Part shown: positions 1-64,000 of the stretch, one piece after another
Layout of the letters: the number at the start of each line of letters is the position of its first letter
Position numbering within the stretch: the stretch's first letter is position 1
From: Candidatus Poribacteria bacterium
GTDB lineage: Bacteria > Poribacteria > WGA-4E > WGA-3G
Assembly (NCBI GenBank): GCA_965204285.1
Contig: OZ241980.1
Coordinates: 261,811-325,810 of the forward strand
Reading direction: 5' to 3'
DNA: 64,000 nt
Notes under the pieces: model-generated
The model's database searches: none
The model's input: only the letters and a program-made list of their open reading frames with translations
Told to the model about the DNA's origin: nothing
Translations under genes and position numbers: made by a program

Positions 1-1784
1 TCCCCGGCGCGCAAAGTGATATGACAATCTACCTTGCTTATACTAACGGTGTATTCCGCACAGATAATGCAGGTAAATCGTGGACGCCACTGTCCGATGA
101 TTTGACAGATAGGAAAATTCATGCAATCGCTGCCGTTGAAAACACCGTCTTTGCTGGTAGCGATAAAGGGCTATATCGCCTTAAATCAGAGAATTGGGAA
201 CAGTTGCCAGTAGGCGGTAAAGTGGAAAATATTCGAGCGTTGGCAAGTGCTGAACACCGACTCTATGTTGCCGTAGGAAAGGAGTCTAAAAATCAAATAA
301 CTTCTCAATTCTTGTCAATGATGACAACCCAAAAGGCATCCAAATCGCTTTATCGGTCAACAGACTTGGGAAAATCATGGAAATCAATAGACCCTGAAAA
401 AAGTCCTATGAAAATGTCTGGAAAAACGAGTATTCGGTTCTCTGACAAAAATAATTCAGAATCTACTAACACAGTAAGAATAATTGCACACCAAGATAAT
501 CTATTAGTCATTAATCTGGGTGATAATTCTTTTTTAAATGATTCTTATTACTCAAATGATGCCGGTAATAATTGGAATATCTTGCCACTAAGTTTTTCAG
601 ATAGTGACTCACTACCTGCAATCACAATGTTGAACAAAAACACATTCTACAGCAGTGGAAATGGTAGCATCTATCACACAACTAATGCTGGCAAGACATG
701 GCGTCAACTGAATACTGGGTTGGTGAATTCTTTCGTTATGAATTTAGTCGCTGTTAATGGTGCCCTCTATGCAAACATAGGGTCTGAACTTGTTGCCTCA
801 TCTGACGGTGGTGAATCGTGGACAACTGTACTTGGTAGAATAAGCAGCATCAATGGCATGGTTGAATCCAATGGTGTTCTCTATGTCAAAGGTTCAAAGA
901 ATCTGACACCACACCTTTACCGCTTGTCTTTTAACAACCAGGTAACCCCTGTCCCCGGCATGCCGAATTTTAAGGCTCCGGACTTTAACAAGTTGATGGA
1001 CGAAAAAATCGGTAAAGCATTTCTTGCCACACTTCAGGAGGATGCTCAGAAAGACCTTGCAGCAGAAAAGAAGATAAATCCTGAACATTTTGATGCAGAA
1101 ACGTTCAATGAAACCTACAATAAGATTGTGCAGGAAAATCTAAAAAAGTCATTTCAAGTTTCTTTTGGCAGTTTTGCTGTCAGCGGAGCAACCTACTATA
1201 TGGAGTCCGGAAGGAAACTGTTCAGATGGAAACCAGGTACTTCTGAATGGTACGACACAGGATTAGAAGATGAAGGTGGATCTGATCACTTTTATGGGAA
1301 AATCGACGATTTTGATTCTATTCGTTTCAAGATTGCCGTATCGGGAGACACTGTTTACGTCGGCAAAAGAGATGGACACCTCATGCTATCGCATGATGAA
1401 GGTGACATTTGGAACGATGTCACCACAACACTTCCATTTTCTGTTGGACGTTTCAATGCTATTACTTTCGCTGGGCAAACTGTCTATGTGGCTACCGACA
1501 AAGGTGTTGTGTGGTCAAACAATGGGACTAAATGGCACACACTCATTGATGCAGAAGGAACACCTCTCGCTATGAAAAGGTTGGCAGTGGATGATACAAA
1601 GGTTTACGGCGAATATAACCATAAAATATATCAATTGAATAAGGACTCTGGCAAGTGGCAACAGGTTACGCCAGAAATCCCACAATTTGTTTTCTCTTTT
1701 GACGTTGATGGAGACACACTCTATGTCGGAACAGCAGGACGAGGTGTGCTACGTTTCACACTTGACGATCCCGTGGATCAATAA
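1..1784 (+). CDS. C-terminal part of an ECF-sigma/TM/BNR beta-propeller fusion protein (paralog A); the 5' end lies upstream of the window
   Basis: The reading frame is open from nt 3 and the first Met of the listed ORF is internal. The sequence KSDMTIYLAY... aligns to SESDMTIYLAY in the full-length paralog at 15297-18338. It carries Asp-box-like motifs (SDNAGKSW, STDLGKSW, TTNAGKTW, SSDGGESW, HDEGDIW). Its C-terminus DGDTLYVGTAGRGVLRFTLDD is shared with the paralogs. Confidence 0.7.
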   Translation, partial: PGAQSDMTIYLAYTNGVFRTDNAGKSWTPLSDDLTDRKIHAIAAVENTVFAGSDKGLYRLKSENWEQLPVGGKVENIRALASAEHRLYVAVGKESKNQITSQFLSMMTTQKASKSLYRSTDLGKSWKSIDPEKSPMKMSGKTSIRFSDKNNSESTNTVRIIAHQDNLLVINLGDNSFLNDSYYSNDAGNNWNILPLSFSDSDSLPAITMLNKNTFYSSGNGSIYHTTNAGKTWRQLNTGLVNSFVMNLVAVNGALYANIGSELVASSDGGESWTTVLGRISSINGMVESNGVLYVKGSKNLTPHLYRLSFNNQVTPVPGMPNFKAPDFNKLMDEKIGKAFLATLQEDAQKDLAAEKKINPEHFDAETFNETYNKIVQENLKKSFQVSFGSFAVSGATYYMESGRKLFRWKPGTSEWYDTGLEDEGGSDHFYGKIDDFDSIRFKIAVSGDTVYVGKRDGHLMLSHDEGDIWNDVTTTLPFSVGRFNAITFAGQTVYVATDKGVVWSNNGTKWHTLIDAEGTPLAMKRLAVDDTKVYGEYNHKIYQLNKDSGKWQQVTPEIPQFVFSFDVDGDTLYVGTAGRGVLRFTLDDPVDQ

Positions 1785-1820
1785 GCAAGTAACGTTATGT
1801 CCTTTCGCAAAAGCACAACC

Positions 1821-1918
1821 ATTATGGTGAACCTTGAAATGAAAGAGGCACATATTCTGTAGGAGGGAACTCCGATTCCCGACTAAAACGGGTCGCGATT
1901 CGGAGATCGCTCCTACAG
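1821..1918. repeat. REP-like palindromic element, family 1 (arm order Y-X)
   Basis: ctgtaggagggaactccgattcccgac - 8 nt - gtcgcgattcggagatcgctcctacag forms an imperfect hairpin. The 5' flank tatggtgaaccttgaaatgaaagaggcacat is shared with the copy at 15128. Confidence 0.8.
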
Positions 1919-2178
1919 AATATGAAAAGTTGTGAAAAACAACAAAACTTTCACGTAAATAGCACAAGTCTTATATAACATTCACGTAATAATAAAAAGT
2001 ATCAAAATTTTTGAAAACTAAATAACCCTGATTGGAGAGTAATACCTATTTACATATCCTCAATTTTGTGTTATAATATGGATAAGAACATACAAATTTG
2101 ATTCTACATCACTAAAAACATAAAAAATCGTTCTATAACAAACCCGAAACATCTCAAAACAAATAGGTGGTAAGTTCC

Positions 2179-2958
2179 ATGAGATATAAAAATGTCTACA
2201 TTACAACTATCCTATTGATATTTTTCATCACCCCGCTCGCGATCAGTAAAGATGCTGGATATGATTCCACTTTTGGTCGCACCTCGCTTTCAAATGGAAA
2301 AGATATTGAATATGATTTCACATTTGTCCGGTTGAAATATAGTGGTAGTTTTCGGCATAAGAGTTTGTGGCATATAGATTACCCTGCAGCTGAACGAAAC
2401 TTACTCATTCAACTCAACAAACATACAGACATTAAAGCGAGTCCTGAAGAAAAAGTTATTGAGGTAGGTTCACCAGAACTTTTTGATTATCCTTTTGCAT
2501 ATATAGCGGAATTGAGTCGGCTTAACCTTTCCAAAGCAGAAGCTGAAAATCTTCGGGAGTATCTGTTACGCGGTGGGTTTATCATGATGGACGATTTTCA
2601 CGGCACTGAACAGTGGAGAAGATTCTATAAACAGTACAAGAAGATCTTCCCCAAACGCGAACCGAGAGATATTCCAATGACACACCCGCTTTTCCAATGC
2701 TTCTTTAAGATTGACAAACTGATGCAAATCCCCGCACCCGCTGCCTACCGAAGCGGAAGAACACATGAAAAGGATGGGTATCAAGTGAAATGCATGGGTG
2801 TGTTTGATGATCAAGGCAGACTTATGATGATGATTAACTTCAATACGGATTTAGGGGATGCATGGCAAAATGCTGCAGAATCGTTTTATCCGCGTAAATT
2901 TTCCGATATGGCATTCAAAATGGGGATTAACGCTATTGTCTACACGCTTACCCATTAA
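2179..2958 (+). CDS. DUF4159-family protein, secreted
   Basis: It has an N-terminal signal-like hydrophobic segment. The block PFAYIAELS...LREYLLRGGFIMMDDFHG...W...F...IFP...HPLF is typical of DUF4159. I prefer the ATG at 2179 to the GTG at 2167 listed in the ORF track. Confidence 0.55.
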   Translation: MRYKNVYITTILLIFFITPLAISKDAGYDSTFGRTSLSNGKDIEYDFTFVRLKYSGSFRHKSLWHIDYPAAERNLLIQLNKHTDIKASPEEKVIEVGSPELFDYPFAYIAELSRLNLSKAEAENLREYLLRGGFIMMDDFHGTEQWRRFYKQYKKIFPKREPRDIPMTHPLFQCFFKIDKLMQIPAPAAYRSGRTHEKDGYQVKCMGVFDDQGRLMMMINFNTDLGDAWQNAAESFYPRKFSDMAFKMGINAIVYTLTH

Positions 2959-3071
2959 AGTTATAATATTCGCTTAGTACATTAACATTTTCCCTCCTCC
3001 ATTAAAACCTTAATTTCTTCCGTTCTTTCCAACTTTTTTTCCTCTTTCCCTTAAAAAATCAATTTTTTCTC

Positions 3072-3154
3072 AAATAATTGCAATTTTTTTTCAAAAAGTG
3101 CAATTATTGCTCTCAAAAATGTGTCTATATATTAAAAGACCAATTTATGAGGGT
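3072..3154 (+). promoter_or_regulatory. 83-bp conserved upstream element, copy A, containing AATTGCA-N16-TGCAATT and the palindrome GCAATTATTGC
   Basis: It is 81/83 identical to 5257-5339. It lies about 215 bp upstream of the start of gene 3369. Confidence 0.6.
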
Positions 3155-3368
3155 ATCTCATTATAGATTTAAAATATAACCCGTTATACTATAGTTGACT
3201 TTACACAATTAACCATGCACCGATGCCTGGCGTGAACTAAAAATTGAGTCCGAAGTAATTCGTCAAGAGTATATAGATATTCATGGAGCAGATGTCTATG
3301 AGCGACAAATGGCAGAAATTGCAAAGCACGATCGATATAAAAATAAGTAATTCAAATAGGGAGTTATC

Positions 3369-4151
3369 ATGTTAAAATCTTTTTTCTTTTCAAAACCTGT
3401 TGTTATCGGAATAGCAATTTTATTATTTGTCTCCACGTTATGTTTCTTATACTATCAATCGGTAATAACATCAATTGAGAAAGAACAAGCCAGCGATGAT
3501 AAGATAATTAAATCGTTAACAGAAGATGTCAAGGACTCCGATACACAGAAAATAAATAACGGTGATATAGATTTGCATGGTGACTCTGATATTGTAACTC
3601 CTGAAATTCCTGTTAAAACTAATAAAGCATTAGGCGCGGATCATGATGATTCGGATGTCGATCCATCTGTACAAGAGAATAAATTAACAATGCCTGATAT
3701 GGTAGAAAAGGAAGTTCGGATGTCTCCGTTTGGATTCGGCGCATATCCTAAAATTCCTGATGTTTACAGAGATTTGGGAGGTGTTCAAGATATATGGGGA
3801 CACTTTGAAGAGTTAGCGAAAACTGATCCTGATCAAGCAAGAATACAGGAACTTGGAGAAAGAGTGTTAGTTAAGTTATGGAATGAAGGACTGCAGCCCG
3901 AAGGTGCAAATTACTCAGAAGGTAAATTCTTTCCGCAGTATCCAAATACTGTATATGTCCAATGGGACACAATAACACTTGAAGATGGATCAACAGAAAA
4001 AATCCCAAGTCGTGTTGTAGGAGATCCGGCATTTTCCCAATTTGATCTCCAGTTTTATGAATCCAATGGACAAGATATTCCAGCTGGATTCAATTTGTTA
4101 GATTATGATAAGGATGGTATTGATCCTTATCAATTTCTCAATTTAAAATAA
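3369..4151 (+). CDS. hypothetical signal-anchored protein, paralogous family with 6191-6970
   Basis: It has an N-terminal TM segment. The C-terminal domain is conserved with 6191-6970 (SPFGFGAYPKIPD ... GIDPYQFLNLK versus SPHGLGPYPKIPD ... GIAPYDFLNLE). Confidence 0.6.
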   Translation: MLKSFFFSKPVVIGIAILLFVSTLCFLYYQSVITSIEKEQASDDKIIKSLTEDVKDSDTQKINNGDIDLHGDSDIVTPEIPVKTNKALGADHDDSDVDPSVQENKLTMPDMVEKEVRMSPFGFGAYPKIPDVYRDLGGVQDIWGHFEELAKTDPDQARIQELGERVLVKLWNEGLQPEGANYSEGKFFPQYPNTVYVQWDTITLEDGSTEKIPSRVVGDPAFSQFDLQFYESNGQDIPAGFNLLDYDKDGIDPYQFLNLK

Positions 4152-4180
4152 AGAGGTTAATTATGAAATACTTTGTTTAG

Positions 4181-4561
4181 ATGGTTCTAATATCAGGGCT
4201 TATTTTAAGCGTAATAACTGTCACATTTGCTGGCAGAAATAATGACTATGATGGATCGTTAAGTGGTCATGTCAGCACATGGCAAGGCAAGAAGGATAAA
4301 CTCCCGCGAGCGTATGCATGTGTGAATGGAGGATATAGAAAGTGGGAGGATGGGACATGGAGCCTTACTGCGTATGTGCCAAATCCGCAAACTCAAGGAT
4401 CTCCCTATGACTCTGGATCAGTGGCGTTTAACTCATGGATCTACGAGTCGCATTATCACAGAGGTCATTTCGGTGGCACGGTGAGTCAGTGTTATGCAGC
4501 CGCATTTTGTAATGCGAAAGAGATGAACGGGCCTTGGAGAACCGTTACAACGAGCTGTTAA
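4181..4561 (+). CDS. hypothetical small Cys-rich secreted protein
   Basis: The ORF has a hydrophobic N-terminus and is followed by a perfect hairpin at 4595-4628. No family was recognised. Confidence 0.3.
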   Translation: MVLISGLILSVITVTFAGRNNDYDGSLSGHVSTWQGKKDKLPRAYACVNGGYRKWEDGTWSLTAYVPNPQTQGSPYDSGSVAFNSWIYESHYHRGHFGGTVSQCYAAAFCNAKEMNGPWRTVTTSC

Positions 4562-4594
4562 AATTGAACAGTGTCAATAAGTTAACGCTACAGA

Positions 4595-4628
4595 ATTGCA
4601 CCTCTGTAGCGTTAAGCTGAGCAAACGT
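4595..4628 (+). terminator. stem-loop ttaacgctacag-N9-ctgtagcgttaa, a putative terminator
   Basis: It is a perfect 12-bp inverted repeat immediately after the stop of 4181-4561. There is no clear U-tract. Confidence 0.4.
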
Positions 4629-4676
4629 TCCCAAGAGGAGATCAAATTTACAACCTATCAGAAACTATTTTAACCC

Positions 4677-4820
4677 AAGTTGCTACCTATAAGATTTCAG
4701 ACACGCAGACACCATTTTTAATAGAGAACAGTTCGTTATTGGTGAATATCGTAGCGCAAACTTTCAGTTTGCGTTGTTTTATGCACAAACTAAAAGTTTG
4801 TGCTACATAGGTGGCAACTT
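4677..4820. mobile_element. MITE-like element family 2, copy 1 (TIR aagttgctacct / aggtggcaactt)
   Basis: It has 12-bp terminal inverted repeats. Two internal hairpins are present: gcgcaaactttcagtttgcg and gcacaaactaaaagtttgtgc. A second copy with the same TIRs and the same flanking ttttaaccc lies at 55202-55344. Confidence 0.6.
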
Positions 4821-4885
4821 ATACCATTTCTAAATAATGATATTACATTATTTCATAAATCGGTTGTCCGAATGCAGCACCCTCT

Positions 4886-4918
4886 TCTGTAGGAGCGACC
4901 TCCTGGTCGCTCCTACAA
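4886..4918. repeat. short perfect palindrome related to REP family 1 (tgtaggagcgacc-tcc-tggtcgctcctaca)
   Basis: Seen directly in the sequence. It shares the ctgtaggagcg arm start with family 1. Confidence 0.6.
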
Positions 4919-5256
4919 AGAAACTCAAAAATCGGAATGATACTTTGTCAATTAGAAATGGTATTAGGTTATTTTAAGTAAACACATTCAAGCGAGGTAA
5001 TCAAGATGTTTCCCATATTAAGAAGCTAAGCAAGACCTTTATACGGTAATTTTGATGCTAATATAGCAGCTATGGCATTCGTAATGCAGCAAATTAATGC
5101 AGTTAATTCACTTGTCAATATGAACAACACTGAGCCGCAAATTAGAACCCTATGAACCTACTCAAATTACTCAGCAGTTACAGACGAATGACGACTTACC
5201 GCGAGAACTGCGATTTATGCACATCCGCCCGTAACATTTTTAATAATAGCACACTG

Positions 5257-5339
5257 AAATAATTGCAATTTTTTTTCAAAAAGTGCAATTATTGCCCTCA
5301 AAAATGTGTCTATATATTAAAAGACCAATTTATGAGAGT
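5257..5339 (+). promoter_or_regulatory. 83-bp conserved upstream element, copy B
   Basis: It is near-identical to 3072-3154. It lies about 215 bp upstream of gene 5555-6175, which is followed by 6191-6970. Confidence 0.6.
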
Positions 5340-5554
5340 GTTTTCTTATGGATTTGGTATAATTCAGCTAAGAGAAAAATGGATTGTTTTACCTATCTCT
5401 ATTTAAGACTTTTTATTTGATTTGCTGCGTGTGATACACACATTTTACATTACAGTAGATTTTACAACACATCTTTGGCAGGCGTGTTTTTTTAGGGGAG
5501 GCGCCAACTGGCCAATGTGCACATATTTTACATTTTAATTTGGAGGACGCAAAC

Positions 5555-6175
5555 ATGAAAACCACTCTTAGCACTTTCCCGTACGTTGTCACTCTACTTC
5601 TTGTTGTCTTGTCGTTTGCACTCGGTTGTGGCGACGAAGACGACAACGTTGTTATTATCCAACCAACCGAACCACCGATAGAGGAAGTGATCAAGGAACC
5701 TATAGAAGAAGTTGATGAAAAATTAACGTCTACACAACGCGCACGAAAACTGATGAATGAAGTTAATCAGAAAAGAACAGAGGCATACCAACAAGCAGAA
5801 GAAGAAAATGATTTTACCACGTTGCCTGAAACTTCTGAAGAAATCTTCAAAGAAATCCTCGGATTTGAAGAAAATTTTACAAACAAGTTGCTTGGAACAT
5901 GGGAGGCTGCTCTAAGAGCTGCGTTGGTGGTTAAGCGAATAGATAACGCTACAATGAAAAGGTATGAAAATTTTAAAATCGCTTACTTAGGAAAAATCCA
6001 TCTGCAAAATGGTAAACCTTATTTTGAATTTATCGGTGCTTATGATGACATTATCGCGGAGTATTTGCGAATTCAATTTGAATTTCCTGGCACACCTGAA
6101 GAAAAAATTCTTAATATGTTTGGCGATTCTCTGCTTAGAGGAAACACAGACATAATCTATCCAGAAGGTTTTTAA
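5555..6175 (+). CDS. putative lipoprotein, hypothetical
   Basis: GGAGG lies 7 nt upstream of the ATG at 5555. The signal peptide ends ...SFALGCGDEDD, which is lipobox-like. The mature part is acidic and low-complexity. Confidence 0.5.
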   Translation: MKTTLSTFPYVVTLLLVVLSFALGCGDEDDNVVIIQPTEPPIEEVIKEPIEEVDEKLTSTQRARKLMNEVNQKRTEAYQQAEEENDFTTLPETSEEIFKEILGFEENFTNKLLGTWEAALRAALVVKRIDNATMKRYENFKIAYLGKIHLQNGKPYFEFIGAYDDIIAEYLRIQFEFPGTPEEKILNMFGDSLLRGNTDIIYPEGF

Positions 6176-6190
6176 GCATGGAGGCTTGTC

Positions 6191-6970
6191 TTGTTACGGG
6201 ATATTTTCACCAATAAATGGGTTTTAAGTGCCTTGGCTTTTCTGTTTACTCTGACACTCTGTTGTTGGTTCTATTATCACAACGTTTCCAGCGAAATTGA
6301 GAAAGAACAATTGCGTCTGGATCAACTTATGCAACGCAATACGGATCGTGATAGTGAAAATGTCTTGACAGATAACACCCAACATATAAAGAGGCAAACG
6401 CAAGCAAGTCAACACAAAGATAAACCAAATTCTGACTTCGTCGTGTTGCCAGAGCAAACATCACCCCAAGAAACATCGCATCTCAAAACGCCAGAGAACC
6501 TATCCGATATAGATGAAAAGCGGGATGAAGTTGTTGTATCACCACATGGGTTAGGACCTTATCCTAAGATTCCTGATGGCTGGAATCCGCATGCTTTTGA
6601 TGGCGAGATGACGATTGGTCAAGAATTGATAGAACGTGTCCGTATAAAAATGTTCAATGAAGGCATATATACGTATGGGGGCACCATAGACAACGGAACA
6701 GGTTTGGTGTATCCTATCACGCGCCACCGAGTTTATATTCGATGGGAAGAAGCAGTATTGCCATCGCTCGGTAAAACAAGATATGCCCAGTTGATTCGGG
6801 GACACCCAGATATTGTTGCTAAAATAAAAAGCAACGCACGAGCTCGGTTGTCGGATTTACCAGAACAAATGCGTCCGATCACTGAGGTTGATATACCAGA
6901 AGGTATCAATGTCTTAGCAGAAAGTGATGGCATTGCGCCTTATGATTTTCTAAACCTTGAAAGGGAATAA
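6191..6970 (+). CDS. hypothetical signal-anchored protein, paralog of 3369-4151
   Basis: It has an N-terminal TM segment and a conserved C-terminal domain, as for 3369-4151. Confidence 0.6.
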   Translation: MLRDIFTNKWVLSALAFLFTLTLCCWFYYHNVSSEIEKEQLRLDQLMQRNTDRDSENVLTDNTQHIKRQTQASQHKDKPNSDFVVLPEQTSPQETSHLKTPENLSDIDEKRDEVVVSPHGLGPYPKIPDGWNPHAFDGEMTIGQELIERVRIKMFNEGIYTYGGTIDNGTGLVYPITRHRVYIRWEEAVLPSLGKTRYAQLIRGHPDIVAKIKSNARARLSDLPEQMRPITEVDIPEGINVLAESDGIAPYDFLNLERE

Positions 6971-7000
6971 TCTTTCAATCTATAAAAAGGAAGGAATATT

Positions 7001-7501
7001 ATGAAAAAACTTTCGACGATCACGATCACAACGTTATTTATTTTCGCTGCTGTTCAGATATCAGTGATAGCTGTGAATAATAATGGAACAAGTCATTATC
7101 CATTTGAATTTGGTGTGTATTCAGGCATATCCCGCTATGTCAGCGATACAGATAGCCCTTTAAGTTCATGGGCATGCACTGGGATTTTTAGTCGCTCCGC
7201 AGATGAAGACTTGGGTCTACAACTCATATATAACTGGTCAGCATCCGCAGGTGTTTATTGTTCGGATGGCAATTATCGAGGCAGTTCCGATATGCGTGCG
7301 GATATTATGACATTTTATCGGACGGGCAGTAGTGATTTTGTAGGCGAAGTGAGCGAATATGTGGGTTTTTATGTCCAAATGGAACCACCGCCAGATAACG
7401 TCACTTTGGATATAGAAGATTGCAGTTCCCACGGTGAAATTGATGGTGAAAACCAGATAAATGGTAACTCGCGGAGTTCGCGCTCTGAGATACCATTTTA
7501 A
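7001..7501 (+). CDS. hypothetical secreted protein
   Basis: It begins with a signal peptide (MKKLSTITITTLFIFAAVQISVIA). GGAAGG lies upstream. Confidence 0.45.
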   Translation: MKKLSTITITTLFIFAAVQISVIAVNNNGTSHYPFEFGVYSGISRYVSDTDSPLSSWACTGIFSRSADEDLGLQLIYNWSASAGVYCSDGNYRGSSDMRADIMTFYRTGSSDFVGEVSEYVGFYVQMEPPPDNVTLDIEDCSSHGEIDGENQINGNSRSSRSEIPF

Positions 7502-7514
7502 CCATTACATGTGT

Positions 7515-7542
7515 CTTGCGCGGAGACGTTAAACCCGCGCTC
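7515..7542 (+). repeat. hairpin motif tgcgcgg-agacgttaaac-ccgcgc
   Basis: It lies immediately 3' of the stop of 7001-7501. The same motif recurs at 10100-10127 after the stop of 9845-10087. Confidence 0.5.
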
Positions 7543-7560
7543 TAACAAAAGGAGAATTTA

Positions 7561-7950
7561 ATGAATAACAAATTCTTACAACAATGCATCGCGCTTTCGG
7601 TGCTGTGCTGTATTGTATTAGCATTTATATTAATTATTAATGTAGAGGAAGCCGAATCCTTTATCATATGGTTTATAATTTGGTTGTTGAATAGAGTTAT
7701 AGATGCCGTAGAGGCACTTTGGGATTGGTTTAGCGACATAATCAATAGTATTCCGGCGATTGTGCAATCTATATCAAGATGTGCTACGGCTGTTTCTGCA
7801 TGTATGTCGGCTGTGCAGGAAGTATATGACGCTTTACAGATAGCTGAAGATGATCCGACATTATCGAATGTTTCTGCTGTATCGGCTAAAATTGCAGTTG
7901 CATACAATACATGTGGTGACGTGTGGGGCGAATGTTTCCCAGATGATTGA
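7561..7950 (+). CDS. hypothetical small membrane protein, Cys-containing
   Basis: AAAGGAG lies upstream. There are two predicted hydrophobic helices. Confidence 0.45.
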   Translation: MNNKFLQQCIALSVLCCIVLAFILIINVEEAESFIIWFIIWLLNRVIDAVEALWDWFSDIINSIPAIVQSISRCATAVSACMSAVQEVYDALQIAEDDPTLSNVSAVSAKIAVAYNTCGDVWGECFPDD

Positions 7951-8011
7951 CCTAATGGCAGCGCAAGCTTTCAACATAAAATTGCGCTGCCTCAACAAAA
8001 GGAGAATATAA

Positions 8012-8746
8012 ATGAAATTCCGACTAATGTTTTCTCTTAGCCTTTTAATACTTTTTTTGGGATGTGGCAGTAGTGATGATAACAGTGAGACACATTGGAA
8101 TGTCATAAATCAGGAAATACCAGAAGCCGATGTCATTCATAGCAATAAAGCTGAAGAGGTCCTTGCACAACTAAAACAAGAATTTGCAGGCGATATTCTT
8201 GATGATGATTTTCAGACAATCAAAGAACTCACGAATTCTCCAACCTATCTGAAGTTCATTTCGCAGGATGTTGAATATGGGTCATTTATGGATTATGTGG
8301 ATGCGAATATTCCACCAAAACACTGGTTTCAAGAACTAATTGAAAATTGGATCGACAACCCTGAAGATGCGGATTATTTAGTCACATATTATATCGTATC
8401 TAATGGTCGACATGGAAGAGCTCTTGAATACCAAGGTGAACCGGAAGGTACTGCTGATGAATTAATGACTGAGACGTTCGCCGAACCCCACGTATGGGCA
8501 TGGTTGAATGGACGTTTTCCAGATAATCGCGCATTTGTATTGTTTACAGTTGAGCTCGCTATTAGAGAAAGACAGTTAGAAGAAGAAGATATTTCAATAT
8601 GTGATGGATTAATTAATGATTTTGGACAGGATGATGGAATGATCATGTTCGCTTTAAACTATCCATTCAGGTTGCCTCAAATTTTAAATGATTTCAGTGA
8701 CATAGATATTTTCCTGAAATGGACAAAGGGAGAGTTTACTAAATGA
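8012..8746 (+). CDS. putative lipoprotein, hypothetical, acidic
   Basis: AAAGGAG RBS. The signal peptide ends LILFLGCGSSDD. The stop overlaps the next start as ATGA. Confidence 0.5.
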   Translation: MKFRLMFSLSLLILFLGCGSSDDNSETHWNVINQEIPEADVIHSNKAEEVLAQLKQEFAGDILDDDFQTIKELTNSPTYLKFISQDVEYGSFMDYVDANIPPKHWFQELIENWIDNPEDADYLVTYYIVSNGRHGRALEYQGEPEGTADELMTETFAEPHVWAWLNGRFPDNRAFVLFTVELAIRERQLEEEDISICDGLINDFGQDDGMIMFALNYPFRLPQILNDFSDIDIFLKWTKGEFTK

Positions 8747-9456
8747 AGCGCAAGTATTTTTTATATGTTTTAATTTCTATGGCCTTTATAATTCTCTGTA
8801 TATGGTTTTCTATACTTGATAAGCAAATTAAACAAAATATATCTGATCCGGTGACTGTGACAGAAACTAAGGTCAACGAATCTATCTCAATGCCAATAAA
8901 AAAGGCATTTGACACCAAAAAACCTCAGAATAAAAAATCGACGATTGGACAAGAATATAAAGATGTTATTTTGAGTTTTCTTCCATCCCACATGCACGAT
9001 TCTCCTGAAATGAAAAAAATCTTAGCGGTTTTCGAAAGTGAAGAATTTGAGACATTTATAAAAAATAATCCCCAAGGACTCGGTGACTTTTACGACTTCT
9101 TTCAATCACAAGGATTACCTCTGGATAAGAATGAATTATTTGCTGAATATGATAACGATTTCAAAAAATTATTTCCGAATCACACGACAGAACAAATTGG
9201 AGAACTTTTACATTTAGACCTTTTTGCTCGATTTCTTGAAAACGATGTGTATGTCCATTTCTATGAAGACGAAGCACATGGTTTAGAAACTTTTGAAAAT
9301 GTTCTGACGGATTTTACTCTGGAGTCCCATAATAAAATCTGGATGAACGCTCATTTCAAGGGAAATCATCGTGATTTTGGTGTGTGGGCAATGAATGTTC
9401 TTCAGGACCTGAGTATCTTTGAAATGGATAAAGATAAAATACGTCCCTACCTTTGA
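8743..9456 (+). CDS. hypothetical signal-anchored protein
   Basis: Its start overlaps the stop of the previous gene as ATGA, suggesting translational coupling. It has an N-terminal TM segment. Confidence 0.45.
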   Translation: MKRKYFLYVLISMAFIILCIWFSILDKQIKQNISDPVTVTETKVNESISMPIKKAFDTKKPQNKKSTIGQEYKDVILSFLPSHMHDSPEMKKILAVFESEEFETFIKNNPQGLGDFYDFFQSQGLPLDKNELFAEYDNDFKKLFPNHTTEQIGELLHLDLFARFLENDVYVHFYEDEAHGLETFENVLTDFTLESHNKIWMNAHFKGNHRDFGVWAMNVLQDLSIFEMDKDKIRPYL

Positions 9457-9848
9457 ACAAATTTCGTGCATACTTAACTCCTGAAGAAAATGAAACCCTA
9501 CGGGCACTGATGAATCAAGAGGATAAAAATACACCCGTTCCCACTCTTGATACTTCAGACGATATAATAACCGAAACTGTTACCAACACACCAATACCGC
9601 CTGTAACTCAAGATACATCTACCAAAACTGCTATACCCGAAAATACTCATGTATCTCATGATAAGAGATTCAGGAGTAGTCTTCATAAAACTTTTGAACA
9701 ATTTAAGGACTCAAATGTTCGCTTCCGATCCGCAATGCAGATCGTAGAACAATACGGTGTCCAAGAAGGACTCCATCAGATCAGAGAAAATGATCCTGAG
9801 ATGGCAATAATTGTTGAACGTTATCTGAAACAACAGGAGAAAAAATGA
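9453..9848 (+). CDS. hypothetical protein; start uncertain (TTG at 9453 or ATG at 9509)
   Basis: It is an in-frame ORF within a coupled gene string. It contains a Thr/Pro-rich linker. Confidence 0.35.
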   Translation: MNKFRAYLTPEENETLRALMNQEDKNTPVPTLDTSDDIITETVTNTPIPPVTQDTSTKTAIPENTHVSHDKRFRSSLHKTFEQFKDSNVRFRSAMQIVEQYGVQEGLHQIRENDPEMAIIVERYLKQQEKK

Positions 9849-10087
9849 AAAAACTGTATTTTTTCTTCTCTATAGCAGTGCTCATTATATTTGTTGCTAT
9901 CTTGTATGTTGTGGGTCATGCAACGGATACAACGTTAACAGACCCACTCAAAGAAGAAACTTCAATTAGTGTAACAGAGTCTGTAAAATCGAAAACGATT
10001 AAGAAAGGTTGTGGATGTTGTGAAAATCGTATGAAACGGTTAATGAAGAAATATAGAAATAAGAAAGCGGCAGCAAGTTCAAAGTAA
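9845..10087 (+). CDS. hypothetical small membrane protein with a GCGCC motif
   Basis: It has an ATGA overlap with the upstream gene and a single TM helix. The recurrent hairpin 10100-10127 follows it. Confidence 0.4.
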   Translation: MKKLYFFFSIAVLIIFVAILYVVGHATDTTLTDPLKEETSISVTESVKSKTIKKGCGCCENRMKRLMKKYRNKKAAASSK

Positions 10088-10099
10088 CAATTCATGCGT

Positions 10100-10127
10100 C
10101 CTGCGCGGAGACGTAAAACCCGCGCAC
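10100..10127 (+). repeat. hairpin motif ctgcgcgg-agacgtaaaac-ccgcgc, second copy
   Basis: It is near-identical to 7515-7542. Confidence 0.5.
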
Positions 10128-10211
10128 AAATACCGTAAAATCCATAGGTCGTGTTGAGTTTTGCGGAATTCAAAATAGCAACTAACAACAACCAAAACAA
10201 GGAGGAATACC

Positions 10212-10496
10212 ATGGCTACATATAACGCTACAGTTCATAGAGTAATAGATGGTGATACGTTTGAAACTACATCTGGTAAAAAGATTAGGTTACATGATGT
10301 ATACGCGCCTGAAGCAGGAGAAGACGGCGGAGCTTTGGCTGCCAGCAGATTAAAAAATCTTATAGATGGTAAATCTGTAAAGATTCAAGAGTTGTATAGC
10401 AATTATGATAGAGAAGTTTCTGAAGTATGGCGAAATTCAGATGGACTTCATGTTAATCGAGCAATGAGAAATTTTGGTTATACCAAAAATTCATAA
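10212..10496 (+). CDS. minimal SNase-like (thermonuclease-fold) protein
   Basis: AAGGAGG RBS. It is alignable to staphylococcal nuclease: VIDGDTF, RLHDVYAPE (cf. RLLLVDTPE), and a later ...WRNSDGLHVNRAMRNFGY segment. There is no signal peptide. Confidence 0.55.
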   Translation: MATYNATVHRVIDGDTFETTSGKKIRLHDVYAPEAGEDGGALAASRLKNLIDGKSVKIQELYSNYDREVSEVWRNSDGLHVNRAMRNFGYTKNS

Positions 10497-12658
10497 TCAA
10501 TTAAAACCGAAATAAATAACGTTCAGAGTCGTTCAGTTTAAGGTTTTATCTTTACTTTAGCATGGTCGCGCCCAGGAGTTTCGCTCCTATAGTAAGATAT
10601 CCTTGTAAGAAGGTAGAAACCATTGGAAAATTGAATGGCTCTGAAGCGCGTTTATACAACTTCAATCAGTTCAAATCTGATGAGATTTTCCGTAAATTCA
10701 AAATCATTTTTTAATTGACTTATACTTTTAAATTCTAATTATGTTATACTAATCCTTGTAAAATGTAATACGCTCCAATTTGATTGTGAGATAACCTATG
10801 CAATACAATGATGCTGACCTGATTCAACGCACCTTAGAAGGTGATCAGCAAGCTTTTACGGATCTTGTGGAAAAATACCAAAAACAGATACACGCGTTGG
10901 CGTGGCAGAAGATTGGTGATTTTCACATTGCACAGGAAATTACGCAGGACGCTTTTTTAACTGCGTATCAAAAACTCGCGACGCTCACACATCACAGCCA
11001 GTTTTCAGGATGGATCTATGCTATTACCAGCAATAAGTGCAAAAATTGGCGGCGAAAGAAAAGACTGGCATTTCAATCCTTACAAACAATAGATCCTGTT
11101 GAATTAGAGGAGGTGTATTATTCAGAGTATATGACTAAACAACGCGAAGAAGCAGTAAATCGAAAACGACGCGCTATTGTGCAGAAATTGTTAAGTAAGC
11201 TGCAAGAGAGTGACCGCACCATCGTAAATCTATTTTACATCGCAGAAATGACCTGTGAGGATATTGGAAGGTTTTTAGGTGTATCTCCTAACACCGTCCG
11301 TAGTAGACTCCACCGCGCACGCAACCGATTAAAGAAGGAAGAAGCGATGATTAAAGAAAACTTAAGTAGTTTCCAATTGCCAACACAATTAACTGAAAAC
11401 ATTATGAAAGAGATTTCACACCTTAATCCAGTAGCACCTTCAGGAAACAGACCTCTGGTGCCAATAGTTGTTTCTGCCGCCTCAGCCATTTTAGTACTAT
11501 TGCTGATGGGTGCTGGCACACAATACTTAAATCGTTTTCAGAAACCGTATAGCTTAAACGCACAATCAGAACCGACAATTGAAATAACAGAGACACAACT
11601 TGTCATTGACATGCCAGCAGAACCTGCAGTACGCAACCAGATTGGACGTTCAGATGTCCCAGGCCAAAGTGACGGTGCGGGACAGAAACCAGACACACCA
11701 CTATTCGCTGCAGCACAAGCGGATGATGCCGAAATTTTAAAGGTAAAGCCGCAGTGGGTTAAAACAAAAGGATTTGAAGGCGGTGTAATTAATTCACTTT
11801 TCTCAACAACGCGTAGAGACATTTTTGCAGAGACTACTACAACTCTCTACAAACTCTCAGACAATGGAACGAGATGGAAACCTGTCAAAATATGGTATGC
11901 ACCTTCACTTAGATGGACAGATTGGTCAATAGGTGGCAGACGGATGGTTGAGTCGAACGACACACTCTACATCGTCACAAATGAAGAAATTTGGGCATCC
12001 GTTGATAGAGGAGAGACATGGAATTCACTTGGAACACATCCCGAAGGACCGCCAATAGGTATGGTAAGAACCGATGCAGGGTTTTATCTTGGCCTTGCCG
12101 ATGGGATTTACAGATCTGAAGATGGTATGGCACCGTGGATATCTCTAAAAGATGGAATGGAACCAGGAAAAATTAAGGCGATTGCTGCAGTGGAAAACAC
12201 AGTTTTTGCAGGGACCAATAACGGACTCTATCGTCTCAAAACAGGTGTATGGGAAAAAGTATCAATTAATCAGCCAGATAATACAGAACAAAATCAGGTT
12301 ATCCATGCACTGGCAGTTTCTGAACGCCAACTTTATGCAGCAGTAGGAAAGAAGTTTGAATATAGGTCGGGAAAGCAGCATCAATTAGAACTTACAAATG
12401 ATTCTTGGTGGTCACTCTATCGCTCTAATGATTTTGGTAATTCATGGGATTCCATAGATCCAAGGAAAAGACCATTAAACGAGATAAAATCGAAAAGTGA
12501 AGTGCCAATCAATTTTCCACCCAATGGTGTCAATGTAGCATTAGGTGCAAACCTAAAGATAATAGCGGAAAAAGAAAAAGTTATGGTTGCTGTCCCATCA
12601 GAATTATTCTACTCAATCGATACTGGTGAGACATGGAATTACTTCAGTTTAAATGATA

Positions 12659-13671
12659 ACGTGAGTTTGATAAATAGTATTAGAAATTACATATCATTGG
12701 CAACTGATAGTCATTTTCTTTAAGTTCTTTATGTTTAAGTGAAGGTTTTTTCTGTAGACAGGTATAAGCGATCAAGGCAGCAACTGCATTCACTTGAAAG
12801 TTAACAGGACTTCTATGGCGTGTGTGTTGTATCTCTGTCTGACTTTTAAGTTCTTTATTCACCGACTCAATAAGCATGCGTTTTTTTAGAAGTGCTGCAT
12901 CAGCATCAGACAAAGGTTCAGGTTTCATATTCTTACGCACCTTGTAAATGAGCGTCACACCGTCTTCTTGGAGTCTCTCCCGCAGATTTTTGTTGATATA
13001 CCCTTTATCGGCAAATAGTTTGCCAAAGAGCCCTTGACACAACTGTGGCACGGTTCGCCTGTCATCTACGTTTCCCGCTGTCACCATAGCGGACAAGAGT
13101 TCACCTTGGTCGTTGATGACGAGATGTAGTTTAAACCCATAGAACCATCCCATAGAGGTTTTAGAACGCTCCGCATAATCAATGAAGACGCGATGCGCTG
13201 AAATCCGGCGATTGTGGCAGACCGGCAGCGGTGTTGAGTCTATGAAGGAAATGCCACGACACTTACCGAAACGGGTGTTGAGAAAAATAGACAACAAAAC
13301 CAATACCTCTTGTGAGAGCTGCACAAAACGACTATAGCTGACAAGGTTCGGAAACGCCCAACGCAGATGGAAACAGACATAATCCTGATAATACGCTTTA
13401 AAGTTTTTATACTGCTTCTGATGAAAAAGCACAAGTATCGTCATGACTTCGCTCGGATGAAGGCGCCGGGGTCTGCCCCGTGTGTTGTTTGTTCCGGGTA
13501 TGTCCGGCAACTGGTATTGTGCTTGATATTGTTCATACGTAAGAAAAAAGTCGTCAATTTCACAGAAAAGTGTTATGATATCCATCAGAGAACTCCTTTG
13601 TAAGTATAATGGTATACTTCATCATAACAAAGGGGTTCTCTATTTACCAGTTTTTAATTATCAAACTCACG
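12659..13671 (-). mobile_element. IS982-family insertion sequence (1013 bp)
   Basis: It has perfect 15-bp terminal inverted repeats (acgtgagtttgataa ... ttatcaaactcacgt). A 10-bp direct repeat, ttaaatgata, flanks it on both sides. It encodes one 301-aa transposase. Confidence 0.75.
12680..13585 (-). CDS. IS982-family DDE transposase
   Basis: The 301-aa product begins MDIITLFCEIDDFF and contains a GFKLHLV block and later acidic residues typical of IS982/IS4-like transposases. AAGGAG RBS. Confidence 0.65.
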   Translation of the reverse strand: MDIITLFCEIDDFFLTYEQYQAQYQLPDIPGTNNTRGRPRRLHPSEVMTILVLFHQKQYKNFKAYYQDYVCFHLRWAFPNLVSYSRFVQLSQEVLVLLSIFLNTRFGKCRGISFIDSTPLPVCHNRRISAHRVFIDYAERSKTSMGWFYGFKLHLVINDQGELLSAMVTAGNVDDRRTVPQLCQGLFGKLFADKGYINKNLRERLQEDGVTLIYKVRKNMKPEPLSDADAALLKKRMLIESVNKELKSQTEIQHTRHRSPVNFQVNAVAALIAYTCLQKKPSLKHKELKENDYQLPMICNF

Positions 13672-15052
13672 TTAAATGATAGGTTAGGTGCCAGAATTCC
13701 TTCCCTTGTTCTGATGTTGGATGCAAAGACTTTCTATAGAGTTGGCGAGGCAGGCATTTATCGTACAACCGATGGGGTTAAATCGTGGCATCTGCTTAAT
13801 ACTGGATTATCAAGTGCAACCGTTACAAATATAGTCGCGATTAAAAACCGCGTCTACGCAAAAACAACCGATGAAGTTGTTACTTCAACTGATGGTGGTG
13901 AATCGTGGAGACCGCTACCTATTGATGCTAAAAATATCTTTGTAATGGCAGGATTCAACAATGAACCATATATAAGGCAATATATGAGGAACTTAAAGAA
14001 CGCACCGCCTATTCTACGTTTATCCATTGAGGACAATGAACTTACCCCTATTCCGAATATGCCTGTCTCTGAGGGATTCGATTACATTTTCCAAGAACGA
14101 ATTCCTCCATATTTGATACAATTGGGAAGTTTCGCTGTTAGCGGTGATACCTACTATGTGGAATCTGGACAGAAACTTTACAGATGGAAACTTGGTACAT
14201 ATAAATGGTACAACACAGGTGTAATGGATAAAATGAAACAACCTGATCGCCGCCATAGGGCTACCATGTCTAATGATTATCCGATTGGTATTTCTTCATT
14301 TTTTGTTTCACCCGATTTAATGAGTTTTAAAATTGCAGTTTCAGGCGAAACTATTTACGTCGGCAAACGGGATGGGCATCTCATGCACTCACTTGATGAA
14401 GGAGTTACTTGGAACGATCTTACTGATCATCTACCATTTTCTGTTAAAAGTTATAAATCAATAGTTTGCGCTGGAAACTTTGTCTTTGTGGCAACTGATA
14501 AAGGTGTTATACTGTCTGGCAATGGTGTTGACTGGCACATACTCACAGATATAGAAGGGACACCTCTTATAACAAATAAATTAGTGGTGGATGATATAGC
14601 GGTTTACTGTGAGGCTAAGCAAAAAATATATCAATTGAACAGGAACACGGGCATCTGGCAACCGGTTACACCAGAAATACCATATCCTGTTTCCAGTTTT
14701 GATGTTGATAATGACACGCTTTATGCCGGAACTTTTGGTGGGGGCGTGCTACGTTTTTCACTTGATAATCAGAATTGAGTGATGCATTTATAATATCTCC
14801 AATATTCGATTCACATTGAATTAATATTTCTCCAAGCGGGATAAAATCCCGCTTTTTTAGTTTAAGTTAAATTTATAGAATTTAAGCATTTACTTGTTTT
14901 CTGCTATAATAATTGCAACACTTATAAAATCTGAAGAGCGCAATAAAATTGATCCTACTTCTGAAAACGAACTGGCTACGTAACCCATAAATATAATTTC
15001 ACCATCTTGCCAATCTTTCCTAAAAAAATCTATAAAATTCATATTCTTTCTA

Positions 15053-15085
15053 AAAATTGCATTTTTTTTCAAAAAAGTGCAATAT
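15053..15085 (+). promoter_or_regulatory. AATTGCA-N16-TGCAAT inverted repeat, third occurrence, upstream of the intact sigma-fusion gene
   Basis: It has the same half-sites and the same T8-C-A6 spacer as the 83-bp elements at 3072 and 5257. Confidence 0.45.
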
Positions 15086-15127
15086 CTAATCAGAAAATCG
15101 CGTTTATAATTACAGAAGGTTCTTTCA

Positions 15128-15230
15128 TTGTATGGTGAACCTTGAAATTAAAGAGGCACATTTTCTGTAGGAGCGATCTCCGAATCGCGACAAAACTCAC
15201 TGATAGTCGGGAATCGGAGTTCCCTCCTAC
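15128..15230. repeat. REP-like element family 1 (arm order X-Y)
   Basis: ctgtaggagcgatctccgaatcgcgac - 14 nt - gtcgggaatcggagttccctcctac. Its 5' flank tatggtgaaccttgaaattaaagaggcacat is shared with 1821. Confidence 0.8.
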
Positions 15231-15296
15231 GCCTCAAAATGTCCTGTTAATTCTAAAGGTCACTATAATTGAATTTTTCTATATCTAAGGTGTACG

Positions 15297-18200
15297 ATGA
15301 AAAACGATGATTCTGAACTAATTCAACGCACATTAGAAGGTGACCAACACGCTTTTGCTCTACTCGTAGAAAAATACCAAGAGCAGGTACACACCCTTGC
15401 GTGGCAAAAAATTGGTGATTTTCACATTGCACAAGAAATCACGCAAGATGTTTTCCTCACTGCATATCAAAAATTCTCGACCTTCACACACTACAGACAA
15501 TTTGCAGGATGGCTCTATGTTGTTACAAACCGAAAGTGCATTGCATGGCACCGGAAGAAAAAAATAAAAACACAATCAATTGATGAGACAAATCCAATTG
15601 AGTTGGAGGAAGCATATTATACAGAATATATGGCGCATCAGCGGGAAGAATCAGCAAAAGAAAAACGCCGCACTATAGTTCATAAACTGCTCAGCAAGCT
15701 AAAGGAAAGTGACCGTACAGTGATGAACCTCTATTACATCGCTGAAATGTCATGTGAAGAAATTGCTGAGTTTTTGGGTGTATCTCCCAATACGGTTCGG
15801 AGTAGACTCCACCGCGCACGCAACCGATTAAAGAAGGAGGAAGCAATGATTAAAGAAAATCTCAGCAGTTTCCAACTGCCAACACAATTAACTGAAAACA
15901 TTATGAAGGAAATTTCACGTCTCAATCCAGCGGCACCTTCTGGAAATAAACCACTTGTGCCGATAGCAGTTTCTGCCGCCGCTGCAGTTTTAGTCTTAAT
16001 GCTGATAGGGACTGGGATGCAATACTTAAATCGTTTTCAGAAACCGTATAGCTTAAACGCACAATCTGAGCCGACGATTGAGATAACAGAGACACAACTT
16101 GTCATTGACACACCAGTAAAACCGTCTGTACGGACTCAGGTTGGGAAATCTGATGTAACAGGTAGAACAGAAGGGGCAGGTCAAAAACCGGACGCGCCAC
16201 TATTGGCTGCAGCACAAGTGGATGAAGATGAAATATCAAAACCGATACGGCAATGGAGAGATGCAAAAGGACCGGAAGGTGGTGCAGTTGGTACTCTCTT
16301 CACAACAAACAGCGGTGACGTGTATGCAACGTCAAAAAACGGTCTCTACAGACTCACAGGTGATGGAAAAGCATGGAAACTCATAAACACTATTAAATAT
16401 TCTTCCGGTGATGCACTAACAGGAAGGAATGTATTTCGACATGTAGCAGAATGGCAGAATACATTCTACCGTGCTATTGATACAAAAATCTTCGCTTCTA
16501 CAGATAGAGGCGCGACATGGAAAGAATTTTGCGAGTGTATAAAAGGTGATCTTGTTGGTATGGTGATAACAGGAAGTAATCCAGAATCTGAAAGCGATAT
16601 GACAATCTACCTTGCTTACAAGAAAGGAGTCTTCCGTTCAGATAATGCTGGCAAATCGTGGACACCACTACCCGAAGGTATCAACGATAGACAAATTGGT
16701 GTAATCACTAATATAGGAAATACTGTTTTTGTCGGTACTGACAAAGGACTTTATCGTCTTAACGCTGATAAATGGGAACAATTGTCCATCGCTCAAGCAG
16801 ATACGAAAGAAAACACGCTACCTATTATTGCGATGGAAGTTGCAGAAAATAGCCTCTATGTTGTTACAAGGAAAAGTATATTTGGAGATCCTGATCCATT
16901 ATACACAAGTTTCGGTTTGTCGCGTGTAAGAATCAATTCTCGGATACCAAGAATTGGATTTAAACCTCGTGAACCATACGTGTGGTCAATCTTTCGTTCA
17001 GATGATATAGGCAATTCATGGAAAACTATTACGCCAGATAGCAACAATATAAAGAAGAAACCAGGGCAAAAGCCAAAAATCTCCAATATATTTCCACCAC
17101 GTAAGAACGAAGGCGATGCTCCCTTTATAACATCTCTGGATACAACCTTCAAAATGTCTGCAGCGGTGGGAAAGGTGGTAGTAATAGATGGTGAGGCATT
17201 CTTTTTTTCTATCAATGCTGGTGAAACTTGGAGAACCGTAGACAAAACGGCTAATATAGGTAAGACTTCTGGTTTGGCATTGTTAAATGAGAATACTATC
17301 TATGTATCTGGAAGATTCGGAATTTATCGCTCGACTGATGGCGGAGAATCATGGCATGAATTTAATACCGGTTTAGTGAACACAGAAGTTCGGGAATTAA
17401 TTGCTGTTAAAGGAACCCTCTACGCAAACACAAGAACTGGACTTTTCAGTTCTGTTGACGGTGGAGAATCGTGGATACCTGTTCCAGGCGATACTGGCTA
17501 TCTCACGCGTTTGGCGAAATTTAACGAGGAGCTCTATGTAAGAGATGATAAAATCGGTGCACCCCGGTTTTTCCGCTTTTCCGCCAAAGACAATAGACTC
17601 ATGGACATCTCAGAAATACCTGCCTTTAAAAAAGTTGATTTTCATAAAGAAGTACGTGAGAAACCAATTCAGGATAGAGGACCTATAACATCGGTACCAC
17701 ACGGAAAGGGAAGTTTTTATACGTTGATGCTTGGTAGCTTTGCTGTCAATGATGGAACGTATTATGTGGAATATATGCAAAAACTCTTCAAATGGAAATC
17801 TGGTATACCTGAATGGTCCAACACTGGATTATTAGATAAAATTGGTATCGAGAAAAATTGGTATTCCAATAACTTATTCGATTCTATTGGCTTTAGGCTT
17901 GCTGCCTCAGAGAATAATGTTTACGTTGGAAAATGGGATGGTCATCTCATGCAATCGTTTGATGAAGGCAACACATGGAATGATGTCACCGCGAATCTTC
18001 CATTTTCTGTCGTCCATTTTAGGGCAATAGTTTTCGCTGGAAACTTTGTTTATGTCGCAACCGACAAGGGCGTCGTGCTGTCAGGCAACGGCAATGACTG
18101 GCACATACTCACTGATGCAGAAGGGGCTGCTCTTGTTATGAATAGATTAGCAGTGGATGACACGACGGTTTACGGGGAATCTAAGCGAATAGTTTACCAA

Positions 18201-18338
18201 CTGAACAGGAATTCTGGCACGTGGCTGCAAGTCACGCCAGAAATTTCATATCCTGTTAACTGTCTTGCTGTTGATGGGGATACGCTTTATGTCGGTACAG
18301 CTGGATCCGGGGCACTCCGCTTTTCGCTTGATAATTAA
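15297..18338 (+). CDS. ECF sigma-70 domain / single TM / BNR-Asp-box beta-propeller fusion protein (intact paralog C, 1013 aa)
   Basis: The N-terminus has sigma-70 region 2 (LVEKYQEQVHTLAWQKIGDFHIAQEITQDVFLTAY) and region 4 (DRTVMNLYYIAEMSCEEIAEFLGVSPNTVRSRLHRARNRL). A hydrophobic helix follows (LVPIAVSAAAAVLVLMLIGTG). The rest is about 750 aa with repeated S-x-D-x-G-x-(S/T)-W motifs. Confidence 0.8.
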   Translation: MKNDDSELIQRTLEGDQHAFALLVEKYQEQVHTLAWQKIGDFHIAQEITQDVFLTAYQKFSTFTHYRQFAGWLYVVTNRKCIAWHRKKKIKTQSIDETNPIELEEAYYTEYMAHQREESAKEKRRTIVHKLLSKLKESDRTVMNLYYIAEMSCEEIAEFLGVSPNTVRSRLHRARNRLKKEEAMIKENLSSFQLPTQLTENIMKEISRLNPAAPSGNKPLVPIAVSAAAAVLVLMLIGTGMQYLNRFQKPYSLNAQSEPTIEITETQLVIDTPVKPSVRTQVGKSDVTGRTEGAGQKPDAPLLAAAQVDEDEISKPIRQWRDAKGPEGGAVGTLFTTNSGDVYATSKNGLYRLTGDGKAWKLINTIKYSSGDALTGRNVFRHVAEWQNTFYRAIDTKIFASTDRGATWKEFCECIKGDLVGMVITGSNPESESDMTIYLAYKKGVFRSDNAGKSWTPLPEGINDRQIGVITNIGNTVFVGTDKGLYRLNADKWEQLSIAQADTKENTLPIIAMEVAENSLYVVTRKSIFGDPDPLYTSFGLSRVRINSRIPRIGFKPREPYVWSIFRSDDIGNSWKTITPDSNNIKKKPGQKPKISNIFPPRKNEGDAPFITSLDTTFKMSAAVGKVVVIDGEAFFFSINAGETWRTVDKTANIGKTSGLALLNENTIYVSGRFGIYRSTDGGESWHEFNTGLVNTEVRELIAVKGTLYANTRTGLFSSVDGGESWIPVPGDTGYLTRLAKFNEELYVRDDKIGAPRFFRFSAKDNRLMDISEIPAFKKVDFHKEVREKPIQDRGPITSVPHGKGSFYTLMLGSFAVNDGTYYVEYMQKLFKWKSGIPEWSNTGLLDKIGIEKNWYSNNLFDSIGFRLAASENNVYVGKWDGHLMQSFDEGNTWNDVTANLPFSVVHFRAIVFAGNFVYVATDKGVVLSGNGNDWHILTDAEGAALVMNRLAVDDTTVYGESKRIVYQLNRNSGTWLQVTPEISYPVNCLAVDGDTLYVGTAGSGALRFSLDN

Positions 18339-18387
18339 CTTTAGCATTGAGTTGATTGTAGTAAAACTTACAATTAATGGGACACTT

Positions 18388-18446
18388 CTGTAGCGCAAAC
18401 TGTTAGTTTGCGTCACATCGGCACAAACTAACAGTTTGTGCTACAC
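18388..18446. repeat. solo internal double-hairpin of MITE-like family 2
   Basis: It has gcgcaaactgttagtttgcg and gcacaaactaacagtttgtgc but lacks the TIRs. Confidence 0.55.
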
Positions 18447-18677
18447 CTTCTATTGTCCGTTATGTTACAAAACAGGTTTATCAAAGTGTCTCAATAATTT
18501 CAAAGTTCACTATAAATCTACAGCGTATCTCATAAATAGTAAAAACATTAGATTGTTTTTTAATTATGAATCATTTCTGTTTTGAAGTAATAATCCAACG
18601 TCTTGTATCGCCACCCCAAACTTTATTATTTAAGTTTGGGTGCACAGGTCTTGATAGTAATTTTCCAGGAGATAAAA

Positions 18678-19673
18678 ATGAAACGCGCCTATATGTTTTT
18701 TGGAATGACATTCCTGTTTAGTATTTTTATGCTTACCGTAAACGCTTGGGGAGCTCCGTATATTTCTTTCAATTCTATCAGGACAGGGGAAACTGGCATC
18801 TACATCGGCATCTACATCATTGATACAAACGGGAAGAATCTACGTAACCTACCCGCATTAGGCTCTAGCGCAGCGTGGGCACCAGATGGGCGTTCTTTTG
18901 CTTTTGCGTCGAACCGTGATGGAAAGTCCAAAATCTATATTAAGATATTCAATGCAGCTGAGGCGCGTCGGTTGACAAATCATCCGGAGGGCGATGCTGA
19001 TCCTGCCTGGTCCCCTGATGGAAATTGGATCGCTTTTGTATCCACGAGAACAAAGGAACATCATATTTACAAAATAGGTATCAACGGGAAGAATCTACAG
19101 AGACTGACTAACCAAGGAAAAGACAACCTTAGCCCAGCCTGGTCTCCAGATGGGCAATCAATTGCTTTCGATTCTTTTGGGAATGATGGCAACGGTATCT
19201 ATGTGATGGACGCAGATGGAAAAAATCCCAGACAGCTTATAGACAAGCGGCATGTAGACGGGCGTCCTTCGCATCCTGCTTGGTCGCCTGATGGGAAACA
19301 GATTGCTTGTACTGTCCTTAATCAGGGGAGTGGTATCTACATCATGGATACAGATGGACAAAACGCCCGCCGCGTGTCACCTCTTGGGACTTGGAGCTAC
19401 AATCCTGCGTGGTCTCCTGATAGTAAGTGGATTGCCTACGATGCCTTCGATGCAGGAATTGCGAATCCTTTGCAAAACCGAAACCCGAATTTAGGGAGAC
19501 ACATTTTTATCATTTCTGTCACGGGGGGCGAGCCACGGCAAATCACACAACATCCTGGGCTACATTATTCTCCTGCATGGGTTCCCGAAAGTTTTTTCTC
19601 CGTTTCTCCGGCTGTGGACACCCAGACGACCCTCTGGGGTCGGTTGAAACAAGCTGAACGTATGACGCAATAA
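18678..19673 (+). CDS. TolB-like PD40 beta-propeller repeat protein, periplasmic
   Basis: Signal peptide plus repeated PAWSPDG..IAF motifs. AGGAG RBS before the ATG at 18678. Confidence 0.65.
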   Translation: MKRAYMFFGMTFLFSIFMLTVNAWGAPYISFNSIRTGETGIYIGIYIIDTNGKNLRNLPALGSSAAWAPDGRSFAFASNRDGKSKIYIKIFNAAEARRLTNHPEGDADPAWSPDGNWIAFVSTRTKEHHIYKIGINGKNLQRLTNQGKDNLSPAWSPDGQSIAFDSFGNDGNGIYVMDADGKNPRQLIDKRHVDGRPSHPAWSPDGKQIACTVLNQGSGIYIMDTDGQNARRVSPLGTWSYNPAWSPDSKWIAYDAFDAGIANPLQNRNPNLGRHIFIISVTGGEPRQITQHPGLHYSPAWVPESFFSVSPAVDTQTTLWGRLKQAERMTQ

Positions 19674-19779
19674 AGATAATCACGGTTCACCATGCAGAAA
19701 ATACCATTTCTAAGTGATTATATTGCATTATTTCGTAAGTCGGGTTTCGCTTGTGACACCCGACAAATGCCATACAGGA

Positions 19780-20073
19780 ATGCAGCAGCTAACGGCAGAA
19801 ATGTTTCAAATTATGCAAGAAGGAGTAAAAGAAGAGGACAAACCAGTCTTGACCTTCTTCATGAATTTAATGACAATGAGTAATAGATTAGTAAACGCAA
19901 ATGGTGAATTAGTTTTATCCGAATATGTAAAAATGGTGGATCAGATGGAAGCAGCGGGAATGGATGAAATATCAAAAGGTATACGTGGATGGGCACAGAA
20001 TGCTCTTGACAACGGATATGAAGTAATTAGAGTTGAGGAAGTACAGAGTCTAATGGCGCAAGGTGAAAATTAA
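19780..20073 (+). CDS. hypothetical small helical protein
   Basis: It is an ORF with protein-like composition. The start is uncertain; 19714 is a GTG alternative. Confidence 0.3.
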   Translation: MQQLTAEMFQIMQEGVKEEDKPVLTFFMNLMTMSNRLVNANGELVLSEYVKMVDQMEAAGMDEISKGIRGWAQNALDNGYEVIRVEEVQSLMAQGEN

Positions 20074-20126
20074 TTCCTTGTATCCCTTTGTTGTAGTAAA
20101 GCAAATATAATGAATTATAAAAATAT

Positions 20127-20280
20127 GTTGACATCTCTTCTGTAGGAGCGATCTCCGAATCGCGACTTTGACATCTCTTCTGTAGGAGCGATCTCCGAAT
20201 CGCGACTTTGACATCTCTTCTGTAGGAGCGATCTCCGAATCGCGACCCATTTGAGTCGTGAATCGGAGTTCCCTCCTACA
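20127..20280. repeat. tandem array of REP family 1: three direct 40-bp units plus one inverted arm
   Basis: The unit tttgacatctcttctgtaggagcgatctccgaatcgcgac occurs 3 times. It is followed by ccatttgagtc and then gtgaatcggagttccctcctaca. Confidence 0.85.
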
Positions 20281-20301
20281 ATATCTAAAGTATCAGAACC
20301 G

Positions 20302-21483
20302 TTAAACCACTTCCATCCATACCCCCGGCACAAACCCAGGATACTTCCCTTCACTGAACGCAGGATAATATTCACCCTCTCCACTAAAATCGTGGACAGT
20401 CTCTCCGCCATCCGCATTTGGAATATGTACTCTGCACGTATAATCAGTTTGGTGGAACAGCTGCTGCGGTGTCGGTGTTGAACTCTCAACGCGATATGTT
20501 GCCAATGCATCCTCATCCACAGAGACTCCCAGTCCCGGTGAATCTGGAACATGGATCGTCCCTTCAACTACTTCGAGTCGGTTCTCAAGTAAATCCGATT
20601 CCCACAACTCATGGCAGGTGATTGCTGGCAATTCGGCTTGCGATAGCACTGCACCGAGATGCACACAATGTGCTGTTGTAATGCCAGTGCCGACCATCTG
20701 AAGCCAGAACGGTTGCCCAAACGAGGCACAAAGTGCATTAGTCCGAAGTAGTGAGTTGACACTGCCTCCAACAACAAATCCGCCACAACAGCGCGCATGT
20801 AAACAGGATTCGTTGTAATGCTCTACAATACGTTTTTCAACAGCCTCCTGCAACCTTGCCGCGCCCTCAATATCTGTCCCAAGATAGAACGGACTTTCGT
20901 AGATAGCAACATTCGGATGTTCATCTAACTTCTGTAAAACAGGAATAGCGTTGTCCGCTGTCAGTAGGAAACCGTTGAAGTCAATGTCAAGTTTGTAATC
21001 CGCCGGTACCGCATTGCCAACTGCGTCAACTTGTGCGAAGATGTCTCGCCATGGTCTCGCTTTGAGTTTGGCAGATGTATAACCTCTTTTAACCGATTCC
21101 TGCACTTCCGCAACCCAATCCTCTGGCGGCATGTCGATATCCCACCATGAGATCGGACACTTTTCACGCACCTTTGGACCAATCAGTTCAGACACGGATA
21201 CACCCACCGTTTTACCAACAGCATCATAAAGCGACATCTGGATACCGAACCCGACACCATCATCGTGCATACACGCAAACGGATTTTTTCCTATCAACCG
21301 TTCAATATTACCCGATTCATCAGATAAATTTTCACCATACCCTATAATTCCGTTACTCAATTCTACGCGATAGACGTGAACCCTTTCGCCATGCGTTGCT
21401 GCTCGATGCATGTGTCGACTGACACGATCACAATAAAAAGGCACATTCAAGGGGATTGTTTCTATATGTTTGATGCTAAGCAT
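20302..21483 (-). CDS. enolase-superfamily enzyme (mandelate racemase / muconate lactonizing enzyme-like)
   Basis: KLDIDFNG, ESPF and other MR/MLE-like blocks are present. The RBS is TTAGGAGG. It has a C-terminal extension of about 60 aa. Confidence 0.6.
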   Translation of the reverse strand: MLSIKHIETIPLNVPFYCDRVSRHMHRAATHGERVHVYRVELSNGIIGYGENLSDESGNIERLIGKNPFACMHDDGVGFGIQMSLYDAVGKTVGVSVSELIGPKVREKCPISWWDIDMPPEDWVAEVQESVKRGYTSAKLKARPWRDIFAQVDAVGNAVPADYKLDIDFNGFLLTADNAIPVLQKLDEHPNVAIYESPFYLGTDIEGAARLQEAVEKRIVEHYNESCLHARCCGGFVVGGSVNSLLRTNALCASFGQPFWLQMVGTGITTAHCVHLGAVLSQAELPAITCHELWESDLLENRLEVVEGTIHVPDSPGLGVSVDEDALATYRVESSTPTPQQLFHQTDYTCRVHIPNADGGETVHDFSGEGEYYPAFSEGKYPGFVPGVWMEVV

Positions 21484-21769
21484 GTTGCCCTCCTAATCTA
21501 TGGGTTGTTGCGAATTGTAGCATATTCTATAAATTATCGGTTAAGAAATTTGAAGAAAACCGAAGAAAGTCACAACAAATAAAATGAGAAGTTGAATCAG
21601 TTTTACCGTAGAAACGATCTCCGAATCACAACGTATTCTCTGTAATATTACATAATCTTATGTTCTATATCAGTTGACATGCCTCCTATTTGTTGGTATA
21701 ATTTCAATCATACATCCAACATTAAAATACATTTATTTTCTAATATTTCTTGGAGGCGACAAACACATT

Positions 21770-22633
21770 ATGGCAAAAATTGAACCTTTTTTTGTTTCAA
21801 ATGGACTGTTAGATCAACCCGAAAAACTCCGTGAACGAGCACAACAGGATGGGTATCTCTATTTTCGTGGGTTAATTGATGAAGAATCCATTTATAACTT
21901 ACGTAGGGATTTTTTAGATATTTGTCATAAACACGGATGGGCGCAAGGTGGAGAAGCGTTGATGGACGGAATCCGTACAGGCGGACCTTTCATGGAAGGT
22001 GATGACGGATATTGGCCCGTATTAGACGAATTCCAATCTCTTGAATCATTCCACGCTTTTGCTCATCATCCTGCAATTTTGGATATGTGTGACAAATTGT
22101 TTGGTGAAAAAACGTTGGTCCATCCGCGAAATATCGGAAGAATTATGTTTCCAGAAAACACTAAATATACAACGCCAGCACACCAGGATTTTATCCATAT
22201 CCGAGGTACGGAAGATACCTATACTGGTTGGATTCCGCTGGGTGCATGTCCTGAACATTTGGGCGGCTTATCTGTATTATCTGGATCGCATCGGTCTGGA
22301 ATTTATCCGGTGAAGCCAGCGTTTGGCGCGGGCGGACTTGGGATTGACACGGCTCCCTTAGAAGCAGATGGACTACATTGGGTTGGCGGAGATTACGAAA
22401 TAGGTGATGCTATGTTCTTCCATAGCCATACCGTTCACAAAGCACTGCCGAACCAAAGTCCTAATAGGATTCGTTTGTCAGTGGATTACCGCTACCAAGG
22501 TTGCTCTCAACCTGTCACGGAAGGTTCACTCTTACCACATTTCAACAGAATGCCTTGGGATGAAATTTATAACGGATGGACATCTACACAATATCAGTAC
22601 TATTGGAACAATTTTGATCTCAATCGGGTGTAA
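21770..22633 (+). CDS. phytanoyl-CoA dioxygenase (PhyH) family Fe(II)/2OG oxygenase
   Basis: GGAGG RBS. It carries the H-x-D ... H pattern (HQDFIHIRG ... HSHTVH). A TATAAT lies upstream. Confidence 0.6.
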   Translation: MAKIEPFFVSNGLLDQPEKLRERAQQDGYLYFRGLIDEESIYNLRRDFLDICHKHGWAQGGEALMDGIRTGGPFMEGDDGYWPVLDEFQSLESFHAFAHHPAILDMCDKLFGEKTLVHPRNIGRIMFPENTKYTTPAHQDFIHIRGTEDTYTGWIPLGACPEHLGGLSVLSGSHRSGIYPVKPAFGAGGLGIDTAPLEADGLHWVGGDYEIGDAMFFHSHTVHKALPNQSPNRIRLSVDYRYQGCSQPVTEGSLLPHFNRMPWDEIYNGWTSTQYQYYWNNFDLNRV

Positions 22634-22636
22634 TCA

Positions 22637-23458
22637 TTGATGAAAACTGTGTTGATATTGCTACTGTTTATTGCTTCCTGTGTTACAGCAAGTTTGTTGT
22701 CTCAGGTGAATAATGAAACTAAAATTGTGAAAGTCCCTACTGGTATGGTGTTGATTCCCACAGGCGAATTTGAGATGGGAAGCAAAAAAGGTGACCGTGA
22801 CGAGAAACCTATACATACTGTGCATCTTGATGCGTATTACATAGATAAACATGAGGTTACAGTTGGAGAGTACAAAAAGTTCATCAATGCCACTGGACAT
22901 AGCGCACTACCAGATTCTGTTTTTCGATGTTCTCCTACCGACCAGCATCCAGTTGTCGGTGTAAGTTGGCACGATGCTATGGCTTACGCAAAGTGGGCAG
23001 GAAAACGTTTACCGACAGAAGCAGAATGGGAGAAAGCCGCACGAGGCGGTTTAATAGGGCAGAAATATCCGTGGGGAAATGAGATTGATAGCAATAAAGC
23101 GAACTACAACAAGAACACAAAATCTGGCACGCATGATGAGCAGACAACACCTATAAGAAAGTACTCTGCTAATACGTACGGATTATTTGATATGTCTGGT
23201 AATGTAGCGGAATGGTGTCTTGATGCATATCAGAAAAATTATTACGCAAATTCTCCTCAACGCAACCCTATCGCTGGAGCAGAAAACCTAAATCAGATTA
23301 TCAATAATTTCAAAGATGTAAAGACACGTCGTGTTGTCCGGGGCGGTTCGTGGAGTTTCAACGCAAAGAGTGTGCGTGTAGCAAACCGCATGGGTGAGAA
23401 ACCTTCGCTTTTGAGTAGTGATGTTGGATTTAGATGTATCCGAGATGTAAATCCTTAA
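22637..23458 (+). CDS. formylglycine-generating-enzyme (FGE / SUMF1) domain protein, secreted
   Basis: Signal peptide. Blocks PVVGVSWHDAMAYAKWAGKRLPTEAEWEKAARGG ... RVVRGGSWS ... RCIRD are typical of the FGE-sulfatase domain. Confidence 0.7.
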   Translation: MMKTVLILLLFIASCVTASLLSQVNNETKIVKVPTGMVLIPTGEFEMGSKKGDRDEKPIHTVHLDAYYIDKHEVTVGEYKKFINATGHSALPDSVFRCSPTDQHPVVGVSWHDAMAYAKWAGKRLPTEAEWEKAARGGLIGQKYPWGNEIDSNKANYNKNTKSGTHDEQTTPIRKYSANTYGLFDMSGNVAEWCLDAYQKNYYANSPQRNPIAGAENLNQIINNFKDVKTRRVVRGGSWSFNAKSVRVANRMGEKPSLLSSDVGFRCIRDVNP

Positions 23459-23541
23459 AATATGTTGACACTTCTTCTGTAGGAGCGATCTCCGAATCGC
23501 GATGGAACATAGAAATAGTCGGGAATCGGAGTTCCCGTCCG
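23458..23541. repeat. REP-like element family 1 (arm order X-Y)
   Basis: ttgacacttcttctgtaggagcgatctccgaatcgcgat - 14 nt - gtcgggaatcggagttcccgtcc. Confidence 0.8.
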
Positions 23542-23618
23542 TTAAATACCAAAAGCGCATTTGGCGTTGATTCACAAATCAAATGCAAGTTAATTGTAAA
23601 ATTCGCTATTAATACTTT

Positions 23619-24725
23619 TTGCTCCAGATTAGAAGGAATAAATCATTGATTAAACTAAAACACTTGGCACTTATCGGATGCTGTTTTCTCATCGTATTGT
23701 CCGCATCTGCAGAAAACTATACTGGTGATTTTTTAACAAATGGTATTGGGGCACGCGCCCTTGGACTTGGGGGGGCGTATGTTGGCATCGCTGACGATGC
23801 CACCGCTACCTATTGGAATCCCGCGGGAATAGCGGGCGTTCCTCAAAAGTATCAAGTCTGTATGATGCATGCCACACGTCGCTCTGGATTAGGAGCATTC
23901 AGTTATGTCAGCGGTATCGGGAAAATCTTACCACAACTGACACTCGGTCTCTCGTGGATTCGCGCTGGCATTGACGACATTCCGATCTATTACGATGTGC
24001 CAGCATTTGATCCGGATATTAGTGCAGATCAACGCAAAAACAATCCAAAATACCGACCACGAGAAGAAGACTTTATCCCTTCAGGTTATCTCAACGATAG
24101 TGAAAATGCTTTTGTGTTATCACTCGCAACGCGTGTTGCTATCAGTCAATCGTGGTGGGATAACTTCGGAAGAGATTCTATTCCGCCCGAATTTCTATTC
24201 GGTATAAATGTGAAAGGGATCTTTCAGAATTTCAACGGAGCAGGTGATCTTGACGAGTTTACTTCTGTGTTTTCGACTTATGGAAGCCGCGGATACGGTT
24301 TTGATGCAGGCATGCTCATTCGTCTCCCGGATATGAATGCACTTTTCGGTTTGGAAAATGCAGGTGGGTTTGCTTTTGGTATGAATCTCCAAGACATATC
24401 ACAAACGACTTTGACATGGAATACCGTGCCTGCTCTCAAAGAATCAATTCCAGCAAATTTCAATATAGGTCTTGCGTATTTCACGAAACTTTTTTTTAAT
24501 CGTGAATTAATTCTCTCCTATCAATGGCAAGAGCGTTACGGTGGACAAATACATCTCGGCGTAGAATATCAACTCAGTCCACCATTGGCACTACGAATTG
24601 GCTACCGTGATACTCGTTTGACAAGTGGTGTCGGTATTCAGCTCAAACAGTTTCGCCTTGACTATGCGCTTCTCATTGGCGATCTGGTTAGTACCCATTT
24701 TTTAAGTGTACTGTGGACTTTTTAA
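23619..24725 (+). CDS. PorV/PorQ-like outer-membrane beta-barrel protein
   Basis: Signal peptide followed by GARALGLGGAYVGIADDATATYWNPAGIA, characteristic of the PorV/PorQ/UPF0164-type family. The C-terminus ends in aromatic residues. Confidence 0.5.
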   Translation: MLQIRRNKSLIKLKHLALIGCCFLIVLSASAENYTGDFLTNGIGARALGLGGAYVGIADDATATYWNPAGIAGVPQKYQVCMMHATRRSGLGAFSYVSGIGKILPQLTLGLSWIRAGIDDIPIYYDVPAFDPDISADQRKNNPKYRPREEDFIPSGYLNDSENAFVLSLATRVAISQSWWDNFGRDSIPPEFLFGINVKGIFQNFNGAGDLDEFTSVFSTYGSRGYGFDAGMLIRLPDMNALFGLENAGGFAFGMNLQDISQTTLTWNTVPALKESIPANFNIGLAYFTKLFFNRELILSYQWQERYGGQIHLGVEYQLSPPLALRIGYRDTRLTSGVGIQLKQFRLDYALLIGDLVSTHFLSVLWTF

Positions 24726-25951
24726 TCAGATTTCGGGTTGGACAAATCTGGTTGACTTCTGAGGAATATCACCAGTGGGGACACCATCAACGGCACCGTT
24801 ACTAACCAATCCAGCACAATAGGTAATCCGTACTTATCAGCCAAAGCACCGACAATCAAATTTAGTAGTCCGCCCACACCCCACGATGCCCCCATCATAA
24901 AACTTGATGCGATGTTCTCATGCCCACGCAAAATAATCTGTGCTACTATAATGTTTAAGGTAATTGAACTGGATAGGACTACGTTACCCAAAAACAGAAA
25001 TACCAGAGAAGTGATACCCTGCGTGTGAAGTGCGACATAGAGCAGTGGCGGTGCAACAACAAGTGAGAACAACAGTAAAATAAGTGTATGTACACGACTT
25101 AACACCCATCCACTTCCCATAATACCCATAGAACCTGCAAAGATATAGAGCGCAACAACTAAAGAACGCATCTGATCTGAATAATTCAGATCATTTAAGT
25201 AGATGGAGAGAAAGTTCTCTAATCCTATCCCAGTGACCGTTCGAAACGAGGCAATAACAAACAGTACAATTAATGGGAACAGATGGGGTTGGACAACAAT
25301 CCAAAAGGATTCTCGTTGTGTCTTTCCTACATGTGATAGGACACGAGTAGACGCGGTCAGGTCAAGTCCATGTTCAAATTTCAATATGATAGGTACCGAT
25401 AACGCTACAAGAAAACCCGGTATCATTTCCCAAATTAAATGTCCGTATCCGAGACGGTATGGTATCAAAAGTAGTACTACCGGACCAATAGCGCGTCCGA
25501 TATTACCACCTGTAAGAAAAATAGAAATTCCCATACCTCTTGTTTCAGCTGCGAGTGCCCCTGCATAAGTGGTCGCTTGTGGGTGAAATGCTGCAACGCC
25601 AGTACCACCGATAGCTAATAACACAAGGGCAATAGTTGTTGAAGGAACAAGACTCACCAGTCCTAAACCGATTACCGTGAATGCAACTCCGAATGTAATG
25701 AAATGTATAGTCCTTACCCTATCCGACAACCATCCAAAGAAAACCTGTCCAAGAGAACTGAAAAGGCTATAGACTGAGATGAGAATACCCGCAAAACTAT
25801 TCCGCGTCGTTGCGGAAGCAAGGTTAGCTAATAAACGCGGTTGTAAATGTGGAAATAGGTTGGCGTAAGAATCAAGGACGGTATGTGTGAATGTGAGGAA
25901 GAAAAACTGGTTGCGTGTAGATGAATTCGTGGTTTTTTGATTTTTTTCCAT
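24722..25951 (-). CDS. MFS transporter
   Basis: About 12 predicted TM helices with MFS-like loops. The start Met was chosen at 25951; the ORF extends to 25999. Confidence 0.6.
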   Translation of the reverse strand: MEKNQKTTNSSTRNQFFFLTFTHTVLDSYANLFPHLQPRLLANLASATTRNSFAGILISVYSLFSSLGQVFFGWLSDRVRTIHFITFGVAFTVIGLGLVSLVPSTTIALVLLAIGGTGVAAFHPQATTYAGALAAETRGMGISIFLTGGNIGRAIGPVVLLLIPYRLGYGHLIWEMIPGFLVALSVPIILKFEHGLDLTASTRVLSHVGKTQRESFWIVVQPHLFPLIVLFVIASFRTVTGIGLENFLSIYLNDLNYSDQMRSLVVALYIFAGSMGIMGSGWVLSRVHTLILLLFSLVVAPPLLYVALHTQGITSLVFLFLGNVVLSSSITLNIIVAQIILRGHENIASSFMMGASWGVGGLLNLIVGALADKYGLPIVLDWLVTVPLMVSPLVIFLRSQPDLSNPKSD

Positions 25952-26007
25952 TCGATAAAATACTATTTGGTTTTTGAATATCTGGTGATTATAGCACAAT
26001 TCTTAAT

Positions 26008-27723
26008 TTACGTCTCAAGTTTTTTCAATTTCCTTCTATCACGCCAATACGCAAACTGCCGATAATAATACCTTATATTTTTCGGAATGTTCTTGAACTC
26101 TGGCACGAATTGGCACGTCCCACCGAGAACAACTAACTGCTCCTTTGCACGTGTCATAGCGACATAGAAAACACGCCGTTCTTCTTCAAGGATGGTATCC
26201 TTCCGGGGAAACCTCCGCTCCAACGTATTGTGAACGAGGATGACCTTTTCCCATTCTCGCCCTTTTGCTTTATGTATTGTTGTCACCTCTATTGGAGAAG
26301 ATAAGGATTCACTTGAAAGTATCTCCTCAATTCGGGCAACCTCATAGTTTGTTCTGACAAGGATTGCGGTCTCAACAGATTCAGATAAATTTTCCAATAG
26401 ACGTTTTGTTATCGTCTCAGGTGTCGTTTCTACTATATCCATTTCTTTTTTCATCGGATTATGGGAACGTAGGTTTTTCCGAATTCGAGGTCTGTTCCGT
26501 TCAATTATGGCTCTTGCATGCTCAACTATTGTTGACGTAGAACGATAATTACGTGTAATCTCATATTGAACGACATCTCGTTTGTTGGTGAATTTCTGCA
26601 TAATCTGGGAATCACCGCCGCGAAAGCTATAAATCGCTTGGTCATCGTCTCCTACCGCAAACAGATTTTCGGACAGTTGAGAAATAAGCCGAAAGTCAAT
26701 TGGTGCAATATCTTGGAATTCATCAACAAGCACATAAGGATATTTGTCTCTGTAGATTTGGCGGATATCTGGGTGGGTTTCTAACAGATTTGCTGCGTAA
26801 ATAATCATATCCTCAAAGTCAACAGCATTCGCGGTTGATTTCTGGTCTTCATATTTCTTTGCAAATTCGCGTGCAACAGGATTTTGTAATGTGTTTGGAT
26901 CAAAAAATCCAGTTTCAACCTGCCGTTTTGCACGCATAACTATCTCTTTTACGTCGTAAAAACGATCACGCAGATTTTCAAAATCGGGGTTTCTATCCAG
27001 ATGATCAGTATATTGTATGCTAAAATGTTGACAGAACATCTCAAGCATAACTTGATTGCTAAATTGTTCTCGCATCGGGTCTGCGCGGTTGAACACTTCG
27101 CCACAGTTTCTGTAATGTCTAATCCAGTATGCTTCACGTTGGTTTGCCTCTCTTCCTCCAACCTGTTCCAACACTTTAAAAGTGAACTGCGATTCTCCTT
27201 CAGCGCGAATGGCTTGTCGGAGTCTATCGTTTGAGGAGTGACTGAAGTGTTCACGCCGACGCCGTTCCGGATTTGTTGATTGTCCTATATAACACTTGCC
27301 TGTCAGTGTGTTCTCAATTTTATAGATAGAAACTGTACTTGTTGCGGCTGCCTGATCAATCTGACTCTTTTCTTTAGCAATGATTTTGTCTATCTCACCT
27401 GACCAAATTTCAGGATGGTGCTTGAATCCTGCCTGCTCGTAGTTTGCCGTGACAATATCTTTTCCAAAAGCATGAAGCGTCCGGATGACCGGCAAAGTGC
27501 CCTTTGACTTTAGTCCAAGCACAATCCGATTTTCCATTTCTTCAACCGCTTTTCTGTTGAATGCTATGGCGAGGATTTTAGAGGGAGGAATGTTGTGGCT
27601 TTGAATAAGTTTCAGAATACGTGCTGTTACCACTCTGGTTTTACCACTTCCTGGTCCAGCAATAACGATAGCGGGACCCACAAAGTGGTTAACAGCTTTC
27701 TCTTGGTTTTTGTCAAGATTCAT
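26008..27723 (-). CDS. UvrD/PcrA-type SF1 helicase with an embedded GIY-YIG nuclease domain
   Basis: Walker A (AGPGSGKT), motif Ia (ILAIAFNRKAVEEM), motif II (VLVDEFQD), motif IV (VGDDDQAIYSFRGGD) and motif V/VI (TIHKAKGREWEKVILV) are present. The GIY-YIG insert reads IYKIENTLTGKCYIGQSTNPERRRREH...AYWI, at about aa 131-215 (nt ~27078-27333). Confidence 0.7.
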   Translation of the reverse strand: MNLDKNQEKAVNHFVGPAIVIAGPGSGKTRVVTARILKLIQSHNIPPSKILAIAFNRKAVEEMENRIVLGLKSKGTLPVIRTLHAFGKDIVTANYEQAGFKHHPEIWSGEIDKIIAKEKSQIDQAAATSTVSIYKIENTLTGKCYIGQSTNPERRRREHFSHSSNDRLRQAIRAEGESQFTFKVLEQVGGREANQREAYWIRHYRNCGEVFNRADPMREQFSNQVMLEMFCQHFSIQYTDHLDRNPDFENLRDRFYDVKEIVMRAKRQVETGFFDPNTLQNPVAREFAKKYEDQKSTANAVDFEDMIIYAANLLETHPDIRQIYRDKYPYVLVDEFQDIAPIDFRLISQLSENLFAVGDDDQAIYSFRGGDSQIMQKFTNKRDVVQYEITRNYRSTSTIVEHARAIIERNRPRIRKNLRSHNPMKKEMDIVETTPETITKRLLENLSESVETAILVRTNYEVARIEEILSSESLSSPIEVTTIHKAKGREWEKVILVHNTLERRFPRKDTILEEERRVFYVAMTRAKEQLVVLGGTCQFVPEFKNIPKNIRYYYRQFAYWRDRRKLKKLET

Positions 27724-27905
27724 ATTTGATCGTAGGAAAGAATACTTATGCTTAGTATATCATTAGAGAGATGTGAAGTCAAAACGTTTGTAGCTTGAAT
27801 AAAATGGAAGTTGACTCCAACAAACCTAATATGATATAATATTCACATACAATTTAGGAGCAATCCAGAAACCTCCCGCACCTTGTTGATAGTTAAAAAC
27901 ACTTT

Positions 27906-28835
27906 ATGAATTACGTCTTTATTTATATTTTTATTATAACTTCCATCCTCATTTGTATACCCGTTGCAGCTGATAGTACAGACATCCACGAAAATGCTGG
28001 AACTCGTGCGATGACATTCCTCAAAATAGGTGTCGGTGCAAAGGCAATGGGAATGGGAGAGTCTCAAGTTGCTGCGACAGATGATCTTTACGCATCGTTT
28101 TGGAATCCCGCTGGTCTTGCAAGACTTCAAAAACCGCAACTTGCACTTATGCATAATGAATGGTTCGCTGGAATCAATCACGAGTTTGTGGGGTTTGCCC
28201 TTCCAATTGGAAATAATACTGTCGGTGCGAGTGCTAATTTCTTATCCTTTGGTGAATTACAGGGACGCGATCAGGAAGGAAATGAAACGACCCTTTTCCG
28301 TCCTTACGATTTAGCAGTTGTCCTCTCTTATGCGCGTAGTATCGGAAATACGTTGGCTTTTGGTGCAAATGCAAAATTCTTACGGGAACAGATCGCAGAC
28401 GATAGCGGCAGAGGGATTGCGTTTGATCTTGGTGGATTATATGCTTTTACAGATGTTCCGCTTTCACTTGGTTTTAACGCACAACATATCGGACCGCGAG
28501 TGAAGTACATTGAAGATGCGTTTGAACTTCCCTTCACTTTAAGATTAGGGACAGCATATCGATTTTGGAACGAGGCTGTCATCTTAACAATGGATTTCAT
28601 TCGTCCCACCGACAACGATAATTCCATTGGGATAGGTGGCGCTTACACAATAGGTAACGTATTGCAACTACGGACAGGTTATATATATAAACTCGGTGGA
28701 AACGATTTAGGGGCAATTTCTGGACTTAGAGGCGGTTTTGGACTGACCCTCCGAAAATTCCAAATTGATTATGCACTCGTCCCGTTCGGTGATTTGGGGA
28801 TAACACACCGATTTTCTTTGCTTGCGAATTTTTAG
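27906..28835 (+). CDS. PorV/PorQ-like outer-membrane beta-barrel protein (second copy)
   Basis: Signal peptide plus GTRAMTFLKIGVGAKAMGMGESQVAATDDLYASFWNPAGLA. It ends ...LLANF. Confidence 0.5.
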   Translation: MNYVFIYIFIITSILICIPVAADSTDIHENAGTRAMTFLKIGVGAKAMGMGESQVAATDDLYASFWNPAGLARLQKPQLALMHNEWFAGINHEFVGFALPIGNNTVGASANFLSFGELQGRDQEGNETTLFRPYDLAVVLSYARSIGNTLAFGANAKFLREQIADDSGRGIAFDLGGLYAFTDVPLSLGFNAQHIGPRVKYIEDAFELPFTLRLGTAYRFWNEAVILTMDFIRPTDNDNSIGIGGAYTIGNVLQLRTGYIYKLGGNDLGAISGLRGGFGLTLRKFQIDYALVPFGDLGITHRFSLLANF

Positions 28836-28857
28836 CAGATTCCAATTTACAGCAATG

Positions 28858-29556
28858 TTATTCAGCAGCAGCTTTAATAAATGCCTCAAATAGTTTCCGT
28901 CTGTGTTCACGAAATTCGTCAGTTTCCAGCATCCGTTCTGGATGATATTGCACACCTACCACAAACCGCTTTGATGGATCTTCCACTGCTTCAACAATAC
29001 CATCTGATGATCGGGCAGTTACCACAAATCCTTCCCCAATATTGTCTAATGCTTGATGATGCGCTGAGTTGACGAAGTCTTTACTTTTGCCTACAAGTTT
29101 GCTTAACAGACTGCAGGGTTCAATCTCAATTTCATGCAGGGAATCCTCACCACCTACCTTAGGATGCGTGAGTGCTTGCTGCGGATATTCAGACTCTATA
29201 TCTTGATATATGTCCCCGCCCATTGCAACATTCATGATCTGGATACCAAAACAAATCCCTATAGTAGGCGTATCCTTTTCAATCGCGTGCTTGAATATTG
29301 ACAACTCTAATTCATCACGATCCTCGTTAACATGCTTTAGTGTAGGATGCCATTCTTGATTGAAATTTTTTGGATCAAGGTCACCACCCCCCGGTAGTAA
29401 AAGCCCATCAATACCTGCGATAAATTCTTCAATAGATTGTTCGTCTTGGACCAAAAAGCGAACGACTCCTCCGTGCTGCTCAATTGCGTTTTTATAGTTC
29501 TCAAACTTATACTTTGCTGCAGAATCTACTGCAGGAATACCAATAATAGGTGCCAT
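28858..29556 (-). CDS. class I glutamine amidotransferase-like peptidase C26 (gamma-glutamyl hydrolase, PuuD-like)
   Basis: It has LLPGGGD, the GICFGIQ nucleophile elbow, HHQ and YHPE motifs. Confidence 0.6.
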   Translation of the reverse strand: MAPIIGIPAVDSAAKYKFENYKNAIEQHGGVVRFLVQDEQSIEEFIAGIDGLLLPGGGDLDPKNFNQEWHPTLKHVNEDRDELELSIFKHAIEKDTPTIGICFGIQIMNVAMGGDIYQDIESEYPQQALTHPKVGGEDSLHEIEIEPCSLLSKLVGKSKDFVNSAHHQALDNIGEGFVVTARSSDGIVEAVEDPSKRFVVGVQYHPERMLETDEFREHRRKLFEAFIKAAAE

Positions 29557-29657
29557 GTCTTATTCCCTTCGTATAATAGTTTTTTGAACGATCTCGAAAA
29601 TCAGAAATTTGGTTTTAAAGTATACCTTATTATGCTAACAGAAAACAAACCAATCTG

Positions 29658-29694
29658 AATTGCGTTTGCAATTATGAGGCATGCATGGTATAAT
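29658..29694 (+). promoter_or_regulatory. putative sigma-70 promoter: -35 TTGCAA, 17 bp, -10 TATAAT, overlapping the palindrome AATTGCgtttGCAATT
   Basis: It sits directly upstream of 29702. It uses the same AATTGC/GCAATT half-sites as the 83-bp elements. Confidence 0.45.
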
Positions 29695-29701
29695 ATAGCA
29701 C

Positions 29702-30508
29702 ATGACATTTATGTTGGACGAAGTGCCCAATAAAGAGGTATCCATAACAGAAGCGGGAGAGTCAGTTCTAACATTTTGCTATGGTGAATCGGTATCGCGT
29801 TCATATTTTCATCCGATTTATGCACCGAATGGGCAAGTTGTAACAGAAGGCACAACGGAAACTGAAAAACGACATTCCCCAGGCATCTGTTTCACACATG
29901 GTACAGCAAAAGATGATAGTGGAAAGCCTATTAAACTGAATCGAAGTGGTCCAACACTTGATGGAGAAACATTAAAATCTTCTGAAACTGAAGAATTAGC
30001 CAAAGTTGTTAGTAAAATAACTTGGAAATCCTCTAATTCCATGTTGATAGAGGTGTGTAAAGTTAAAGTCTATCCACTTCAAAATGGCGTTCGGATACTT
30101 GACCTGAAAGTAATTTTACATACAGCATCTAACCCAATAACATTTGAAGGTGAAATTGGATTAGGTTACCATGCCGTTGAGATGGAGCATAGGAAAGCAG
30201 CAAACGCAAATGGAAAAATTGGCGAATCCGAAGTAAATGGGCAGGAATCGGAGTGGGCAACGTTGTGTGGTATCGCTGGTGATGATGCCGTTGGCGTGGC
30301 AATCTTACCACGCCCTGAAAACGGACAAACAGTCTTTCTCGCTGAGGATGCATATCAAGGATTTTTATTTGCTCAAACAGCACCGTTTACGCTAAATGTC
30401 AATGAAAAGCGACAATTAAATTATCGCGTGCTTATCTATCTCGGAGACTTGTTTACCTTTGACGTGTGGGATTACTACGAAAAATATATTGATAGTAAGA
30501 ACGGTTAA
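29702..30508 (+). CDS. hypothetical protein, possibly DUF6807/PmoA-like
   Basis: It is a 268-aa ORF with a good promoter upstream. The family assignment is tentative. Confidence 0.35.
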   Translation: MTFMLDEVPNKEVSITEAGESVLTFCYGESVSRSYFHPIYAPNGQVVTEGTTETEKRHSPGICFTHGTAKDDSGKPIKLNRSGPTLDGETLKSSETEELAKVVSKITWKSSNSMLIEVCKVKVYPLQNGVRILDLKVILHTASNPITFEGEIGLGYHAVEMEHRKAANANGKIGESEVNGQESEWATLCGIAGDDAVGVAILPRPENGQTVFLAEDAYQGFLFAQTAPFTLNVNEKRQLNYRVLIYLGDLFTFDVWDYYEKYIDSKNG

Positions 30509-30547
30509 ATTTTAGAAATACGTCTCTGCCAAATATTCTGAAAATTC

Positions 30548-31948
30548 ATGAAAGATAAATCATCTCTCCCCATCTACAATTCCCATCCACCATTACGACT
30601 GTCTGATATAAGTGTCCGTCCTACAAGTGTCAATGGACAACCAACGCGCAATGTCTATATTGAGACTTATGGGTGTCAGATGAACGTCAGCGATAGTGAA
30701 CTGATGGCAGGTATCTTGACGCAATCAGGGCATCAAACTGTTTCCGACATTGATGATGCCGATGTAATTTTGCTGAATACCTGTGCAATACGGGAGAACG
30801 CTGAAACGAAGGTTATCAATCGACTTGAGCATTTGAATCATCGGAAACGACGAGAAGGTAATCTAATTATTGGCGTTTGCGGATGTATGGCACAACATTT
30901 ACGCGACAAACTTTTGAAAGCAGCCCCGTATGTTGACCTTGTGATGGGACCTGATGCCTATCGGAATCTACCGATGGCACTCAATGCTGTAGCGAGCGGC
31001 GATCCTTTTCTCGGTTTACAGTTGGATAAAAGTGAAGACTATGCTGACATTGCACCTATTCGTAAAGAAGGAATTCGGGCATGGCTCACTATTCAGCGCG
31101 GATGCGATAAGATGTGCACCTTCTGTATCGTACCGTTTGTGCGAGGTAGAGAACGGAGTATACCACTGAAAAACCTTACGGATGATGTCCAAAGACTTGT
31201 CAATGAAGGATTCAAAGAGATTGTTCTACTCGGACAAACAGTGAACTCTTATCACGATGGTAGTCACGATTTTGGTGAACTCCTATGGTCAATTGCTGAA
31301 GTTGAGGGCGTGGAACGGGTGCGATTCACTTCGCCTCACCCCGCAGATGCAACCGATAGCATGATTGGTGCGATGGAAAATTGCCCGCAGGTATGTAAAC
31401 AACTTCATCTTCCTTTACAATCTGGGTCAACACAGGTATTAGAACGGATGCGGCGCACCTATACAGCGGAAGAATATCAAGAACTGATTTCAAAACTCAG
31501 AGAACGTATCCCTAATATAGCACTTTCAACGGATATTATTGTCGGTTTTTGTGGAGAAACTGATGAAGATTTTATGCAAACCTATCAACTGATGGCAGAT
31601 ATCCGCTTCGATTCAGCATTTATGTTTAAGTATTCTGATAGAGAAGGGACGTTAGCAAATAAGTCATTGGAGGATGACGTTCCTGAAACCGAAAAGGCAA
31701 GACGACTCAACGAGATAATTGCATTGCAAGAAAAAATCTCTGCAGACATCAATCAAGCTGCGGTTGGAACAACTGCTTCTGTATTAGTTGAGGGAGATAG
31801 TCGCCGAGACACAGAACAATATCACGGTAAGACAGATACATTCAAAACAACAGTTTTTCCAAAGGAAGATGCTCAAGTCGGTGATATTGTGAATGTTGAA
31901 ATCCATTCTGCTACAGCACATACATTGATAGGAGAAATTGCCAGATAA
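30548..31948 (+). CDS. miaB: tRNA-i6A37 methylthiotransferase MiaB (radical SAM MTTase)
   Basis: ETYGCQMN MTTase N-domain, a CDKMCTFC radical-SAM cluster, and a C-terminal TRAM-like region. Confidence 0.7.
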   Translation: MKDKSSLPIYNSHPPLRLSDISVRPTSVNGQPTRNVYIETYGCQMNVSDSELMAGILTQSGHQTVSDIDDADVILLNTCAIRENAETKVINRLEHLNHRKRREGNLIIGVCGCMAQHLRDKLLKAAPYVDLVMGPDAYRNLPMALNAVASGDPFLGLQLDKSEDYADIAPIRKEGIRAWLTIQRGCDKMCTFCIVPFVRGRERSIPLKNLTDDVQRLVNEGFKEIVLLGQTVNSYHDGSHDFGELLWSIAEVEGVERVRFTSPHPADATDSMIGAMENCPQVCKQLHLPLQSGSTQVLERMRRTYTAEEYQELISKLRERIPNIALSTDIIVGFCGETDEDFMQTYQLMADIRFDSAFMFKYSDREGTLANKSLEDDVPETEKARRLNEIIALQEKISADINQAAVGTTASVLVEGDSRRDTEQYHGKTDTFKTTVFPKEDAQVGDIVNVEIHSATAHTLIGEIAR

Positions 31949-32035
31949 CAAAGTTATTTGGTTAATAGTTTCGGTTTTTTGTAAAGCATTTTTGCACATC
32001 AGCATATTTTTCTACGAAAACCAATCTCTTGAATT

Positions 32036-32824
32036 ATGCAAAAAGTTAAAATAAAAAATAAATTAGAAATAGAAAAAATGAGGCATAGCGGGCAAGCCGC
32101 AGCACAGGTTTTGCAGGCGATTGCAGAGACGATTCAGCCGGGGATAACGACTTATGAATTAGAAATGGTTTCCCGCAAAACGATTGCTAATCTGAATGCT
32201 ACATCATCATTTTTGAACTACGTAATTCCAGACCACAGTCCTTATCCCGCCACGATCTGTGTCTCTGTCAATAACAAAGTCATTCACGGTATCCCAAATA
32301 AATCCGAGGAACTCATGGAGGGGGACATTATCGGTGTGGACACCGCTGTGAGTATTGACGGCTATCACGGGGATAACGCCTTTACATTTCCGGTAGGAAA
32401 AATCTCACCCGATATACAAAAGTTGCTTGATGTGACGAAAGCCTCGCTGTATGCTGCAATAGCGGAAGCGAAACCAGGGAACCGTATGGGCGATGTCTCT
32501 TTCCAATTACAAAACGTTGCTGAAAAGGCAGGGTTCTCCGTAATTGAAAATTTTTCTGGGCACGGTATCGGTAGACACTTGCATGAAGAACCGCAAGTGC
32601 TTACAACTGGCAAGCGGGGCCGTGGTGCCCGTTTGCGGCCAGGGATGGTGCTTGCCATTGAAGCGATGGTCAACGCAGGACGTTCAAGCGTAGATATTTT
32701 GGAAGATGGGTGGGGTGTTACTACATCGGATGGCAGTTTGTCTGCCTTTTTTGAGCATACGGTGGCTGTTCTTCCCGACGGTCCTGAGATTTTAACAGGG
32801 AGTCCAATATGGGAAAATCCGTAA
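32036..32824 (+). CDS. map: methionine aminopeptidase type I
   Basis: MetAP pita-bread blocks are present (GDIIGVD, HGIGRHLHEEP, EHTV). Confidence 0.75.
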   Translation: MQKVKIKNKLEIEKMRHSGQAAAQVLQAIAETIQPGITTYELEMVSRKTIANLNATSSFLNYVIPDHSPYPATICVSVNNKVIHGIPNKSEELMEGDIIGVDTAVSIDGYHGDNAFTFPVGKISPDIQKLLDVTKASLYAAIAEAKPGNRMGDVSFQLQNVAEKAGFSVIENFSGHGIGRHLHEEPQVLTTGKRGRGARLRPGMVLAIEAMVNAGRSSVDILEDGWGVTTSDGSLSAFFEHTVAVLPDGPEILTGSPIWENP

Positions 32825-33483
32825 AAATACTTACAGTTGCCACCGCAATCCTACTATTCATTGCCCTTTATCTTATCTTTGGATATGCACAAGTTGAAAA
32901 AACTATGTTGGAGGTACAAAAGATTTTCTACCTTCACGTCTCAGCTGCGATGACCGTTTATCTGGCATTCGGTGTAAACTTCATATTTAGCATCAAGTAT
33001 CTAATTAAACGCAAATCAAATGATGACCTACTGGCAGTATCCGCAGCTGAAATAGGTCTTGTTTTTTGTACGATTGTGCTGCTTTCAGGTCCAATTTGGG
33101 CAAAATATGCATGGAAAACTTGGTGGACTTGGGAAGCACGTCTCACAAGCACGCTTGTACTCTGGTTAATGTACGTCGGTTATTTTATACTCCGTTCTGC
33201 ATTAACTGAGGACAAACGAAAGATCTATTCCGCAGTACTTGGCATTATTGCTTTTTTTGATGTGCCGATTGTCCATTTTGCAACAAAACTTTGGGAAACC
33301 AAAATGCATCCAGAACGGGGTTCAAAATTTGACCTGCTTCCAACAATGTTGAATACATGGATGATAGTGTTAGCGACATTCGTCATTTTATTTTTTGTAT
33401 TATTGATCCTACAATATCAGACAAAAAAGACTGAGTCTCGCTACGAAGTAATTAGACGAAAACACCTACAGGAGCTCATCTAA
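32809..33483 (+). CDS. ccmC: heme exporter protein CcmC-like
   Basis: Polytopic membrane protein with a Trp-rich WKTWWTWEARLTS motif (WWD domain), about 224 aa. Confidence 0.55.
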   Translation: MGKSVKILTVATAILLFIALYLIFGYAQVEKTMLEVQKIFYLHVSAAMTVYLAFGVNFIFSIKYLIKRKSNDDLLAVSAAEIGLVFCTIVLLSGPIWAKYAWKTWWTWEARLTSTLVLWLMYVGYFILRSALTEDKRKIYSAVLGIIAFFDVPIVHFATKLWETKMHPERGSKFDLLPTMLNTWMIVLATFVILFFVLLILQYQTKKTESRYEVIRRKHLQELI

Positions 33484-33839
33484 TGCGAATTGTTATTGTC
33501 CTCAGCTGTTTAATTGTAATCGGTTTTTTGTTTTCAGCAATTCAAGTTCCAATTATAGATATTGCAAAGGTTGAAGAGGCAATTAATGATGTAAAATCTA
33601 TATCACAAGTAAACATTGCGGATGAAGATACACTAAAGAAAACTGTTAATCTTATAGTTAAGGAATTGGAGTCAGACCAACGCACACGCCTTAAATACCT
33701 TGTCTCCGCCTATCTCATTATTTGGTTGGTTTTTATGCTTTATCTGTTGCGATTGGGGAGGCAGCAGCAAGCATTAGATCAACGTCTTGCGCAACTGGAA
33801 AACGAAACATCTGATAATGAAAACATGCCTATAGATTGA
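33483..33839 (+). CDS. small membrane protein, possibly CcmD-like with an N-terminal extension
   Basis: TAATG overlap with ccmC. The C-terminal TM segment plus LRLGRQQQALDQRLAQLE tail resembles CcmD. Confidence 0.3.
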   Translation: MRIVIVLSCLIVIGFLFSAIQVPIIDIAKVEEAINDVKSISQVNIADEDTLKKTVNLIVKELESDQRTRLKYLVSAYLIIWLVFMLYLLRLGRQQQALDQRLAQLENETSDNENMPID

Positions 33840-33941
33840 ACATATTTGATCTATGTTATTAATTGTCAATATCACTTGGAAACGCGAGATTGCATATTTA
33901 ACGGGCGTTAAATATGCTGGTGTTGTGCCGTTGTAAAGTCA

Positions 33942-34706
33942 CTACTGCTCGCTGTCAGGAATATCTTCCCAATTGTGCTCGGGTGAATATCCCAATTCCC
34001 TTTCTCCCTGTTTCCAATCATAACGCGAGTCTACACGTCCTGCAACTGCGTTATATGCGCCATAAGCCACGTTTTTCGTTTCAATAGCGCGTTCAACACA
34101 CTGTGCAACATCCCTTGGATCAACATAGACAAACCACGGATCGGTTACGGCTTCAGGGACTGAAGGACCGGGATTAAGCCCATCCCCTGCAATCACACCC
34201 GGACGGACATGAATCACCTCCAAACCGTGTGCCTGATGATACGCCAAGCCAATCTGTTCACCGAGATGTTTTGCCAAGGCATAATAAAGGTCACCAGCAC
34301 CGAACTGAAACGCATCATCTACCTGATATGGCAATTTTGTTCCAGGAGCAGGAGGACATGCAGAAATACTGGAAATGTTTATCAATTTTTGCACGCTCTG
34401 CCGCACACATGCTTCCGCAACGTTCCAAGTACCTTTTACCATCACATCAGCAAATAATGGGTGAGGTTTACCGTGCCGTTCCCGCACCAATGCAACAAGA
34501 TGAACAACAGCATCTTGCCCCGCACATGCTGCTTCAATCTCAGATGCTTTTGTTATATCTGCTTTGATAAATGTTGTCCCATCCAAATCGCCTTTCGGTT
34601 CAACAATATCAGTTAGTGTCAATTGATATTTAGTGTGTAACCGCTCAATGATAAATTGGGCGAGATATCCAGCAGCACCGGTAATCAGTATCTTTTCAAT
34701 TGCCAT
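33942..34706 (-). CDS. NAD-dependent epimerase/dehydratase (extended SDR)
   Basis: ITGAAGYLA Rossmann motif and YALAK catalytic motif. Confidence 0.6.
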   Translation of the reverse strand: MAIEKILITGAAGYLAQFIIERLHTKYQLTLTDIVEPKGDLDGTTFIKADITKASEIEAACAGQDAVVHLVALVRERHGKPHPLFADVMVKGTWNVAEACVRQSVQKLINISSISACPPAPGTKLPYQVDDAFQFGAGDLYYALAKHLGEQIGLAYHQAHGLEVIHVRPGVIAGDGLNPGPSVPEAVTDPWFVYVDPRDVAQCVERAIETKNVAYGAYNAVAGRVDSRYDWKQGERELGYSPEHNWEDIPDSEQ

Positions 34707-34715
34707 CAGTTTTAA

Positions 34716-35012
34716 CTATCTGTTTGTAAACGGCACGTCAGAATAGAGGGCATCGTTGTAACCGACAAAAAAGACGTTCCCTGTTTTAACTGTCGGTGCA
34801 CGCAGACTACCACTACGCCCTAAAACCGCTTTCAAGATTGCATCACGGTGATCTTCATCAGGTACGAAGGTTACTACGCTTTTGCCTTTCGCGACAACTA
34901 TCTGTTCTGCGGAACCCATTAAATCCCATACAGCATCTGCTTCTAACTTCTCTTTACGAGCATCAGTTTTGTCTTCTACTTGTAAGTTGTTTGTGTCAAG
35001 AACCTCTTGCAC
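34716..35012 (-). CDS. ArsC/Spx-family-like thioredoxin-fold protein lacking the usual N-terminal Cys; GTG start
   Basis: The C-terminal LRAPTVKTGNVFFVGYNDALY resembles the ArsC family. An in-frame TGA lies 6 codons upstream of the GTG. Confidence 0.25.
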   Translation of the reverse strand: MQEVLDTNNLQVEDKTDARKEKLEADAVWDLMGSAEQIVVAKGKSVVTFVPDEDHRDAILKAVLGRSGSLRAPTVKTGNVFFVGYNDALYSDVPFTNR

Positions 35013-35059
35013 TTTTTTGCATGAGTTTCAGCTATTACGGAAATACATCCAATCTATCA

Positions 35060-36094
35060 TCATAATTCCTCCACTTGAATAAATTTACCTGTATCGCGAC
35101 TTTGAATTGCCGCGTCAATTAATGTGAGCGTCTCAAGTGCGTCACCAAAAGTGGAACGGATCAGTGTTCTGTCCCCTGTTTCAATAGCACGTAGCCACGC
35201 TCCAGTTTTATCTAAACCTAAACTATTTTGCGAAGTAGCAGGTTCATTTATTGTTTCACCATTAAGATAACCACTAATTGCGTTCTTCCCCATATTCGCC
35301 TGCAAGCGCAAGTGCGGACCTACAACCTCAACATCAAAACAAAACCCCTCGGTGCCGCAGTGATTCATGTGCGTTCCAAAAACACCATTGTCCAATTCAT
35401 AAGTCATCTGGATCGCATTTTCAGCATCAAATTCGGTTCGTTCTAATGCCATGTTTTTGACTGCCAATGCGTGTGCTTGTATAGGTTTTGGATCTCCCAT
35501 AACAAATCGCGCACAATCCAATACATGCACGGCTTGTTCTGCTAAGGGGCCGCCACTAATCTCAGACTGTAGAAACCAATCTTGCATTTGAAAATCGAGA
35601 TAATAATTAACTGTGCATACTGTTCTAACCAGATGGACTGTCTCCGAAGCAATTAACGCTTTCAATTGTTCATAGAGCGAGTGGTACCGAAGTTGAAATC
35701 CAACAGCTGCCATCACATCCGCCTCCTCAATGCATTCCAGACATTTTCGTCCATCACTTATATTGAGGGCAGGCGGTTTTTCAACCATCAGTGCAGTGCC
35801 ATGTTCACACGCCATCTGGATAGGTTCTAAACGAACAGGGGGTGGCGTTGTAATCACCACCCCGTCCATTTCTATATTAAAAAAATCATCCAACACATCG
35901 GTAGCAAGTTCAGCACTGGCAAGTGTTGCGAGTGTTTGCGCAGCTTCAAGCTGCACATCGTGGACAGCAACCACACGTGCACCATAATTAGTTATTGCAC
36001 TGTGGTGATGTTTGCCCATCCTGCCAGCACCAATAATGCCGATGGATAAGGGATTAACACCGTGATTTGTGATTGAGGTAGATTTTTGATGCAT
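35060..36094 (-). CDS. Gfo/Idh/MocA family oxidoreductase
   Basis: N-terminal GIIGAGRMG Rossmann motif with a C-terminal alpha/beta domain. Confidence 0.7.
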   Translation of the reverse strand: MHQKSTSITNHGVNPLSIGIIGAGRMGKHHHSAITNYGARVVAVHDVQLEAAQTLATLASAELATDVLDDFFNIEMDGVVITTPPPVRLEPIQMACEHGTALMVEKPPALNISDGRKCLECIEEADVMAAVGFQLRYHSLYEQLKALIASETVHLVRTVCTVNYYLDFQMQDWFLQSEISGGPLAEQAVHVLDCARFVMGDPKPIQAHALAVKNMALERTEFDAENAIQMTYELDNGVFGTHMNHCGTEGFCFDVEVVGPHLRLQANMGKNAISGYLNGETINEPATSQNSLGLDKTGAWLRAIETGDRTLIRSTFGDALETLTLIDAAIQSRDTGKFIQVEEL

Positions 36095-36096
36095 TG

Positions 36097-36819
36097 TTAT
36101 TTCTCAGTTTTAACTTGTGCCCAGGTTGTCGTTAGTTTACCAGTTGGTTCAACTGCCATCGGATCATTGCCACCATAAATCTCGATTTCATCAATACGCG
36201 CACCACCAGTGGCGCGAATGTGAATGCGTAACCAGCGTGCTTCTACATCGTCAAAAGTTATCTCAGTCGTTTTGCTTATTGGCTCACCTTTGTGGGTATA
36301 AACTTTTTTCCATGTGTTTGCTTCGGAGTTCGCATCCGCCTTAGTTGTCGCAACAAGGATATCAAAGTCTGACGATGGCCGGTCAAGGAAACTTTGCGAA
36401 TGGTCACTACCGAAAAAGATGCGGTTAACATTCGCAACTGCACCGATGTCAATTTGTGCCCAGCCGGGGACCGCTCCGATTATCCAACTACGACAGTTGT
36501 TGTAGAAACCATCATTCAGGTATTCGGTACAATGCCGCTGAGGACACCACCCTCCTAATAGAGAAGAAGCCTCTGGTTTAGCATCTTTCAGTAATGCCAA
36601 ATTCGGTTGTTTATCCCGAACTGTTGGGACAAACTCGGGACCCGCTCTACCGGCAGCATCACAAGCATCCGTTGCCGCTTTGATGTCTTGCTCCTTGAAT
36701 TCGTAAATTCCAAATTTTTCCGGTCCTTTATCTTCTTTATCTTCATCATGAAGTGCTAAAACAACAGGTGCTATTGACATAACTACCATCACGAGCAAAC
36801 AGAAAGTTGTAGGTCTCAT
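36097..36819 (-). CDS. secreted protein with a discoidin (F5/8 type C)-like carbohydrate-binding domain
   Basis: AAGGAGG RBS before the Met at 36819 and a signal peptide. The C-terminus ...VEARWLRIHIRATGGARIDEIEIYG is typical of F5/8-C. Confidence 0.5.
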   Translation of the reverse strand: MRPTTFCLLVMVVMSIAPVVLALHDEDKEDKGPEKFGIYEFKEQDIKAATDACDAAGRAGPEFVPTVRDKQPNLALLKDAKPEASSLLGGWCPQRHCTEYLNDGFYNNCRSWIIGAVPGWAQIDIGAVANVNRIFFGSDHSQSFLDRPSSDFDILVATTKADANSEANTWKKVYTHKGEPISKTTEITFDDVEARWLRIHIRATGGARIDEIEIYGGNDPMAVEPTGKLTTTWAQVKTEK

Positions 36820-36913
36820 TGGGAATTCCTCCTTTGGAACCAAAATATATTGGTTAGAAGTTGCAACAAAGGTTTAAAACAACTCAAGGAGAGTAATTCT
36901 ACTATTATTGTGG

Positions 36914-37993
36914 TTACTCAATCCGAGGTTGTCTTGCAGATGGATTTCTTTGTAAACGGATTTTAGAAACTTTCAGTGGAAGATCTATCCGTGCGCCGTT
37001 ATGTAGATGTGATTCAATGATGCCAAAAATTAGTTCAGTACTGGCATACGCGCACCGGACACCGCCTCGTGTCGGTTCACCGGTATCTAATGCGTTAACG
37101 AGGTCTTTAATCAAGTTTGCTGTGCTACTGGTACGTTCAAATGCAGGAAAAGTATCAGGCACTTTACACGCTCGCCATCCCGGTACATCTTGCTGTTTAC
37201 GGAGATGCCATTGCCAACCGTTGTTCCAGCAGGTAACGATTCCACCGTCACAAATTGCTTCCCATTCACTACTACGTGGGGTCAACAGTGCATGTGCTGT
37301 CACACCATTTTCAAATTGGATTGTTCCACCACCAGTCGGATCTACTTGTAGCACATCACCATCAAAAACTGAGTCCCCTTGCGGGAGATAACCGGAAACC
37401 CAACTTGCAGGTGCATCACTATTCAGGCGTAAAATCAGATCAAGATTATGGCTTGCAGTGTTGAAAAGTGTTCCGTTGGAATAGATAATCAGTGTTCGCA
37501 ATTTGCCGATTTCACCGCTATCAATAATTTCTTTCATCTTATCAAAGCCTGTATGCCATCGGCGATTTGTGCCGAGGTTAAAGGCGACACCGTTTTTCTC
37601 AACCGAAGAAACCATCGCAGCTGCTTCGTCCATAGAAGCCGCCATCGCTTTTTCTGCATAGATTGCTTTTACACCGTGTTCAGCTGCGTAAATGACAATT
37701 TCCGCGCGATGTTCAGGTTGTGTGGCAACACTAACAATATCCGGTTGCTCTTTTTCAAGCATCTCACGATAATCAGTGTAATGATTTGCTTTCGGAACAT
37801 TATAACGGTTTCCGAAATGCTCCATTATTTCCGGGCGTAGATCAGCACATGCGATAAGGTTAGTTCGTTCCTCGGCAAAAAACCCTGCAGCGTGGGAATA
37901 GGGTAACTTAATCGCTTCGTAATCGGGAACTTCGTTGTCAATAAATGCCCCCATTCGGCTGCAACCGATTACAGCAGCACGATACGTTTTCAT
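36914..37993 (-). CDS. Gfo/Idh/MocA family oxidoreductase
   Basis: AVIGCSRMG N-terminus. Confidence 0.7.
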   Translation of the reverse strand: MKTYRAAVIGCSRMGAFIDNEVPDYEAIKLPYSHAAGFFAEERTNLIACADLRPEIMEHFGNRYNVPKANHYTDYREMLEKEQPDIVSVATQPEHRAEIVIYAAEHGVKAIYAEKAMAASMDEAAAMVSSVEKNGVAFNLGTNRRWHTGFDKMKEIIDSGEIGKLRTLIIYSNGTLFNTASHNLDLILRLNSDAPASWVSGYLPQGDSVFDGDVLQVDPTGGGTIQFENGVTAHALLTPRSSEWEAICDGGIVTCWNNGWQWHLRKQQDVPGWRACKVPDTFPAFERTSSTANLIKDLVNALDTGEPTRGGVRCAYASTELIFGIIESHLHNGARIDLPLKVSKIRLQRNPSARQPRIE

Positions 37994-38044
37994 AGCAACC
38001 TCCCCAATTCTTGATAAATATGAATAGAACCCGTAGAATTAAGA

Positions 38045-39034
38045 TTATTCAACGAAAAATTTGTTAGCAACTTCAGTTACAAAATTCTTTCCCATCACCC
38101 GGTAACCTTCTGCATCAGGATGCAGATTATCAGGGAGTAAATCCACAAAATCTGAACCGAATACGTCTAAACCGCTGATGTAATGTATATTTTCGTCGCC
38201 ATAAGTTTTAAGTGCTTCGGCAGCTGCCTGCACCTCTTCACGCATTTTCTGTAGATTGAAACCGACAGCGTTTGGATTTTCCTCTCTGTTTGGACAATAG
38301 ATAGGTGACATCAAGACGATAGGTATTTCTGTGTGTTTTTCACGAATAATCTGCACAGCACCGATAATCGCTGGACGAAACGCACGGGGTCCCAAACTGG
38401 ATGCACCCTGTATGTTAATTCCAAGACACATTGAGATATAATTCGCAGGCAGGTCCCGAATCATTCGCGCAACCATAGAATCGAGGTGACATTGTCCACC
38501 GTAACCGAGACAGGTTAAGTTAAAATTCCGATCCCGCGCAGCAATGCCGGGCCATGTCTGTGTGGGTGATGCTGCTGAACGACACTGTGTAATAGAACTT
38601 CCATAAGTAATCCACCGTGGACGTTTGTCAATAAAAGGTTCTAATGTAGCACCTTCTTCTATGTCTAAATTGCGAAGTTGAAACCGACCGAATTGTGGTA
38701 GCCAGAGTTCAATTAATTTATCCTGATCTGACAGGTTTTCAAAGACGAAACTGTTTTTCCCTTTCAGATCAAACGATGCAATGAACTCGCCATCGCAACA
38801 CAGATCAAGCATACCGGATTCGCGTTGTTCAACGATATTGCCCGAAATCCGTGTAGTGTTACTCCGAAAACTGATACGAACCCCCGCAGGCATTGCTGAA
38901 CGTTCTAATAACGGTTCTGGAAACAGTACGTGCATCTCGTGAGGTGTCCGCCACGGCATAAGTGAATCGTCTCTGTTTTCAAGGGACACAACACCTTGCC
39001 AATTCAGATGTGGCGAGTTAGGTTTCAAATGCAT
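38045..39034 (-). CDS. SGNH/GDSL hydrolase with an N-terminal beta-sandwich domain
   Basis: Block I ITYGSSIT (catalytic Ser) and block V DNLHPDAEGY (D-x-x-H). Confidence 0.55.
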   Translation of the reverse strand: MHLKPNSPHLNWQGVVSLENRDDSLMPWRTPHEMHVLFPEPLLERSAMPAGVRISFRSNTTRISGNIVEQRESGMLDLCCDGEFIASFDLKGKNSFVFENLSDQDKLIELWLPQFGRFQLRNLDIEEGATLEPFIDKRPRWITYGSSITQCRSAASPTQTWPGIAARDRNFNLTCLGYGGQCHLDSMVARMIRDLPANYISMCLGINIQGASSLGPRAFRPAIIGAVQIIREKHTEIPIVLMSPIYCPNREENPNAVGFNLQKMREEVQAAAEALKTYGDENIHYISGLDVFGSDFVDLLPDNLHPDAEGYRVMGKNFVTEVANKFFVE

Positions 39035-39064
39035 TATAATATATCTCCTTACTTTTAGAATGGG

Positions 39065-39955
39065 TTACATTGCATCAACAACTGCACGAAGTTGACGGAT
39101 ACCGTCTAACATCTGTTGTGGGTTTCCCCAGTGTTCTATGCTCGCAGCACCTTTAAATCCGTCATCAATTAATGTTTGCAACAATTGTTCATAGCGTAGG
39201 TCTGTGTCTCTAATCGGGTCCAGATTTTTCTCGCGGTTCGGTTTTACATGCACATGCCGTACGAACCCCTTAATATGTGAATATCCATCGGGTAATGGAT
39301 TTTCTCCGCAGTGTAAACCGTTATTGACATCCCAACATGAAGCGAGTGCAGGACTATTGCCAAGTGCATCAATTACGGTTCGCGTTTCTTCACAAGTGCC
39401 AGCAAGTGTAGCATCTTCATTCTCAAAAGCGAGAATCACGTTTGCACTTTCAGCAATCGGAACTACGGGCGAAAGTTTTTCAACAATCTGGTCCAAATAG
39501 TCGTTTATATCCGGACGAGAGGATTCTTTAAGTCTCCGATTTGGATTCCAAAAAGCGAATCCACGAATAATCTGTGTTTCAAAGGCGTGTGCAAGTTCAA
39601 CCATACGGTCGAAGTGCCGCAGATGACGTTCATATTCTTGCGAGTTGTCGATTGCACATTTCCCAAAAGGTGAGCCGACGCTCGCGACGCTGACATTGTA
39701 AGAAGTTAGTACGTCTTGTGCGCGTTTCACGTCGTCATCGTCAATTTCAGTTACGTGCTTTCCCCAAACACCACCCCGCACTTCCACAGTGTTGGCACCA
39801 GCTTCAACACCTAATTTGATAGCTTCCTCAAAATCTTCTCTGGAAACTTCATCAGCGAAAAAACATACATCAATCATTTCAAATTTCCTGCAAATTTCTC
39901 CGATGTTTCTTAAATCCTGATCATTGGGAGACGACAAGTTGACTAACCTTGTCAT
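39065..39955 (-). CDS. sugar-phosphate isomerase/epimerase (xylose-isomerase-like TIM barrel)
   Basis: Composition and conserved His/Glu/Asp positions typical of the AP-endonuclease-2/TIM-barrel family. Confidence 0.5.
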   Translation of the reverse strand: MTRLVNLSSPNDQDLRNIGEICRKFEMIDVCFFADEVSREDFEEAIKLGVEAGANTVEVRGGVWGKHVTEIDDDDVKRAQDVLTSYNVSVASVGSPFGKCAIDNSQEYERHLRHFDRMVELAHAFETQIIRGFAFWNPNRRLKESSRPDINDYLDQIVEKLSPVVPIAESANVILAFENEDATLAGTCEETRTVIDALGNSPALASCWDVNNGLHCGENPLPDGYSHIKGFVRHVHVKPNREKNLDPIRDTDLRYEQLLQTLIDDGFKGAASIEHWGNPQQMLDGIRQLRAVVDAM

Positions 39956-40228
39956 AATCCTATATCAACTCAAGAAATTGCAGACTCCTTTCATAAAATT
40001 TCGGTGCGCCCAGCATTTTCGTTTAATAATTTATTAAGCAATTAAAATAAGAGCCGCGGCGGAGATCATCAGGGTTATTTGAATCACAGTAGGAATGATT
40101 TTACCGACCATATTAAGATAATGTGATAGCCATTCAAGGACACTATATAAGATGAGAAGCGAACCGGTTCGACTGGATTGCTTTATAAAAGAAAGTTCCA
40201 ATCCGGGCAAACATAACTTTGTTTCCTC

Positions 40229-41917
40229 TTAATAATCCAAGTTAGGAACGATAATAGATGCAAGTTTTGCCATTATCTCAAGTGGTGAATCTTTATCAGA
40301 GATCGACACTTCAAATGTAGCTGCGTTTTCCTTCACTGTAATCCAAGCAAGAAGTGAAGGAATTTCATCTGGTTTTACCATATCATTTTCTAACGGCATA
40401 GCACCATTCATTGCTTCAAATAATTTCAATATATTTAATTTCACGACTAAGAGTGGTGTTTTAGGCAACTGTTTTAAGTAGGAAGGTTTCTTCCCTTCAA
40501 GCGTGTCAACAATTGAGTGCATCTGCTCTTCTGCAAAACTTAAAAGAGACAGTCCATCCCTTTCTGCATAGTAGATATTCGATCCAAACTCAGACACCGT
40601 TGCACCTTTATAATCAGTTTTAGAAACAGAAGTATTCTGCAGATTAGATAGACTGTTACCTATCTGATCCCATTTGCCTGGGTTATCTGGAATAAAAATT
40701 AAACTCCCATGTGTATATACGTTTCCCGCATCAATTTGGAAGGTTTCATCTATGTCAATATCCAAGCTTTCCAAATCATCCGGTTCAAACAACGTTAAGT
40801 CGTCAACAGATAAGGCAAGTTCACCAGTTAAACCGGCAATAACATCATCTTTAAAATCGAGATTTAGAATCCCTTCAAGAAACGTAATAAATGCGTAAAC
40901 GTCATCTGATTCCGTATTTTCAATTTCAGTATGAATAAGTTGCCAGATTGTATCTAAAACGGTTGGAGCAACAGCAATAAACAGATCTTCTTTTCCCGAC
41001 AAACTTTTAAGTATCTCCAGTTCATCCCCTTCTTTTAGGAAAGGTCCAATTTTACTTTCGGAGAAGGTTGGGTCAAATTCAGTGTAGAGTTGAAAAAGTG
41101 GTCCAACCTCTAATAAATTGAGCTGAGCAAAAACAGTTTTAAAAGTTTGCAGTTGTGTTCGTTCAATATCTGATAAGTCGTTCAGCAGCGGTGATAGCCC
41201 CGATACATTGAAAAACCCTGTCACTTGTCCCTCATCATATTTTTTCGAAACTTTTGAATATGATTCGTTTTTTTGAATAGATAAGGTTTTTTTTCGGTAG
41301 GTATCAATCAATTTCTCAAAACTGTTTTCACCAATACCAACGACAAGAAAATCACCTACAAATCCATAAGTGAACAAGACATCTGGCATTTGGAGTGTCT
41401 CGTATTTAACCTTCCTGTGTTCCCCCGCATCAGGTTTTAATGTGCCACCAGACAACCCCATAGCACCGGTCAAGATTTTGGTAAATCGTTGCAGCTCAGC
41501 AAGGTTTCCTCCTGAATGTATAACAATGCCGCCCCGAATGCTATTTATTCCTACGTCCCATATCGCAAAACCTGTTTGGTATCCGACAGTATCAATCACA
41601 CCAAATAGATCCGTCCCAATAATCCCTTGTACTGCCAACATTCCCTGTTCCATTTCCTGCCAATCTGATTCATCCAGCGCTTGATCAAGTGTTTTTTTCC
41701 AATTTTCCGAAATCTGAATTTCGCTGTAAATTTCATCAATATCATTCAATTGTATATAAATGACACTTTCTTTTGGAATAAAGTCAGCAACCTTCGCTGC
41801 CTGAGCGAAAACTGGGATACTGACGGTTAAGAGAATGGAAATAATTAGTTTATGTAAGTTTACCCAAGGTCGTGATAGCGAATTGTGTTTTTGCACGAAA
41901 ACTTGTGACTTCATCAA
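40229..41917 (-). CDS. hypothetical secreted protein (562 aa)
   Basis: Signal peptide. No family confidently recognised. Confidence 0.4.
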   Translation of the reverse strand: MMKSQVFVQKHNSLSRPWVNLHKLIISILLTVSIPVFAQAAKVADFIPKESVIYIQLNDIDEIYSEIQISENWKKTLDQALDESDWQEMEQGMLAVQGIIGTDLFGVIDTVGYQTGFAIWDVGINSIRGGIVIHSGGNLAELQRFTKILTGAMGLSGGTLKPDAGEHRKVKYETLQMPDVLFTYGFVGDFLVVGIGENSFEKLIDTYRKKTLSIQKNESYSKVSKKYDEGQVTGFFNVSGLSPLLNDLSDIERTQLQTFKTVFAQLNLLEVGPLFQLYTEFDPTFSESKIGPFLKEGDELEILKSLSGKEDLFIAVAPTVLDTIWQLIHTEIENTESDDVYAFITFLEGILNLDFKDDVIAGLTGELALSVDDLTLFEPDDLESLDIDIDETFQIDAGNVYTHGSLIFIPDNPGKWDQIGNSLSNLQNTSVSKTDYKGATVSEFGSNIYYAERDGLSLLSFAEEQMHSIVDTLEGKKPSYLKQLPKTPLLVVKLNILKLFEAMNGAMPLENDMVKPDEIPSLLAWITVKENAATFEVSISDKDSPLEIMAKLASIIVPNLDY

Positions 41918-41930
41918 AATACCTCCTTAT

Positions 41931-43625
41931 TTATGGAACTCGAATTTCTTCTACCAATACTTGCACTTCTTCAGGGGGAGGTGGTGTAAAAGCAGACACG
42001 ACAATTGCAACAATAAAATTTAATACCATACCAAGAGTACCGATACCTTCCGGTGATATTCCCCATAACCAATTTTCAGGAACGTTCAGTTCCTCTGGTT
42101 GGATGAATTTGAAAAAGATAATATAGGCTGCTGTGAAGGTAAAACCGACAATCATTCCTGCCACTGCACCAGCTTTGTTCATTCGCTTAGAGAAAATACC
42201 CATAACAATCGCTGGAAAGAATGAACTCGCCGCGAGTCCAAAGGCGAATGCAACAACTTGTGCTACAAATCCGGGCGGATTGATGCCAAAGTAGCCAGCT
42301 ACGCAGACTGCAAAACCTGCAGCGATTCGCGCAGCCATTAATTCCTGTTTTTCGGATAAATCCCGTACAATGCAACCCTTGAGTAAATCATGAGCAATAG
42401 CCGTTGAAATAACCAACAATAAACCTGCAGCAGTAGACAGGGCAGCTGCTAAGCCACCTGCCACAACTAATCCAGTAACCCAATTGGGTAATTTTGCAAT
42501 TTCAGGGTTAGCTAACACCATAATATCGTTGCTGATAGTCAGCTCATTCGGCACAGCAGAATTTGGACCACGGTACTGTATTGTGCCATCGTTGTTTAAA
42601 TCATCAAATGTTATGAGTCCGGTTTTTTCCCAATTTGTAAACCACTCAGGAACGTCCTCATATCTGATATCTTGTAATTCACCATCCTGTTCATAAGTCA
42701 CAGTCTTAAGCAAATTTGTTTTGGCAAAAATGGCAACTGCAGGGGCGGTAGTATAGAGTAGTGCAATAAACAGTAATGCCCATCCAGCAGAGGCCCGTGC
42801 CTCAGATGCTTTACGGACTGTATAAAACCGAATAATTACATGTGGAAGTCCTGCTGTGCCTAACATTAAAGCAGCAGTGATGAAAAATACATCTATCTTA
42901 GCTTTGCTTCCATCTGTATATTTATCAAAACCGAGTGCTTCATGTAGTCCATTGAGGCGGTCTAAAAGGTATACACCTGAATCGTCTGCGGCACCAAATC
43001 CTAACTGCGGAATAGGATTGCCTGTAACAAGAAAAGAAATAAATATAGCAGGAACGAGAAATGCAAAAATGAGAACGCAGTATTGTGCGACCTGTGTATA
43101 GGTAATGCCTTTCATGCCGCCAAGCACAGCATAAAAGAAAACAATCCCCATCCCGACAAGCACACCGTAAGTAACATCAACATTTAAAAACCGAGAAAAG
43201 GCGATACCTACACCTTGCATCTGTCCAGCAACATAGGTAAAGGAAACAAAGACAGCACACACAACAGCAACTATCCGTGCCAATTGTGAATAATACCGAT
43301 CCCCAACGAAATCAGGGACAGTATACTTACCGAATTTCCGGAGGTAAGGTGCCAATAACAAGGCAAGTAGTACGTAGCCTCCTGTCCATCCAAGCAAATA
43401 GACCGATCCGTCACGTCCCAAAAAAGCAATCATCCCAGCCATCGAAATGAAGGAGGCGGCACTCATCCAATCTGCCGCTGTTGCCATTCCGTTCACAACC
43501 GGATGCACGTTGCTGCCTGCAACATAGAAGTCTCCAGTCGAGCGTGCTTTGGACCAAATCGCTACACCGATATACAATGCGAAGGAAAGACCAACCATTA
43601 TGAAGGTCCATGCTTGTACGTTCAT
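41931..43625 (-). CDS. sodium:solute symporter family, ActP-like cation/acetate symporter
   Basis: About 13 TM helices. GMATAADWMSAASFISMAGMI and TVPDFVGDRY blocks. Confidence 0.65.
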   Translation of the reverse strand: MNVQAWTFIMVGLSFALYIGVAIWSKARSTGDFYVAGSNVHPVVNGMATAADWMSAASFISMAGMIAFLGRDGSVYLLGWTGGYVLLALLLAPYLRKFGKYTVPDFVGDRYYSQLARIVAVVCAVFVSFTYVAGQMQGVGIAFSRFLNVDVTYGVLVGMGIVFFYAVLGGMKGITYTQVAQYCVLIFAFLVPAIFISFLVTGNPIPQLGFGAADDSGVYLLDRLNGLHEALGFDKYTDGSKAKIDVFFITAALMLGTAGLPHVIIRFYTVRKASEARASAGWALLFIALLYTTAPAVAIFAKTNLLKTVTYEQDGELQDIRYEDVPEWFTNWEKTGLITFDDLNNDGTIQYRGPNSAVPNELTISNDIMVLANPEIAKLPNWVTGLVVAGGLAAALSTAAGLLLVISTAIAHDLLKGCIVRDLSEKQELMAARIAAGFAVCVAGYFGINPPGFVAQVVAFAFGLAASSFFPAIVMGIFSKRMNKAGAVAGMIVGFTFTAAYIIFFKFIQPEELNVPENWLWGISPEGIGTLGMVLNFIVAIVVSAFTPPPPEEVQVLVEEIRVP

Positions 43626-43906
43626 ACTTGTTCTGAGTCCTCCGCATCATCTTTATCAGCCTGATATTTTTTATCTAAACGGTTCATCAACCAAGCATAG
43701 ACAAAAATTAGCACAACAAAAATCCATATAGATGCTTGTTGTGCGAAATAGAACCCGAGCCGAAACCCTCCGAACCTAATCTTGTCAAGTTGTTCTACAA
43801 ACACAATTGAACAGAGAAAAGATGTGACGAACCAGATTCCGAGTAAGATACCGAGATATTGTAGATTTTTCCGCCAATAAAGTTTATTATTCTCAGATGA
43901 TTTCAC
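43622..43906 (-). CDS. DUF4212 small membrane subunit accompanying the symporter
   Basis: ATGA overlap with the symporter gene. Two TM helices and FGGFRLGFYFAQQASIWIFVVLIFVYAWLMNRLD. Confidence 0.6.
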   Translation of the reverse strand: MKSSENNKLYWRKNLQYLGILLGIWFVTSFLCSIVFVEQLDKIRFGGFRLGFYFAQQASIWIFVVLIFVYAWLMNRLDKKYQADKDDAEDSEQV

Positions 43907-43986
43907 AAACTATCCTCCGTTAGTCGGTAAATTCTTCGGGGAAATCAAGGAAGTGTACAGAATAATATCAGAAAACAGTATTTTTG

Positions 43987-44574
43987 TCAATAGTTCTCAG
44001 GAAACATCAAACGTTCCACTTGTTCTATTAGGATATGTAAAACCTTTATATGGATTTCCTGAATTCTATCCGCTGTCTCACCAGGCGCAATCAGGTAACT
44101 ATCACAGTAGTTTTTAAGCTGTCCACCATCTTTACCGATCAATCCAGACACGTGCATCTGTCTTGATTTTGCTGCTTTCGCCGCATGCACAACATTTTCA
44201 GAATTCCCACTTGTCGAGAGGATAACCAACAGATCGCCAGGATGACCTAACGCTAACAGCGGACGCGCGAAAATCTCTGCAAACCCGAAATCGTTTGCAG
44301 TACAGGTGATATGTCCGGAATCGCTTAGTGCAATGACAGGAAGCGGTTTCCGATTATCCCGAAACTTCCCTGTACACTCTTCTGCAAAGTGGATAGCATC
44401 GCACAAACTTCCACCATTTCCACATGTAAAGATTCTGCCCTGCTGTTCAAAAACGTCTCGCATCAAGGATGCTGTCTCAGCGATGACTTTGATATTATCG
44501 GGGTTTTGGATAAACTGATTGAGTGCGTCCTGTGCATCTAACAACGCGCTACGAATACTATGCGAGAGGTCCAT
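43987..44574 (-). CDS. gmhA: D-sedoheptulose-7-phosphate isomerase (SIS domain)
   Basis: GNGGSLCDAIHFAEE and the SIS fold. About 195 aa. Confidence 0.7.
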   Translation of the reverse strand: MDLSHSIRSALLDAQDALNQFIQNPDNIKVIAETASLMRDVFEQQGRIFTCGNGGSLCDAIHFAEECTGKFRDNRKPLPVIALSDSGHITCTANDFGFAEIFARPLLALGHPGDLLVILSTSGNSENVVHAAKAAKSRQMHVSGLIGKDGGQLKNYCDSYLIAPGETADRIQEIHIKVLHILIEQVERLMFPENY

Positions 44575-44575
44575 T

Positions 44576-45049
44576 CTATTTTTCTCCTAACGTGTCAAAC
44601 TGCAAATCCATAGAATCACCAGGCGCCAAATTATCCCATCGCTGCAACAATTTTCGCAGATGTTGCCGCATTGTCTCAACCTGTTCGGTAGTGACGTTGG
44701 CTGGAAGTTCTTGGCTATCAGGTTGAAGCAACGGATCAGGAAAACTTTCCCATAATTCTGCCTGTAATAGGGCTACAATAGGTTCTGCCGTCATGGCTTC
44801 TTTTGGAATTTTGAACGGGCGTTCTGATGTAGGCAGGCTAAAATCGGGAATATCATAACCTTTCGCAACAAGTCCGAAGAACGCATTTTGAAAACCGAGC
44901 GTGGTTTCGACTACGTAGTGCGCAAAGTCGTGTTGCACGAATCCACGATGGATGTGATTCCAAGTTACAGTTCCATCGTCCCGAATGCAGGTAAGTGTGT
45001 CAGGTTTGTGTTTATGTCGGTTTTTGCCTTTTTTAAAACAAATGAGCAT
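44576..45049 (-). CDS. hypothetical protein
   Basis: The ORF abuts gmhA. No family recognised. Confidence 0.35.
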   Translation of the reverse strand: MLICFKKGKNRHKHKPDTLTCIRDDGTVTWNHIHRGFVQHDFAHYVVETTLGFQNAFFGLVAKGYDIPDFSLPTSERPFKIPKEAMTAEPIVALLQAELWESFPDPLLQPDSQELPANVTTEQVETMRQHLRKLLQRWDNLAPGDSMDLQFDTLGEK

Positions 45050-45061
45050 ATGTTATATTTG

Positions 45062-45664
45062 TTAAACATTCTGTTCTTCAATTTGATGTAACGCTTCACT
45101 GATGTATCTGCGAACCCATTCACTTTCAGTGGTCTCCGCCAATGCATTGAGTGCAGAAATCGCTTGCGGATTACCAATTCTGCCTAATGCCACAACCGCA
45201 GCTGAACAGACGGACCTATCAATATCGTTGACGCTGCTTATCAATGCTTCTATCACCTGTACGGGTGGATTTGCGAATCGTTCTTCGCTAAGCCCCAATT
45301 CACCCAGAGCAACGACCACAGCACACCGCATATCCGGCTCTTCATCTTGTAGGAACGGAATAAGTTGGTCAACAGCACGCTTATCACGGAGATGTCCAAG
45401 GGAAGAGATTGCAAAACGGCGAACGGCTATATTATCGTCGGATAATGCTTCAATTAGTGGTGCAATAGCATGCACATCCCCTACACCGCCTAACCCTTCG
45501 GCGGCGTATGCACGCATCTCAGCAGATTCGGATCGCAATTTTCGCAGTAAAAACCGCGTCGGAAAATATCGCCAATTCCGTAAGGGACCGTCTTTGTGTG
45601 AAAGCAGCTGGATCAATCTACGAATCTTTTGTTGTAGGGATAGGTCCGAAACTTTATCTGCCAT
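45062..45664 (-). CDS. HEAT / PBS-lyase-like repeat protein
   Basis: Repeated ...VRR.A...LG.LGD..A...L...L.D blocks. Confidence 0.55.
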   Translation of the reverse strand: MADKVSDLSLQQKIRRLIQLLSHKDGPLRNWRYFPTRFLLRKLRSESAEMRAYAAEGLGGVGDVHAIAPLIEALSDDNIAVRRFAISSLGHLRDKRAVDQLIPFLQDEEPDMRCAVVVALGELGLSEERFANPPVQVIEALISSVNDIDRSVCSAAVVALGRIGNPQAISALNALAETTESEWVRRYISEALHQIEEQNV

Positions 45665-45768
45665 TGTGCTATCTCTATGGTAATTGAATTGTGTGAATTA
45701 TAGCATGTATTCTATCCAATGGCAATCGGTTTTTAGATGAAGTAAATAGAGTAAACAGTCTATGTGCC

Positions 45769-46962
45769 TTACAAAGTAATGCCCAATTCCTTTGCGATGG
45801 TGTAGACATCTTTATCACCACGACCAGAAAGACACACGACAATAGTTTTACCTTCACCCAGTTTCGGTGCAAGTTCACGCAGATATGCGATTGCATGTGC
45901 GGATTCTAAAGCAGGGATAATCCCCTCAGTTTCCGATAACAATTGAAATCCTTCTACTGCTTCTGTATCAGTAATTGGCACATATTCTGCCCTACCGGTT
46001 TCTCGGTAATAACTATGTTCCGGACCGACACCGGGATAATCTAAACCTGCGGAGATTGAATGTGCAGGTGTAATCTGTCCATCTTCTTCTTGCAATAGAT
46101 AACACTTTGCCCCGTGGAAAACACCTACGCTTCCAGCAGTAAGTGGTGCTGCATGACGTCCGCTACGAATGCTTTCACCTGCCGCTTCTACTCCGATGAG
46201 ACGGACCGATTCGTCATGATAGAATGGGTAAAACATGCCGAGAGAGTTACTTCCGCCACCGACACAAGCAACGACACAATGCGGTAAATTTTTCTCCTGT
46301 TCTAAAATCTGTGCCCTTGCTTCTTCACCAATGACTGCTTGAAAGTCTCTAACGATCATAGGATAGGGGTGCGCGCCAACAACTGAACCGAGAAGCAAAT
46401 ATGTCGTGCGGACATTCGTGACCCAATCTCTGAAACAAGCATTGATCGCATCTTTTAGTGTACGCGAACCGGAGTTAACTGGCACAACCTTTGTTCCCAT
46501 CAACTGCATGCGAAAGACGTTGAGTGCTTGTCGTTCTATATCCTCTTCACCCATATAGACTTCGCATTCCATATCAAACTTAGCGGCGACGGTAGCGGTC
46601 GCAACGCCGTGTTGCCCTGCCCCAGTTTCAGCGATAATACGTTTCTTACCCATCCACCGTGCAAGTAGGATTTGTCCGATTGCACTGTTTATTTTGTGGG
46701 CACCTGTATGGTTCAGGTCTTCGCGTTTGAGGAATATCTTTGCACCGCCGAGTGTTTCCGTTAGCCGTTCTGCATAATAGAGTGGATTCGGACGACCAAC
46801 GTATTCGCTGAGGTAATACCGAAATTCCTTTTGGAAATCGGGATTGTCTTTAAGGGATGTGTAAGCCTCCTCTAATTCTATGAGTGCGGGCATAAGAGTT
46901 TCGGGGACGTATCTGCCACCGAACTGTCCGAAGTGTCCTGCTGCATCTGGGAGTTGTTGCAT
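45769..46962 (-). CDS. trpB: tryptophan synthase beta chain
   Basis: [10 protein letters not shown], the PLP-lysine region [10 protein letters not shown], and GGGSNAMG-like blocks. Confidence 0.85.
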
Positions 46963-46998
46963 GTGAGTTCTCCAGTTTGTGTCATGTTTATAATGTGA

Positions 46999-48015
46999 TT
47001 ATGTATTCTTTTTCATCAATGATTTTGCTCGAAGGTTTGGACGTTCCAAAACAGCTGGATTTACAACCGATGCGGGCAGTTGTCCTGTCAACACTTGCGC
47101 CACACAAGTAGCAGCGGTGATCTCCAATTCAAGGATCGATTCTTCTGAAACAAACGCAGTGTGAGGCGTGATGACCACATTATCAAGTGTGAGCAGTACT
47201 TCATCTGCTTCTGGCGGTTCGGTTACTAAGACATCTATACCCGCCCCTGCAATTTCACCGTTTTGGAGTGCTTCGGTGAGTGCTGCAGTGTCTACGATGC
47301 CACCCCGCGCCGTATTAATCAGGAACGCTGTTGATTTCATTGCACGAAATTCATTATGACTGAACATGTGCTGTGTTTCTGTGGTTAATGGTGCGTGGAT
47401 TGTAATAAAATCTGCCGTTTTGAGCAAGTCTTGAAAAGAGACTTTTTCCGCACCTTGTTGTTGGATTGATTCATCTGATGTCCGCGGGGAATAGACTTTG
47501 ACAATTAGCCCAAATGCTTTTGCTTTTGGTATGATTGCTTTTGCAATGTGTCCAAATCCGATAATACCTAACGTTTTTCCGCGTAATCGATACATCTGTG
47601 GACCAATGTTTTGGTCCCAAGTGCCAGATTTAACTGCTTCATTATAACACGATATTTTTCTTGCACAAGCAAGGAGAAGTGCCATTGCATGGTCAGAAAC
47701 TTCATCAACACAATATGCAGGCACATTCGTAACGATGATGCCCTTCTCGGTAGCAGTTCCCACATCAATGTTATCTAATCCGATACCGTAACGAGCGATA
47801 ATTTGGCATTTTTTTGCTGCGTCAATGACACACTTACGAACCGGTTTCCAACAAGTTAGAATACTGTCCACCGTTGATGCAAGCGTGAGGAGTTCTTCTT
47901 CGTCACCTGTTTCTGCTACGATAAGTTCTGCACCAATTTCAGCAAGCACTTGTCGTTCGGGTTCAATTGAGGCCCACGCGTAATCAGTTATAAGTACTTT
48001 CCAATTGTTCAACAT
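46999..48015 (-). CDS. D-isomer-specific 2-hydroxyacid dehydrogenase family protein
   Basis: GKTLGIIGFGHIAKAI NAD-binding motif. Catalytic R/E/H positions are present. Confidence 0.65.
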   Translation of the reverse strand: MLNNWKVLITDYAWASIEPERQVLAEIGAELIVAETGDEEELLTLASTVDSILTCWKPVRKCVIDAAKKCQIIARYGIGLDNIDVGTATEKGIIVTNVPAYCVDEVSDHAMALLLACARKISCYNEAVKSGTWDQNIGPQMYRLRGKTLGIIGFGHIAKAIIPKAKAFGLIVKVYSPRTSDESIQQQGAEKVSFQDLLKTADFITIHAPLTTETQHMFSHNEFRAMKSTAFLINTARGGIVDTAALTEALQNGEIAGAGIDVLVTEPPEADEVLLTLDNVVITPHTAFVSEESILELEITAATCVAQVLTGQLPASVVNPAVLERPNLRAKSLMKKNT

Positions 48016-48044
48016 ATTTTAATCATATTAGGTTAGAAACAAGT

Positions 48045-49427
48045 CTATAAGAATACTTTTCCAGGGTTCATCAAATTCTGCGGGTCAAGAGCTTGCTTAA
48101 TAGCACGCATTAAATCAACTGCTTCTCCATGCTCTTTTTTTAAAGCTGCCCGTTTGCCGATACCGATGCCGTGTTCGCCAGTACAAGTGCCATCCATTTT
48201 CAATGCGATGTCTACAATCTGGTCGCTGATTTGCTGTGCCTCTGCTAATTCATCTTTATTCCCAGGTTCAAGCGGAAAAACCACGTGGAAGTTTCCATCG
48301 CCGACATGACCAAGCATAGATGCCATAAGATTTGAGTTACTAAGTAGTTCTTTCGTTTTTTCGATACATTCAGCGAGTCGAGAAATCGGAACACAGACAT
48401 CGGTGACGTATCCTACGGAGCCAGGACGTCGATTGAGCGCAGCGTAGTAGCTATCATATCGAGCTTGCCATAGTTTTTTGCGTTCGGTTTCGTCTGTCGC
48501 CCATCGAAAATCGCCACTGCCGTGTGCTGATGCTGTAGTCCCTGCCACTTTTGAACTCTCTGCCACCGTATTCGCCGATCCGTGAAATTCAAAGAAAAGT
48601 GTCGGCGCAACTTCATAAGCTAATCCAGAATACTTATTGACAGCATCCATCTGAAACTCATCTAACAGTTCTATCCGAGTGATGCTGACACCCGCGCCTA
48701 TAAGTTCAATTACGGTATTTACTGCGGCATCCACGGTTGGAAAAGCACAAACAGCGGCGGCGATTGCTTCCGGTAACCGCGCTAATTTAAGTGTGATTTC
48801 AGTGATAATTCCCAGTGTGCCTTCTGAACCGATAAAGAGACGAGTGAGATCGTACCCCGCAGCGGATTTTCGCGCTCTACTACCGGTACGGACAACTGTG
48901 CCATCGGCAGTAATAACGGTTAAGCCAAGAACGTTGTCCTGCATGGTGCCATAGCAGACAGCACTTGTGCCTGAAGCGCGTGTTGCTGCCATGCCACCTA
49001 ATGAGGCATCCGCACCCGGATCAACAGGAAAATGCAGTTGCGTTCCAAGTTCAGTAAGGTGTGCGTTCAATTGCATCCTTGTAACGCCTGCTTGGACAGT
49101 TGCATCTCTGTCGTCCGCGTTGACACTAAGGATACGGTTCATTTCGTTTAAGGAGATACAAAGTGTGCCTTCGGTTGCAACAACTGCTCCTTCAACACCG
49201 GTACCTGTGCCGTAAGGAATTATCGGTATATTGTACTTCGCACAAATTTTGACTATCTCAGAAACTTCATCGTTGGTTTTAGGAAAGGCAACACCATCAG
49301 GAAGTGTGCCTTGGTGATAGGAAGCATCCTGTGCGTGTGCGTCTCGAACGGCACTGTCTGTGCTGAAACGTGTTCCAAGAAGGGTTCGGAGTTCTTTATG
49401 TGGATTTGTTAAATCGTGTTGATTCAT
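48045..49427 (-). CDS. FAD-linked oxidase (GlcD / D-lactate dehydrogenase-like)
   Basis: FAD-binding PCMH-type N-domain (IPIIPYGTGTGVEGA) and an FAD-oxidase C-domain. Confidence 0.65.
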   Translation of the reverse strand: MNQHDLTNPHKELRTLLGTRFSTDSAVRDAHAQDASYHQGTLPDGVAFPKTNDEVSEIVKICAKYNIPIIPYGTGTGVEGAVVATEGTLCISLNEMNRILSVNADDRDATVQAGVTRMQLNAHLTELGTQLHFPVDPGADASLGGMAATRASGTSAVCYGTMQDNVLGLTVITADGTVVRTGSRARKSAAGYDLTRLFIGSEGTLGIITEITLKLARLPEAIAAAVCAFPTVDAAVNTVIELIGAGVSITRIELLDEFQMDAVNKYSGLAYEVAPTLFFEFHGSANTVAESSKVAGTTASAHGSGDFRWATDETERKKLWQARYDSYYAALNRRPGSVGYVTDVCVPISRLAECIEKTKELLSNSNLMASMLGHVGDGNFHVVFPLEPGNKDELAEAQQISDQIVDIALKMDGTCTGEHGIGIGKRAALKKEHGEAVDLMRAIKQALDPQNLMNPGKVFL

Positions 49428-49545
49428 GCTAACCGTATTTTAGCATGATTTGCGGGTGGAGGCAAGATAATATGGAAGAGACAGTTAAAACTTCGCTCGC
49501 AAAATGAGTAAGCACTGCTCCGTGTAATGCTTATTTAGTGTGGTT

Positions 49546-50136
49546 CTATTCAGGGAATGTAACGCGTTCGTATATTTCCTGCAACGGCAATTCGCATTGA
49601 ACGGAAGTAAGCGGAACTTGTTGTGTAAGCTCTTGGAAGAAGGTTATACCCCACTCATCCGGTTTTCGAATATAGCGTTCAACGTTCACCTTATCTTGAG
49701 AAACGACGATATATTCTTGTAGGGATTCAAGTTGTCGGTAGTGCGAAAATTTTTCACCTCTATCATACGCTTCAGTTGTGGGAGAAAGCACCTCTACGAT
49801 GAGAATCGGGTTGAGAAGTGTATCAAATACATCGTCTTCAAAACGGGGTTCTTCACAGACAACAACGATATCTGGGTAGAAGTAGGATGAAGTGAGGGGT
49901 GAACTCACGCGCATTTCATTCGCTAAAACAGCGCACCCACTGCCTTTCAAGCGAGTACCAAGTTCAATATAGATATTGCCTGTAATCAAATTATGCGCGA
50001 AACTTGCTCCGGACATTGCAATTATCTCTCCATTGACGTATTCACTTCTGACAGTGTCAGCGTCAGGTATTGCTTTACGTTCTAATGTGATATATTCCTC
50101 AGGTGTCAGAAATGTTTGTGCTGCTTTTGTTGCCAT
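49546..50136 (-). CDS. Uma2-family (DUF820) putative endonuclease
   Basis: TPEEYITLE...EYVNGEIIAMSGASFAHN...PDIVVV...PILIVEVLSPTTEAYD...K...Y pattern. Confidence 0.6.
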   Translation of the reverse strand: MATKAAQTFLTPEEYITLERKAIPDADTVRSEYVNGEIIAMSGASFAHNLITGNIYIELGTRLKGSGCAVLANEMRVSSPLTSSYFYPDIVVVCEEPRFEDDVFDTLLNPILIVEVLSPTTEAYDRGEKFSHYRQLESLQEYIVVSQDKVNVERYIRKPDEWGITFFQELTQQVPLTSVQCELPLQEIYERVTFPE

Positions 50137-50213
50137 GATTCTCTCCCGAAATTTGCTGATAATTTTATTATAACGGGACTATGTAGATATTTCAAGAATT
50201 TTATGTGGAATCC

Positions 50214-51341
50214 CTAATCTCTAAAGAGATTCAGGTATTTATGTAATACAAAAAGCCGGTTCCGAGAAAATCCCGTAATTTCTTTTAATATGCCTAGATC
50301 CTCCAATGACTTTAGGAGCAGATTAGCACTTGAAAAAACCACTTCTAATTCCTCAGCAACCCAGTTTGTGTTAACGATTGGACGTGCAAACATGGTTCTA
50401 AGCAATTTATGGGCGTTTTTCGCTCTAGAACCGAGTGTTAGGATCTGTTCTTCATATTCTTGACGGAGTGAAATGATTTCTCGGAATATCTCAATTCCAT
50501 GCCGGGCAGTGTCAGCAATACCGTTTAAGAAAAAAGCGATCCACTGCTCTAAGTCATTTGATGTCCGTACCATAGAGAGTGAGTCATAATAGGAAGTCCT
50601 ATGTTTTTCAAAAAAAGTAGACATATAGAGTACCGGCTTTTGCAATATCTTTGCATCAAGAAGTTGCAAAACAATTAACAATCTACCACATCTTCCGTTA
50701 CCATCAAGGAAAGGATGGATGGTTTCAAACTGATAGTGCGTAACAGCGATTTTGATAAGATGTGGTAGATGTAGTGATTGGTTGTGCCAGAATTTTTCCA
50801 AATCGCTTAAAAGATCGGGAACTTCCTCCGCTGAGGGCGGAACAAAAAATGCATCAGAAGGCGATGAACCTCCGATCCAGTTTTGACTCCTATGAATTTC
50901 ACCAGGTGCTCTTTGTCTTCCACGAACACCAGAGAGTAAGATCTTATGTGCGTCCTTTAGTAACCGGATACAAAGTGGAAGCTCAGGCAGCTTGGCTATC
51001 GCGAAGTTCATTGCTTTGATATAGTTCTGGACTTCGTCCCAATCATCACGTTTTTCTGGCTCAATTTCCTCCTGAGGCAGCAAAATATCATCAAGTTCAG
51101 TTTTTGTGCCTTCAATAAGATTAGAGTCTCGCGCTTCTTTCACAACTTTCATTTGGATAAAAAAATCTACATCGGGTATGAGTTCTGCATAAGCGTTTAA
51201 TTCACCTAAAAGTCGTCCTGCCTGCTCTAATAGAACATCTATCTGCGGATCATCCCAGACAAAACAGTCATTTATAAAGGAGGGCGTAAAACTCTTATGA
51301 TCTTGTTGCTGTTTATATTCACCTGCTACGAATTTTTTCAT
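50214..51341 (-). CDS. Fic-family AMPylase, class II with an intramolecular inhibitory helix
   Basis: Fic motif [12 protein letters not shown]. The upstream inhibitory motif S-x-x-x-E-G appears as SNLIEG. Confidence 0.7.
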
Positions 51342-51448
51342 ATTACGATTTTCCCAATTTTTCGCAATATAGAAATCTATATTTTTATTTTTTGAAAATT
51401 TTCATAATATGGAATTCCATATTAGCAAAATGATAATATAACATGGTT

Positions 51449-52432
51449 TTATCTCTGTGAAAGCGTATTGCGGACTTCGTTCACAACAGCATCAGAAACA
51501 ATGCCTTCACCTTGACCTTCAAAATTGAGGAGAATGCGATGACGGAGTGCAGGCAGAAGCACGGCATCAATATCCTCGTAGGCAACATTATAGCGTCCAT
51601 CAAGGAGTGCCTTGATTTTTGCAGTGAGTGCTACTGCTTGAATGCTACGGATGCCAGCTCCGAGATGAACATAACGTTTGACAACTTCTGGTGCGTCTTC
51701 AGAATCAGGGTGTGTAGCACGCACAAGTCGGATAATGTGTCGCTCAACATGCTCTGCGATAATCACCTGTGGCACAAGTTGCCGCATCTGATTCAGTGTT
51801 CCAGCATCTGTAACTTTATCTATTGTGATGTCCGCGCCAGATGTTGTGCGCCGCATAATTTGAACTATTTCATCCTCATTGGGAAATTCAATGAGTAATT
51901 TGAATAGAAATCTATCCAATTGTGCCTCTGGAAGCGGATAGGTCCCCTCCATTTCAAGTGGGTTTTGTGTGGCGAGGACGCAAAAAGGCTCTTCTAATTT
52001 GTGGCTTGTTCGTCCGACAGTGACAGTGCGGTCTTGCATTGCTTCAAGGAGTGCGGATTGGGTGCGAGGTGTAGCACGGTTAATCTCGTCGGCAAGGATA
52101 AGTTGTGCGAAAATAGGTCCCGGCTGAAATTCAAACTGTTTTCTACCGTGTTCATCCTCAACAAGGAACGTTGTGCCTGTGATGTCAGACGGCATCATAT
52201 CTGGTGTAAAATGGATCGGTTTGAAAGTGAGGTTGAGTGCCTCGCTGAGCGTCCGAATAAGTTGGGTTTTGCCTAACCCAGGTATACCCTCAAGCAGCGC
52301 GTGCCCATTGGCAAGTAAGCAGAGAAGGACACCTTCAACTATCGCGTCTTGACCAACAATCCGCTTTTGGACTTCGGTCTTGACACGATAGAAGGTATCA
52401 CGAAATTCTTGGATTTGGATCTCTAAATTCAT
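51449..52432 (-). CDS. MoxR-family AAA+ ATPase
   Basis: VGQDAIVEGVLLCLLANGHALLEGIPGLGKT Walker A with the MoxR signature. About 327 aa. Confidence 0.75.
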   Translation of the reverse strand: MNLEIQIQEFRDTFYRVKTEVQKRIVGQDAIVEGVLLCLLANGHALLEGIPGLGKTQLIRTLSEALNLTFKPIHFTPDMMPSDITGTTFLVEDEHGRKQFEFQPGPIFAQLILADEINRATPRTQSALLEAMQDRTVTVGRTSHKLEEPFCVLATQNPLEMEGTYPLPEAQLDRFLFKLLIEFPNEDEIVQIMRRTTSGADITIDKVTDAGTLNQMRQLVPQVIIAEHVERHIIRLVRATHPDSEDAPEVVKRYVHLGAGIRSIQAVALTAKIKALLDGRYNVAYEDIDAVLLPALRHRILLNFEGQGEGIVSDAVVNEVRNTLSQR

Positions 52433-52491
52433 ATTTATTGGCGCGCTAAGTAAGCGCGCCTAACAGTTTATACAGATTCAGTTTTCAAATA

Positions 52492-53541
52492 TTACCAGTC
52501 GCGTCTGCCAATATAGAGGCTACGATTTTCCATTGGCAGTGAAACACGTTGACCATCCAACCGATGTGATTCTATCATCCCCATCAATGTCTCTTGACTG
52601 CGCCGTGCAAGATGAACAGGTCCTTTCGTCTCACGGTCCTCGTCAAGTGCCTCAGCAACGTCTGTGATGCCCATCACGGTACCAGTTGCACGAGACACCT
52701 CTGGAAACGGCACATCTTCGTAGAAAGTTCCCTGTTTCTTCCGGAATTGGATTTCTCTACTGTTGTTTTGGATACGGATTTTGCCGCCAGTACCGCAGAC
52801 CTCATATTCAGGTCCTGTTCCTGCAGTATTATACCCGTGGACTCCATTGGAAAACCGGATATAGCCGCTGGTAACTGCCGGGTCAACGTTCAAACGATTA
52901 CCATCCCAATCGGAATCCTTGCATGAAACGGTGCCTTGCACAAAGTCAACTTCTGGGTCTTTGGCAAGGAAAAGGAGCATGTCGGCAGCGTGCGTTAACC
53001 CCCAAAGAGCAGAACTCGCCCCGTATTGCGCGATGGTGCATTGGATGTCTCCAATTTCGCCTGCTTCAACGAGTTCGCGCACTTTTCGGTAGATTGGCAT
53101 AAAGCGGCGTTGCGTACCGTAATTGAATTTGACACCGTGCTTTTCTACAATATCTACCATAACGTCTGCTTCTTCCATTGAACAGCAGAGCGGTTTTTCA
53201 CAGTAGATACCTTTGACGTTGTTTTCAGCAGCGAAAACAGTAATTTCCGCGTGTGGTCCGGGACGCGTGGCAATACAGACAATGTCAGGTTTCTCCTTCT
53301 CAATCATCTCTTGGTAGTCTGTATAAGCACGTTCTGCCCCGTAACGTTCACGGATGGCTTCTGCTTTGTCAGCAAAAACATCTGAGACAGCGACGAGATC
53401 AGTCCTTTCACAAGCCACAGCAGCTGCAGCGTGTGAAAAGGGTTGCCAGATGAAACTATCGGCACGACCTGCGACTTCGTCGTCAATGGTTGCTCCCATC
53501 CGTCCGCATCCGATAAGACAAGTTTTATATGTTTGTGGCAT
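52492..53541 (-). CDS. Gfo/Idh/MocA family oxidoreductase
   Basis: CLIGCGRMG N-terminus. Confidence 0.7.
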   Translation of the reverse strand: MPQTYKTCLIGCGRMGATIDDEVAGRADSFIWQPFSHAAAAVACERTDLVAVSDVFADKAEAIRERYGAERAYTDYQEMIEKEKPDIVCIATRPGPHAEITVFAAENNVKGIYCEKPLCCSMEEADVMVDIVEKHGVKFNYGTQRRFMPIYRKVRELVEAGEIGDIQCTIAQYGASSALWGLTHAADMLLFLAKDPEVDFVQGTVSCKDSDWDGNRLNVDPAVTSGYIRFSNGVHGYNTAGTGPEYEVCGTGGKIRIQNNSREIQFRKKQGTFYEDVPFPEVSRATGTVMGITDVAEALDEDRETKGPVHLARRSQETLMGMIESHRLDGQRVSLPMENRSLYIGRRDW

Positions 53542-53695
53542 GTTTTCCTCCTATAACGTAACGCTCTATCGGGAATCTGACCGTTTCCAATCTCACATGA
53601 TATAAAATTCGATGTGAACGTTCTAACAAAAAAGTAAATTGTGGTTGAAACCGCTCCCACAAGAGCAAGATTTGTAATACTTTCCTTGCCAAGAA

Positions 53696-55177
53696 TCACT
53701 TTCCAGAATAAAGTTTTCCGAAATAAGGGCGGAACCCTTCAGGTCCAGGATACCCATCCCAATAATTGGGATTTTCAGGGAACGCACTCTCACCACCACT
53801 TCGGAGCCATGCGATAAGTGCTGGATCTGTGCCACGGCTGTCAATTTCGTCAACAGCGGCAGCATGTAGTTTTGCAACAACATCCTGATGCTGATCCTGA
53901 ACATACTCTAAGTCTCCGAGTTTGACAAGTTTTGAATTTTCAGGTTTTGCTGCAACCTCTAAACTCCAGTCTTGGTCGAAAGCGGTAAAGAGAACGAATT
54001 TTTCCTTATTTGATGCTTGTTTCCATCTCTCAACGCTTCCTCCTGATAGTGCCAGTTCTCTTTCCCCTGATTTTCCTTCGCGAGCAGGTGTTACAAAATC
54101 GTGGCCTACAATCCCTTTGGGATAATCCTCACCGAGAAGACTTAAAATAGTTGGAAAGAAATCCTGCGGCTGAACGATAACGTTACTACGTCCTGAATCT
54201 CCTTCTGGTAAACGAACAAAGAGTGGGACGTGTCCCTCCTGTTCCCGCACAGGTTGCCCTTTTCCAAACGAACCGCGTTCACCCACGTTTGTACCGTGGT
54301 CACCTGTTAAAATAACAGCGGTATTCTTGTCAAGCCCCGTAGATTCAAGCGCGTCCAAGAACTGTCCAAAACAATGGTCCATCCAGGTCAACTTTGCGGA
54401 ATATTGGTCTTTGATGTGTTTTCTTGCCTCATCAGACAAGCTTGGTTTGTTCCTGGCGCCAAGACTGCGAGGATCAATGTTTCCGTCATAGCCGAGACGT
54501 TTGTCATATTTCTTCATGAATTCAGGTGGTGCATCCCATGGTTCATGCGGATCAAAACAATCTACCCAGAGGAAGAAATTCTCTCGCTTAGCATTGTCTT
54601 TAAGGAATTGCGCAGCTGTGTTAAATAGTTTGGCACAGTTCCAATCTTCAAGCTTTTTGCGATTTCGATTTGCACGCGCATAACTCCGAAGCATATTTGA
54701 CTGAAACGCATTATCGTCAAGGGAATCAAAAAGTGGTTCTTTAACCCAATTGTCAGGCCACGGAACCTTATCCATAATCCAATCTCGGTCTACTTCTGCC
54801 CCACGAACAAATGTCCATGCGTGAAAGGGCCAATCAAAGTTATGCCCACCATTGACAAGATGTGGTGTGTCGTGAATAAGTTGTGTCGCATAACCACGTT
54901 GTGCAAGTGTCCACGGAAGCGTTTGGCGTTCATGTCTGAGTGGTTTCCATGGATGGAAAGGTGCGCCGTATTGGCTCGTAATGACATCAGTACGGTAGGG
55001 AATAGTCGGGAAACTGGAACAAAAAGCGCGATCATAAGCCCAGGCTTTAGAGGCAAAACGATCAATGTTCGGGGTTTCTATCCAATCATTGCCGTTTGCC
55101 CCGATGTGGTCATAACGCAATGTATCAATAACAATATAAGCGACGTTCATATAAATTCTCCGTTTGTTACGGCACAA
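53696..55177 (-). CDS. alkaline-phosphatase-superfamily hydrolase (sulfatase / NPP-like)
   Basis: N-terminal VIDTLRYDH metal-binding block with the sulfatase-family fold. A canonical CxPxR formylglycine motif is not evident. Confidence 0.55.
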   Translation of the reverse strand: MCRNKRRIYMNVAYIVIDTLRYDHIGANGNDWIETPNIDRFASKAWAYDRAFCSSFPTIPYRTDVITSQYGAPFHPWKPLRHERQTLPWTLAQRGYATQLIHDTPHLVNGGHNFDWPFHAWTFVRGAEVDRDWIMDKVPWPDNWVKEPLFDSLDDNAFQSNMLRSYARANRNRKKLEDWNCAKLFNTAAQFLKDNAKRENFFLWVDCFDPHEPWDAPPEFMKKYDKRLGYDGNIDPRSLGARNKPSLSDEARKHIKDQYSAKLTWMDHCFGQFLDALESTGLDKNTAVILTGDHGTNVGERGSFGKGQPVREQEGHVPLFVRLPEGDSGRSNVIVQPQDFFPTILSLLGEDYPKGIVGHDFVTPAREGKSGERELALSGGSVERWKQASNKEKFVLFTAFDQDWSLEVAAKPENSKLVKLGDLEYVQDQHQDVVAKLHAAAVDEIDSRGTDPALIAWLRSGGESAFPENPNYWDGYPGPEGFRPYFGKLYSGK

Positions 55178-55201
55178 AGATTGTGCCTACTATTTTAACC
55201 C

Positions 55202-55344
55202 AAGTTGCCACCTTTGTAACATAATCTGTTAGATTGTGCCTATAAGTGCGCAAACTGACAGTTTACGCTACAAAGTTTCGCAAATAATGCTCTTTTTTGA
55301 TTAAAACGGTGTTTACATGTCTGAAATCTTATAGGTGGCAACTT
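55202..55344. mobile_element. MITE-like element family 2, copy 2 (TIR aagttgccacct / aggtggcaactt)
   Basis: It has the same TIRs, size (143 bp) and left flank ttttaaccc as 4677-4820. Internal hairpin gcgcaaactgacagtttacgc. Confidence 0.6.
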
Positions 55345-55352
55345 ATGTTATT

Positions 55353-56099
55353 TTACCACTTTGGAATTGCCCCGAGCAGCAATTTTTGCTTGGGTGTGCC
55401 TTCTTCGCGTAGTTTTGTTACGCGCGGTCCGTTAAACGGTTCACGGGATTTCATCCAAGCATTTTGATAACACATCAAACAAACGCGTCGGCTTTGCGAA
55501 GAGGTGTTAGCAGCACCACGATGCCATGTCCACCCATCAAACATGACTGCTTGTCCTGGGGAAACTAACACACGCTTTTCATCAGGAAGTTGAACAGGGC
55601 TTGGCGGCGGACGGAACGGTGCTCTGTGACTGCCGGGTTGCACGACTGTTGGTCCTTTTTCATCAGTTACTTCGTCAAGATAGTAGCCGCAGTTTATCTG
55701 GGCAGGTAAACTTCCATAGGGGGTGCCAAAAGGGTCAACCGGCCATGGACCATCGCGATGCCAGTTTTGGTCAGGTGTTCCCGGTTCGACAATACGGGCA
55801 GTTGCACTGTGCAGCTGCACACACGTCCCCAAAATTGCTTCCATTCGTTTCATCACGGGCGGATTGTCAAGTAAGAATGCAAATCTATCATCCTCTTCAA
55901 GCAATTCACCGATGAATTGGCTCTTATTGTGCCGTTCATAACTTTCATCAAGCGCATCTCGCAACGACTCAATCTGTTCAGGTGTGGCGGCATCATCAAC
56001 AATAAGGTAACCCCACTTTAGAAAAAAATTGACCTCTTGTTGCAATTGGTGGTCAAGTTCAACGTTCAGCGTTGGCGGCACTACAGGTACTTCAGCCAT
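55353..56099 (-). CDS. PhyH-family dioxygenase
   Basis: WHRD ... GSHR ... WHRG pattern. Confidence 0.55.
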   Translation of the reverse strand: MAEVPVVPPTLNVELDHQLQQEVNFFLKWGYLIVDDAATPEQIESLRDALDESYERHNKSQFIGELLEEDDRFAFLLDNPPVMKRMEAILGTCVQLHSATARIVEPGTPDQNWHRDGPWPVDPFGTPYGSLPAQINCGYYLDEVTDEKGPTVVQPGSHRAPFRPPPSPVQLPDEKRVLVSPGQAVMFDGWTWHRGAANTSSQSRRVCLMCYQNAWMKSREPFNGPRVTKLREEGTPKQKLLLGAIPKW

Positions 56100-56102
56100 C
56101 GT

Positions 56103-56927
56103 TTATTCCTCCTTTATAGCGGCGCGGTCTGCGGCTGCCCATGCTTCCCACCGTTCCTCGTCAGATTGGAGAAAACCAGAATTGCATCGCGGTTGTAGCT
56201 GCTCATCAACACCGAGGAGGCGCATCAGTTGATGGTTGTTTGCCTCTTTTGCGTCTGCAAGCAGTTTTTGTGTATGCGGTCCGGTATGGTGATCCGTGTG
56301 TTTGAGCCATGTCAAATTGTAATAGATGCTGAAAAAGTAGCGAAGTTGCCCAGAGGTGTTTGGTGTGCCAGAATGGATGAGACCGTTATGTGTGATTACA
56401 ACATCGCCTGCTTTCATGTGGATGATCGTTTCTTCGGGATGTGGTATGCCGCGGCCTGCATCTTCAATAGTAATTGATTTCCTATGTGAACCGACAATGA
56501 CGCGTAACGGACCAAACTCGTCCGTGAGGTCTTGCAGGTATGAGATGGCATTGATAGCGTTGGGACGATGATACGCATCGGTGAAAGGCACATGTGCCCA
56601 CCGATCTCGGTGCCACCCTGAAACTCTTCCATCAGCTTTTTCAGGTTCAATTGAGGGAAATGCAGCAAGCGTTAGGTTGTCTAACTGCACAAAGGGTCCC
56701 ATCACCTTTTCTATAAATTCAAGTATCGTAGGGTGTGAGACAGCGGGCCACATCAGTTCGGGTACTAATTCAAGTGTGTTACCGAACCATGTTTGCCCAT
56801 TGTGTGCTGTAGAAAGTTCTTGGTGCTTCTCTTTCCAAAGATCCATTTGTGTTTCGTCAAAAACTTTTTCAAAGATAGTGAAACCATCAGTTTTATATGC
56901 TTCAAGTCGTTGGTCTAATGTTGCCAT
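56103..56927 (-). CDS. PhyH-family dioxygenase (adjacent paralog)
   Basis: GWHRDRW ... GSHR ... HSGTPN. Confidence 0.55.
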   Translation of the reverse strand: MATLDQRLEAYKTDGFTIFEKVFDETQMDLWKEKHQELSTAHNGQTWFGNTLELVPELMWPAVSHPTILEFIEKVMGPFVQLDNLTLAAFPSIEPEKADGRVSGWHRDRWAHVPFTDAYHRPNAINAISYLQDLTDEFGPLRVIVGSHRKSITIEDAGRGIPHPEETIIHMKAGDVVITHNGLIHSGTPNTSGQLRYFFSIYYNLTWLKHTDHHTGPHTQKLLADAKEANNHQLMRLLGVDEQLQPRCNSGFLQSDEERWEAWAAADRAAIKEE

Positions 56928-57014
56928 CGTTGTTTCCTAAAGAAATGGCGAGGCACCAAATTAACGCTGTGAATGCCTTTTGGCATTCAGCGGAGACCTC
57001 ACCCTACAAATGAG

Positions 57015-57962
57015 TTATGAGATAGTCTGTAAAATATCTTCTGCAAGTTGCATAGTTTTCACTGCCTCGTCCAAATTAGCTGCAGGGAGTGAAACGGGAG
57101 TATCAGATTTAACACAATCCAGAAAATACCTGTTCTGTTCAACGCTGCCGCTACTTCCTGACTCAGTGAGTTTGTGTTGTGTACCATCACAGAAGATTGT
57201 TCCATGCGAAACTCCCTCAAGATATGCTGAGATGTTTCTACCGTGAATCTCGTATCGTTCAAGACGTGCATCAGTCGTATAATTTGCAATGAGTTGTGCA
57301 ACACAACCGTTCTCAAAGAGAATCAAGGCAGCGTGAACATCCTTGTAATCTGAAATTGTGCGTTGAACAACACCATGCACTTCCTGAACATCCGATTCGG
57401 CAATTGCACGGAGTGTATCCAGGGCATGGATAGGTGTTTCCAGAAACATATTATCCATCAGATGTTCCGGGAATCTGGACGATTGTGCTAAACGTGTGAT
57501 ACTCTTATGAAATTCACCGACCAATTGAGTGACATCTCCACGTGCTTTAACGCGTTGGGTTGCCTCCACAATAATCGGATGAAAACGACGATTCCAACCT
57601 ACCATCCCTTTCGCACCGGTTTTCTTAGCAGTATCCCGCAAATTGATTGTTTCTGCAACGCTCATCCCAGGCGGTTTTTCAAGCAGTGTGTTGACTCCAC
57701 GTGCTAAACATGGCGCTGCAGCTTCACCGTTTAGGTGCGCTGGCGTTGCAACAATAACCGCATCCAGTGTTTCATTGTACAGTAACGCTTCAATCGTGTC
57801 ATAACGTTTTGAGACTTTAAAAGTGTCACCTGCATTGTTCCGTGCATTTTCTACAGGATCACAGACTGCAACGAGATCGGTATCTTCAAATTCAGAGAGG
57901 ATATTCATGTGACCGCGTCCGCGTCCACCACATCCAATAACTGCAACTTGTAGGTTTGCCAT
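57015..57962 (-). CDS. Gfo/Idh/MocA family oxidoreductase
   Basis: VAVIGCGGRGRGH N-terminus. Confidence 0.7.
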   Translation of the reverse strand: MANLQVAVIGCGGRGRGHMNILSEFEDTDLVAVCDPVENARNNAGDTFKVSKRYDTIEALLYNETLDAVIVATPAHLNGEAAAPCLARGVNTLLEKPPGMSVAETINLRDTAKKTGAKGMVGWNRRFHPIIVEATQRVKARGDVTQLVGEFHKSITRLAQSSRFPEHLMDNMFLETPIHALDTLRAIAESDVQEVHGVVQRTISDYKDVHAALILFENGCVAQLIANYTTDARLERYEIHGRNISAYLEGVSHGTIFCDGTQHKLTESGSSGSVEQNRYFLDCVKSDTPVSLPAANLDEAVKTMQLAEDILQTIS

Positions 57963-57973
57963 AATATTCTCCG

Positions 57974-58777
57974 CTAATGCCTTATGTGTGGTGCTTCCAT
58001 CACTTCACGTTGTTCAGGAGACATGTCCTCAATATACTCTGGATATTCAATGTGATGTGCCCCCGCACTATATGCCTGAAAACCTGGACTAAATTTATAA
58101 AGTAGGGCACGCCGTTGGTGTGATGCTTTCCACGGAAGCGTACCATGCGTTAAAGTCTCAGTGAAGATAACAGCATCGCCTGCCTTGGCGTTGACTTCAT
58201 GCACTAAGTGCTGATATTTTTCGTATCGTTTCATATTACTCGGACATGGTAGGTTCGCTTTGTGACTGCCGGGAATAATCGCGAGACCACCGTCACCAGG
58301 TCCTTCGTCTGCAAGCATATATTCCACAACAGTGAGCCCTGTGTAAATGCGTCCATATTTGAAGAAATAAGCCTCAGAGAAATTAGGGCGTTCAATTCCA
58401 CCACCATGTAAGGTGCCGCCTTCCGTGCCATCTTCCATAGCGATTAAGCCTGGCCCGTGGTCAAGTCGGTATTTCTTGCCTAAAACTTCTTCCAAGTGTG
58501 GTTTAACGTTTGGATGTACCAGTAACTCACGGAACGGTTCACACCACGGTTTTTCCCATGCCAACATGCCACCCATATCCATGCGGTGAGCGGTTCCAGA
58601 AAGAGCTTCTGAACCGCCTGCTAATGAGTTCTCGCGTTCTCTGAGAGATTCTATGTGATGGTCAATTGCTGCATTGCACTGTTCAACCTCTTCGGAGGAA
58701 AGCGCATTTTCAACAATGATATATCCCGTCAAATCAAATAGGTATTTTTGTTCTTCATTCATAAGTGATTTCTCCAA
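57974..58777 (-). CDS. PhyH-family dioxygenase
   Basis: LHGGG ... PGSHK ... THGT pattern. Confidence 0.5.
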   Translation of the reverse strand: MEKSLMNEEQKYLFDLTGYIIVENALSSEEVEQCNAAIDHHIESLRERENSLAGGSEALSGTAHRMDMGGMLAWEKPWCEPFRELLVHPNVKPHLEEVLGKKYRLDHGPGLIAMEDGTEGGTLHGGGIERPNFSEAYFFKYGRIYTGLTVVEYMLADEGPGDGGLAIIPGSHKANLPCPSNMKRYEKYQHLVHEVNAKAGDAVIFTETLTHGTLPWKASHQRRALLYKFSPGFQAYSAGAHHIEYPEYIEDMSPEQREVMEAPHIRH

Positions 58778-58836
58778 GGTTGATGACGGATGAAGATTAG
58801 TGTTCTATATACACTAAAATTGCGAGTCTTGTCAGG

Positions 58837-58901
58837 AGTCGGGAATCAGAGTTCCCTCCTACAAAGAGAGGTATTCTGTAGGAGCGATCTCCGAATCGCG
58901 A
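58837..58901. repeat. REP-like element family 1 (arm order Y-X)
   Basis: gtcgggaatcagagttccctcctacaaag - 9 nt - ctgtaggagcgatctccgaatcgcgac. Confidence 0.8.
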
Positions 58902-59023
58902 CCTTTACCCGCAAAATATCGGTGGACACTCCATTAGGTTTCACATCAAGCAAGAATTGCGCGATTACTGAAGTGCTATTTCAAAATCAAAGACATTTCT
59001 AAAATCTTGTCGCAAACCTGAAT

Positions 59024-59755
59024 TTAATTATTTCTCTCCGCGCGAAGACGTTCAATTTCCGCTAAAGCATTAGCAAGTTCTGTCTCAGCATTTTTTCGTG
59101 CATTAGCTTCTTGTTGTGCTCGTGTTTCAGCGTCTTCTGCTCGTATTTCAGCGTTTTCTGCTCGTTCCGGTGGGGTTTGCAACCATTGCAGTGTGTTTGG
59201 GTTATAAAGTCGTAACTCACCATCACGTTCTCCTAACTCTAAACCCAACGTTTCTGAAAGGAGACGCTCATTAACAAATTCTATCTCTTGATATTCACCA
59301 TCAATGAGTCGAAATCCGATAAAACTTGGCACGATTTCACCCAGTGGGTCGTAGATATAGTATTCCTTTACACCAAGCACAGACGCGTACAGGTCTTTCT
59401 TCTCTCTCATATCCTTTGTATAGCTACTTGGACTCGCCACTTCCAGCACAAAATCAGGGGTGCGCCCCTCTTCCCATGTCAGATAAGTGTTCCGACGTTT
59501 TTTCGCAACACCAAAAACCACAAACACATCAGGTGAGACAGATTTCCTTGGGTTTCCTTTTTCATAATACATGAACAGGTTTCCAGATACATAAACATCA
59601 TCATTTCGGTAATAATGTTTTAGCATTAGAATGAAATCAATCATCAAGTCTCTATGAACATCTGTTTCTGCCATAGGCATACCGTCCGATTCCGGATAGA
59701 CTATTGTCGGCGCAGACTGTATTTTTTTCTGCATCGTTTCATCTCCCAGCATCAA
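59024..59755 (-). CDS. Uma2-family putative endonuclease with a C-terminal coiled-coil repeat tail
   Basis: Uma2 core (YPESDGMPMAETDVH ... PDVFVV ... PDFVLEVASPSS ... D...K...Y). The tail reads ERAENAEIRAEDAETRAQQEANARKNAETELANALAEIERLRAE. Confidence 0.6.
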   Translation of the reverse strand: MMLGDETMQKKIQSAPTIVYPESDGMPMAETDVHRDLMIDFILMLKHYYRNDDVYVSGNLFMYYEKGNPRKSVSPDVFVVFGVAKKRRNTYLTWEEGRTPDFVLEVASPSSYTKDMREKKDLYASVLGVKEYYIYDPLGEIVPSFIGFRLIDGEYQEIEFVNERLLSETLGLELGERDGELRLYNPNTLQWLQTPPERAENAEIRAEDAETRAQQEANARKNAETELANALAEIERLRAERNN

Positions 59756-60045
59756 GCTATAAAGATTCAGTCTATTGTTTTAAGTATATTATAATGTTAT
59801 GTTGATGTCAAGGAATTTGTGGGAGCGACAGAGTTATTCAGTTTTCGACTTTTTGTATTTAGACAAGTTCTATCCTACAAGGAGTTATACCACTCAACAT
59901 CCACTCTTATCAGGCAGCTTAATCTCCTTAACAAATTCAAAACGCTTGTTTTTAATTGTGTATCTGTGTATAATGCACATAATAGAAATGTAAAGCTTTA
60001 TCAACGTTCCGTTGCACAATTCACAATCCGAAACACCTTTAATCA

Positions 60046-62754
60046 ATGTCTATACAGATCGAAAACCGACTTACTGAATATATTCCGAACCTAAATATCT
60101 CCCAAGAAGTGTTGCAAAAACAGTTGGGAGCTTTCATCCAATCGGAGCGGGAGCAACTCAAAGAACAGATACTGAATGGAGAAAGCGGGTTTTCTGCGTG
60201 CGCTATGCACACACAGATATGGGATGCTGTGATCCAGAAAGTTTACGAAGTCGCTTCCTATCAAATTCAGGATGAATACAATAAACAGGTTGAAGAACTC
60301 CTCAAGATACCGGGTGTTGATTACAGTGATTTCTCAGATGAAATTCCTGACGAATGGACACCTGATGTTGCGCTGTATGGTGTAGGGAGCTACGGTAGAA
60401 ATGAACTCTGCTTCTATTCAGACGTTGATGTTGTGTATACCTCTTCTGTTGATCTTGAGGATGTATATGACGAAGGCACTTTAGAACTTATCCGTTGGTT
60501 CTACGATTTTTTTGATAGCCTACATACGGTGATTCCTGGCTTTGAGTTTAGTTTTATCTACCGTCCGATGGCAGATATAACCAAGTGGAATTATCAAGAC
60601 ATGACCGCACTGATTGATATGCGGTTTATCATAGGAGATACGACACTAACAGAAAAGTTTCGAAAAGCGGTCCATTCCGATAAATCTGACATTTCACTTG
60701 TGCTGGACCTCCTTCAATCAAAAGCGGATTCCTTTAAAGCCTCCGAGGATACGATCTATCTAAATCAACCTGATATAAAAACAGGTCGTGGTGGGTTAAG
60801 AACACTTCAGTACGCCCTCTGGATGTGCGGACTTCCTCAGTTTACCTCAATACTTGAACTCTACCAACGTTATGATGACGAACAATTAATGCCATCTCTC
60901 GATTTTATGTTCAAGGTTCGCAATTTGTTACATGTTTTAGCAGATGCACCACACGATTCACTCTCTTTTCACCCTGAACAAGAGGACACACTTCAGTCGC
61001 AAATTGCAACAGCACTCGGTTACTCAGACAAAACGGAGGATTCCCGTTATGATTTTATGGCGGACTATTACGCCAAAGCTAAATACCTTCATTTTAAAGC
61101 GGAACTATTGATACGGAAGTTTCTTGCAAACGGAATACCAGTTTCCGATGTACTCGGTGTTCGGACAGATGTGCTTTACTGTATTGATAACAATTTCGGT
61201 GAACTTGATACAGATGAACTATTTAAACTATTTGCTTATTTCCAACAGTACGATTTTGAGATTGACCCATCGCTTGCAACCTTTATTTTCGCCTATGTTG
61301 ATGCGTTTGATTGGGACCGTTTTAAACCGAGAATGGCTGAACTCATAAACACACCCGGTAATGTAGAAAAAAGTTTCACGCGTTTACACAGACTCGGTAT
61401 TCTTTCACGGCTCGGTGAAGGTGGAGAACGTTTTGAAAAAGCGATGATGACACGGAGCGAACGCAGCCTTGATCCATACACCGTTGGGAAACACACACTT
61501 GTCGCGATCAGCCATCTTGATGAAATTCGCCGCACTGAATCAAGTAGTCCGTTTGGGGGTGCCCGCCTCGGTCAACCGACAACTCCTTCTCAAAACTCTG
61601 AGTTAGAGGAATTGAACACCGCCTTTCGTTCCCTTTCCGAACCAGCATCATTGTATATGGCACTTTTTCTCCACGATATTGATAAACCTGACCCAACTCA
61701 TCCTGAAACGGGAGCAGAAAAAGCAAAACGTATCGCGCCAGAATTTGGGTTTAATCCGCAACAGACAGATGAGATAAGTTTTCTGATTCGAGAACATCTC
61801 ACTATGATTACATTGGCACGCTACCACCAATGGGATGAAGGCACAATTTCAGAGTTTTGTGAAAAGGTTAATTCCCTTGAACGTCTAACTGCACTTTATC
61901 TGCTGACCTATTGCGATTCAAAAGCGAACGGTTCCCAAAACTTTAGCAATCTCGTAAAACATAACCTAAAACGGTTATACGAAGTTGTACGCGTGCGTTT
62001 CGTAGGTCAAGAGGAATCTCAGTGGGGTGTTTCCGCACCGCCAGCAGAATTTCAGCATTTTCTCCATCAGATGCCGGTCACTTATCGTATCGGTATTCCG
62101 CCAGAGGAGATTCCCATGCACATGAAAATGATTACGCAAGCGGAGGCAACACCTTCTGATGATTCGGATCGGACAGCAAATGCGGCTATCCTCCAATTCG
62201 TTGACAAACCGGGTTTTACAGAATTGCATCTTTGTGGTCATAGTCGTGTCGGGAAACTGCACACAGTGAGCGGACTGTTTTTTGCAAATAACATTGATGT
62301 TCGTGATGCACGCGTCTATACGAAACAGGATTCGCAAATTGAGTTGGAAATTTATCGTCTTGTGCATCAACCATCACATTCCACCGCTGAACCATTGCCG
62401 CTTGACGAAGAATTAAAACGGGATTTAGATTTTGACATTCGAAGCTTGATGGCACGAGAAGTAACGCTGGAACAGATTTTTGAAAAACACTATGTAGACC
62501 CGACCGGAACATGGCGAGTAGACGATGTTGCTGTAGAAACTGCAAGGAATTACACAGAAATCGTTGTGACAGGAGAAGAGAAGGTCGGTTTTCTGCACTA
62601 TTTCAGCGGGATTTTGGCAAAATTGGGGTTAAACGTTGAGATGTGTAAATGTTCTGGTTTGGGAGGACAAGCGGTTGACCGATTTTATGTGCAACCTGTC
62701 GCCGACCCACAAAAGGTGCGTGATCAAATTTTAGCGGAGTTACCAACTGAATAG
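60046..62754 (+). CDS. glnD: [protein-PII] uridylyltransferase / uridylyl-removing enzyme
   Basis: Nucleotidyltransferase motif GVGSYGRNELCFYSDVDV, an HD domain (LFLHDIDKPD) and two C-terminal ACT-like domains. 902 aa. Confidence 0.65.
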   Translation: MSIQIENRLTEYIPNLNISQEVLQKQLGAFIQSEREQLKEQILNGESGFSACAMHTQIWDAVIQKVYEVASYQIQDEYNKQVEELLKIPGVDYSDFSDEIPDEWTPDVALYGVGSYGRNELCFYSDVDVVYTSSVDLEDVYDEGTLELIRWFYDFFDSLHTVIPGFEFSFIYRPMADITKWNYQDMTALIDMRFIIGDTTLTEKFRKAVHSDKSDISLVLDLLQSKADSFKASEDTIYLNQPDIKTGRGGLRTLQYALWMCGLPQFTSILELYQRYDDEQLMPSLDFMFKVRNLLHVLADAPHDSLSFHPEQEDTLQSQIATALGYSDKTEDSRYDFMADYYAKAKYLHFKAELLIRKFLANGIPVSDVLGVRTDVLYCIDNNFGELDTDELFKLFAYFQQYDFEIDPSLATFIFAYVDAFDWDRFKPRMAELINTPGNVEKSFTRLHRLGILSRLGEGGERFEKAMMTRSERSLDPYTVGKHTLVAISHLDEIRRTESSSPFGGARLGQPTTPSQNSELEELNTAFRSLSEPASLYMALFLHDIDKPDPTHPETGAEKAKRIAPEFGFNPQQTDEISFLIREHLTMITLARYHQWDEGTISEFCEKVNSLERLTALYLLTYCDSKANGSQNFSNLVKHNLKRLYEVVRVRFVGQEESQWGVSAPPAEFQHFLHQMPVTYRIGIPPEEIPMHMKMITQAEATPSDDSDRTANAAILQFVDKPGFTELHLCGHSRVGKLHTVSGLFFANNIDVRDARVYTKQDSQIELEIYRLVHQPSHSTAEPLPLDEELKRDLDFDIRSLMAREVTLEQIFEKHYVDPTGTWRVDDVAVETARNYTEIVVTGEEKVGFLHYFSGILAKLGLNVEMCKCSGLGGQAVDRFYVQPVADPQKVRDQILAELPTE

Positions 62755-63516
62755 ATGAAACAACGAGTACTTATCACAGGTGCTGCGGGAACGGTAGGTT
62801 CAGCACTCTGGAAAGCATGGGAAAAACAGGATTTATACACGTTAACCCTGATGGACATCAATTCAATTGAGGGATCGACGTCTCGCGTGGTGCAGGCAGA
62901 TATTCGGGATTATCCTGAAATGCAAGCGTTGTGTCAAGAACAAGATGTTTTGGTGCATCTGGCTTATGTCCGTCAAGATTCACTTGGCAAAAATCCAGGT
63001 GAAGTCAGCGACATCGGTGCGTCAATGAATTTGTTTGAGGCTGCACGAGAAGGTGGAATTCAAAAGATCGTATACGCCAGCACAAATCATGTGTCAGGAT
63101 GGAATGAGCGATTGAGTTCACCGCCAAAGTTCTCAACTGGCGATCAATTCAGACCTGACGGTTGGTATGGCGCGATGAAAGGCATGGCAGAAATTGCGGG
63201 ACGATACCTTGTTGATGCACACGATATGCGGTTCATCAGTATCCGAATTGGCAGCTTCAACGGCACTTATGAGCCGAATGGGCTTAGGCATTGCAGCACA
63301 CTTTTGACACCGCGCGATTGCGTGCAACTGTTCGGGTTAGCTGTGGATTACGATGGCCCTGTCAAATATCTAATTACCTATGGTCGTTCAGCGAATTCAG
63401 ATGGATATCAACAGAGTTATCTTGACATTAGTGACGCGGTTGAAGTGTTAGGTTACGATCCCCAAGACAACTTGATTAAGACACATCTACACAAATTTTT
63501 GCAGAACGAAGAATGA
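62755..63516 (+). CDS. NAD-dependent epimerase/dehydratase (SDR)
   Basis: ITGAAGTVGS Rossmann motif and YGAMK catalytic motif. Confidence 0.6.
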   Translation: MKQRVLITGAAGTVGSALWKAWEKQDLYTLTLMDINSIEGSTSRVVQADIRDYPEMQALCQEQDVLVHLAYVRQDSLGKNPGEVSDIGASMNLFEAAREGGIQKIVYASTNHVSGWNERLSSPPKFSTGDQFRPDGWYGAMKGMAEIAGRYLVDAHDMRFISIRIGSFNGTYEPNGLRHCSTLLTPRDCVQLFGLAVDYDGPVKYLITYGRSANSDGYQQSYLDISDAVEVLGYDPQDNLIKTHLHKFLQNEE

Positions 63517-64000
63517 ATGCCGAACCTCGTTACAATGACATCTACTACAGATGCACAACCTCCCACTCGCAGATAATTGAGGCGGTAGAAAATAATGCCG
63601 TTCCTTTGCATGAGATACCTTCTCCTATTGATTGGAATAAACTCTTTGGCAACACACATCCGGTTGAAATTGAGGTTGGACCCGGCAAGGGGCGATTTCT
63701 CCTTGAAGCGTCAAAGCAATATCCCAATATTAACTATATCGGTGTGGAACGTGCACAAAAATATGTGGAAATCACACGAGAAAGGTTTAGAAAATATATG
63801 CGGCATTTCTCAGTAGAGAGGAATTCAGGCATGTTTGCAAATGTTCGCCTTGCATGGACTGATGCCAATTACTTTTTAACACGTTACGTGCCTGATGAAT
63901 CGGTGCAAGCATATCATATCTATTTTCCCGACCCGTGGCCGAAAGCACGGCAGCAAAAGCGGAGAATTTTTCGTAACAAAGATTTCCTCTCTGCCATCAC
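63513..64000 (+). CDS. trmB: tRNA (guanine46-N7)-methyltransferase, 3' partial
   Basis: ATGA overlap with the upstream gene. VEIEVGPGKGRFLLEASKQYPNINYIGVE and FPDPWPKARQQKRR signature. It runs off the window end. Confidence 0.75.
   Translation, partial: MNAEPRYNDIYYRCTTSHSQIIEAVENNAVPLHEIPSPIDWNKLFGNTHPVEIEVGPGKGRFLLEASKQYPNINYIGVERAQKYVEITRERFRKYMRHFSVERNSGMFANVRLAWTDANYFLTRYVPDESVQAYHIYFPDPWPKARQQKRRIFRNKDFLSAI

Follow-up and report, generated by a model that had tools for sequence, protein, structure and literature searches.

Candidatus Poribacteria encode a family of single-polypeptide proteins in which an ECF sigma factor is followed by one predicted membrane helix and by a large ectodomain modelled as two tandem beta-propellers. 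Three paralogs (copies A, B and C) are found in the 64,000-nucleotide stretch of DNA that was analysed, called here the window. The family is seen as an undescribed variant of a known bacterial way to sense the surroundings, and it is about an even call that it works by ligand-controlled regulated proteolysis, which would release an autoregulated sigma factor from a tandem array of sensors. A single chain that combines an ECF sigma domain with one membrane helix and a propeller ectodomain had already been proposed from the sequence alone, and this layout is borne out by Pfam and NCBIfam searches, a hydrophobicity scan and an AF2 model. The features of the locus are collected in Table 1.

Table 1. 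Features of the sigma-propeller locus, in window coordinates.
Feature	Position	Strand	Basis and remarks
Paralog A	3..1784	+	C-terminal 593 aa of a 1021-aa protein, from translation
REP/MITE-like palindromic element, copy 1	1824..1920	+	3' of paralog A; sequence
DUF4159 protein, N-terminal hydrophobic segment	2167..2958	+	Pfam PF13709, E 1.6e-50
Promoter-like module 1	3094..3133	+	-35 TGCAAT 3099-3104, 17-nt spacer, -10 TGTC 3122-3125; PWM 25.9
Candidate regulon operon 1, orphan ORFs of 260 aa and 126 aa	3369..4561	+	ORF calls
Promoter-like module 2	5279..5318	+	-35 TGCAAT 5284-5289, 17-nt spacer, -10 TGTC; PWM 25.9
Candidate regulon operon 2, about eight small ORFs in one orientation	5540..10087	+	all orphans
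Paralog B, 5' part	10798..12658	+	sigma, linker, membrane helix, stalk, propeller 1, start of propeller 2
IS982-family insertion sequence, 1014 bp	12659..13672	-	transposase ORF 12680-13585
Paralog B, 3' part	13682..14778	+	remainder of propeller 2
Terminator-like hairpin and T-run	14834..14854	+	3' of paralog B
Promoter-like module 3, upstream of paralog C	15073..15112	+	-35 TGCAAT 15078-15083, 17-nt spacer, -10 CGTT; PWM 18.6
REP/MITE-like palindromic element, copy 2	15132..15240	+	between module 3 and the paralog C ATG
Paralog C	15297..18338	+	intact, 1013 aa, sigma-TM-double-propeller
ECF sigma core, paralog C	15363..15830	+	region 2, extended linker, region 4
Cytoplasmic juxtamembrane linker, residues 183-218	15843..15950	+	conserved as strongly as the sigma domain
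Single membrane helix (predicted), residues 219-241	15951..16019	+	Kyte-Doolittle scan
Extracytoplasmic stalk (predicted), residues 242-316	16020..16244	+	pLDDT < 35, conservation
Ectodomain, two tandem beta-propellers (modelled), Asp-box repeats	16245..18335	+	AF2, Foldseek, profile
PD40 (TolB-like) beta-propeller protein, signal-like N-terminus	18603..19673	+	Pfam PD40, E 6e-41

The ORF positions of the three paralogs are those given by the sequence-only reading, and its account of copy C as intact, copy B as split by an insertion sequence and copy A as cut by the edge agrees with the ORF coordinates and with excision in silico. Copy A matches exactly residues 429-1021 of a 1021-aa protein (P0059) of the same 5,076,652-bp contig; the stretch inside the window covers part of propeller 1 and the whole of propeller 2, with Sortilin-Vps10 and PSII_BNR matches, the N-terminal 428 aa fall beyond it, and the copy is itself intact, being truncated by the window edge. 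An IS982 element, recently inserted, has inactivated copy B. The element has the terminal inverted repeats ACGTGAGTTTGATAA and is flanked by a 9-bp target duplication (TAAATGATA, at 12650-12658 and 13673-13681), and its transposase scores 249 bits against NF033520 (cut-off 130) and matches DDE_Tnp_1_3 at E 9e-68. Joining the two halves after excision restores an uninterrupted 985-aa ORF. An intact ortholog from a different Poribacteria genome (L036:980-3931) shares 88% identity with this ORF from end to end, and the junction sequence agrees. Copy C is 100% identical to a database protein (P0001), and the same architecture was found in more than 100 independent assemblies, which excludes an assembly or gene-calling artefact.

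The family has 484 relatives in a species-representative genome collection, every named source among the 70 retrieved loci is Candidatus Poribacteria, and the paralogs are, as found so far, confined to this lineage. The Poribacteria source is a sponge symbiont. Two or three tandem copies occur at many of the 70 loci, so that the local amplification remarked on earlier is present here but is not peculiar to this locus, tandem arrays being usual across Candidatus Poribacteria. The sigma, linker and helix parts are near-constant between members and the propellers diverge; the tandem paralogs are therefore probably an array of sensors that differ in ligand specificity and converge on one shared type of promoter.

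The first 180 aa form a complete sigma factor of the ECF type (group 4), most similar to SigW. The presence of sigma-70 regions 2 and 4, first read from the sequence, was confirmed by profile searches: in copy C, Pfam places Sigma70_r2 at residues 23-89 and Sigma70_r4_2 at residues 127-178, with a further match to Sigma70_ECF, and NCBIfam TIGR02937 reaches 96 bits against a cut-off of 42.9. The nearest solved structure is that of B. subtilis SigW (5wuq, E 3.7e-23, residues 9-181). Across 119 members, little or no variation is seen in the region 2 motifs and in the recognition helix of region 4.2, VSPNTVRSRLHRAR. Sigma region 4 is separated from the membrane helix by a linker of 38 residues, much shorter than an anti-sigma domain of the usual kind would need, and no such domain was found, a Pfam search giving no match within residues 182-331. 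The mean pairwise identity of the linker is 0.75, against 0.47 in the stalk, and its spacing is fixed in 96 of 101 members. Its best local alignment is to the last cytoplasmic helix of RsiW, which sits at a similar distance from its membrane helix, but this alignment is weak and falls short of significance (E 0.11, 18 columns).

One hydrophobic segment, at about residues 219-241, contains the sole 19-residue window above 1.6 on the Kyte-Doolittle scale, and P219, P222, S226, G238 and G240 are invariant in it; invariant Pro and Gly in the membrane helix are an established trait of site-2 protease substrates. AF2 did not model this segment as a helix (pLDDT below 35 at residues 211-316), and the predicted topology, with the sigma domain inside and the propeller outside, rests on hydrophobicity and on the need of a cytoplasmic sigma domain. 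The stalk that follows (about 75 aa) starts with a conserved juxtamembrane motif, RFQKPYSLNAQSE.TIEI, continues as a low-complexity, predicted-disordered segment, and houses a stretch shared by copies B and C that stands out by its discordant similarity pattern. This stretch had been described as almost identical between 11521-11610 and 16021-16110 and ascribed to recent duplication or gene conversion. The likeness is real, with the register off by one base (11522-11610 and 16021-16109 are equal at 85 of 89 positions, and 4/4 differences are synonymous), but it is no evidence of recent duplication, because copies B and C are just 54% identical overall; it is a short gene-conversion tract, which already exists in a related genome.

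The part outside the membrane comprises roughly 770 aa, of which the double propeller makes up roughly 700 aa. The AF2 model of copy C, with pLDDT of 80-95 over most of its length, places propeller 1 at about residues 317-640 and propeller 2 at about residues 641-1013, and the C-terminal part matches Sortilin-Vps10, BNR, PSII_BNR and DUF6242 in a profile search. Seven clear Asp-boxes (S/T-x-D/N-x-G-x-x-W) and one weak one were counted in copy C, in line with the six to eight Asp-box-like repeats estimated before. Foldseek ranks GH74 xyloglucanases first (E about 1e-22, target TM-score about 0.52), followed by the periplasmic glycan sensors with double propellers from Bacteroides hybrid two-component systems, and the family profile matches the GH74 PDB entry 2cn2 at E 6e-22. 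The description of the ectodomain as a BNR propeller thus holds as regards the BNR/Asp-box fold, but AF2, Foldseek and the 2cn2 profile match point to a GH74-like tandem pair and not to a generic propeller. The YARAD-IGGAYR segment of 2cn2 aligns with YAGT[QRLKH][SN]GLYR of the family, in which no acidic residue is conserved among 119 members; at the position of the first GH74 catalytic Asp, which is the D of the YARAD motif and is mutated to A in entry 2cn3, they carry varying residues, none of them acidic (Q, R, L, K or H), and the pseudo-equivalent position in propeller 2 is likewise variable. Modelled as a GH74-like tandem of two propellers lacking the first catalytic Asp, the ectodomain therefore most likely binds a ligand and does not cleave it, although the second catalytic Asp is not alignable, which leaves room for residual enzymatic activity. 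As a guess, the ligand may be a host or environmental glycan.

By exact pattern, 46 of the 119 family upstream regions contain an ECF-type motif, TGCAAY-N17/18-CGTC, at a distance of 40-70 nt from the ATG. A PWM scan of 1.01 Mb gave 103 matches, all 103 on the gene strand and 0 on the other. Among them, 77 lie directly upstream of family genes, a count that is partly circular because the PWM was trained on family upstream regions, and most of the remainder precede small proteins with N-terminal hydrophobic segments; independent promoter support is taken only from these non-family matches and from the strand bias. In the window, the exact pattern gives chance-level matches only, and the consensus CGTC occurs in none of the three promoter copies, two of which have TGTC and one CGTT. 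The search for ECF-type motifs proposed in the sequence-only reading did find modules upstream of copy C and of islet genes, copy B having no PWM match and just a degenerate resemblance. Modules 1 and 2 differ at 1 of 40 positions, an extended block of module 1 is common to the sites at 5284 and 15078, and its 40-mer also precedes non-family genes in L027, L029 and L035. Standing 256-270 nt from the next ORF, modules 1 and 2 could be relics of deleted paralogs, and the promoters could also be read by another sigma factor.

Both operons of small orphan genes sit between copies A and B, each preceded by a variant promoter. The ORFs of operon 1 gave no Pfam, NCBIfam or PADLOC match; the first of them (o3369) carries a membrane helix at its N-terminus and is paralogous to the operon 2 ORF at 6191-6970 (o6191; 29% identity, E 2e-24, BLASTP), and almost all ORFs of operon 2 carry an N-terminal membrane helix or a lipoprotein-like signal. 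The DUF4159 gene is a conserved downstream neighbour, with orthologs at 17 of the 70 Poribacteria loci with family genes, and the PD40 gene is a recurrent one, with matches at 10 of 70 (both by tblastn). STAS-type (anti-anti-sigma-like) genes lie downstream of a family promoter in L048 and L060. The 30-nt head of the first REP/MITE-like element is found again at 15132, whereas chance alone would give 0 matches. A sulfatase and a sulfatase-maturing enzyme are also encoded in the window, and no site-2 protease gene is present in it.

In the most likely mechanism, which has about an even chance, the sigma domain would be held at the membrane in the resting state, and a ligand in the propeller cleft would expose the stalk to a site-1 protease. 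A site-2 protease would then cut the Pro/Gly-containing membrane helix and free the sigma domain, which, with RNA polymerase, would putatively read TGCAAY-N17/18-CGTC promoters; the variant promoters would in turn serve the neighbouring operons, which encode small orphan proteins, either exported or membrane-anchored. The promoter in front of most family members implies positive autoregulation. Proteolytic release has been shown experimentally for IutY, by Prc and RseP, and predicted for ECF48, ECF52 and ECF53 (PMC8999054), and the RsgI anti-sigma factors offer a further precedent of regulated proteolysis (PMC10328401, PMC12203970).

It is possible, if unlikely, that nothing is released, and that the membrane-bound protein binds core RNA polymerase in place and transcribes nearby genes, the ligand signal passing through helix and linker as a conformational change or dimerisation, as in ToxR/CadC or the Bacteroides hybrid sensors. 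The candidate targets adjoin family genes and encode membrane or exported proteins, so that the locus would stay near the membrane through their co-translational insertion, and a tether without an anti-sigma domain may not by itself inhibit. A conserved linker of fixed length would be expected of a mechanical or conformational coupler, but the disordered stalk of about 75 aa would pass conformational signals poorly, and the invariant Pro and Gly of the helix are a trait known from site-2 protease substrates. The double-propeller hybrid sensors among the fold matches do signal without proteolysis; no precedent was found, however, for a membrane-anchored sigma factor active in holoenzyme, and the characterised fused ECF protein, IutY, requires proteolytic release (PMC8999054).

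Somewhat less probable again is control mainly by separate partners, such as the PD40 propeller, the DUF4159 protein or an unlinked soluble anti-sigma factor, and not by a propeller ligand alone, with the propeller as a docking platform, as the FecR-type periplasmic domain docks on an outer-membrane transducer. The recurrence of DUF4159 and PD40 genes and the STAS-type genes behind family promoters are consistent with this, but both neighbours are missing at most loci, and divergent propellers with constant cytoplasmic parts fit the diversification of a ligand site better than one conserved docking partner. It appears quite improbable that the ectodomain acts as a functional GH74-type glycosidase or as a surface adhesin, in which case the sigma part would only tie the expression of the whole protein to its turnover and the protein would be no dedicated sensor. 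The profile and fold likeness to GH74 enzymes is significant and the sulfatase pair is consistent with a glycan-degrading lifestyle, but the non-acidic first catalytic position and its variable counterpart in propeller 2 argue against catalysis, and the match to the NCBIfam model 'F510_1955 family glycosylhydrolase', which might be read in favour of an enzyme, stays at 109 bits, below the cut-off of 175.

No description of the sigma-TM-Asp-box-propeller architecture was found in the searchable literature; as a kind of device it is known, and the case is less exceptional than first implied, since an ECF sigma factor linked by a membrane helix to an outside domain is also seen in IutY, ECF52/SCO4117, ECF48/53 and the WD40-bearing ECF57 (PMC8999054). 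IutY of Pseudomonas putida (ECF243) is likewise one polypeptide that begins with an ECF sigma domain, crosses the membrane with one helix and ends in a periplasmic domain (PMC8999054), but it has its own FecR-type anti-sigma domain between sigma and helix, where the Poribacteria family has 38 residues with none detected, and it signals through a TonB-dependent transducer, whereas here a double propeller lies outside and the vicinity contains no TonB-dependent receptor. ECF52 (SCO4117 of Streptomyces coelicolor), ECF48 and ECF53 also have C-terminal extensions that cross the membrane, with proteolytic activation proposed, and SCO4117 ends in an extracytoplasmic carbohydrate-binding domain (PMC8999054, PMC5826349). 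As described there, these groups are actinobacterial, combine a proline-rich region with an anti-sigma domain of the zinc-finger (ZAS) type and have no propeller, their extensions reach only about 400 residues, against 830 in the Poribacteria family, and the texts consulted mention no large paralog arrays. ECF57 (ECF01-Gob) of Planctomycetes, the comparison drawn in the sequence-only reading, combines an ECF sigma domain with beta-propeller-type repeats in a PVC-related lineage, with control proposed to run through protein interaction and conserved cysteines joining sigma regions 2 and 4 (PMC8999054). By its description it is set apart by WD40-like repeats, which are not Asp-box/GH74-like.

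SigW, an ECF30 member with RsiW as its anti-sigma factor in B. subtilis, is the closest solved sigma domain. Its promoter, TGAAAC-N16-CGTA, is similar to that of the family, and RsiW is removed through site-1 and site-2 proteolysis. SigW and RsiW are nevertheless two separate proteins, RsiW has a full zinc-binding anti-sigma domain, and the NCBIfam SigW models score well under their cut-offs on the family (102 against 209 and 93 against 243). The GH74 xyloglucanases, such as Xgh74A of Clostridium thermocellum (2cn2/2cn3), share the tandem beta-propeller fold and Asp-box repeats but are secreted enzymes, whereas the family is 13-15% identical to them, sigma-anchored and without conservation of the first catalytic Asp. 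The Bacteroides hybrid two-component sensors (BT4663, BT4673, BT3049) also join an outside double beta-propeller to a transcription output in one polypeptide; BT4663 is a heparin/heparan sulphate sensor by its PDB title, and the family profile matches 3ott at E 1.5e-7. Their output is, however, a chain of histidine kinase, receiver and AraC-type DNA-binding domains, with neither sigma factor nor proteolysis, their global superposition on the ectodomain is poor (target TM-score about 0.3), and Reg_prop (PF07494, two-component regulator propeller) has no match listed in the Pfam scans of the family protein. In the SigI-RsgI systems of Clostridium thermocellum, as two studies describe them, sigma and anti-sigma are separate proteins, sigma-I is not an ECF factor, each RsgI has its own sigma partner, and site-1 cleavage is an autoproteolysis in a folded periplasmic domain, with no counterpart in the predicted-disordered stalk of the family; like the Poribacteria proteins, they nonetheless comprise several paralogous membrane sensors with differing outside domains, there recognising polysaccharides and acting through regulated intramembrane proteolysis (PMC10328401, PMC12203970).

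The family combines in a single polypeptide an ECF sigma domain, one membrane helix and a C-terminal ectodomain, an architecture that is kept across the 119 aligned members. In the window, the ORFs of its three copies A, B and C were found where the sequence-only reading had placed them (see the table); residue numbers follow copy C, the product of which has 1013 aa. The proposed sigma-70 nature of the N-terminal region is borne out by profile searches. Pfam places Sigma70_r2 at residues 23-89 (39-45 bits) and Sigma70_r4_2 at 127-178 (48-56 bits), with an additional match to Sigma70_ECF, all over their cut-offs, and gives no match to sigma region 3 in the family protein. The general ECF model of NCBIfam, TIGR02937, is matched at 96.4 bits (cut-off 42.9), and with regions 2 and 4 present the domain belongs to the ECF (group 4) sigma-70 factors. 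The closest solved sigma factor is SigW from B. subtilis (aligned residues 9-181, E 3.7e-23); the domain is not a member of the SigW equivalog (ECF30), scoring 102 bits against 209 on PRK09641 and 93 bits against 243 on TIGR02948, and scores on all the other specific NCBIfam sigma equivalogs tested are likewise far under the cut-offs. Across the family, hardly any variation is seen in the recognition helix of region 4.2 or in the region 2 motifs, which suggests at the level of sequence that a single promoter specificity is probably common to the paralogs.

The predicted membrane helix between the sigma and propeller parts was recovered as the lone Kyte-Doolittle hydrophobic segment in the 1013 residues, at about 219-241. 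The linker between the end of region 4 and this helix has only 38 residues (183-218). Class I anti-sigma domains need about 80-90 residues, as in RsiW 1-80 (5wuq), and a Pfam scan of residues 182-331 at E values up to 5 returned neither a FecR-type nor a zinc-finger (ZAS) anti-sigma domain, nor any other match. The mean pairwise identity of the linker, 0.75, is on a par with that of the sigma regions (0.73-0.77) and above that of the stalk outside the membrane (0.47), and the linker length is constant in 96 of the 101 members measured. When the family profile was aligned to RsiW residues 1-77 with hhalign, a lone local match was obtained between family residues 190-207 (SSFQLPTQLTENIMKEIS) and RsiW residues 55-72 (SHVEAPADFTANVMAKLP), with 28% identity, the two segments being about equally far from the membrane helix; as its E value is 0.11, this match is a lead only, and a search of the linker against the PDB gave only noise. 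In the helix, P219, P222, S226, G238 and G240 are invariant, and helix-destabilising residues are a known requirement in site-2 protease substrates. A conserved motif, RFQKPYSLNAQSE.TIEI, follows outside the membrane, and then a low-complexity stalk predicted to be disordered.

The ectodomain had been described from sequence as a BNR propeller with 6-8 Asp-box-like repeats, and copy C indeed contains seven clear S-x-D-x-G-x-T/S-W boxes and one weak box, as in BNR/Asp-box repeat proteins. Pfam supports the BNR/Asp-box assignment, with BNR and BNR_6 near their cut-offs and, in the C-terminal part, Sortilin-Vps10 (44.8 bits, cut-off 33), PSII_BNR and DUF6242; PF25852, the label carried by all homologs, is DUF6242_C. 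Structure refines this description to a GH74-like double propeller. An AlphaFold2 model built with 119 homologs is confident over residues 320-1013 (pLDDT mostly 80-95) and shows about 14 four-stranded blades, and its best Foldseek matches in the PDB are GH74 xyloglucanases (2cn2, 2cn3, 6p2o, 5fkq and others; E ~1e-22, target TM-score 0.51-0.56), followed by the double-propeller periplasmic sensor domains of the Bacteroides hybrid two-component systems BT4673, BT4663 and BT3049. GH74 is also matched at the sequence level (2cn2, E 5.9e-22) when a profile of 43 ectodomains is used; the profile was needed for this, since a single-sequence PDB search gave Asp-box-level matches only. The ectodomain thus has both the tandem beta-propeller fold and the Asp-box repeats of GH74. 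Its likeness to the Bacteroides sensors is local, in fold and profile, and the cytoplasmic part of the family is instead a sigma factor; no Reg_prop, Y_Y_Y, histidine kinase, receiver or AraC module of that type is among the Pfam matches.

The GH74 motif YARAD-IGGAYR of Xgh74A (2cn2) aligns to YAGT-x-x-GLYR in the family. The motif Asp of 2cn2 is Ala in 2cn3, which we take to be the D70A catalytic mutant. This first catalytic Asp is not conserved in the family, where the column (residue 347) holds Q, R, L, K, H and a few Glu; the pseudo-symmetric positions 673-674 of propeller 2 are variable, and the profile alignment stops short of the region of the second catalytic Asp of 2cn2, in the C-terminal propeller. 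On the model and the alignments, the ectodomain is most probably a non-catalytic binding module, and from the fold and the biology of the organism a glycan is a reasonable guess for its ligand.

Features of the window discussed in the text (positions in nucleotides of the window)
Feature	Position	Strand	Remarks
Paralog A	3-1784		cut by the window edge
REP/MITE-like element, first copy	1824-1920		after paralog A
Module 1 (promoter-like site)	3099		upstream of ORFs 3369-4561
Module 2 (promoter-like site)	5284		upstream of ORF run 5540-10087
94-aa ORF	10212-10496		directly upstream of paralog B; weak staphylococcal-nuclease-like match (E 0.002)
Paralog B, ORF pieces	10798-12723 and 13609-14778		split by the 1014-bp IS982 element
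Stretches of near-identity, B and C	11522-11610 and 16021-16109		85/89 positions match
IS982 family element	12659-13672	minus (transposase)	NCBIfam match, terminal repeats, target duplication
Target duplication of the IS982 element	12650-12658 and 13673-13681		9 bp, TAAATGATA
Module 3 (promoter-like site)	15078		upstream of paralog C; REP-like element inserted between promoter and ATG
REP/MITE-like element, second copy	15132-15240		between promoter and ATG of paralog C
Paralog C	15297-18338		intact
Hairpin-forming repeat	18381-18450		directly downstream of paralog C; ctgtagcgcaaactgttagtttgcg...cacaaactaacagtttgtgctacac
Sulfatase and associated genes	22637-23458 and 53696-55177		sulfatase-maturing enzyme (FGE-sulfatase), sulfatase, several PhyH dioxygenases, several GFO/IDH/MocA oxidoreductases
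UvrD/REP-type helicase	26008-27723	minus	GIY-YIG nuclease match inside the N-terminal region (residues 133-206)
Uma2 and Fic/DOC genes	49546-51341	minus	Uma2-family putative restriction endonuclease adjoining Fic/DOC-family genes, amid metabolic genes

Copy A had been taken for a gene cut by the window edge, and it corresponds exactly to residues 429-1021 of the database protein P0059, which shares its 5,076,652-bp contig with P0001, the sequence of which is that of paralog C, and with P0094, a fourth paralog. The splitting of copy B by an insertion sequence, also suspected from the sequence, was verified by deleting the element and one target duplicate in silico, which restores an uninterrupted ORF of 985 aa. 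The element has all the features of the IS982 family, namely a DDE transposase (249 bits on NF033520, the NCBIfam IS982 model, cut-off 130), perfect terminal inverted repeats of 15 nt (ACGTGAGTTTGATAA) and a target-site duplication. The rejoined ORF is 88% identical over its full length to an intact ortholog in the genome of locus L036, one of the ~15-kb loci retrieved from other genomes, and the junction sequence is identical, so the insertion is recent and the rest of the gene undecayed. Terminator and sigma-70 consensus scans of the window remained at shuffle level overall, and only the hairpin after copy B was retained. The palindromic REP/MITE-like element, about 100 nt long, is present in two copies, between which the order of the central arms is swapped; the 30-nt head of the element matches at both sites, with 0 chance matches expected. 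The repeat downstream of paralog C is a different one, possibly a terminator or a further element of the REP type.

The sequence-only reading had also reported near-identical stretches in B and C, ascribed to recent duplication or gene conversion. The near-identity is real, with all differences synonymous, and the coordinates given for it were one base out of register. Recent duplication is rejected because B and C are just 54% identical overall, and gene conversion is favoured by discordant identities in comparisons with two other genomes: window B and its L035 ortholog share 94% in the sigma region and 72% in a 96-nt juxtamembrane tract, whereas window B and window C share 76% and 92%, respectively, and the L036 ortholog of B carries the C-type tract. 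This pattern points to a short tract of gene conversion that is older than the divergence between the window and L036 genomes.

More than 100 full-length homologs with 47-79% identity came up in a first protein search, those with a named organism all being from Candidatus Poribacteria. A scan of one genome per species gave 484 relatives, and among the best 70 loci of these the organism-named sources are all Poribacteria MAGs, including the single-cell genome WGA-3G. An assembly or gene-call artefact is rejected, since over 100 assemblies contain the same architecture. Tandem copies, which had been regarded as an unusual local amplification, are real but not special to this locus, since about 30 of the 70 best 15-kb loci carry two or three tandem family genes, and several loci carry truncated copies; local amplification and gene death are typical of the family. 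Truncated family genes of 83-238 aa stand behind intact family promoters in L012, L016, L041, L042 and L053, which indicates that pseudogenisation is frequent in family arrays, as in the IS-split copy B. An ectodomain search of a representative library retrieved 589 proteins at E<=1e-30; the top matches comprise about 60 clusters at 50% identity with the sigma-fused geometry, the match starting near residue 318, and matches weaker than roughly 1e-60 are unrelated long multi-repeat BNR proteins, matched in Asp-box segments only. The shorter matches among the database proteins, P0161 and P0166, resemble truncated gene calls more than stand-alone ectodomains. Sequence conservation is strongly asymmetric along the protein, the sigma domain, linker and helix being nearly constant in the family and the propellers divergent.

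Most family genes are preceded by a conserved promoter with an AAC-type -35 and a CGT-type -10 element, as expected for ECF sigma factors, which are usually autoregulated. In k-mer counts over 119 unique 200-nt upstream regions, AATGCAA(C/T)-N17/18-CGTC(T/A) is enriched, with 46 exact-pattern matches; the motif is located 40-70 nt upstream of the ATG, with a ribosome-binding site of the GGAGG type after it. Scanning both strands of the window and the 70 loci (1.01 Mb) with a PWM built from the promoter sites gave 103 matches, every one of them on the family-gene strand. Of these, 77 lie directly upstream of full-length family genes, a number that is in part circular, such regions having served to train the PWM, and about 8 more precede truncated copies; the remainder stand mostly before small proteins with N-terminal hydrophobic segments, and before a few TPR and STAS proteins. 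The independent evidence therefore consists of the non-family matches and the strand bias. The TGCAAY-N17/18-CGTC promoter would be the one that this sigma factor recognises.

ECF-type motifs, which the sequence-only reading had proposed to look for upstream of the paralogs and the islet genes, are found in the window as three copies of an extended block (AATTGCAATTTTTTTTCAAAAAGTGCAAT-N17-(TGTC/CGTT)TATA...), called modules 1, 2 and 3. Their -10 elements are variants, none of the three sites having the consensus CGTC; an exact search of the window for TGCAAY-N15-19-CGTC gave two chance-level matches only, and the modules were found only by the PWM. The same 40-mer is also present in three other genomes, in front of non-family genes. 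Modules 1 and 2, at 256-270 nt from the next ORF, may be what is left of former paralogs. Two kinds of gene recur next to family genes, one encoding a DUF4159 protein (17 loci) and the other a PD40 propeller protein (10 loci). At L048:4102 and L060:13535, a family-type promoter stands before a gene for a small STAS-domain-like protein resembling anti-anti-sigma factors, a hint of an extra regulatory layer in some lineages.

Elsewhere in the window, the sulfatase-associated genes belong to a sulfated-glycan-degrading repertoire of the kind typical of sponge-associated Poribacteria. The adjoining Uma2 and Fic/DOC genes could constitute a small module with a toxin or defence role.

Taken together, the precedents of IutY, ECF48/52/53 and RsgI, the composition of the helix and the disordered stalk suggest a protein with its N terminus inside and its C terminus outside, in which the propeller cleft would bind a ligand and, by analogy, site-1 and then site-2 proteolysis would free the sigma domain, which would in turn drive positive autoregulation and control adjacent exported-protein operons. 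Release by proteolysis is experimental for IutY and predicted for ECF48/52/53 (PMC8999054), and the RsgI anti-sigma factors (PMC10328401 and PMC12203970) offer a precedent for regulated intramembrane proteolysis. The main rival is that the sigma factor acts while still tethered to the membrane. In its favour are the rigid conservation of the linker, the membrane proteins among the neighbouring candidate targets and the fact that no anti-sigma domain was detected; no precedent was found for it. Control by partner proteins is less likely. When the rest of the window was searched for a site-2 protease or other signalling partners, only ordinary metabolic genes came up. Also less likely is a residual enzymatic role of the GH74-like ectodomain, given its variable catalytic column.

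A broader picture can be offered only speculatively, and as a whole it is less likely than not: a receptor system specific to the Poribacteria in which the sigma factor itself, free of any anti-sigma domain, would be the tethered substrate, joined to a dead, glycan-binding GH74-like double propeller, with paralogs that share a promoter specificity and a gene-converted signalling module while diversifying their sensors, so that an array with many inputs and one output would read sponge-matrix or particle glycans and switch on fast-evolving small exported proteins. If true, ECF regulation would here work by a direct tether, unlike any mode based on anti-sigma factors, and there would be a handle on host sensing by uncultured sponge symbionts.

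As a rule, an ECF sigma factor is regulated by an anti-sigma factor that is a protein of its own. Fused ECF sigma proteins are rare and, to our knowledge, IutY alone has been characterised experimentally. Candidatus Poribacteria are uncultured sponge symbionts known for glycan degradation; the family is a marker-like, expanded trait of theirs, and its ligands and orphan exported-protein regulon, once identified, would give an entry point into host sensing in sponge symbiosis. Whether the architecture had already been described was asked of the literature: full-text searches on Poribacteria with BNR or sigma-factor terms gave no description of the family, and in the main text of the ECF re-classification of 2021 (PMC7826278) neither Poribacteria nor BNR or propeller extensions are mentioned. 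The general kind, an ECF sigma factor fused via a membrane helix to an outside domain, is already known from IutY, ECF52/SCO4117 with its carbohydrate-binding C-terminal domain, ECF48/53, and ECF57 with WD40-like repeats (PMC8999054). The family may belong to an existing numbered ECF group, of which ECF52, ECF57 and ECF243 are examples. Unlike the known fused proteins, it has a degenerate GH74-type double propeller as its outside part, is restricted to and expanded in Poribacteria, and keeps its sigma module near-invariant across paralogs. Its compact single-gene design could serve as a programmable receptor-to-promoter module, and the family is a test case for how one promoter specificity can serve many sensors and for whether membrane tethering alone can control a sigma factor. 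While IutY and ECF48/52/53 carry an anti-sigma domain between the sigma factor and the membrane, none was detected in the family, which seems to do without one and to sense through a double propeller of enzymatic origin.

Follow-up and report, generated by a model that had tools for sequence, protein, structure and literature searches.

The window analysed here, a 64-kb stretch of DNA from a sponge-symbiont Poribacteria genome, contains 12 copies of a short repeated unit against an expectation of 0 from shuffled sequences, which confirms that the repeat family described in the original prediction is real. The unit is 25 nt long and is built of GTAG, GA, a 5-bp stem enclosing a 6-nt loop, and GAC, with the consensus (C)T-GTAG-GA-[5-bp stem]-CTCCGA-[stem]-GAC. 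Its stem occurs in four compensatory versions of one unit, which we call X (GCGAT/ATCGC), Y (GGGAA/TTCCC), Z (GGGAT/ATCCC) and W (GCGAC/GTCGC). At no more than one mismatch, X (GTAGGAGCGATCTCCGAATCGCGAC) has seven matches in the window and Y (GTAGGAGGGAACTCCGATTCCCGAC) has four. X and Y had been taken for mutually complementary arms; they do form an inverted pair, but they are two compensatory versions of a single hairpin, which differ by two flipped base pairs and mismatch each other at four positions. The copies are spread unevenly and confined to 1.8-23.6 kb and 58.8 kb, rather than spaced at roughly one per 8 kb as had been estimated. No transposase genes were found in the window, which carries non-autonomous copies only.

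The copies are arranged at the following sites. Element A (1825-1968) is a chimeric head-outward (HH) dimer whose x-type shell arm at 1825-1858, preceded by TA at 1823-1824, is joined to a core of Y (1859-1883, + strand), an 8-nt linker and X (1892-1916, - strand), followed at about 1917-1968 by a right flank of a different type that is common to loci L047 and L066. Element B (15133-15265) is a complete HH element of 133 nt, consisting of an x-arm (15133-15166), X (15167-15191, +), a 14-nt linker, Y (15206-15230, -) and a y-arm (15231-15265); it is bordered by TA on both sides (15131-15132 and 15266-15267) and has full-length matches at about 20 loci. Element C (20108-20313) starts with a left shell arm (20108-20141) and includes X followed by TTTGACATCTCTTCT three times over, with X starting at 20142, 20182 and 20222 (+), then an 8-nt linker and Y at 20255-20279 (-) with one mismatch, while its degenerate right arm reaches into the 3' end of a convergent gene. 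The predicted tandem array is present as three exact repeats of 40 nt at 20127-20246. A CRISPR array was ruled out for 20127-20280, the 15-nt "spacers" being identical in the three copies and not unique. Element D (23441-23611), also HH, has a left arm (about 23441-23478) that overlaps the upstream ORF's stop, followed by X (23479-23503, +), a linker of 14 nt, Y in decayed form (23518-23542, -) and a right arm at about 23576-23611, ahead of which an unrelated hairpin module beginning CCAAAAGCGCATTTGG has been inserted at about 23543-23575. Element E (58799-58937) is head-inward (TT), with Y (58838-58862, -) and X (58878-58902, +) separated by a linker of 15 nt; its outer arms are decayed but match an IS630-family insertion sequence (IS) at the transposase-distal end, and in the transposase frame the right arm still encodes ..LYPQN... 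The repeated unit is larger than the arms first reported: at sites B, C, D and E it is an element of 133-205 nt whose inverted outer arms are conserved. The variant and degenerate copies that had been listed also exist: a self-complementary variant unit at 4888-4915 (GTAGGAGCGACC-TCC-TGGTCGCTCCTAC) with the W-type stem GCGACC/GGTCGC, in which the complement of the head stands in place of the tail; a strongly degenerate unit with an indel at 10565-10592 (- strand, reverse complement ATAGGAGCGAAACTCCTGGGCGCGAC), which falls below the census threshold and was read directly; and a degenerate single unit at 21608-21632 (+, GTAGAAACGATCTCCGAATCACAAC, 3 mismatches) in a divergent intergenic region.

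A flank common to two copies was present as predicted, with 32 of 34 positions identical between 1825-1858 and 15133-15166. At site A its neighbour is Y and at site B it is X, and at 1825 it marks a rare recombinant. Recombination within hairpins, which had been offered as one possible cause, is a fair explanation for the single flank and arm swap at 1825-1883; such swaps are rare, amounting to 4 of 126 arm-unit junctions with the x-arm beside Y at site A among them.

Our census covered 515 units in 1.79 Mb of sampled loci. Exact units occur in more than 114 stretches, and all 80 of the 80 stretches listed come from Poribacteria metagenome-assembled genomes, one of them titled only "uncultured bacterium"; at least 120 further metagenome stretches carry X/Y units. 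The unit was found in every Candidatus Poribacteria genome sampled (about 45 species), so that among the matches listed the X/Y units are abundant and phylum-wide in Poribacteria, and at loci picked independently of the repeat the density is about 11 units per 70 kb. Because complete long-read chromosomes from about 45 species carry the same units, as do metagenome contigs obtained independently, we discount the possibility, raised at the outset, that they are collapsed-repeat assembly artefacts. The units are 95% extragenic, with only 14 of 262 lying inside ORFs even though ORFs make up 79% of the DNA. In their orthologous coding DNA these genomes share only 78-91% identity. Per-column conservation reaches 0.99 for the units and 0.76-0.84 for the shell arms, the unit figure being inflated because loci were retrieved by exact unit match and units were accepted at no more than 3 mismatches.

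The hairpin is well supported by covariation between helix positions 7-11 and 18-22. Both variable pairs are Watson-Crick in 468 of 515 units (91%), and the inner helix is 88% paired with 55 double-change cells, a score reached by none of 500 shuffles, while slid-window controls gave at most 54% pairing. One stem position shows four pair types, produced by independent compensatory changes. The GTAG head is present in the large majority of 69 distinct unit variants. Immediately 5' of GTAG a (C)T is conserved, T occupying position -1 in 72% and C position -2 in 57%.

Pairing is almost exclusively between an X and a Y in inverted orientation: the census holds 89 HH and 22 TT dimers of this kind and a single inverted homodimer, alongside 24 same-type HT junctions, tandem arrays of up to 10 units, and singletons. 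The heterodimers recur with at least five different linkers and shells. With this pairing each arm is able to fold its own small hairpin, and the long inter-arm hairpin is broken by four like-with-like mismatches. The rule may in part reflect founders, a small number of master copies having been amplified. Of the arm orders described for the window, the copy at 1857-1918 is the same HH dimer as that at 15166-15230 read from the other strand, and only 58838-58902, with its GTAG ends inward, is genuinely different.

Our data show in part that most X/Y pairs, including those at sites B-E, form the core of TA-flanked, inverted-repeat, non-autonomous elements of 133-144 bp. The termini read TA-TAGTG on both sides in 54 of 106 HH dimers (length mostly 132-140 nt, range 111-140) and CTAGTG on both sides in 13 of 28 TT dimers (121-144 nt, mostly 133-144); HH and TT elements are uniformly flanked by TA/CTAG, and the 133-144-nt elements are non-coding. 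Judged by alignment, both arms of the TT shells reproduce the final 35-41 nt of an IS630-family IS resident in these genomes: they align with the transposase-3' ends of the IS at loci L001, L075 and L019 and retain the transposase codon remnants LYPKN*/LYPQV*. The family was typed from NF033545 (130 bits against a cutoff of 100) and a DDE_3 match, and a full IS and a TT element lie on one chromosome (L001, OZ244563.1). HH arms have only the eight terminal bases TAGTGGAT in common with the IS630 end, and no full-length IS bearing the HH arm sequence was found among the sampled loci. Mobility is documented by one clean empty-site case, belonging to a third shell type that is neither the 137-nt HH nor the TT: loci L117 and L118 contain a 177-nt terminal-inverted-repeat (TIR) element with a Y>X< core (AACT-TA-[177 nt]-TA-ATCG), and the otherwise identical L120 is without it (AACT-TA-ATCG), which amounts to a TA duplication. 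Bacterial miniature elements (MITEs) of the IS630/Tc1-mariner type, such as RUP of S. pneumoniae and the Correia elements of Neisseria, are about 100-150 bp long, intergenic and hairpin-forming, have terminal inverted repeats and a TA duplication, and have their partner IS elsewhere in the genome. The X/Y elements resemble them in size, intergenic position, hairpin formation and terminal inverted repeats, and would probably also share the TA duplication and the partner IS elsewhere; the suggestion that the repeats are MITE-like was well founded, given TA-flanked inverted-repeat shells related to IS630 ends and one insertion polymorphism. They differ in that the REP heterodimer core is better conserved than the TIRs and that in the TT type both arms come from the same transposase-distal IS end.

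Our preferred reading, to which we give a probability of roughly 55%, is that the repeats are a GTAG-tagged REP hairpin family, probably specific to Poribacteria, that has mostly been moved inside IS630-derived MITE shells. IS630-family DDE transposases encoded elsewhere in the genome would act in trans to cut and paste the shells at TA, and a structure- and sequence-specific protein would recognise GTAG and the foot of the hairpin, which would be why the REP units are nearly invariant. By analogy, this protein would most likely be a Y1 transposase of the RAYT type that works on single-stranded DNA, and it may also create single units, new shell contexts and tandem arrays. Rare exchanges between arms or in the shared head (TTCTGTAGGAG) would yield chimeras such as site A.

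A rival account would have the elements be plain IS630-derived MITEs, with X and Y as the interior of one ancestral MITE, singletons and arrays as products of decay, and the REP likeness a coincidence. Roughly half the dimers do have both shell termini, several of the "singletons" can be recognised as truncated dimers, and shell-proximal sequence is repeated together with X in the tandem arrays. X/Y is absent, however, from full-length IS copies, and the same units recur in at least five shells that are unrelated to one another as well as in unique contexts, sometimes singly and in either orientation. With a core more conserved than the TIRs, the opposite of a usual MITE, four pair types at one stem position reached by independent compensatory changes, and a head and tail identical to those of Pseudomonas REPs, we regard this account as improbable.

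A further rival is a classical REPIN/RAYT (REPtron) system, in which the whole palindrome of about 137 nt would be a REPIN copied through single-stranded intermediates by a dedicated X/Y-flanked RAYT outside the sampled loci, and the IS630 likeness of the arms would be secondary, for example through IS ends captured once. As expected of REPINs, the units have a GTAG head and a covarying hairpin and occur in high copy number as doublets and clusters; moreover, the units are better conserved than the shells, and Poribacteria do encode RAYTs at a conserved locus (L059:5565-6137, 176 bits on NF047646, with orthologues in a syntenic position). Family-specific REPtrons are usual in species with several GTAG families, according to PMC3733652. 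We found no RAYT in the window, however, nor any within 8 kb of the approximately 515 X/Y units (1.79 Mb), and the repeats on either side of the Poribacteria RAYTs examined (L059, L115-L121) belong to fam2 (GTAGGGTGCGCACTGCGCACC), a different and rare GTAG REP family; the REPtron part of the original prediction is therefore not borne out, and the RAYT part of our model rests on analogy because the only RAYT found is flanked by fam2. The TA duplication at one clean insertion and the TA-flanked termini suit a DDE rather than a Y1 transposase, and the TT arms are IS630 ends with codon remnants included. This explanation is doubtful, though it is the strongest of the competitors.

It is also conceivable that the conservation reflects host function instead of mobility, the repeats being RNA or DNA elements under host selection, for instance terminators, stabilisers of mRNA 3' ends or protein-binding sites like those of BIMEs for IHF or gyrase. 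Folded as RNA, the doublets are stable (-48 to -54 kcal/mol, z-scores -4 to -8), conservation of the unit across species is extreme, and E. coli BIMEs bind host proteins. Against this, REP-containing regions are 126 tandem, 23 convergent and 50 divergent compared with a background of 627, 94 and 122, so that the terminator or 3'-end role once suggested finds no bias towards convergent or 3' intergenic regions; the hairpins lack a following U-tract and an Rfam search gave no family match. Element positions differ between species, with no conserved placement among the loci compared across Poribacteria, and a presence/absence polymorphism exists (L117/L118 versus L120). We consider host selection very improbable.

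The description of the repeats as REP-like was apt: the units have a GTAG head and a hairpin that covaries, are numerous and 95% extragenic, and form clusters and HH, TT and HT dimers. GTAG-tagged REPs are defined (PMC3733652) as stem-loops of 20-40 bp with an unpaired GTAG at one end, and the X/Y unit has this stem-loop and tag together with a high copy number, an extragenic location and HH/TT/HT dimers that include heterodimers. The GTAG-1/2 layout given in Table 1 of that source (GTAG, a GW dinucleotide, a stem and a conserved 3-bp tail) is read directly in GTAG-GA-stem...stem-GAC. The 35-bp REP of P. putida KT2440 (PMC11585281) has the same head CTGTAGGAGCG and the same tail CGCGA, and it is on this comparison that the sequence-level assignment to GTAG-1 rests. 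Relative to the GTAG-1 REPs of Pseudomonas, the X/Y units are alike in the GW after GTAG, the short stem-loop, the 3-nt tail, the extragenic location and high copy number, the HH, TT and HT dimers, the clusters, and the heterodimers of compensatory stem variants. They differ in their stem, which is just 5 bp long and encloses the conserved 6-nt loop CTCCGA, in an exact unit common to about 45 species without a flanking RAYT (1.79 Mb), in the enclosure of most dimers in transposon-derived shells, and in their host, a candidate phylum with no mention in the sections of Di Nocera et al. 2013 (PMC3733652) used here.

E. coli BIMEs combine Y and Z REP types in alternating orientation and are associated with TnpA_REP/RAYT (PMC3333891, PMC8266576). 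The X/Y system is similar in having two REP types, head-to-head and tail-to-tail arrangements, characteristic linker lengths, heterotypic pairing as the rule and variable tandem copy number, but its types differ by flipped base pairs rather than by bulge or loop length, and its linkers are 14 and 16 nt. REPINs are inverted REP doublets that form a long hairpin and constitute the commonest unit, many singletons being decayed doublets (Bertels & Rainey 2011, PMC3116915). Inverted doublets are likewise commonest among X/Y units and many singletons are decayed doublets, but REPINs are defined by a cognate flanked RAYT and make no TA duplication, whereas the X/Y units have no RAYT beside them in 1.79 Mb and the one clean insertion shows a TA duplication. 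We conclude that the units make up a new family of REPs and that the elements are an unusual chimera of REP and MITE, two known kinds of selfish DNA. In one further published case REP dimers lie regularly inside a longer palindrome beginning TATAG, and empty palindromes are rare; the sequences are unrelated, and no IS family or target duplication was tied to that case. A historical link between the two is conceivable because the nearest named relatives of the Poribacteria RAYT are cyanobacterial, at about 60% identity.

The repeat family named in the original prediction is real. Allowing up to 3 mismatches per arm, we found in the window 7 occurrences of X (GTAGGAGCGATCTCCGAATCGCGAC) and 4 of Y (GTAGGAGGGAACTCCGATTCCCGAC), against an expectation of 0 in dinucleotide-preserving shuffles, and repeat finding recovered the same family together with an exact 3 x 40-nt array at 20127-20246. 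The identity of its 15-nt spacers rules out a CRISPR reading of this tandem array, and Rfam at gathering thresholds gave no match in the window. Three further sites described earlier as variant or degenerate copies exist and are weak: a self-complementary variant at 4888-4915, a copy with an indel at 10565-10592 and a copy with 3 mismatches at 21608-21632.

X and Y are a single hairpin in two compensatory versions, because the four positions at which they differ fall on both sides of two base pairs in an internal 5-bp hairpin, which reads (stem/loop/stem) G-C-G-A-T / CTCCGA / A-T-C-G-C in X and G-G-G-A-A / CTCCGA / T-T-C-C-C in Y. When X is paired with Y' in one long hairpin, the same four positions give C.C, T.T, A.A and G.G mismatches. 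Our census of 1.79 Mb (235 sequences) counted 515 units, including 188 X, 214 Y, 37 of a version Z (GGGAT/ATCCC) and 24 of a version W (GCGAC/GTCGC), and 468 of the 515 are Watson-Crick at both variable pairs. The 69 distinct variants show covariation in the inner helix, with 88% pairing versus 73% in shuffles, 55 double-change cells versus 25 and all four Watson-Crick pairs at one stem position; none of 500 shuffles matched the covariation score, and controls in which the helix was slid reached at most 54% paired. A competing GGAG/CTCC helix is conserved, and it is uninformative because it is invariant. Only 14 of 262 units lie inside ORFs of at least 120 aa, though such ORFs make up 79% of the DNA.

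We name the dimers head-outward (HH, GTAG ends outside) or head-inward (TT, GTAG ends inside) after Di Nocera et al. 2013 (PMC3733652). Inverted pairs combine X with Y: there are 89 X+Y HH dimers (linker mode 14 nt) and 22 X+Y TT dimers (linker mode 16 nt), with a single inverted homodimer. Units of the same type are joined head to tail at 24 junctions, in arrays of up to 10 units, and the remaining units stand alone; several of these singletons can be seen to be truncated dimers. Since heterodimers were found with five or more different linkers and shells, the pairing rule is more than one amplified master copy. The original prediction had the two arms in both orders; this holds for 58838-58902, whose GTAG ends point inward, while 1859-1916 turns out to be the arrangement of 15167-15230 on the other strand. 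A second GTAG-headed hairpin family occurs in the window at 4751-4806, 18390-18444 and about 55190-55271 as head-outward heterodimers (GTAGCGCAAACT-TTC-AGTTTGCG with GTAGCACAAACT-TTT-AGTTTGTGC) and has 19 units in 13 of the sampled loci; here too the two arms are distinguished by a compensatory change in the stem.

The genomes and metagenomes were scanned with the degenerate pattern GTAGGAGSGAWCTCCGAWTCSCGAC, which covers all 16 combinations at the four variable positions. In the species-representative genome collection it matches more than 114 stretches, and all 80 of the matches listed are Candidatus Poribacteria MAGs (one titled only 'uncultured bacterium'), spanning about 45 species with complete long-read chromosomes among them. 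It also matches at least 120 metagenome stretches and only two viral contigs (L243 and L244, from IMG/VR), each with one exact unit; these contigs could be prophages of Poribacteria or host DNA wrongly classed as viral. Segments orthologous to the window are 78-91% identical in three poribacterial loci, so the window is poribacterial, and the collapsed-repeat artefact that had been considered does not explain the repeats. The positions of REP-containing sites are not kept between species. Our literature searches found no description of the X or Y sequence or of REPs in Poribacteria. We conclude that X/Y represents a new REP family of the GTAG type, which forms BIME/REPIN-like heterodimers and, as far as sampled, is specific to Poribacteria.

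The two arms were at first taken to be the element; the repeated entity is longer. Both inside and outside the window, X/Y mostly forms the core of a MITE shell that is derived from IS630 and flanked by TA, and the sequences on either side of the dimers are likewise conserved and inverted. HH elements end in TA-TAGTG...CACTA-TA, with both termini present in 54 of 106 HH dimers at lengths mostly of 132-140 nt (full range 111-140); the consensus of 46 copies is 137 nt, the shell arm has the sequence TATAGTGGATTTTACAATTAAC, and site B at 15133-15265 is complete and has TA on either side. TT shells measure 121-144 nt, mostly 133-144, and start with CTAGTGGATAGTCCA; an IS of 1260 bp in the genome locus L001 (3557-4816) has this sequence as its terminal inverted repeat, and its two ORFs are typed as IS630-family transposase (NF033545 at 130 bits with a cutoff of 100, plus DDE_3 and HTH_32). 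The TT arms are of IS630 origin: both are homologous to the transposase-distal IS end over 35-41 nt, the last transposase codons included, and where the IS copies read ..LYPKS*, ..LYPQTQGG* and ..LYPSTEG*, the TT arms read LYPKN* and LYPQV*, and that of the window LYPQN. X/Y is absent from full-length IS copies. Two such IS630-family copies (L001:3430-4816 and L019:165-1446) lie 5-15 nt from X/Y units or a TT element, consistent with reports of REPs as IS insertion targets (Tobes & Pareja 2006, as cited in PMC3116915).

One insertion was observed directly. In orthologous loci from the same project, 177 nt are present in L117 and L118 and absent from L120, the empty site reading AACT-TA-ATCG and the filled one AACT-TA-[TACTC...Y>X<...GAGTA]-TA-ATCG; the inserted element has terminal inverted repeats around a Y>X< core, and TA is duplicated at the site. 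A systematic search for filled and empty sites among the sampled loci gave three candidates, from distant species and with boundaries too diverged to read, and two window ORFs looked up with a view to strain-level empty sites had no exact protein match on record. HH and TT shells would be mobilised in trans by an IS630 transposase. Some shell arms carry a -35-like TTGACA, with no -10 at the proper distance.

Other modules accompany the units. A short hairpin module, (G)AATCAACGCCAAATGCGCTTTTGGCATT, often tandem, lies at about 23543-23575 in the window and beside Y units in L025, L046, L072, L083, L094 and L099, where it separates the Y unit from the shell arm or takes the arm's place, and a related module, AAATCAACGGTATGAATGCC..GGCATTC, is joined to truncated units in L009, L097, L130 and L170. 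A further shell of about 130 nt, with termini CAGGGCTATTTAGTT...AACTAAATAGCCCTG and without evident TA flanks, encloses single units that are X or Z depending on the genome (L005, L016, L100, L014, L073, L049, L067 and L093).

Column conservation is 0.99 in the units, a figure inflated by ascertainment, with 0.76-0.84 in the arms and 0.80 in the linker. Ascertainment cannot account for the unit mismatch distribution, which peaks at zero, exact units dominating the census. The x-arm of the shell goes with X in 55 cases and the y-arm with Y in 67, with 4 swaps. Site A is one of these swaps: the flank shared between two copies in the original prediction is real, 1825-1858 agreeing with the site B x-arm at 32/34 positions, yet it adjoins Y and is the sign of a rare recombinant. 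Hybrid units are known, for example in L053, and therefore exchange between arms occurs.

A REPtron-like system had also been suggested. Motif regex and tblastn searches found no RAYT in the window, none in 120 metagenome loci and none near any X/Y unit across 234 loci; in the window plus 114 genome loci the one RAYT found is L059:5565-6137 (NF047646 at 176 bits, with a PF01797 match). This RAYT is flanked by fam2 (GTAGGGTGGGCACTGCCCACC, also given as GTAGGGTGCGCACTGCGCACC, with compensatory variants), a GTAG REP different from X/Y and rare, with 8 units in 1.79 Mb. Its homologues, 65-70% identical, lie at a syntenic locus with the order VWA-TPR-HD-RAYT-x (166 aa)-methyltransferase-ferrochelatase (L059:5446-6760; L115-L121), in three tandem copies in L116 and with a partial duplication in L059, and the nearest named relatives are cyanobacterial at about 60% identity. 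Among the six homologues inspected with flanks (including P0008, P0010, P0015, P0011 and P0026), every poribacterial one is flanked by fam2; P0026 is probably not poribacterial, because its locus has a different GTAG repeat and GCGATCGC motifs. Clustering the ORFs near repeats for a linked gene returned only large paralogous housekeeping families and three IS630 copies. By analogy with known REPs, the hairpin may be conserved through recognition by a RAYT-like protein.

Placement relative to genes gave no sign of a terminator or stabiliser role, since there is no 3'-end or convergent bias: by rough ORF calls, the intergenic regions with REPs divide into 126 tandem, 23 convergent and 50 divergent, against a background of 627, 94 and 122.

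REPs are among the commonest bacterial repeats. How they spread is, to our knowledge, still little understood, and nearly all work on it concerns Proteobacteria. PMC3733652 describes HH, TT and HT (head-to-tail) dimers, clusters, compensatory stem subfamilies and heterodimers for GTAG-tagged REPs, all of which X/Y shares, and proposes that heterodimers, as imperfect long palindromes, evade SbcCD-type processing. X/Y also resembles GTAG-1/2 of that survey in the GW dinucleotide after GTAG and the 3-nt tail, and its head CTGTAGGAGCG and tail CGCGA have the same bases as the REP of P. putida KT2440, the reverse complement of CCGGCCTCTTCGCGGGTAAGCCCGCTCCTACAGGG (PMC11585281). REP dimers within long palindromes have a precedent in Anabaena. 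Small dispersed repeats (SDRs), reportedly described in Nostoc by Elhai et al. in 2008, offer a possible comparison. The kinds of element involved are known; for the way they are combined, for its host phylum and because it apparently lacks a linked RAYT, X/Y is a variant that merits genome-wide follow-up, and not a new category.

To a reading in which this abundant REP family switched vehicles we give roughly one chance in four. X/Y pairs, freed from a flanking RAYT, would persist across the phylum as conserved cores of MITEs born by inverted duplication of IS630 ends around a REP dimer, an origin that would account for both arms coming from the same IS end. A Y1/HUH-type repeat would thus be fused with a DDE-transposon shell, its cargo under stronger constraint than the transposase-binding ends, which would imply a protein or structural function for the hairpin pair.

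What was observed is evidence that REP dimers move within IS630-derived, TA-duplicating shells, no cognate RAYT being nearby. If a RAYT is truly absent, REP persistence needs no REPtron, and this would hint at how the unexplained cyanobacterial REP dimers within long palindromes arose. The family also places REPs in a sponge-symbiont phylum that is uncultured, the exact unit being common to about 45 species among the matches listed, and provides a natural experiment on hairpin recognition, with four compensatory stem versions and inverted pairs that are almost always heterotypic. In sponge metagenomes the 25-mer is a marker for Poribacteria DNA, specific as far as sampled, and a likely cause of assembly breaks.

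Two other repeated features were seen in the window. At 3052-3129, 5237-5314 and 15031-15128, upstream of paralogous gene clusters, there is a 78-nt AT-rich repeat that contains the palindrome AATAATTGCAATTTTTTTTCAAAAAGTGCAATTATT and could act as a common operator or promoter. A set of paralogues with BNR/Asp-box-like repeats (S-x-D-x-G-x-S-W) occupies 21-1784, 10798-14778 and 15297-18338; they are 70-77% identical at the DNA level, and one of them encodes 1013 aa with an N-terminus that looks ECF-sigma-type as judged by eye only.

Follow-up and report, generated by a model that had tools for sequence, protein, structure and literature searches.

What is a short non-coding element doing almost unchanged in front of quite different genes? 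The 64-kb window (the whole stretch of Candidatus Poribacteria DNA that was analysed) raises this question, for which the sequence-only reading had offered three answers: an operator for a dimeric regulator, a promoter for a local ECF sigma factor or a small structured RNA. Comparison with related genomes strongly supported the promoter option. The repeated element is probably an ECF-type promoter module, most likely recognised by the membrane-anchored sigma/beta-propeller fusions encoded in the same islet.

Repeat copies in the window and their origin

The sequences at 3072-3154 (copy A) and 5257-5339 (copy B) differ, as had been claimed, at two of 83 positions (T/C at 3111/5296 and G/A at 3150/5335, by direct reading), and a repeat finder extended the pair to 3069-3170 and 5254-5355 at 92% identity. 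No alignment was found between the remaining leader parts of the two copies, and the genes behind them are either paralogs or unrelated, again in agreement with the earlier description: 3369-4151 and 6191-6970 encode 30% identical paralogs, and 5555-6175 is unrelated and lipoprotein-like. The inverted repeat AATTGCA-N16-TGCAATT is present in copy A as described (AATTGCA at 3076-3082, TGCAATT at 3099-3105). The intervening 16 nt had been read correctly as A, T8, C, A5 and G, except that the T run is eight long and not T plus T8. Of two sequences called perfect palindromes, AATTGCAATT is truly palindromic, whereas the inverted repeat GCAATTATTGC is centred on a T and is not kept in other genomes, where TTGACC is found instead. 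A third copy (copy C), placed at 15055-15083, is real but had been reported too short, as the profile aligns over 15002-15135; it has diverged further than the other two and stands before the intact sigma-fusion gene.

On its own, the TTGCA-N16-TGCAAT core is no rarer than expected by chance (six strand-matches with at most one mismatch, 3.2 expected); the extended 20-mer is rare (three matches, 0.06 expected). A position weight matrix (PWM) trained on other genomes only, without window sequences, scored the three sites at 25.4-26.5, the top three values, compared with 15.7 for the next-best window site and a maximum of 23.5 across 30 random 64-kb sequences. The three sites all lie between genes on the + strand, and all fall in the first 15.2 kb; the other 49 kb contain no such site. 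A weak site at 13815 (15.6-15.7) was dismissed, since it falls in coding sequence and its score is one that random sequences also reach.

Between copies A and B the identity is 98%, compared with 77-84% to orthologous copies, indicating that their near-identity arose when about 100 bp were recently copied within this genome, by local duplication or gene conversion. It was not a larger segmental duplication, which had been allowed for. The earlier argument that near-identity beside fast-evolving genes reveals constraint holds only in part, and the case for function comes from conservation between genomes. Copy B lies inside a 2.3-kb segment (3234-5509) that is absent from the related Poribacteria locus L016. 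The duplication would have placed a second promoter before the lipoprotein operon as this segment, with gene 3369-4151, came between the copies.

It might be asked whether the element is the remnant of a mobile element or a recombination site (a MITE, an IS end or a cassette attachment site) that by itself explains the duplication. The islet is certainly plastic, with 2.3-kb and 4.5-kb window segments relative to L016, an IS in a sigma gene and REP-like repeats; the module of about 100 bp has clearly been copied, and at locus L051 it has been copied together with about 14 codons before another gene. However, no terminal inverted repeats or target-site duplications flank the copies, just three copies occur in 64 kb, all facing genes, and their position relative to start codons is fixed in many genomes. 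Such an origin is very unlikely as the whole explanation, and mobility of the module would be compatible with, and secondary to, a promoter role.

Conservation and anatomy of the element

The comparison drew on about 30 related copies found on other contigs of Candidatus Poribacteria, and a pattern scan matched related Poribacteria contigs only. Across the copies, TGCAA(T/C), a distance of 16 nt and then G(C/T)GTCTATA are fixed, preceded directly by a T-tract and an A-tract. In an alignment of 15 independent copies, the columns without variation are TGCAA[TC] and G[CT]GTCTATA, which keep a fixed spacing, and also TTAAAAG; in 16 copies, conservation reaches at least 90% in the columns of the T-tract and the A-tract. 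A bipartite -35/-10 arrangement with a fixed spacer, as expected of ECF promoters, was thus found in at least 15 independent copies; the -35 element of the window copies has AAT, whereas AAC is canonical. Judged from this alignment, the palindrome stressed by the sequence-only reading is not the conserved feature.

The module would consist of an AT-rich upstream region, a -35 element TGCAAT, a 16-nt spacer and a -10 element G(T/C)GT(C/T)TA. The transcription start is predicted from geometry about 7 nt past the -10 element (near 3134, 5319 and 15113 in the three copies), and the first 20 nt or so of a conserved leader would follow. Copy A in its full conserved extent covers 3030-3154 on the + strand, from far-upstream A/T tracts to a 5'UTR remnant (nhmmer profile match, E=8e-30). 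It is located between a DUF4159 gene and gene 3369-4151, and the element takes the same place after DUF4159 in L016, L019 and L020. Its upstream arm AATTGCA would lie at about -58 to -52, followed by the T8-C-A5 tract at 3084-3097 (about -50 to -37), which resembles an UP element and is a putative docking site for alpha-CTD. The -35 element TGCAAT (3099-3104) coincides with the PWM match at 3099, and its TGC-A is invariant across 16 copies. The -10 element GTGTCTA (3121-3127, core GTCTA at 3123-3127) was placed by column conservation, 16 nt past the -35 hexamer. The predicted start at about 3133-3136, from geometry only, opens the 5'UTR remnant AAAAGACCAATTTATGAGGGT (3134-3154) with an SD-like GAGG. 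Sigma genes in L020, L049 and elsewhere have a 29-nt leader, AAAAGATCAATTTGTTTTTGAGGTGTGCG-ATG, to which this remnant can be aligned; in sigma genes, the short leader after the motif ends in a GAGG ribosome-binding site.

Copy B (5221-5341, + strand; E=3.7e-27; PWM match at 5284) precedes 5555-6175 and 6191-6970 and has the same parts, with the arm at 5261-5267, T8/A5 at 5269-5282, the -35 element at 5284-5289, the -10 element at 5306-5312 and the predicted start near 5319. Copy C (15002-15135, + strand; E=7e-23; PWM 26.5) carries the arm at 15055-15061, TGCAAT at 15078-15083 and the -10 element GCGTTTA at 15100-15106, and its start is predicted near 15113. It is orthologous to L016 6402-6521, which is positioned 67 nt before a sigma-fusion start codon. 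The distance from promoter C to the ATG is 219 nt because a REP-like hairpin repeat (15131-15230, + strand; repeat families D6, D8 and I1-I3) was inserted in the leader. This repeat recurs at 1823-1924 and 4885-4915.

The AT-rich region, with T8, A5 and further A/T tracts upstream, is a probable UP element for the alpha subunits of RNA polymerase. A- and T-tracts of at least 3 nt occupy positions corresponding to proximal and distal subsites (T8 at -50 to -43, A5 at -41 to -37), and alpha-CTD binding is putative. The downstream arm of the palindrome would be the -35 element itself, and the upstream arm a lineage-specific piece of the AT-rich region. About 9 of 16 copies retain the upstream arm. 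The close copies have it, whereas in diverged ones it is missing or stands at another spacing (N14-N16).

This decay bears on the idea that AATTGCA-N16-TGCAATT is an operator for a dimeric regulator, instead of or overlapping a promoter. Copies A and B have the inverted repeat in perfect form, copy C, L016-1, L019 and L020-1 also retain it, its arms are about two helical turns apart, and the close copies are conserved beyond the needs of a core promoter. Diverged copies, however, keep only the downstream arm, the upstream one becoming TTGTA, TTTGC or TTACA or disappearing, at spacings of N14, N15 and N16, so that the two half-sites are not conserved at fixed spacing across orthologs. In 8 of 15 sequences the G-C pair between the arms no longer forms, each time through a change on the 5' side, and shared ancestry explains the retention of both arms, as the copies that have them are close relatives. 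Pfam recognised no DNA-binding regulator besides the sigma fusions in the islet ORFs scanned, several of which have no family at all. The operator is accordingly improbable. As the close copies are conserved over about 125 nt, beyond minimal promoter needs, and retain the arm, an extra factor may conceivably bind in the close-copy sub-lineage.

In favour of a small structured RNA or a terminator hairpin (AAUAAUUGCAAUUUUU...AAAAAGUGCAAUUAUU), the 83-nt RNA has a better folding energy than shuffled sequences for both strands (z = -5.2 and -5.4), and the hairpin alone reaches -10.6 kcal/mol (z = -3.65). Nevertheless, many shuffles fold at least as well as copy C does (z = -1.98), no Rfam family matched anywhere in the window at the gathering threshold, and no hairpin covariation was seen, with pairing of 69.9% in 16 copies compared with 66.9% in shuffles, one-sided decay and few compensatory changes. 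The hairpin is AU-rich, has no U-run after it and was not called a terminator; in the promoter geometry it would lie upstream of the start and remain untranscribed from the element's own promoter. The RNA is the least probable of the explanations. As an intrinsic terminator, neither 3072-3110 nor 5257-5295 contained a terminator-like site, the AU-rich hairpin being followed by CTCTCAAAAA.

Two further promoter types were considered and rejected. For sigma-54, whose promoters (TGGCAC-N5-TTGC) have a 10-nt distance between GG and GC, direct reading of GTGCAATTATTGC gave GC and GC 9 nt apart with no GG; its TTGC is also missing from copy C and L016-2. For a divergent minus-strand promoter starting from the upstream arm, only the -35 block fits (score 14.1, in the random range), and the upstream gene is on the + strand.

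The sigma-fusion genes and their candidate targets

The only sigma genes in the window are the sigma-fusion genes. The intact one (15297-18338, + strand) encodes an ECF sigma domain (residues 1-180), a short linker, one transmembrane segment and a BNR/sortilin beta-propeller. Pfam matched Sigma70_r2, r4_2, Sigma70_ECF, Sortilin-Vps10 and DUF6242, and NCBIfam the sigma70-ECF superfamily only. The hydrophobic segment, as aligned, is LVPIAVSAAAAVLVLMLIGTG, and only about 38 residues separate sigma 4 from it; Pfam recognised no zinc-finger or other anti-sigma domain in between. An exact-sequence look-up of the 1013-aa protein returned no record. The second sigma-fusion gene (10798-14778, + strand) is split into 10798-12723 and 13609-14778 by an IS whose transposase gene lies at 12680-13585 on the minus strand; at L016 the ortholog (3203-6166) is intact. 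The family has expanded, and its genes often stand in tandem arrays; the sensor is a BNR/sortilin, DUF6242 or WD40 propeller, and every match with a named source was from Poribacteria. Literature searches on Poribacteria sigma factors returned nothing relevant, and the main text of the ECF classification paper has neither Poribacteria nor BNR.

Of 28 non-redundant sigma-fusion genes, 22 have the motif upstream, and 8 of the 15 independent copies directly precede such a gene. In 18 of the 22 motif-bearing genes the start codon lies 64-77 nt past the beginning of the -35 hexamer, a distance that accommodates no more than the leader of about 29 nt with its GAGG. Placement in sense orientation upstream of the sigma factor's own gene, as expected of an autoregulated ECF promoter, was thus observed. 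Over 241 kb of Poribacteria loci, 31 of 33 PWM matches are on the sigma-gene strand, a partly circular statistic because some training sites had been picked for their position upstream of sigma genes; outside the training set the count was 15 to 2. The order of DUF4159 gene, element, zero to two small genes and sigma-fusion gene is shared with other Poribacteria. The motif was not found directly upstream of three orthologous sigma-fusion genes (window 10798, L016 3203 and L019 2648); the split gene in the window, itself lacking a promoter module, may be transcribed from copy B.

The genes behind copies A and B encode candidate envelope targets. Gene 3369-4151 (+ strand) encodes an N-terminally anchored membrane protein without a Pfam family, and in L020, L039 and L054 promoter copies likewise stand before genes for related small membrane proteins. 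Behind copy B (5555-6970, + strand) are the lipoprotein-like 5555-6175, with an LSFALGC lipobox, and the membrane protein 6191-6970; the L016 ortholog (2242-2817) follows the single promoter copy of that locus.

The motif variant also follows the protein encoded directly downstream. The -35 variants TGCAAT, TGCAAC, TG(A/C)AAC and TGTAAC pair with the sigma 4.2 helices SPNTVRSR, (S/A)TNTVKSR, SVGAIKSR and SVETVKVR, respectively. Sigma domains with 53-58% identity go with the motif TG(A/C)AAC-N16-GCGTCAC, and those with about 50% identity with TGTAAC-N17-TGTCTTT. Such co-variation with the sigma recognition regions, another property of ECF promoters, is imperfect: two TGCAAC promoters (L028_358 and L030) accompany the VRSR helix.

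This relation is unexpected if a single remote sigma factor, either the housekeeping sigma-70 or another ECF encoded elsewhere, reads the element, the sigma-fusion genes then being targets and not autoregulators. TATATAT or TATAAT after GTC could indeed act as a sigma-70 -10 element, and the short distance between sigma 4 and the membrane means that a tethered fusion would need an extra step to reach RNA polymerase. Nevertheless, the conserved positions are ECF-like (AAC/AAT and CGT/TGT), and the TATA block has no TTGACA-like hexamer 16-18 nt before it. In a consensus scan, no reported site used the conserved TGCAAT and TATA blocks as its hexamers; these blocks are 21-24 nt apart, depending on which hexamer is chosen, and the count of sigma-70-like sites in the window was not above shuffles. 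We therefore consider another sigma factor unlikely, albeit the least unlikely of the alternatives.

For the preferred reading, an ECF promoter served by the fusions, 15297-18338 is proposed as both the cognate sigma factor and an autoregulated target. By analogy with IutY and ECF52, triggering of the outer sensor domain would release or activate the sigma domain. The domain would then transcribe its own gene from copy C, in positive autoregulation, and the nearby small membrane protein and lipoprotein genes from copies A and B.

Wider reading and comparison with known systems

The element is most likely an ordinary bacterial control element of known type in an uncultivated phylum, with no new mechanism. 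Poribacteria are uncultivated, mostly sponge-associated and without genetics. A promoter motif tied to a large sigma-sensor fusion family therefore offers a computational handle on one of their signalling circuits, with a regulon that could be read from genomes, compared with metatranscriptomes from sponges and reconstructed in E. coli. The locus would also be a clean example of how copying a promoter module wires new genes into an ECF regulon. More speculatively, and with less than even confidence, the module may serve as the cis-element common to a group of membrane-tethered sigma-sensor 'one-component' proteins that underwent a lineage-specific expansion in Poribacteria; many sensors would feed one overlapping, mutually activating regulon, and a portable cassette of about 100-125 bp would recruit envelope genes. 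Paralogs with differing extracytoplasmic propellers and near-invariant sigma 2 and sigma 4.2 regions would then converge on one promoter type, and the spreading cassette would comprise the UP-like tract, the core promoter and the leader. The upstream arm would perhaps provide, in one sub-lineage, a second docking site for another sigma 4 domain or an extra regulator.

Promoter reuse, or 'mobile promoters', was reportedly described in prokaryotes by Matus-Garcia, Nijveen and van Passel in 2012. The present case is similar in that a near-identical promoter segment of about 100 bp stands upstream of unrelated genes in one genome, but there are only two near-identical copies, in one islet, and they are tied to one sigma family.

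Promoters of Bacillus subtilis sigma-W, sigma-M and sigma-X have the form TGAAAC-N16-CGTA/CGTC. Predicted target promoters of Streptomyces coelicolor sigma-E read GCAAC-N17-CGTCTA (PMC6767563). The module resembles such autoregulated ECF promoters in its 'AAC-type' -35 element, its 'CGTCT-type' -10 element and its 16-17 nt spacer, in preceding both the sigma factor's own gene and genes for envelope proteins, and in that paralogous sigma factors share closely similar motifs. It differs from the S. coelicolor sigma-E targets in having TGCAAT and TGTCTA/CGTTTA, and from autoregulated ECF systems in that the Poribacteria sigma factor carries a transmembrane segment and a beta-propeller in the same polypeptide and is not paired with a separate anti-sigma factor.

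The upstream region likewise recalls the A/T-tract UP elements at -43, -53 and -63 on E. coli sigma-E promoters (Rhodius et al., PMC3326320). In both, alternating T- and A-tracts lie upstream of the -35 element, here at about -37 to -50 with more to about -80, throughout the family. The tract centres in the window are at about -39 and -46, in contrast to subsite centres of -43 and -53 in E. coli, and alpha-CTD binding is suggested by composition and position.

Finally, membrane-fused ECF sigma factors are represented by IutY (ECF243), SCO4117 (ECF52) and ECF48/53, for which proteolytic release is known or proposed as the route of activation (PMC8999054). The window fusion shares with them a single polypeptide made up of an N-terminal ECF sigma domain, a transmembrane helix and a large extracytoplasmic domain. 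Unlike them, it has a propeller as the sensor and no recognisable anti-sigma domain.

Near-identical copies of the element in the window

The 83-bp element at 3072-3154 (copy A) recurs at 5257-5339 (copy B) with 2 mismatches, as counted in the sequence-only reading, and a repeat finder extended the pair to 3069-3170 and 5254-5355 at 92% identity. The core, consisting of AATTGCA (3076-3082), A-T8-C-A5-G and TGCAATT (3099-3105), was also as described, and the reported third copy (copy C) was found upstream of the gene at 15297, where a profile derived from the copies aligned over 15002-15135. The bare TTGCA-N16-TGCAAT pattern was statistically unremarkable in the window; the extended 20-nt core was over-represented (3 matches observed versus 0.06 expected). 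Copy A precedes a membrane protein gene (3369-4151), and copy B precedes a lipoprotein-like protein gene (5555-6175) and a second gene (6191-6970) whose product is a 30% identical paralog of the copy A membrane protein. The leaders of A and B, earlier called dissimilar, were indeed unalignable beyond ~100 bp.

Copies A and B were 98% identical, whereas each showed only 77-84% identity to its orthologs in L016, L019 and L020, three loci on other Candidatus Poribacteria contigs. L016 contains a single copy with a lipoprotein gene directly after it, and its leader resembles the start of the A leader joined to the end of the B leader, indicating that the window has an extra 2.3 kb (3234-5509), which carries the gene at 3369-4151 and copy B. 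A further 4.5 kb (6176-10664) is extra relative to L016. Taken together, the identities and the extra 2.3 kb indicate that the A/B near-identity is a recent within-genome duplication or gene conversion of only ~100 bp, and not the larger segmental duplication offered as an alternative. The near-identity, which had been taken as an argument for constraint, is not evidence of constraint in itself. A similar event, an instance of promoter capture, is seen in L051, where the module, the leader and the first ~14 sigma codons (MIYNDTGLIQHT) are duplicated at 2916-3046 upstream of an unrelated 255-aa gene, and the intact sigma copy lies at 3937, 1 kb beyond the duplicate.

Several other repeats were noticed. 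GC-rich hairpin repeats of a REP-like family (GTAGGAGCGA...TCGCTCCTAC), often arranged as head-to-head pairs, occur at 1851-1924, 4885-4915 and 15159-15230 in the window and at 5690-5807 and 7369-7399 in L019; one sits inside the leader between copy C and the sigma gene. A second short hairpin family (GCACAAACTAAAAGTTTGTGC) is intergenic (4783-4807, 18393-18417 and 18421-18445), and a 43-nt, 84% identical repeat whose stem is GC-rich (GCGCGGAGACGT.AAACCCGCGC) lies immediately downstream of genes (7503-7545 and 10088-10130) and is possibly a common terminator or another REP type.

Conserved blocks, placement and orientation

Scanning the extended core against species-representative genomes returned 27 loci, namely 24 scattered singletons and 3 Candidatus Poribacteria MAGs. 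All three MAG loci contained the whole element, with coding regions 85-90% identical to those of the window, which identifies the window as part of a Poribacteria genome. About 20 more loci came from a metagenome scan with the sigma-transmembrane (sigma-TM) module and from context look-ups of diverse family members, and related genomes were compared over 8-20-kb pieces. The synteny was constant in the related loci: a DUF4159 gene, the element, 0-2 small genes and a sigma-fusion gene.

TGCAA(T/C), G(C/T)GTCTATA and TTAAAAG were invariant in 15 aligned independent copies; between the first two lies a spacer of 16 nt, whose A-rich end is also conserved. The T-tract and A-tract immediately upstream of TGCAAT were at least 90% conserved. 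The upstream TTGCA arm of the inverted repeat was unconserved, being changed to TTGTA, TTTGC or TTACA, or lost, and the surviving arms sit 14, 15 or 16 nt from the downstream arm. The G-C arm pair of the hairpin was disrupted in 8 of the 15 sequences, every time through a 5'-side change, and overall pairing was 69.9% compared with 66.9% in shuffles. An Rfam search of the window gave zero matches, and no terminator or sigma-70 consensus coinciding with the conserved blocks was found in a window scan.

Among the collected loci, the bipartite motif was located upstream of 22 of 28 non-redundant sigma-fusion genes. In 18 of these 22, the putative -35 hexamer begins 64-77 nt ahead of the start codon; the commonest distance is exactly 64 nt (as in L020, before the ATG), and only the -10 element, a start site and a leader of ~29 nt with GAGG at its end fit into this interval. 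Where the distance is longer (219 nt for copy C and 308 nt for L039), this coincides with REP-like hairpin insertions in the leader. The remaining copies, located in the same islets, sit ahead of genes for lipoproteins, for small membrane proteins anchored at the N-terminus or for a secreted 3-keto-disaccharide-hydrolase-like protein. The commonest non-sigma targets (3369-4151 and 6191-6970; 16-792, minus strand, in L020; 214-591 and 4003-4290 in L039) encode small proteins that carry a membrane anchor at the N-terminus (e.g., ...LGCYLWFQN...) and vary at the C-terminus, and no Pfam or NCBIfam family was found for them.

A two-block position weight matrix was trained, partly circularly, on diverged sites of other genomes only. 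The three copies in the window scored 25.4-26.5 and the next site 15.7, against maxima over 30 random 64-kb sequences with a median of 15.3 and a highest value of 23.5. No sites were found in the 49 kb of the window outside the islet. In the Poribacteria loci, 241 kb in all, 31 of the 33 matches were oriented like the sigma genes, a count to be read with the partly circular training in mind; the sites unused in training were also mostly oriented this way (15 versus 2).

The sigma-fusion islet

The islet, comprising the first 18 kb of the window, encodes fusions of an ECF sigma domain, a transmembrane segment and a BNR/sortilin beta-propeller, and no other sigma genes occur in the window. One is intact (15297-18338, 1013 aa), one is a C-terminal fragment cut by the window edge (21-1784), and one is split (10798-12723 and 13609-14778) by an IS element (12655-13672; DDE_Tnp_1_3 transposase ORF at 12680-13585, minus strand); its L016 ortholog is a single intact ORF of 987 aa. 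Members in L049, L050 and L055 are likewise split by transposase or frameshift. The sigma domains scored above threshold for the ECF superfamily only; below threshold, they matched SigW, SigM and RpoE best. No anti-sigma domain between sigma 4 and the membrane segment was detectable by Pfam or alignment. A small ORF just upstream of the disrupted gene (10212-10496) has a weak sub-threshold staphylococcal nuclease (SNase) match (E=0.0018). Module-less orthologous sigma-fusion genes share another upstream region (10664-10797 in the window and 3067-3202 in L016, 85% identity) that contains TTGACTTATA...TATGTTATACT and, in L016 and L019, also AATGGAACCCTCT near the start codon; this region may be a separate promoter.

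The sigma-TM module had 1,234 database matches at E <= 1e-10; all source-named matches were from Poribacteria, although most of the 1,234 carried no source name. Family members often form tandem arrays with varied sensors (BNR/sortilin, DUF6242_C and WD40), and gene splits are frequent. Arrays of 2-4 paralogs were observed in L029, L049, L050 and L055; every paralog there has a promoter copy to itself, and the C-terminal sensors differ between members. No published description of the family was found in the searched literature, which did not cover the ECF classification supplements.

Co-variation and a proposed autoregulatory route

The motif drifts alongside sigma divergence (TGCAAC...GCATCTT, TGTAAC...TGTCTTT, TGTGAC...GCGTCTT and TG(A/C)AAC...GCGTCAC), and the sigma 4.2 recognition helix shifts in parallel, with two exceptions; the helix is identical throughout the six closest proteins. 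It is chiefly this co-variation that argues for each promoter being read by the sigma encoded downstream of it. With a predicted start at ~3134, TGCAAT would span -35 to -30, GTGTCTA -13 to -7, A5 -41 to -37 and T8 -50 to -43, and sigma-E promoters bear A/T-tract UP elements in this T8/A5 region (PMC3326320). The final ~20 nt of the repeat (AAAAGACCAATTTATGAGGGT) align with the conserved sigma-gene leader and ribosome-binding site, indicating that the 83-bp repeat represents the predicted promoter plus the beginning of the leader.

We propose that the outer propeller senses a signal, upon which the sigma domain would be freed or activated. By analogy with IutY (ECF243), and with the proposal for ECF52 (PMC8999054), this would occur through regulated proteolysis. 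The sigma domain would then bind core polymerase and recognize TGCAAT/GTCTA, probably with help from the alpha-CTD touching the T/A tracts. Its targets would be its own gene, read from copy C, and the envelope genes that follow copies A and B. Transcription from copy B may extend further, through the long series of same-strand genes as far as the disrupted sigma gene at 10798. The element's anatomy and conservation were observed, as were its placement and orientation and its co-variation with the sigma proteins; judged from sequence, it is most likely an autoregulatory ECF promoter, a well-known kind of element. What is less ordinary lies outside the promoter itself, in the large sigma-TM fusion family.
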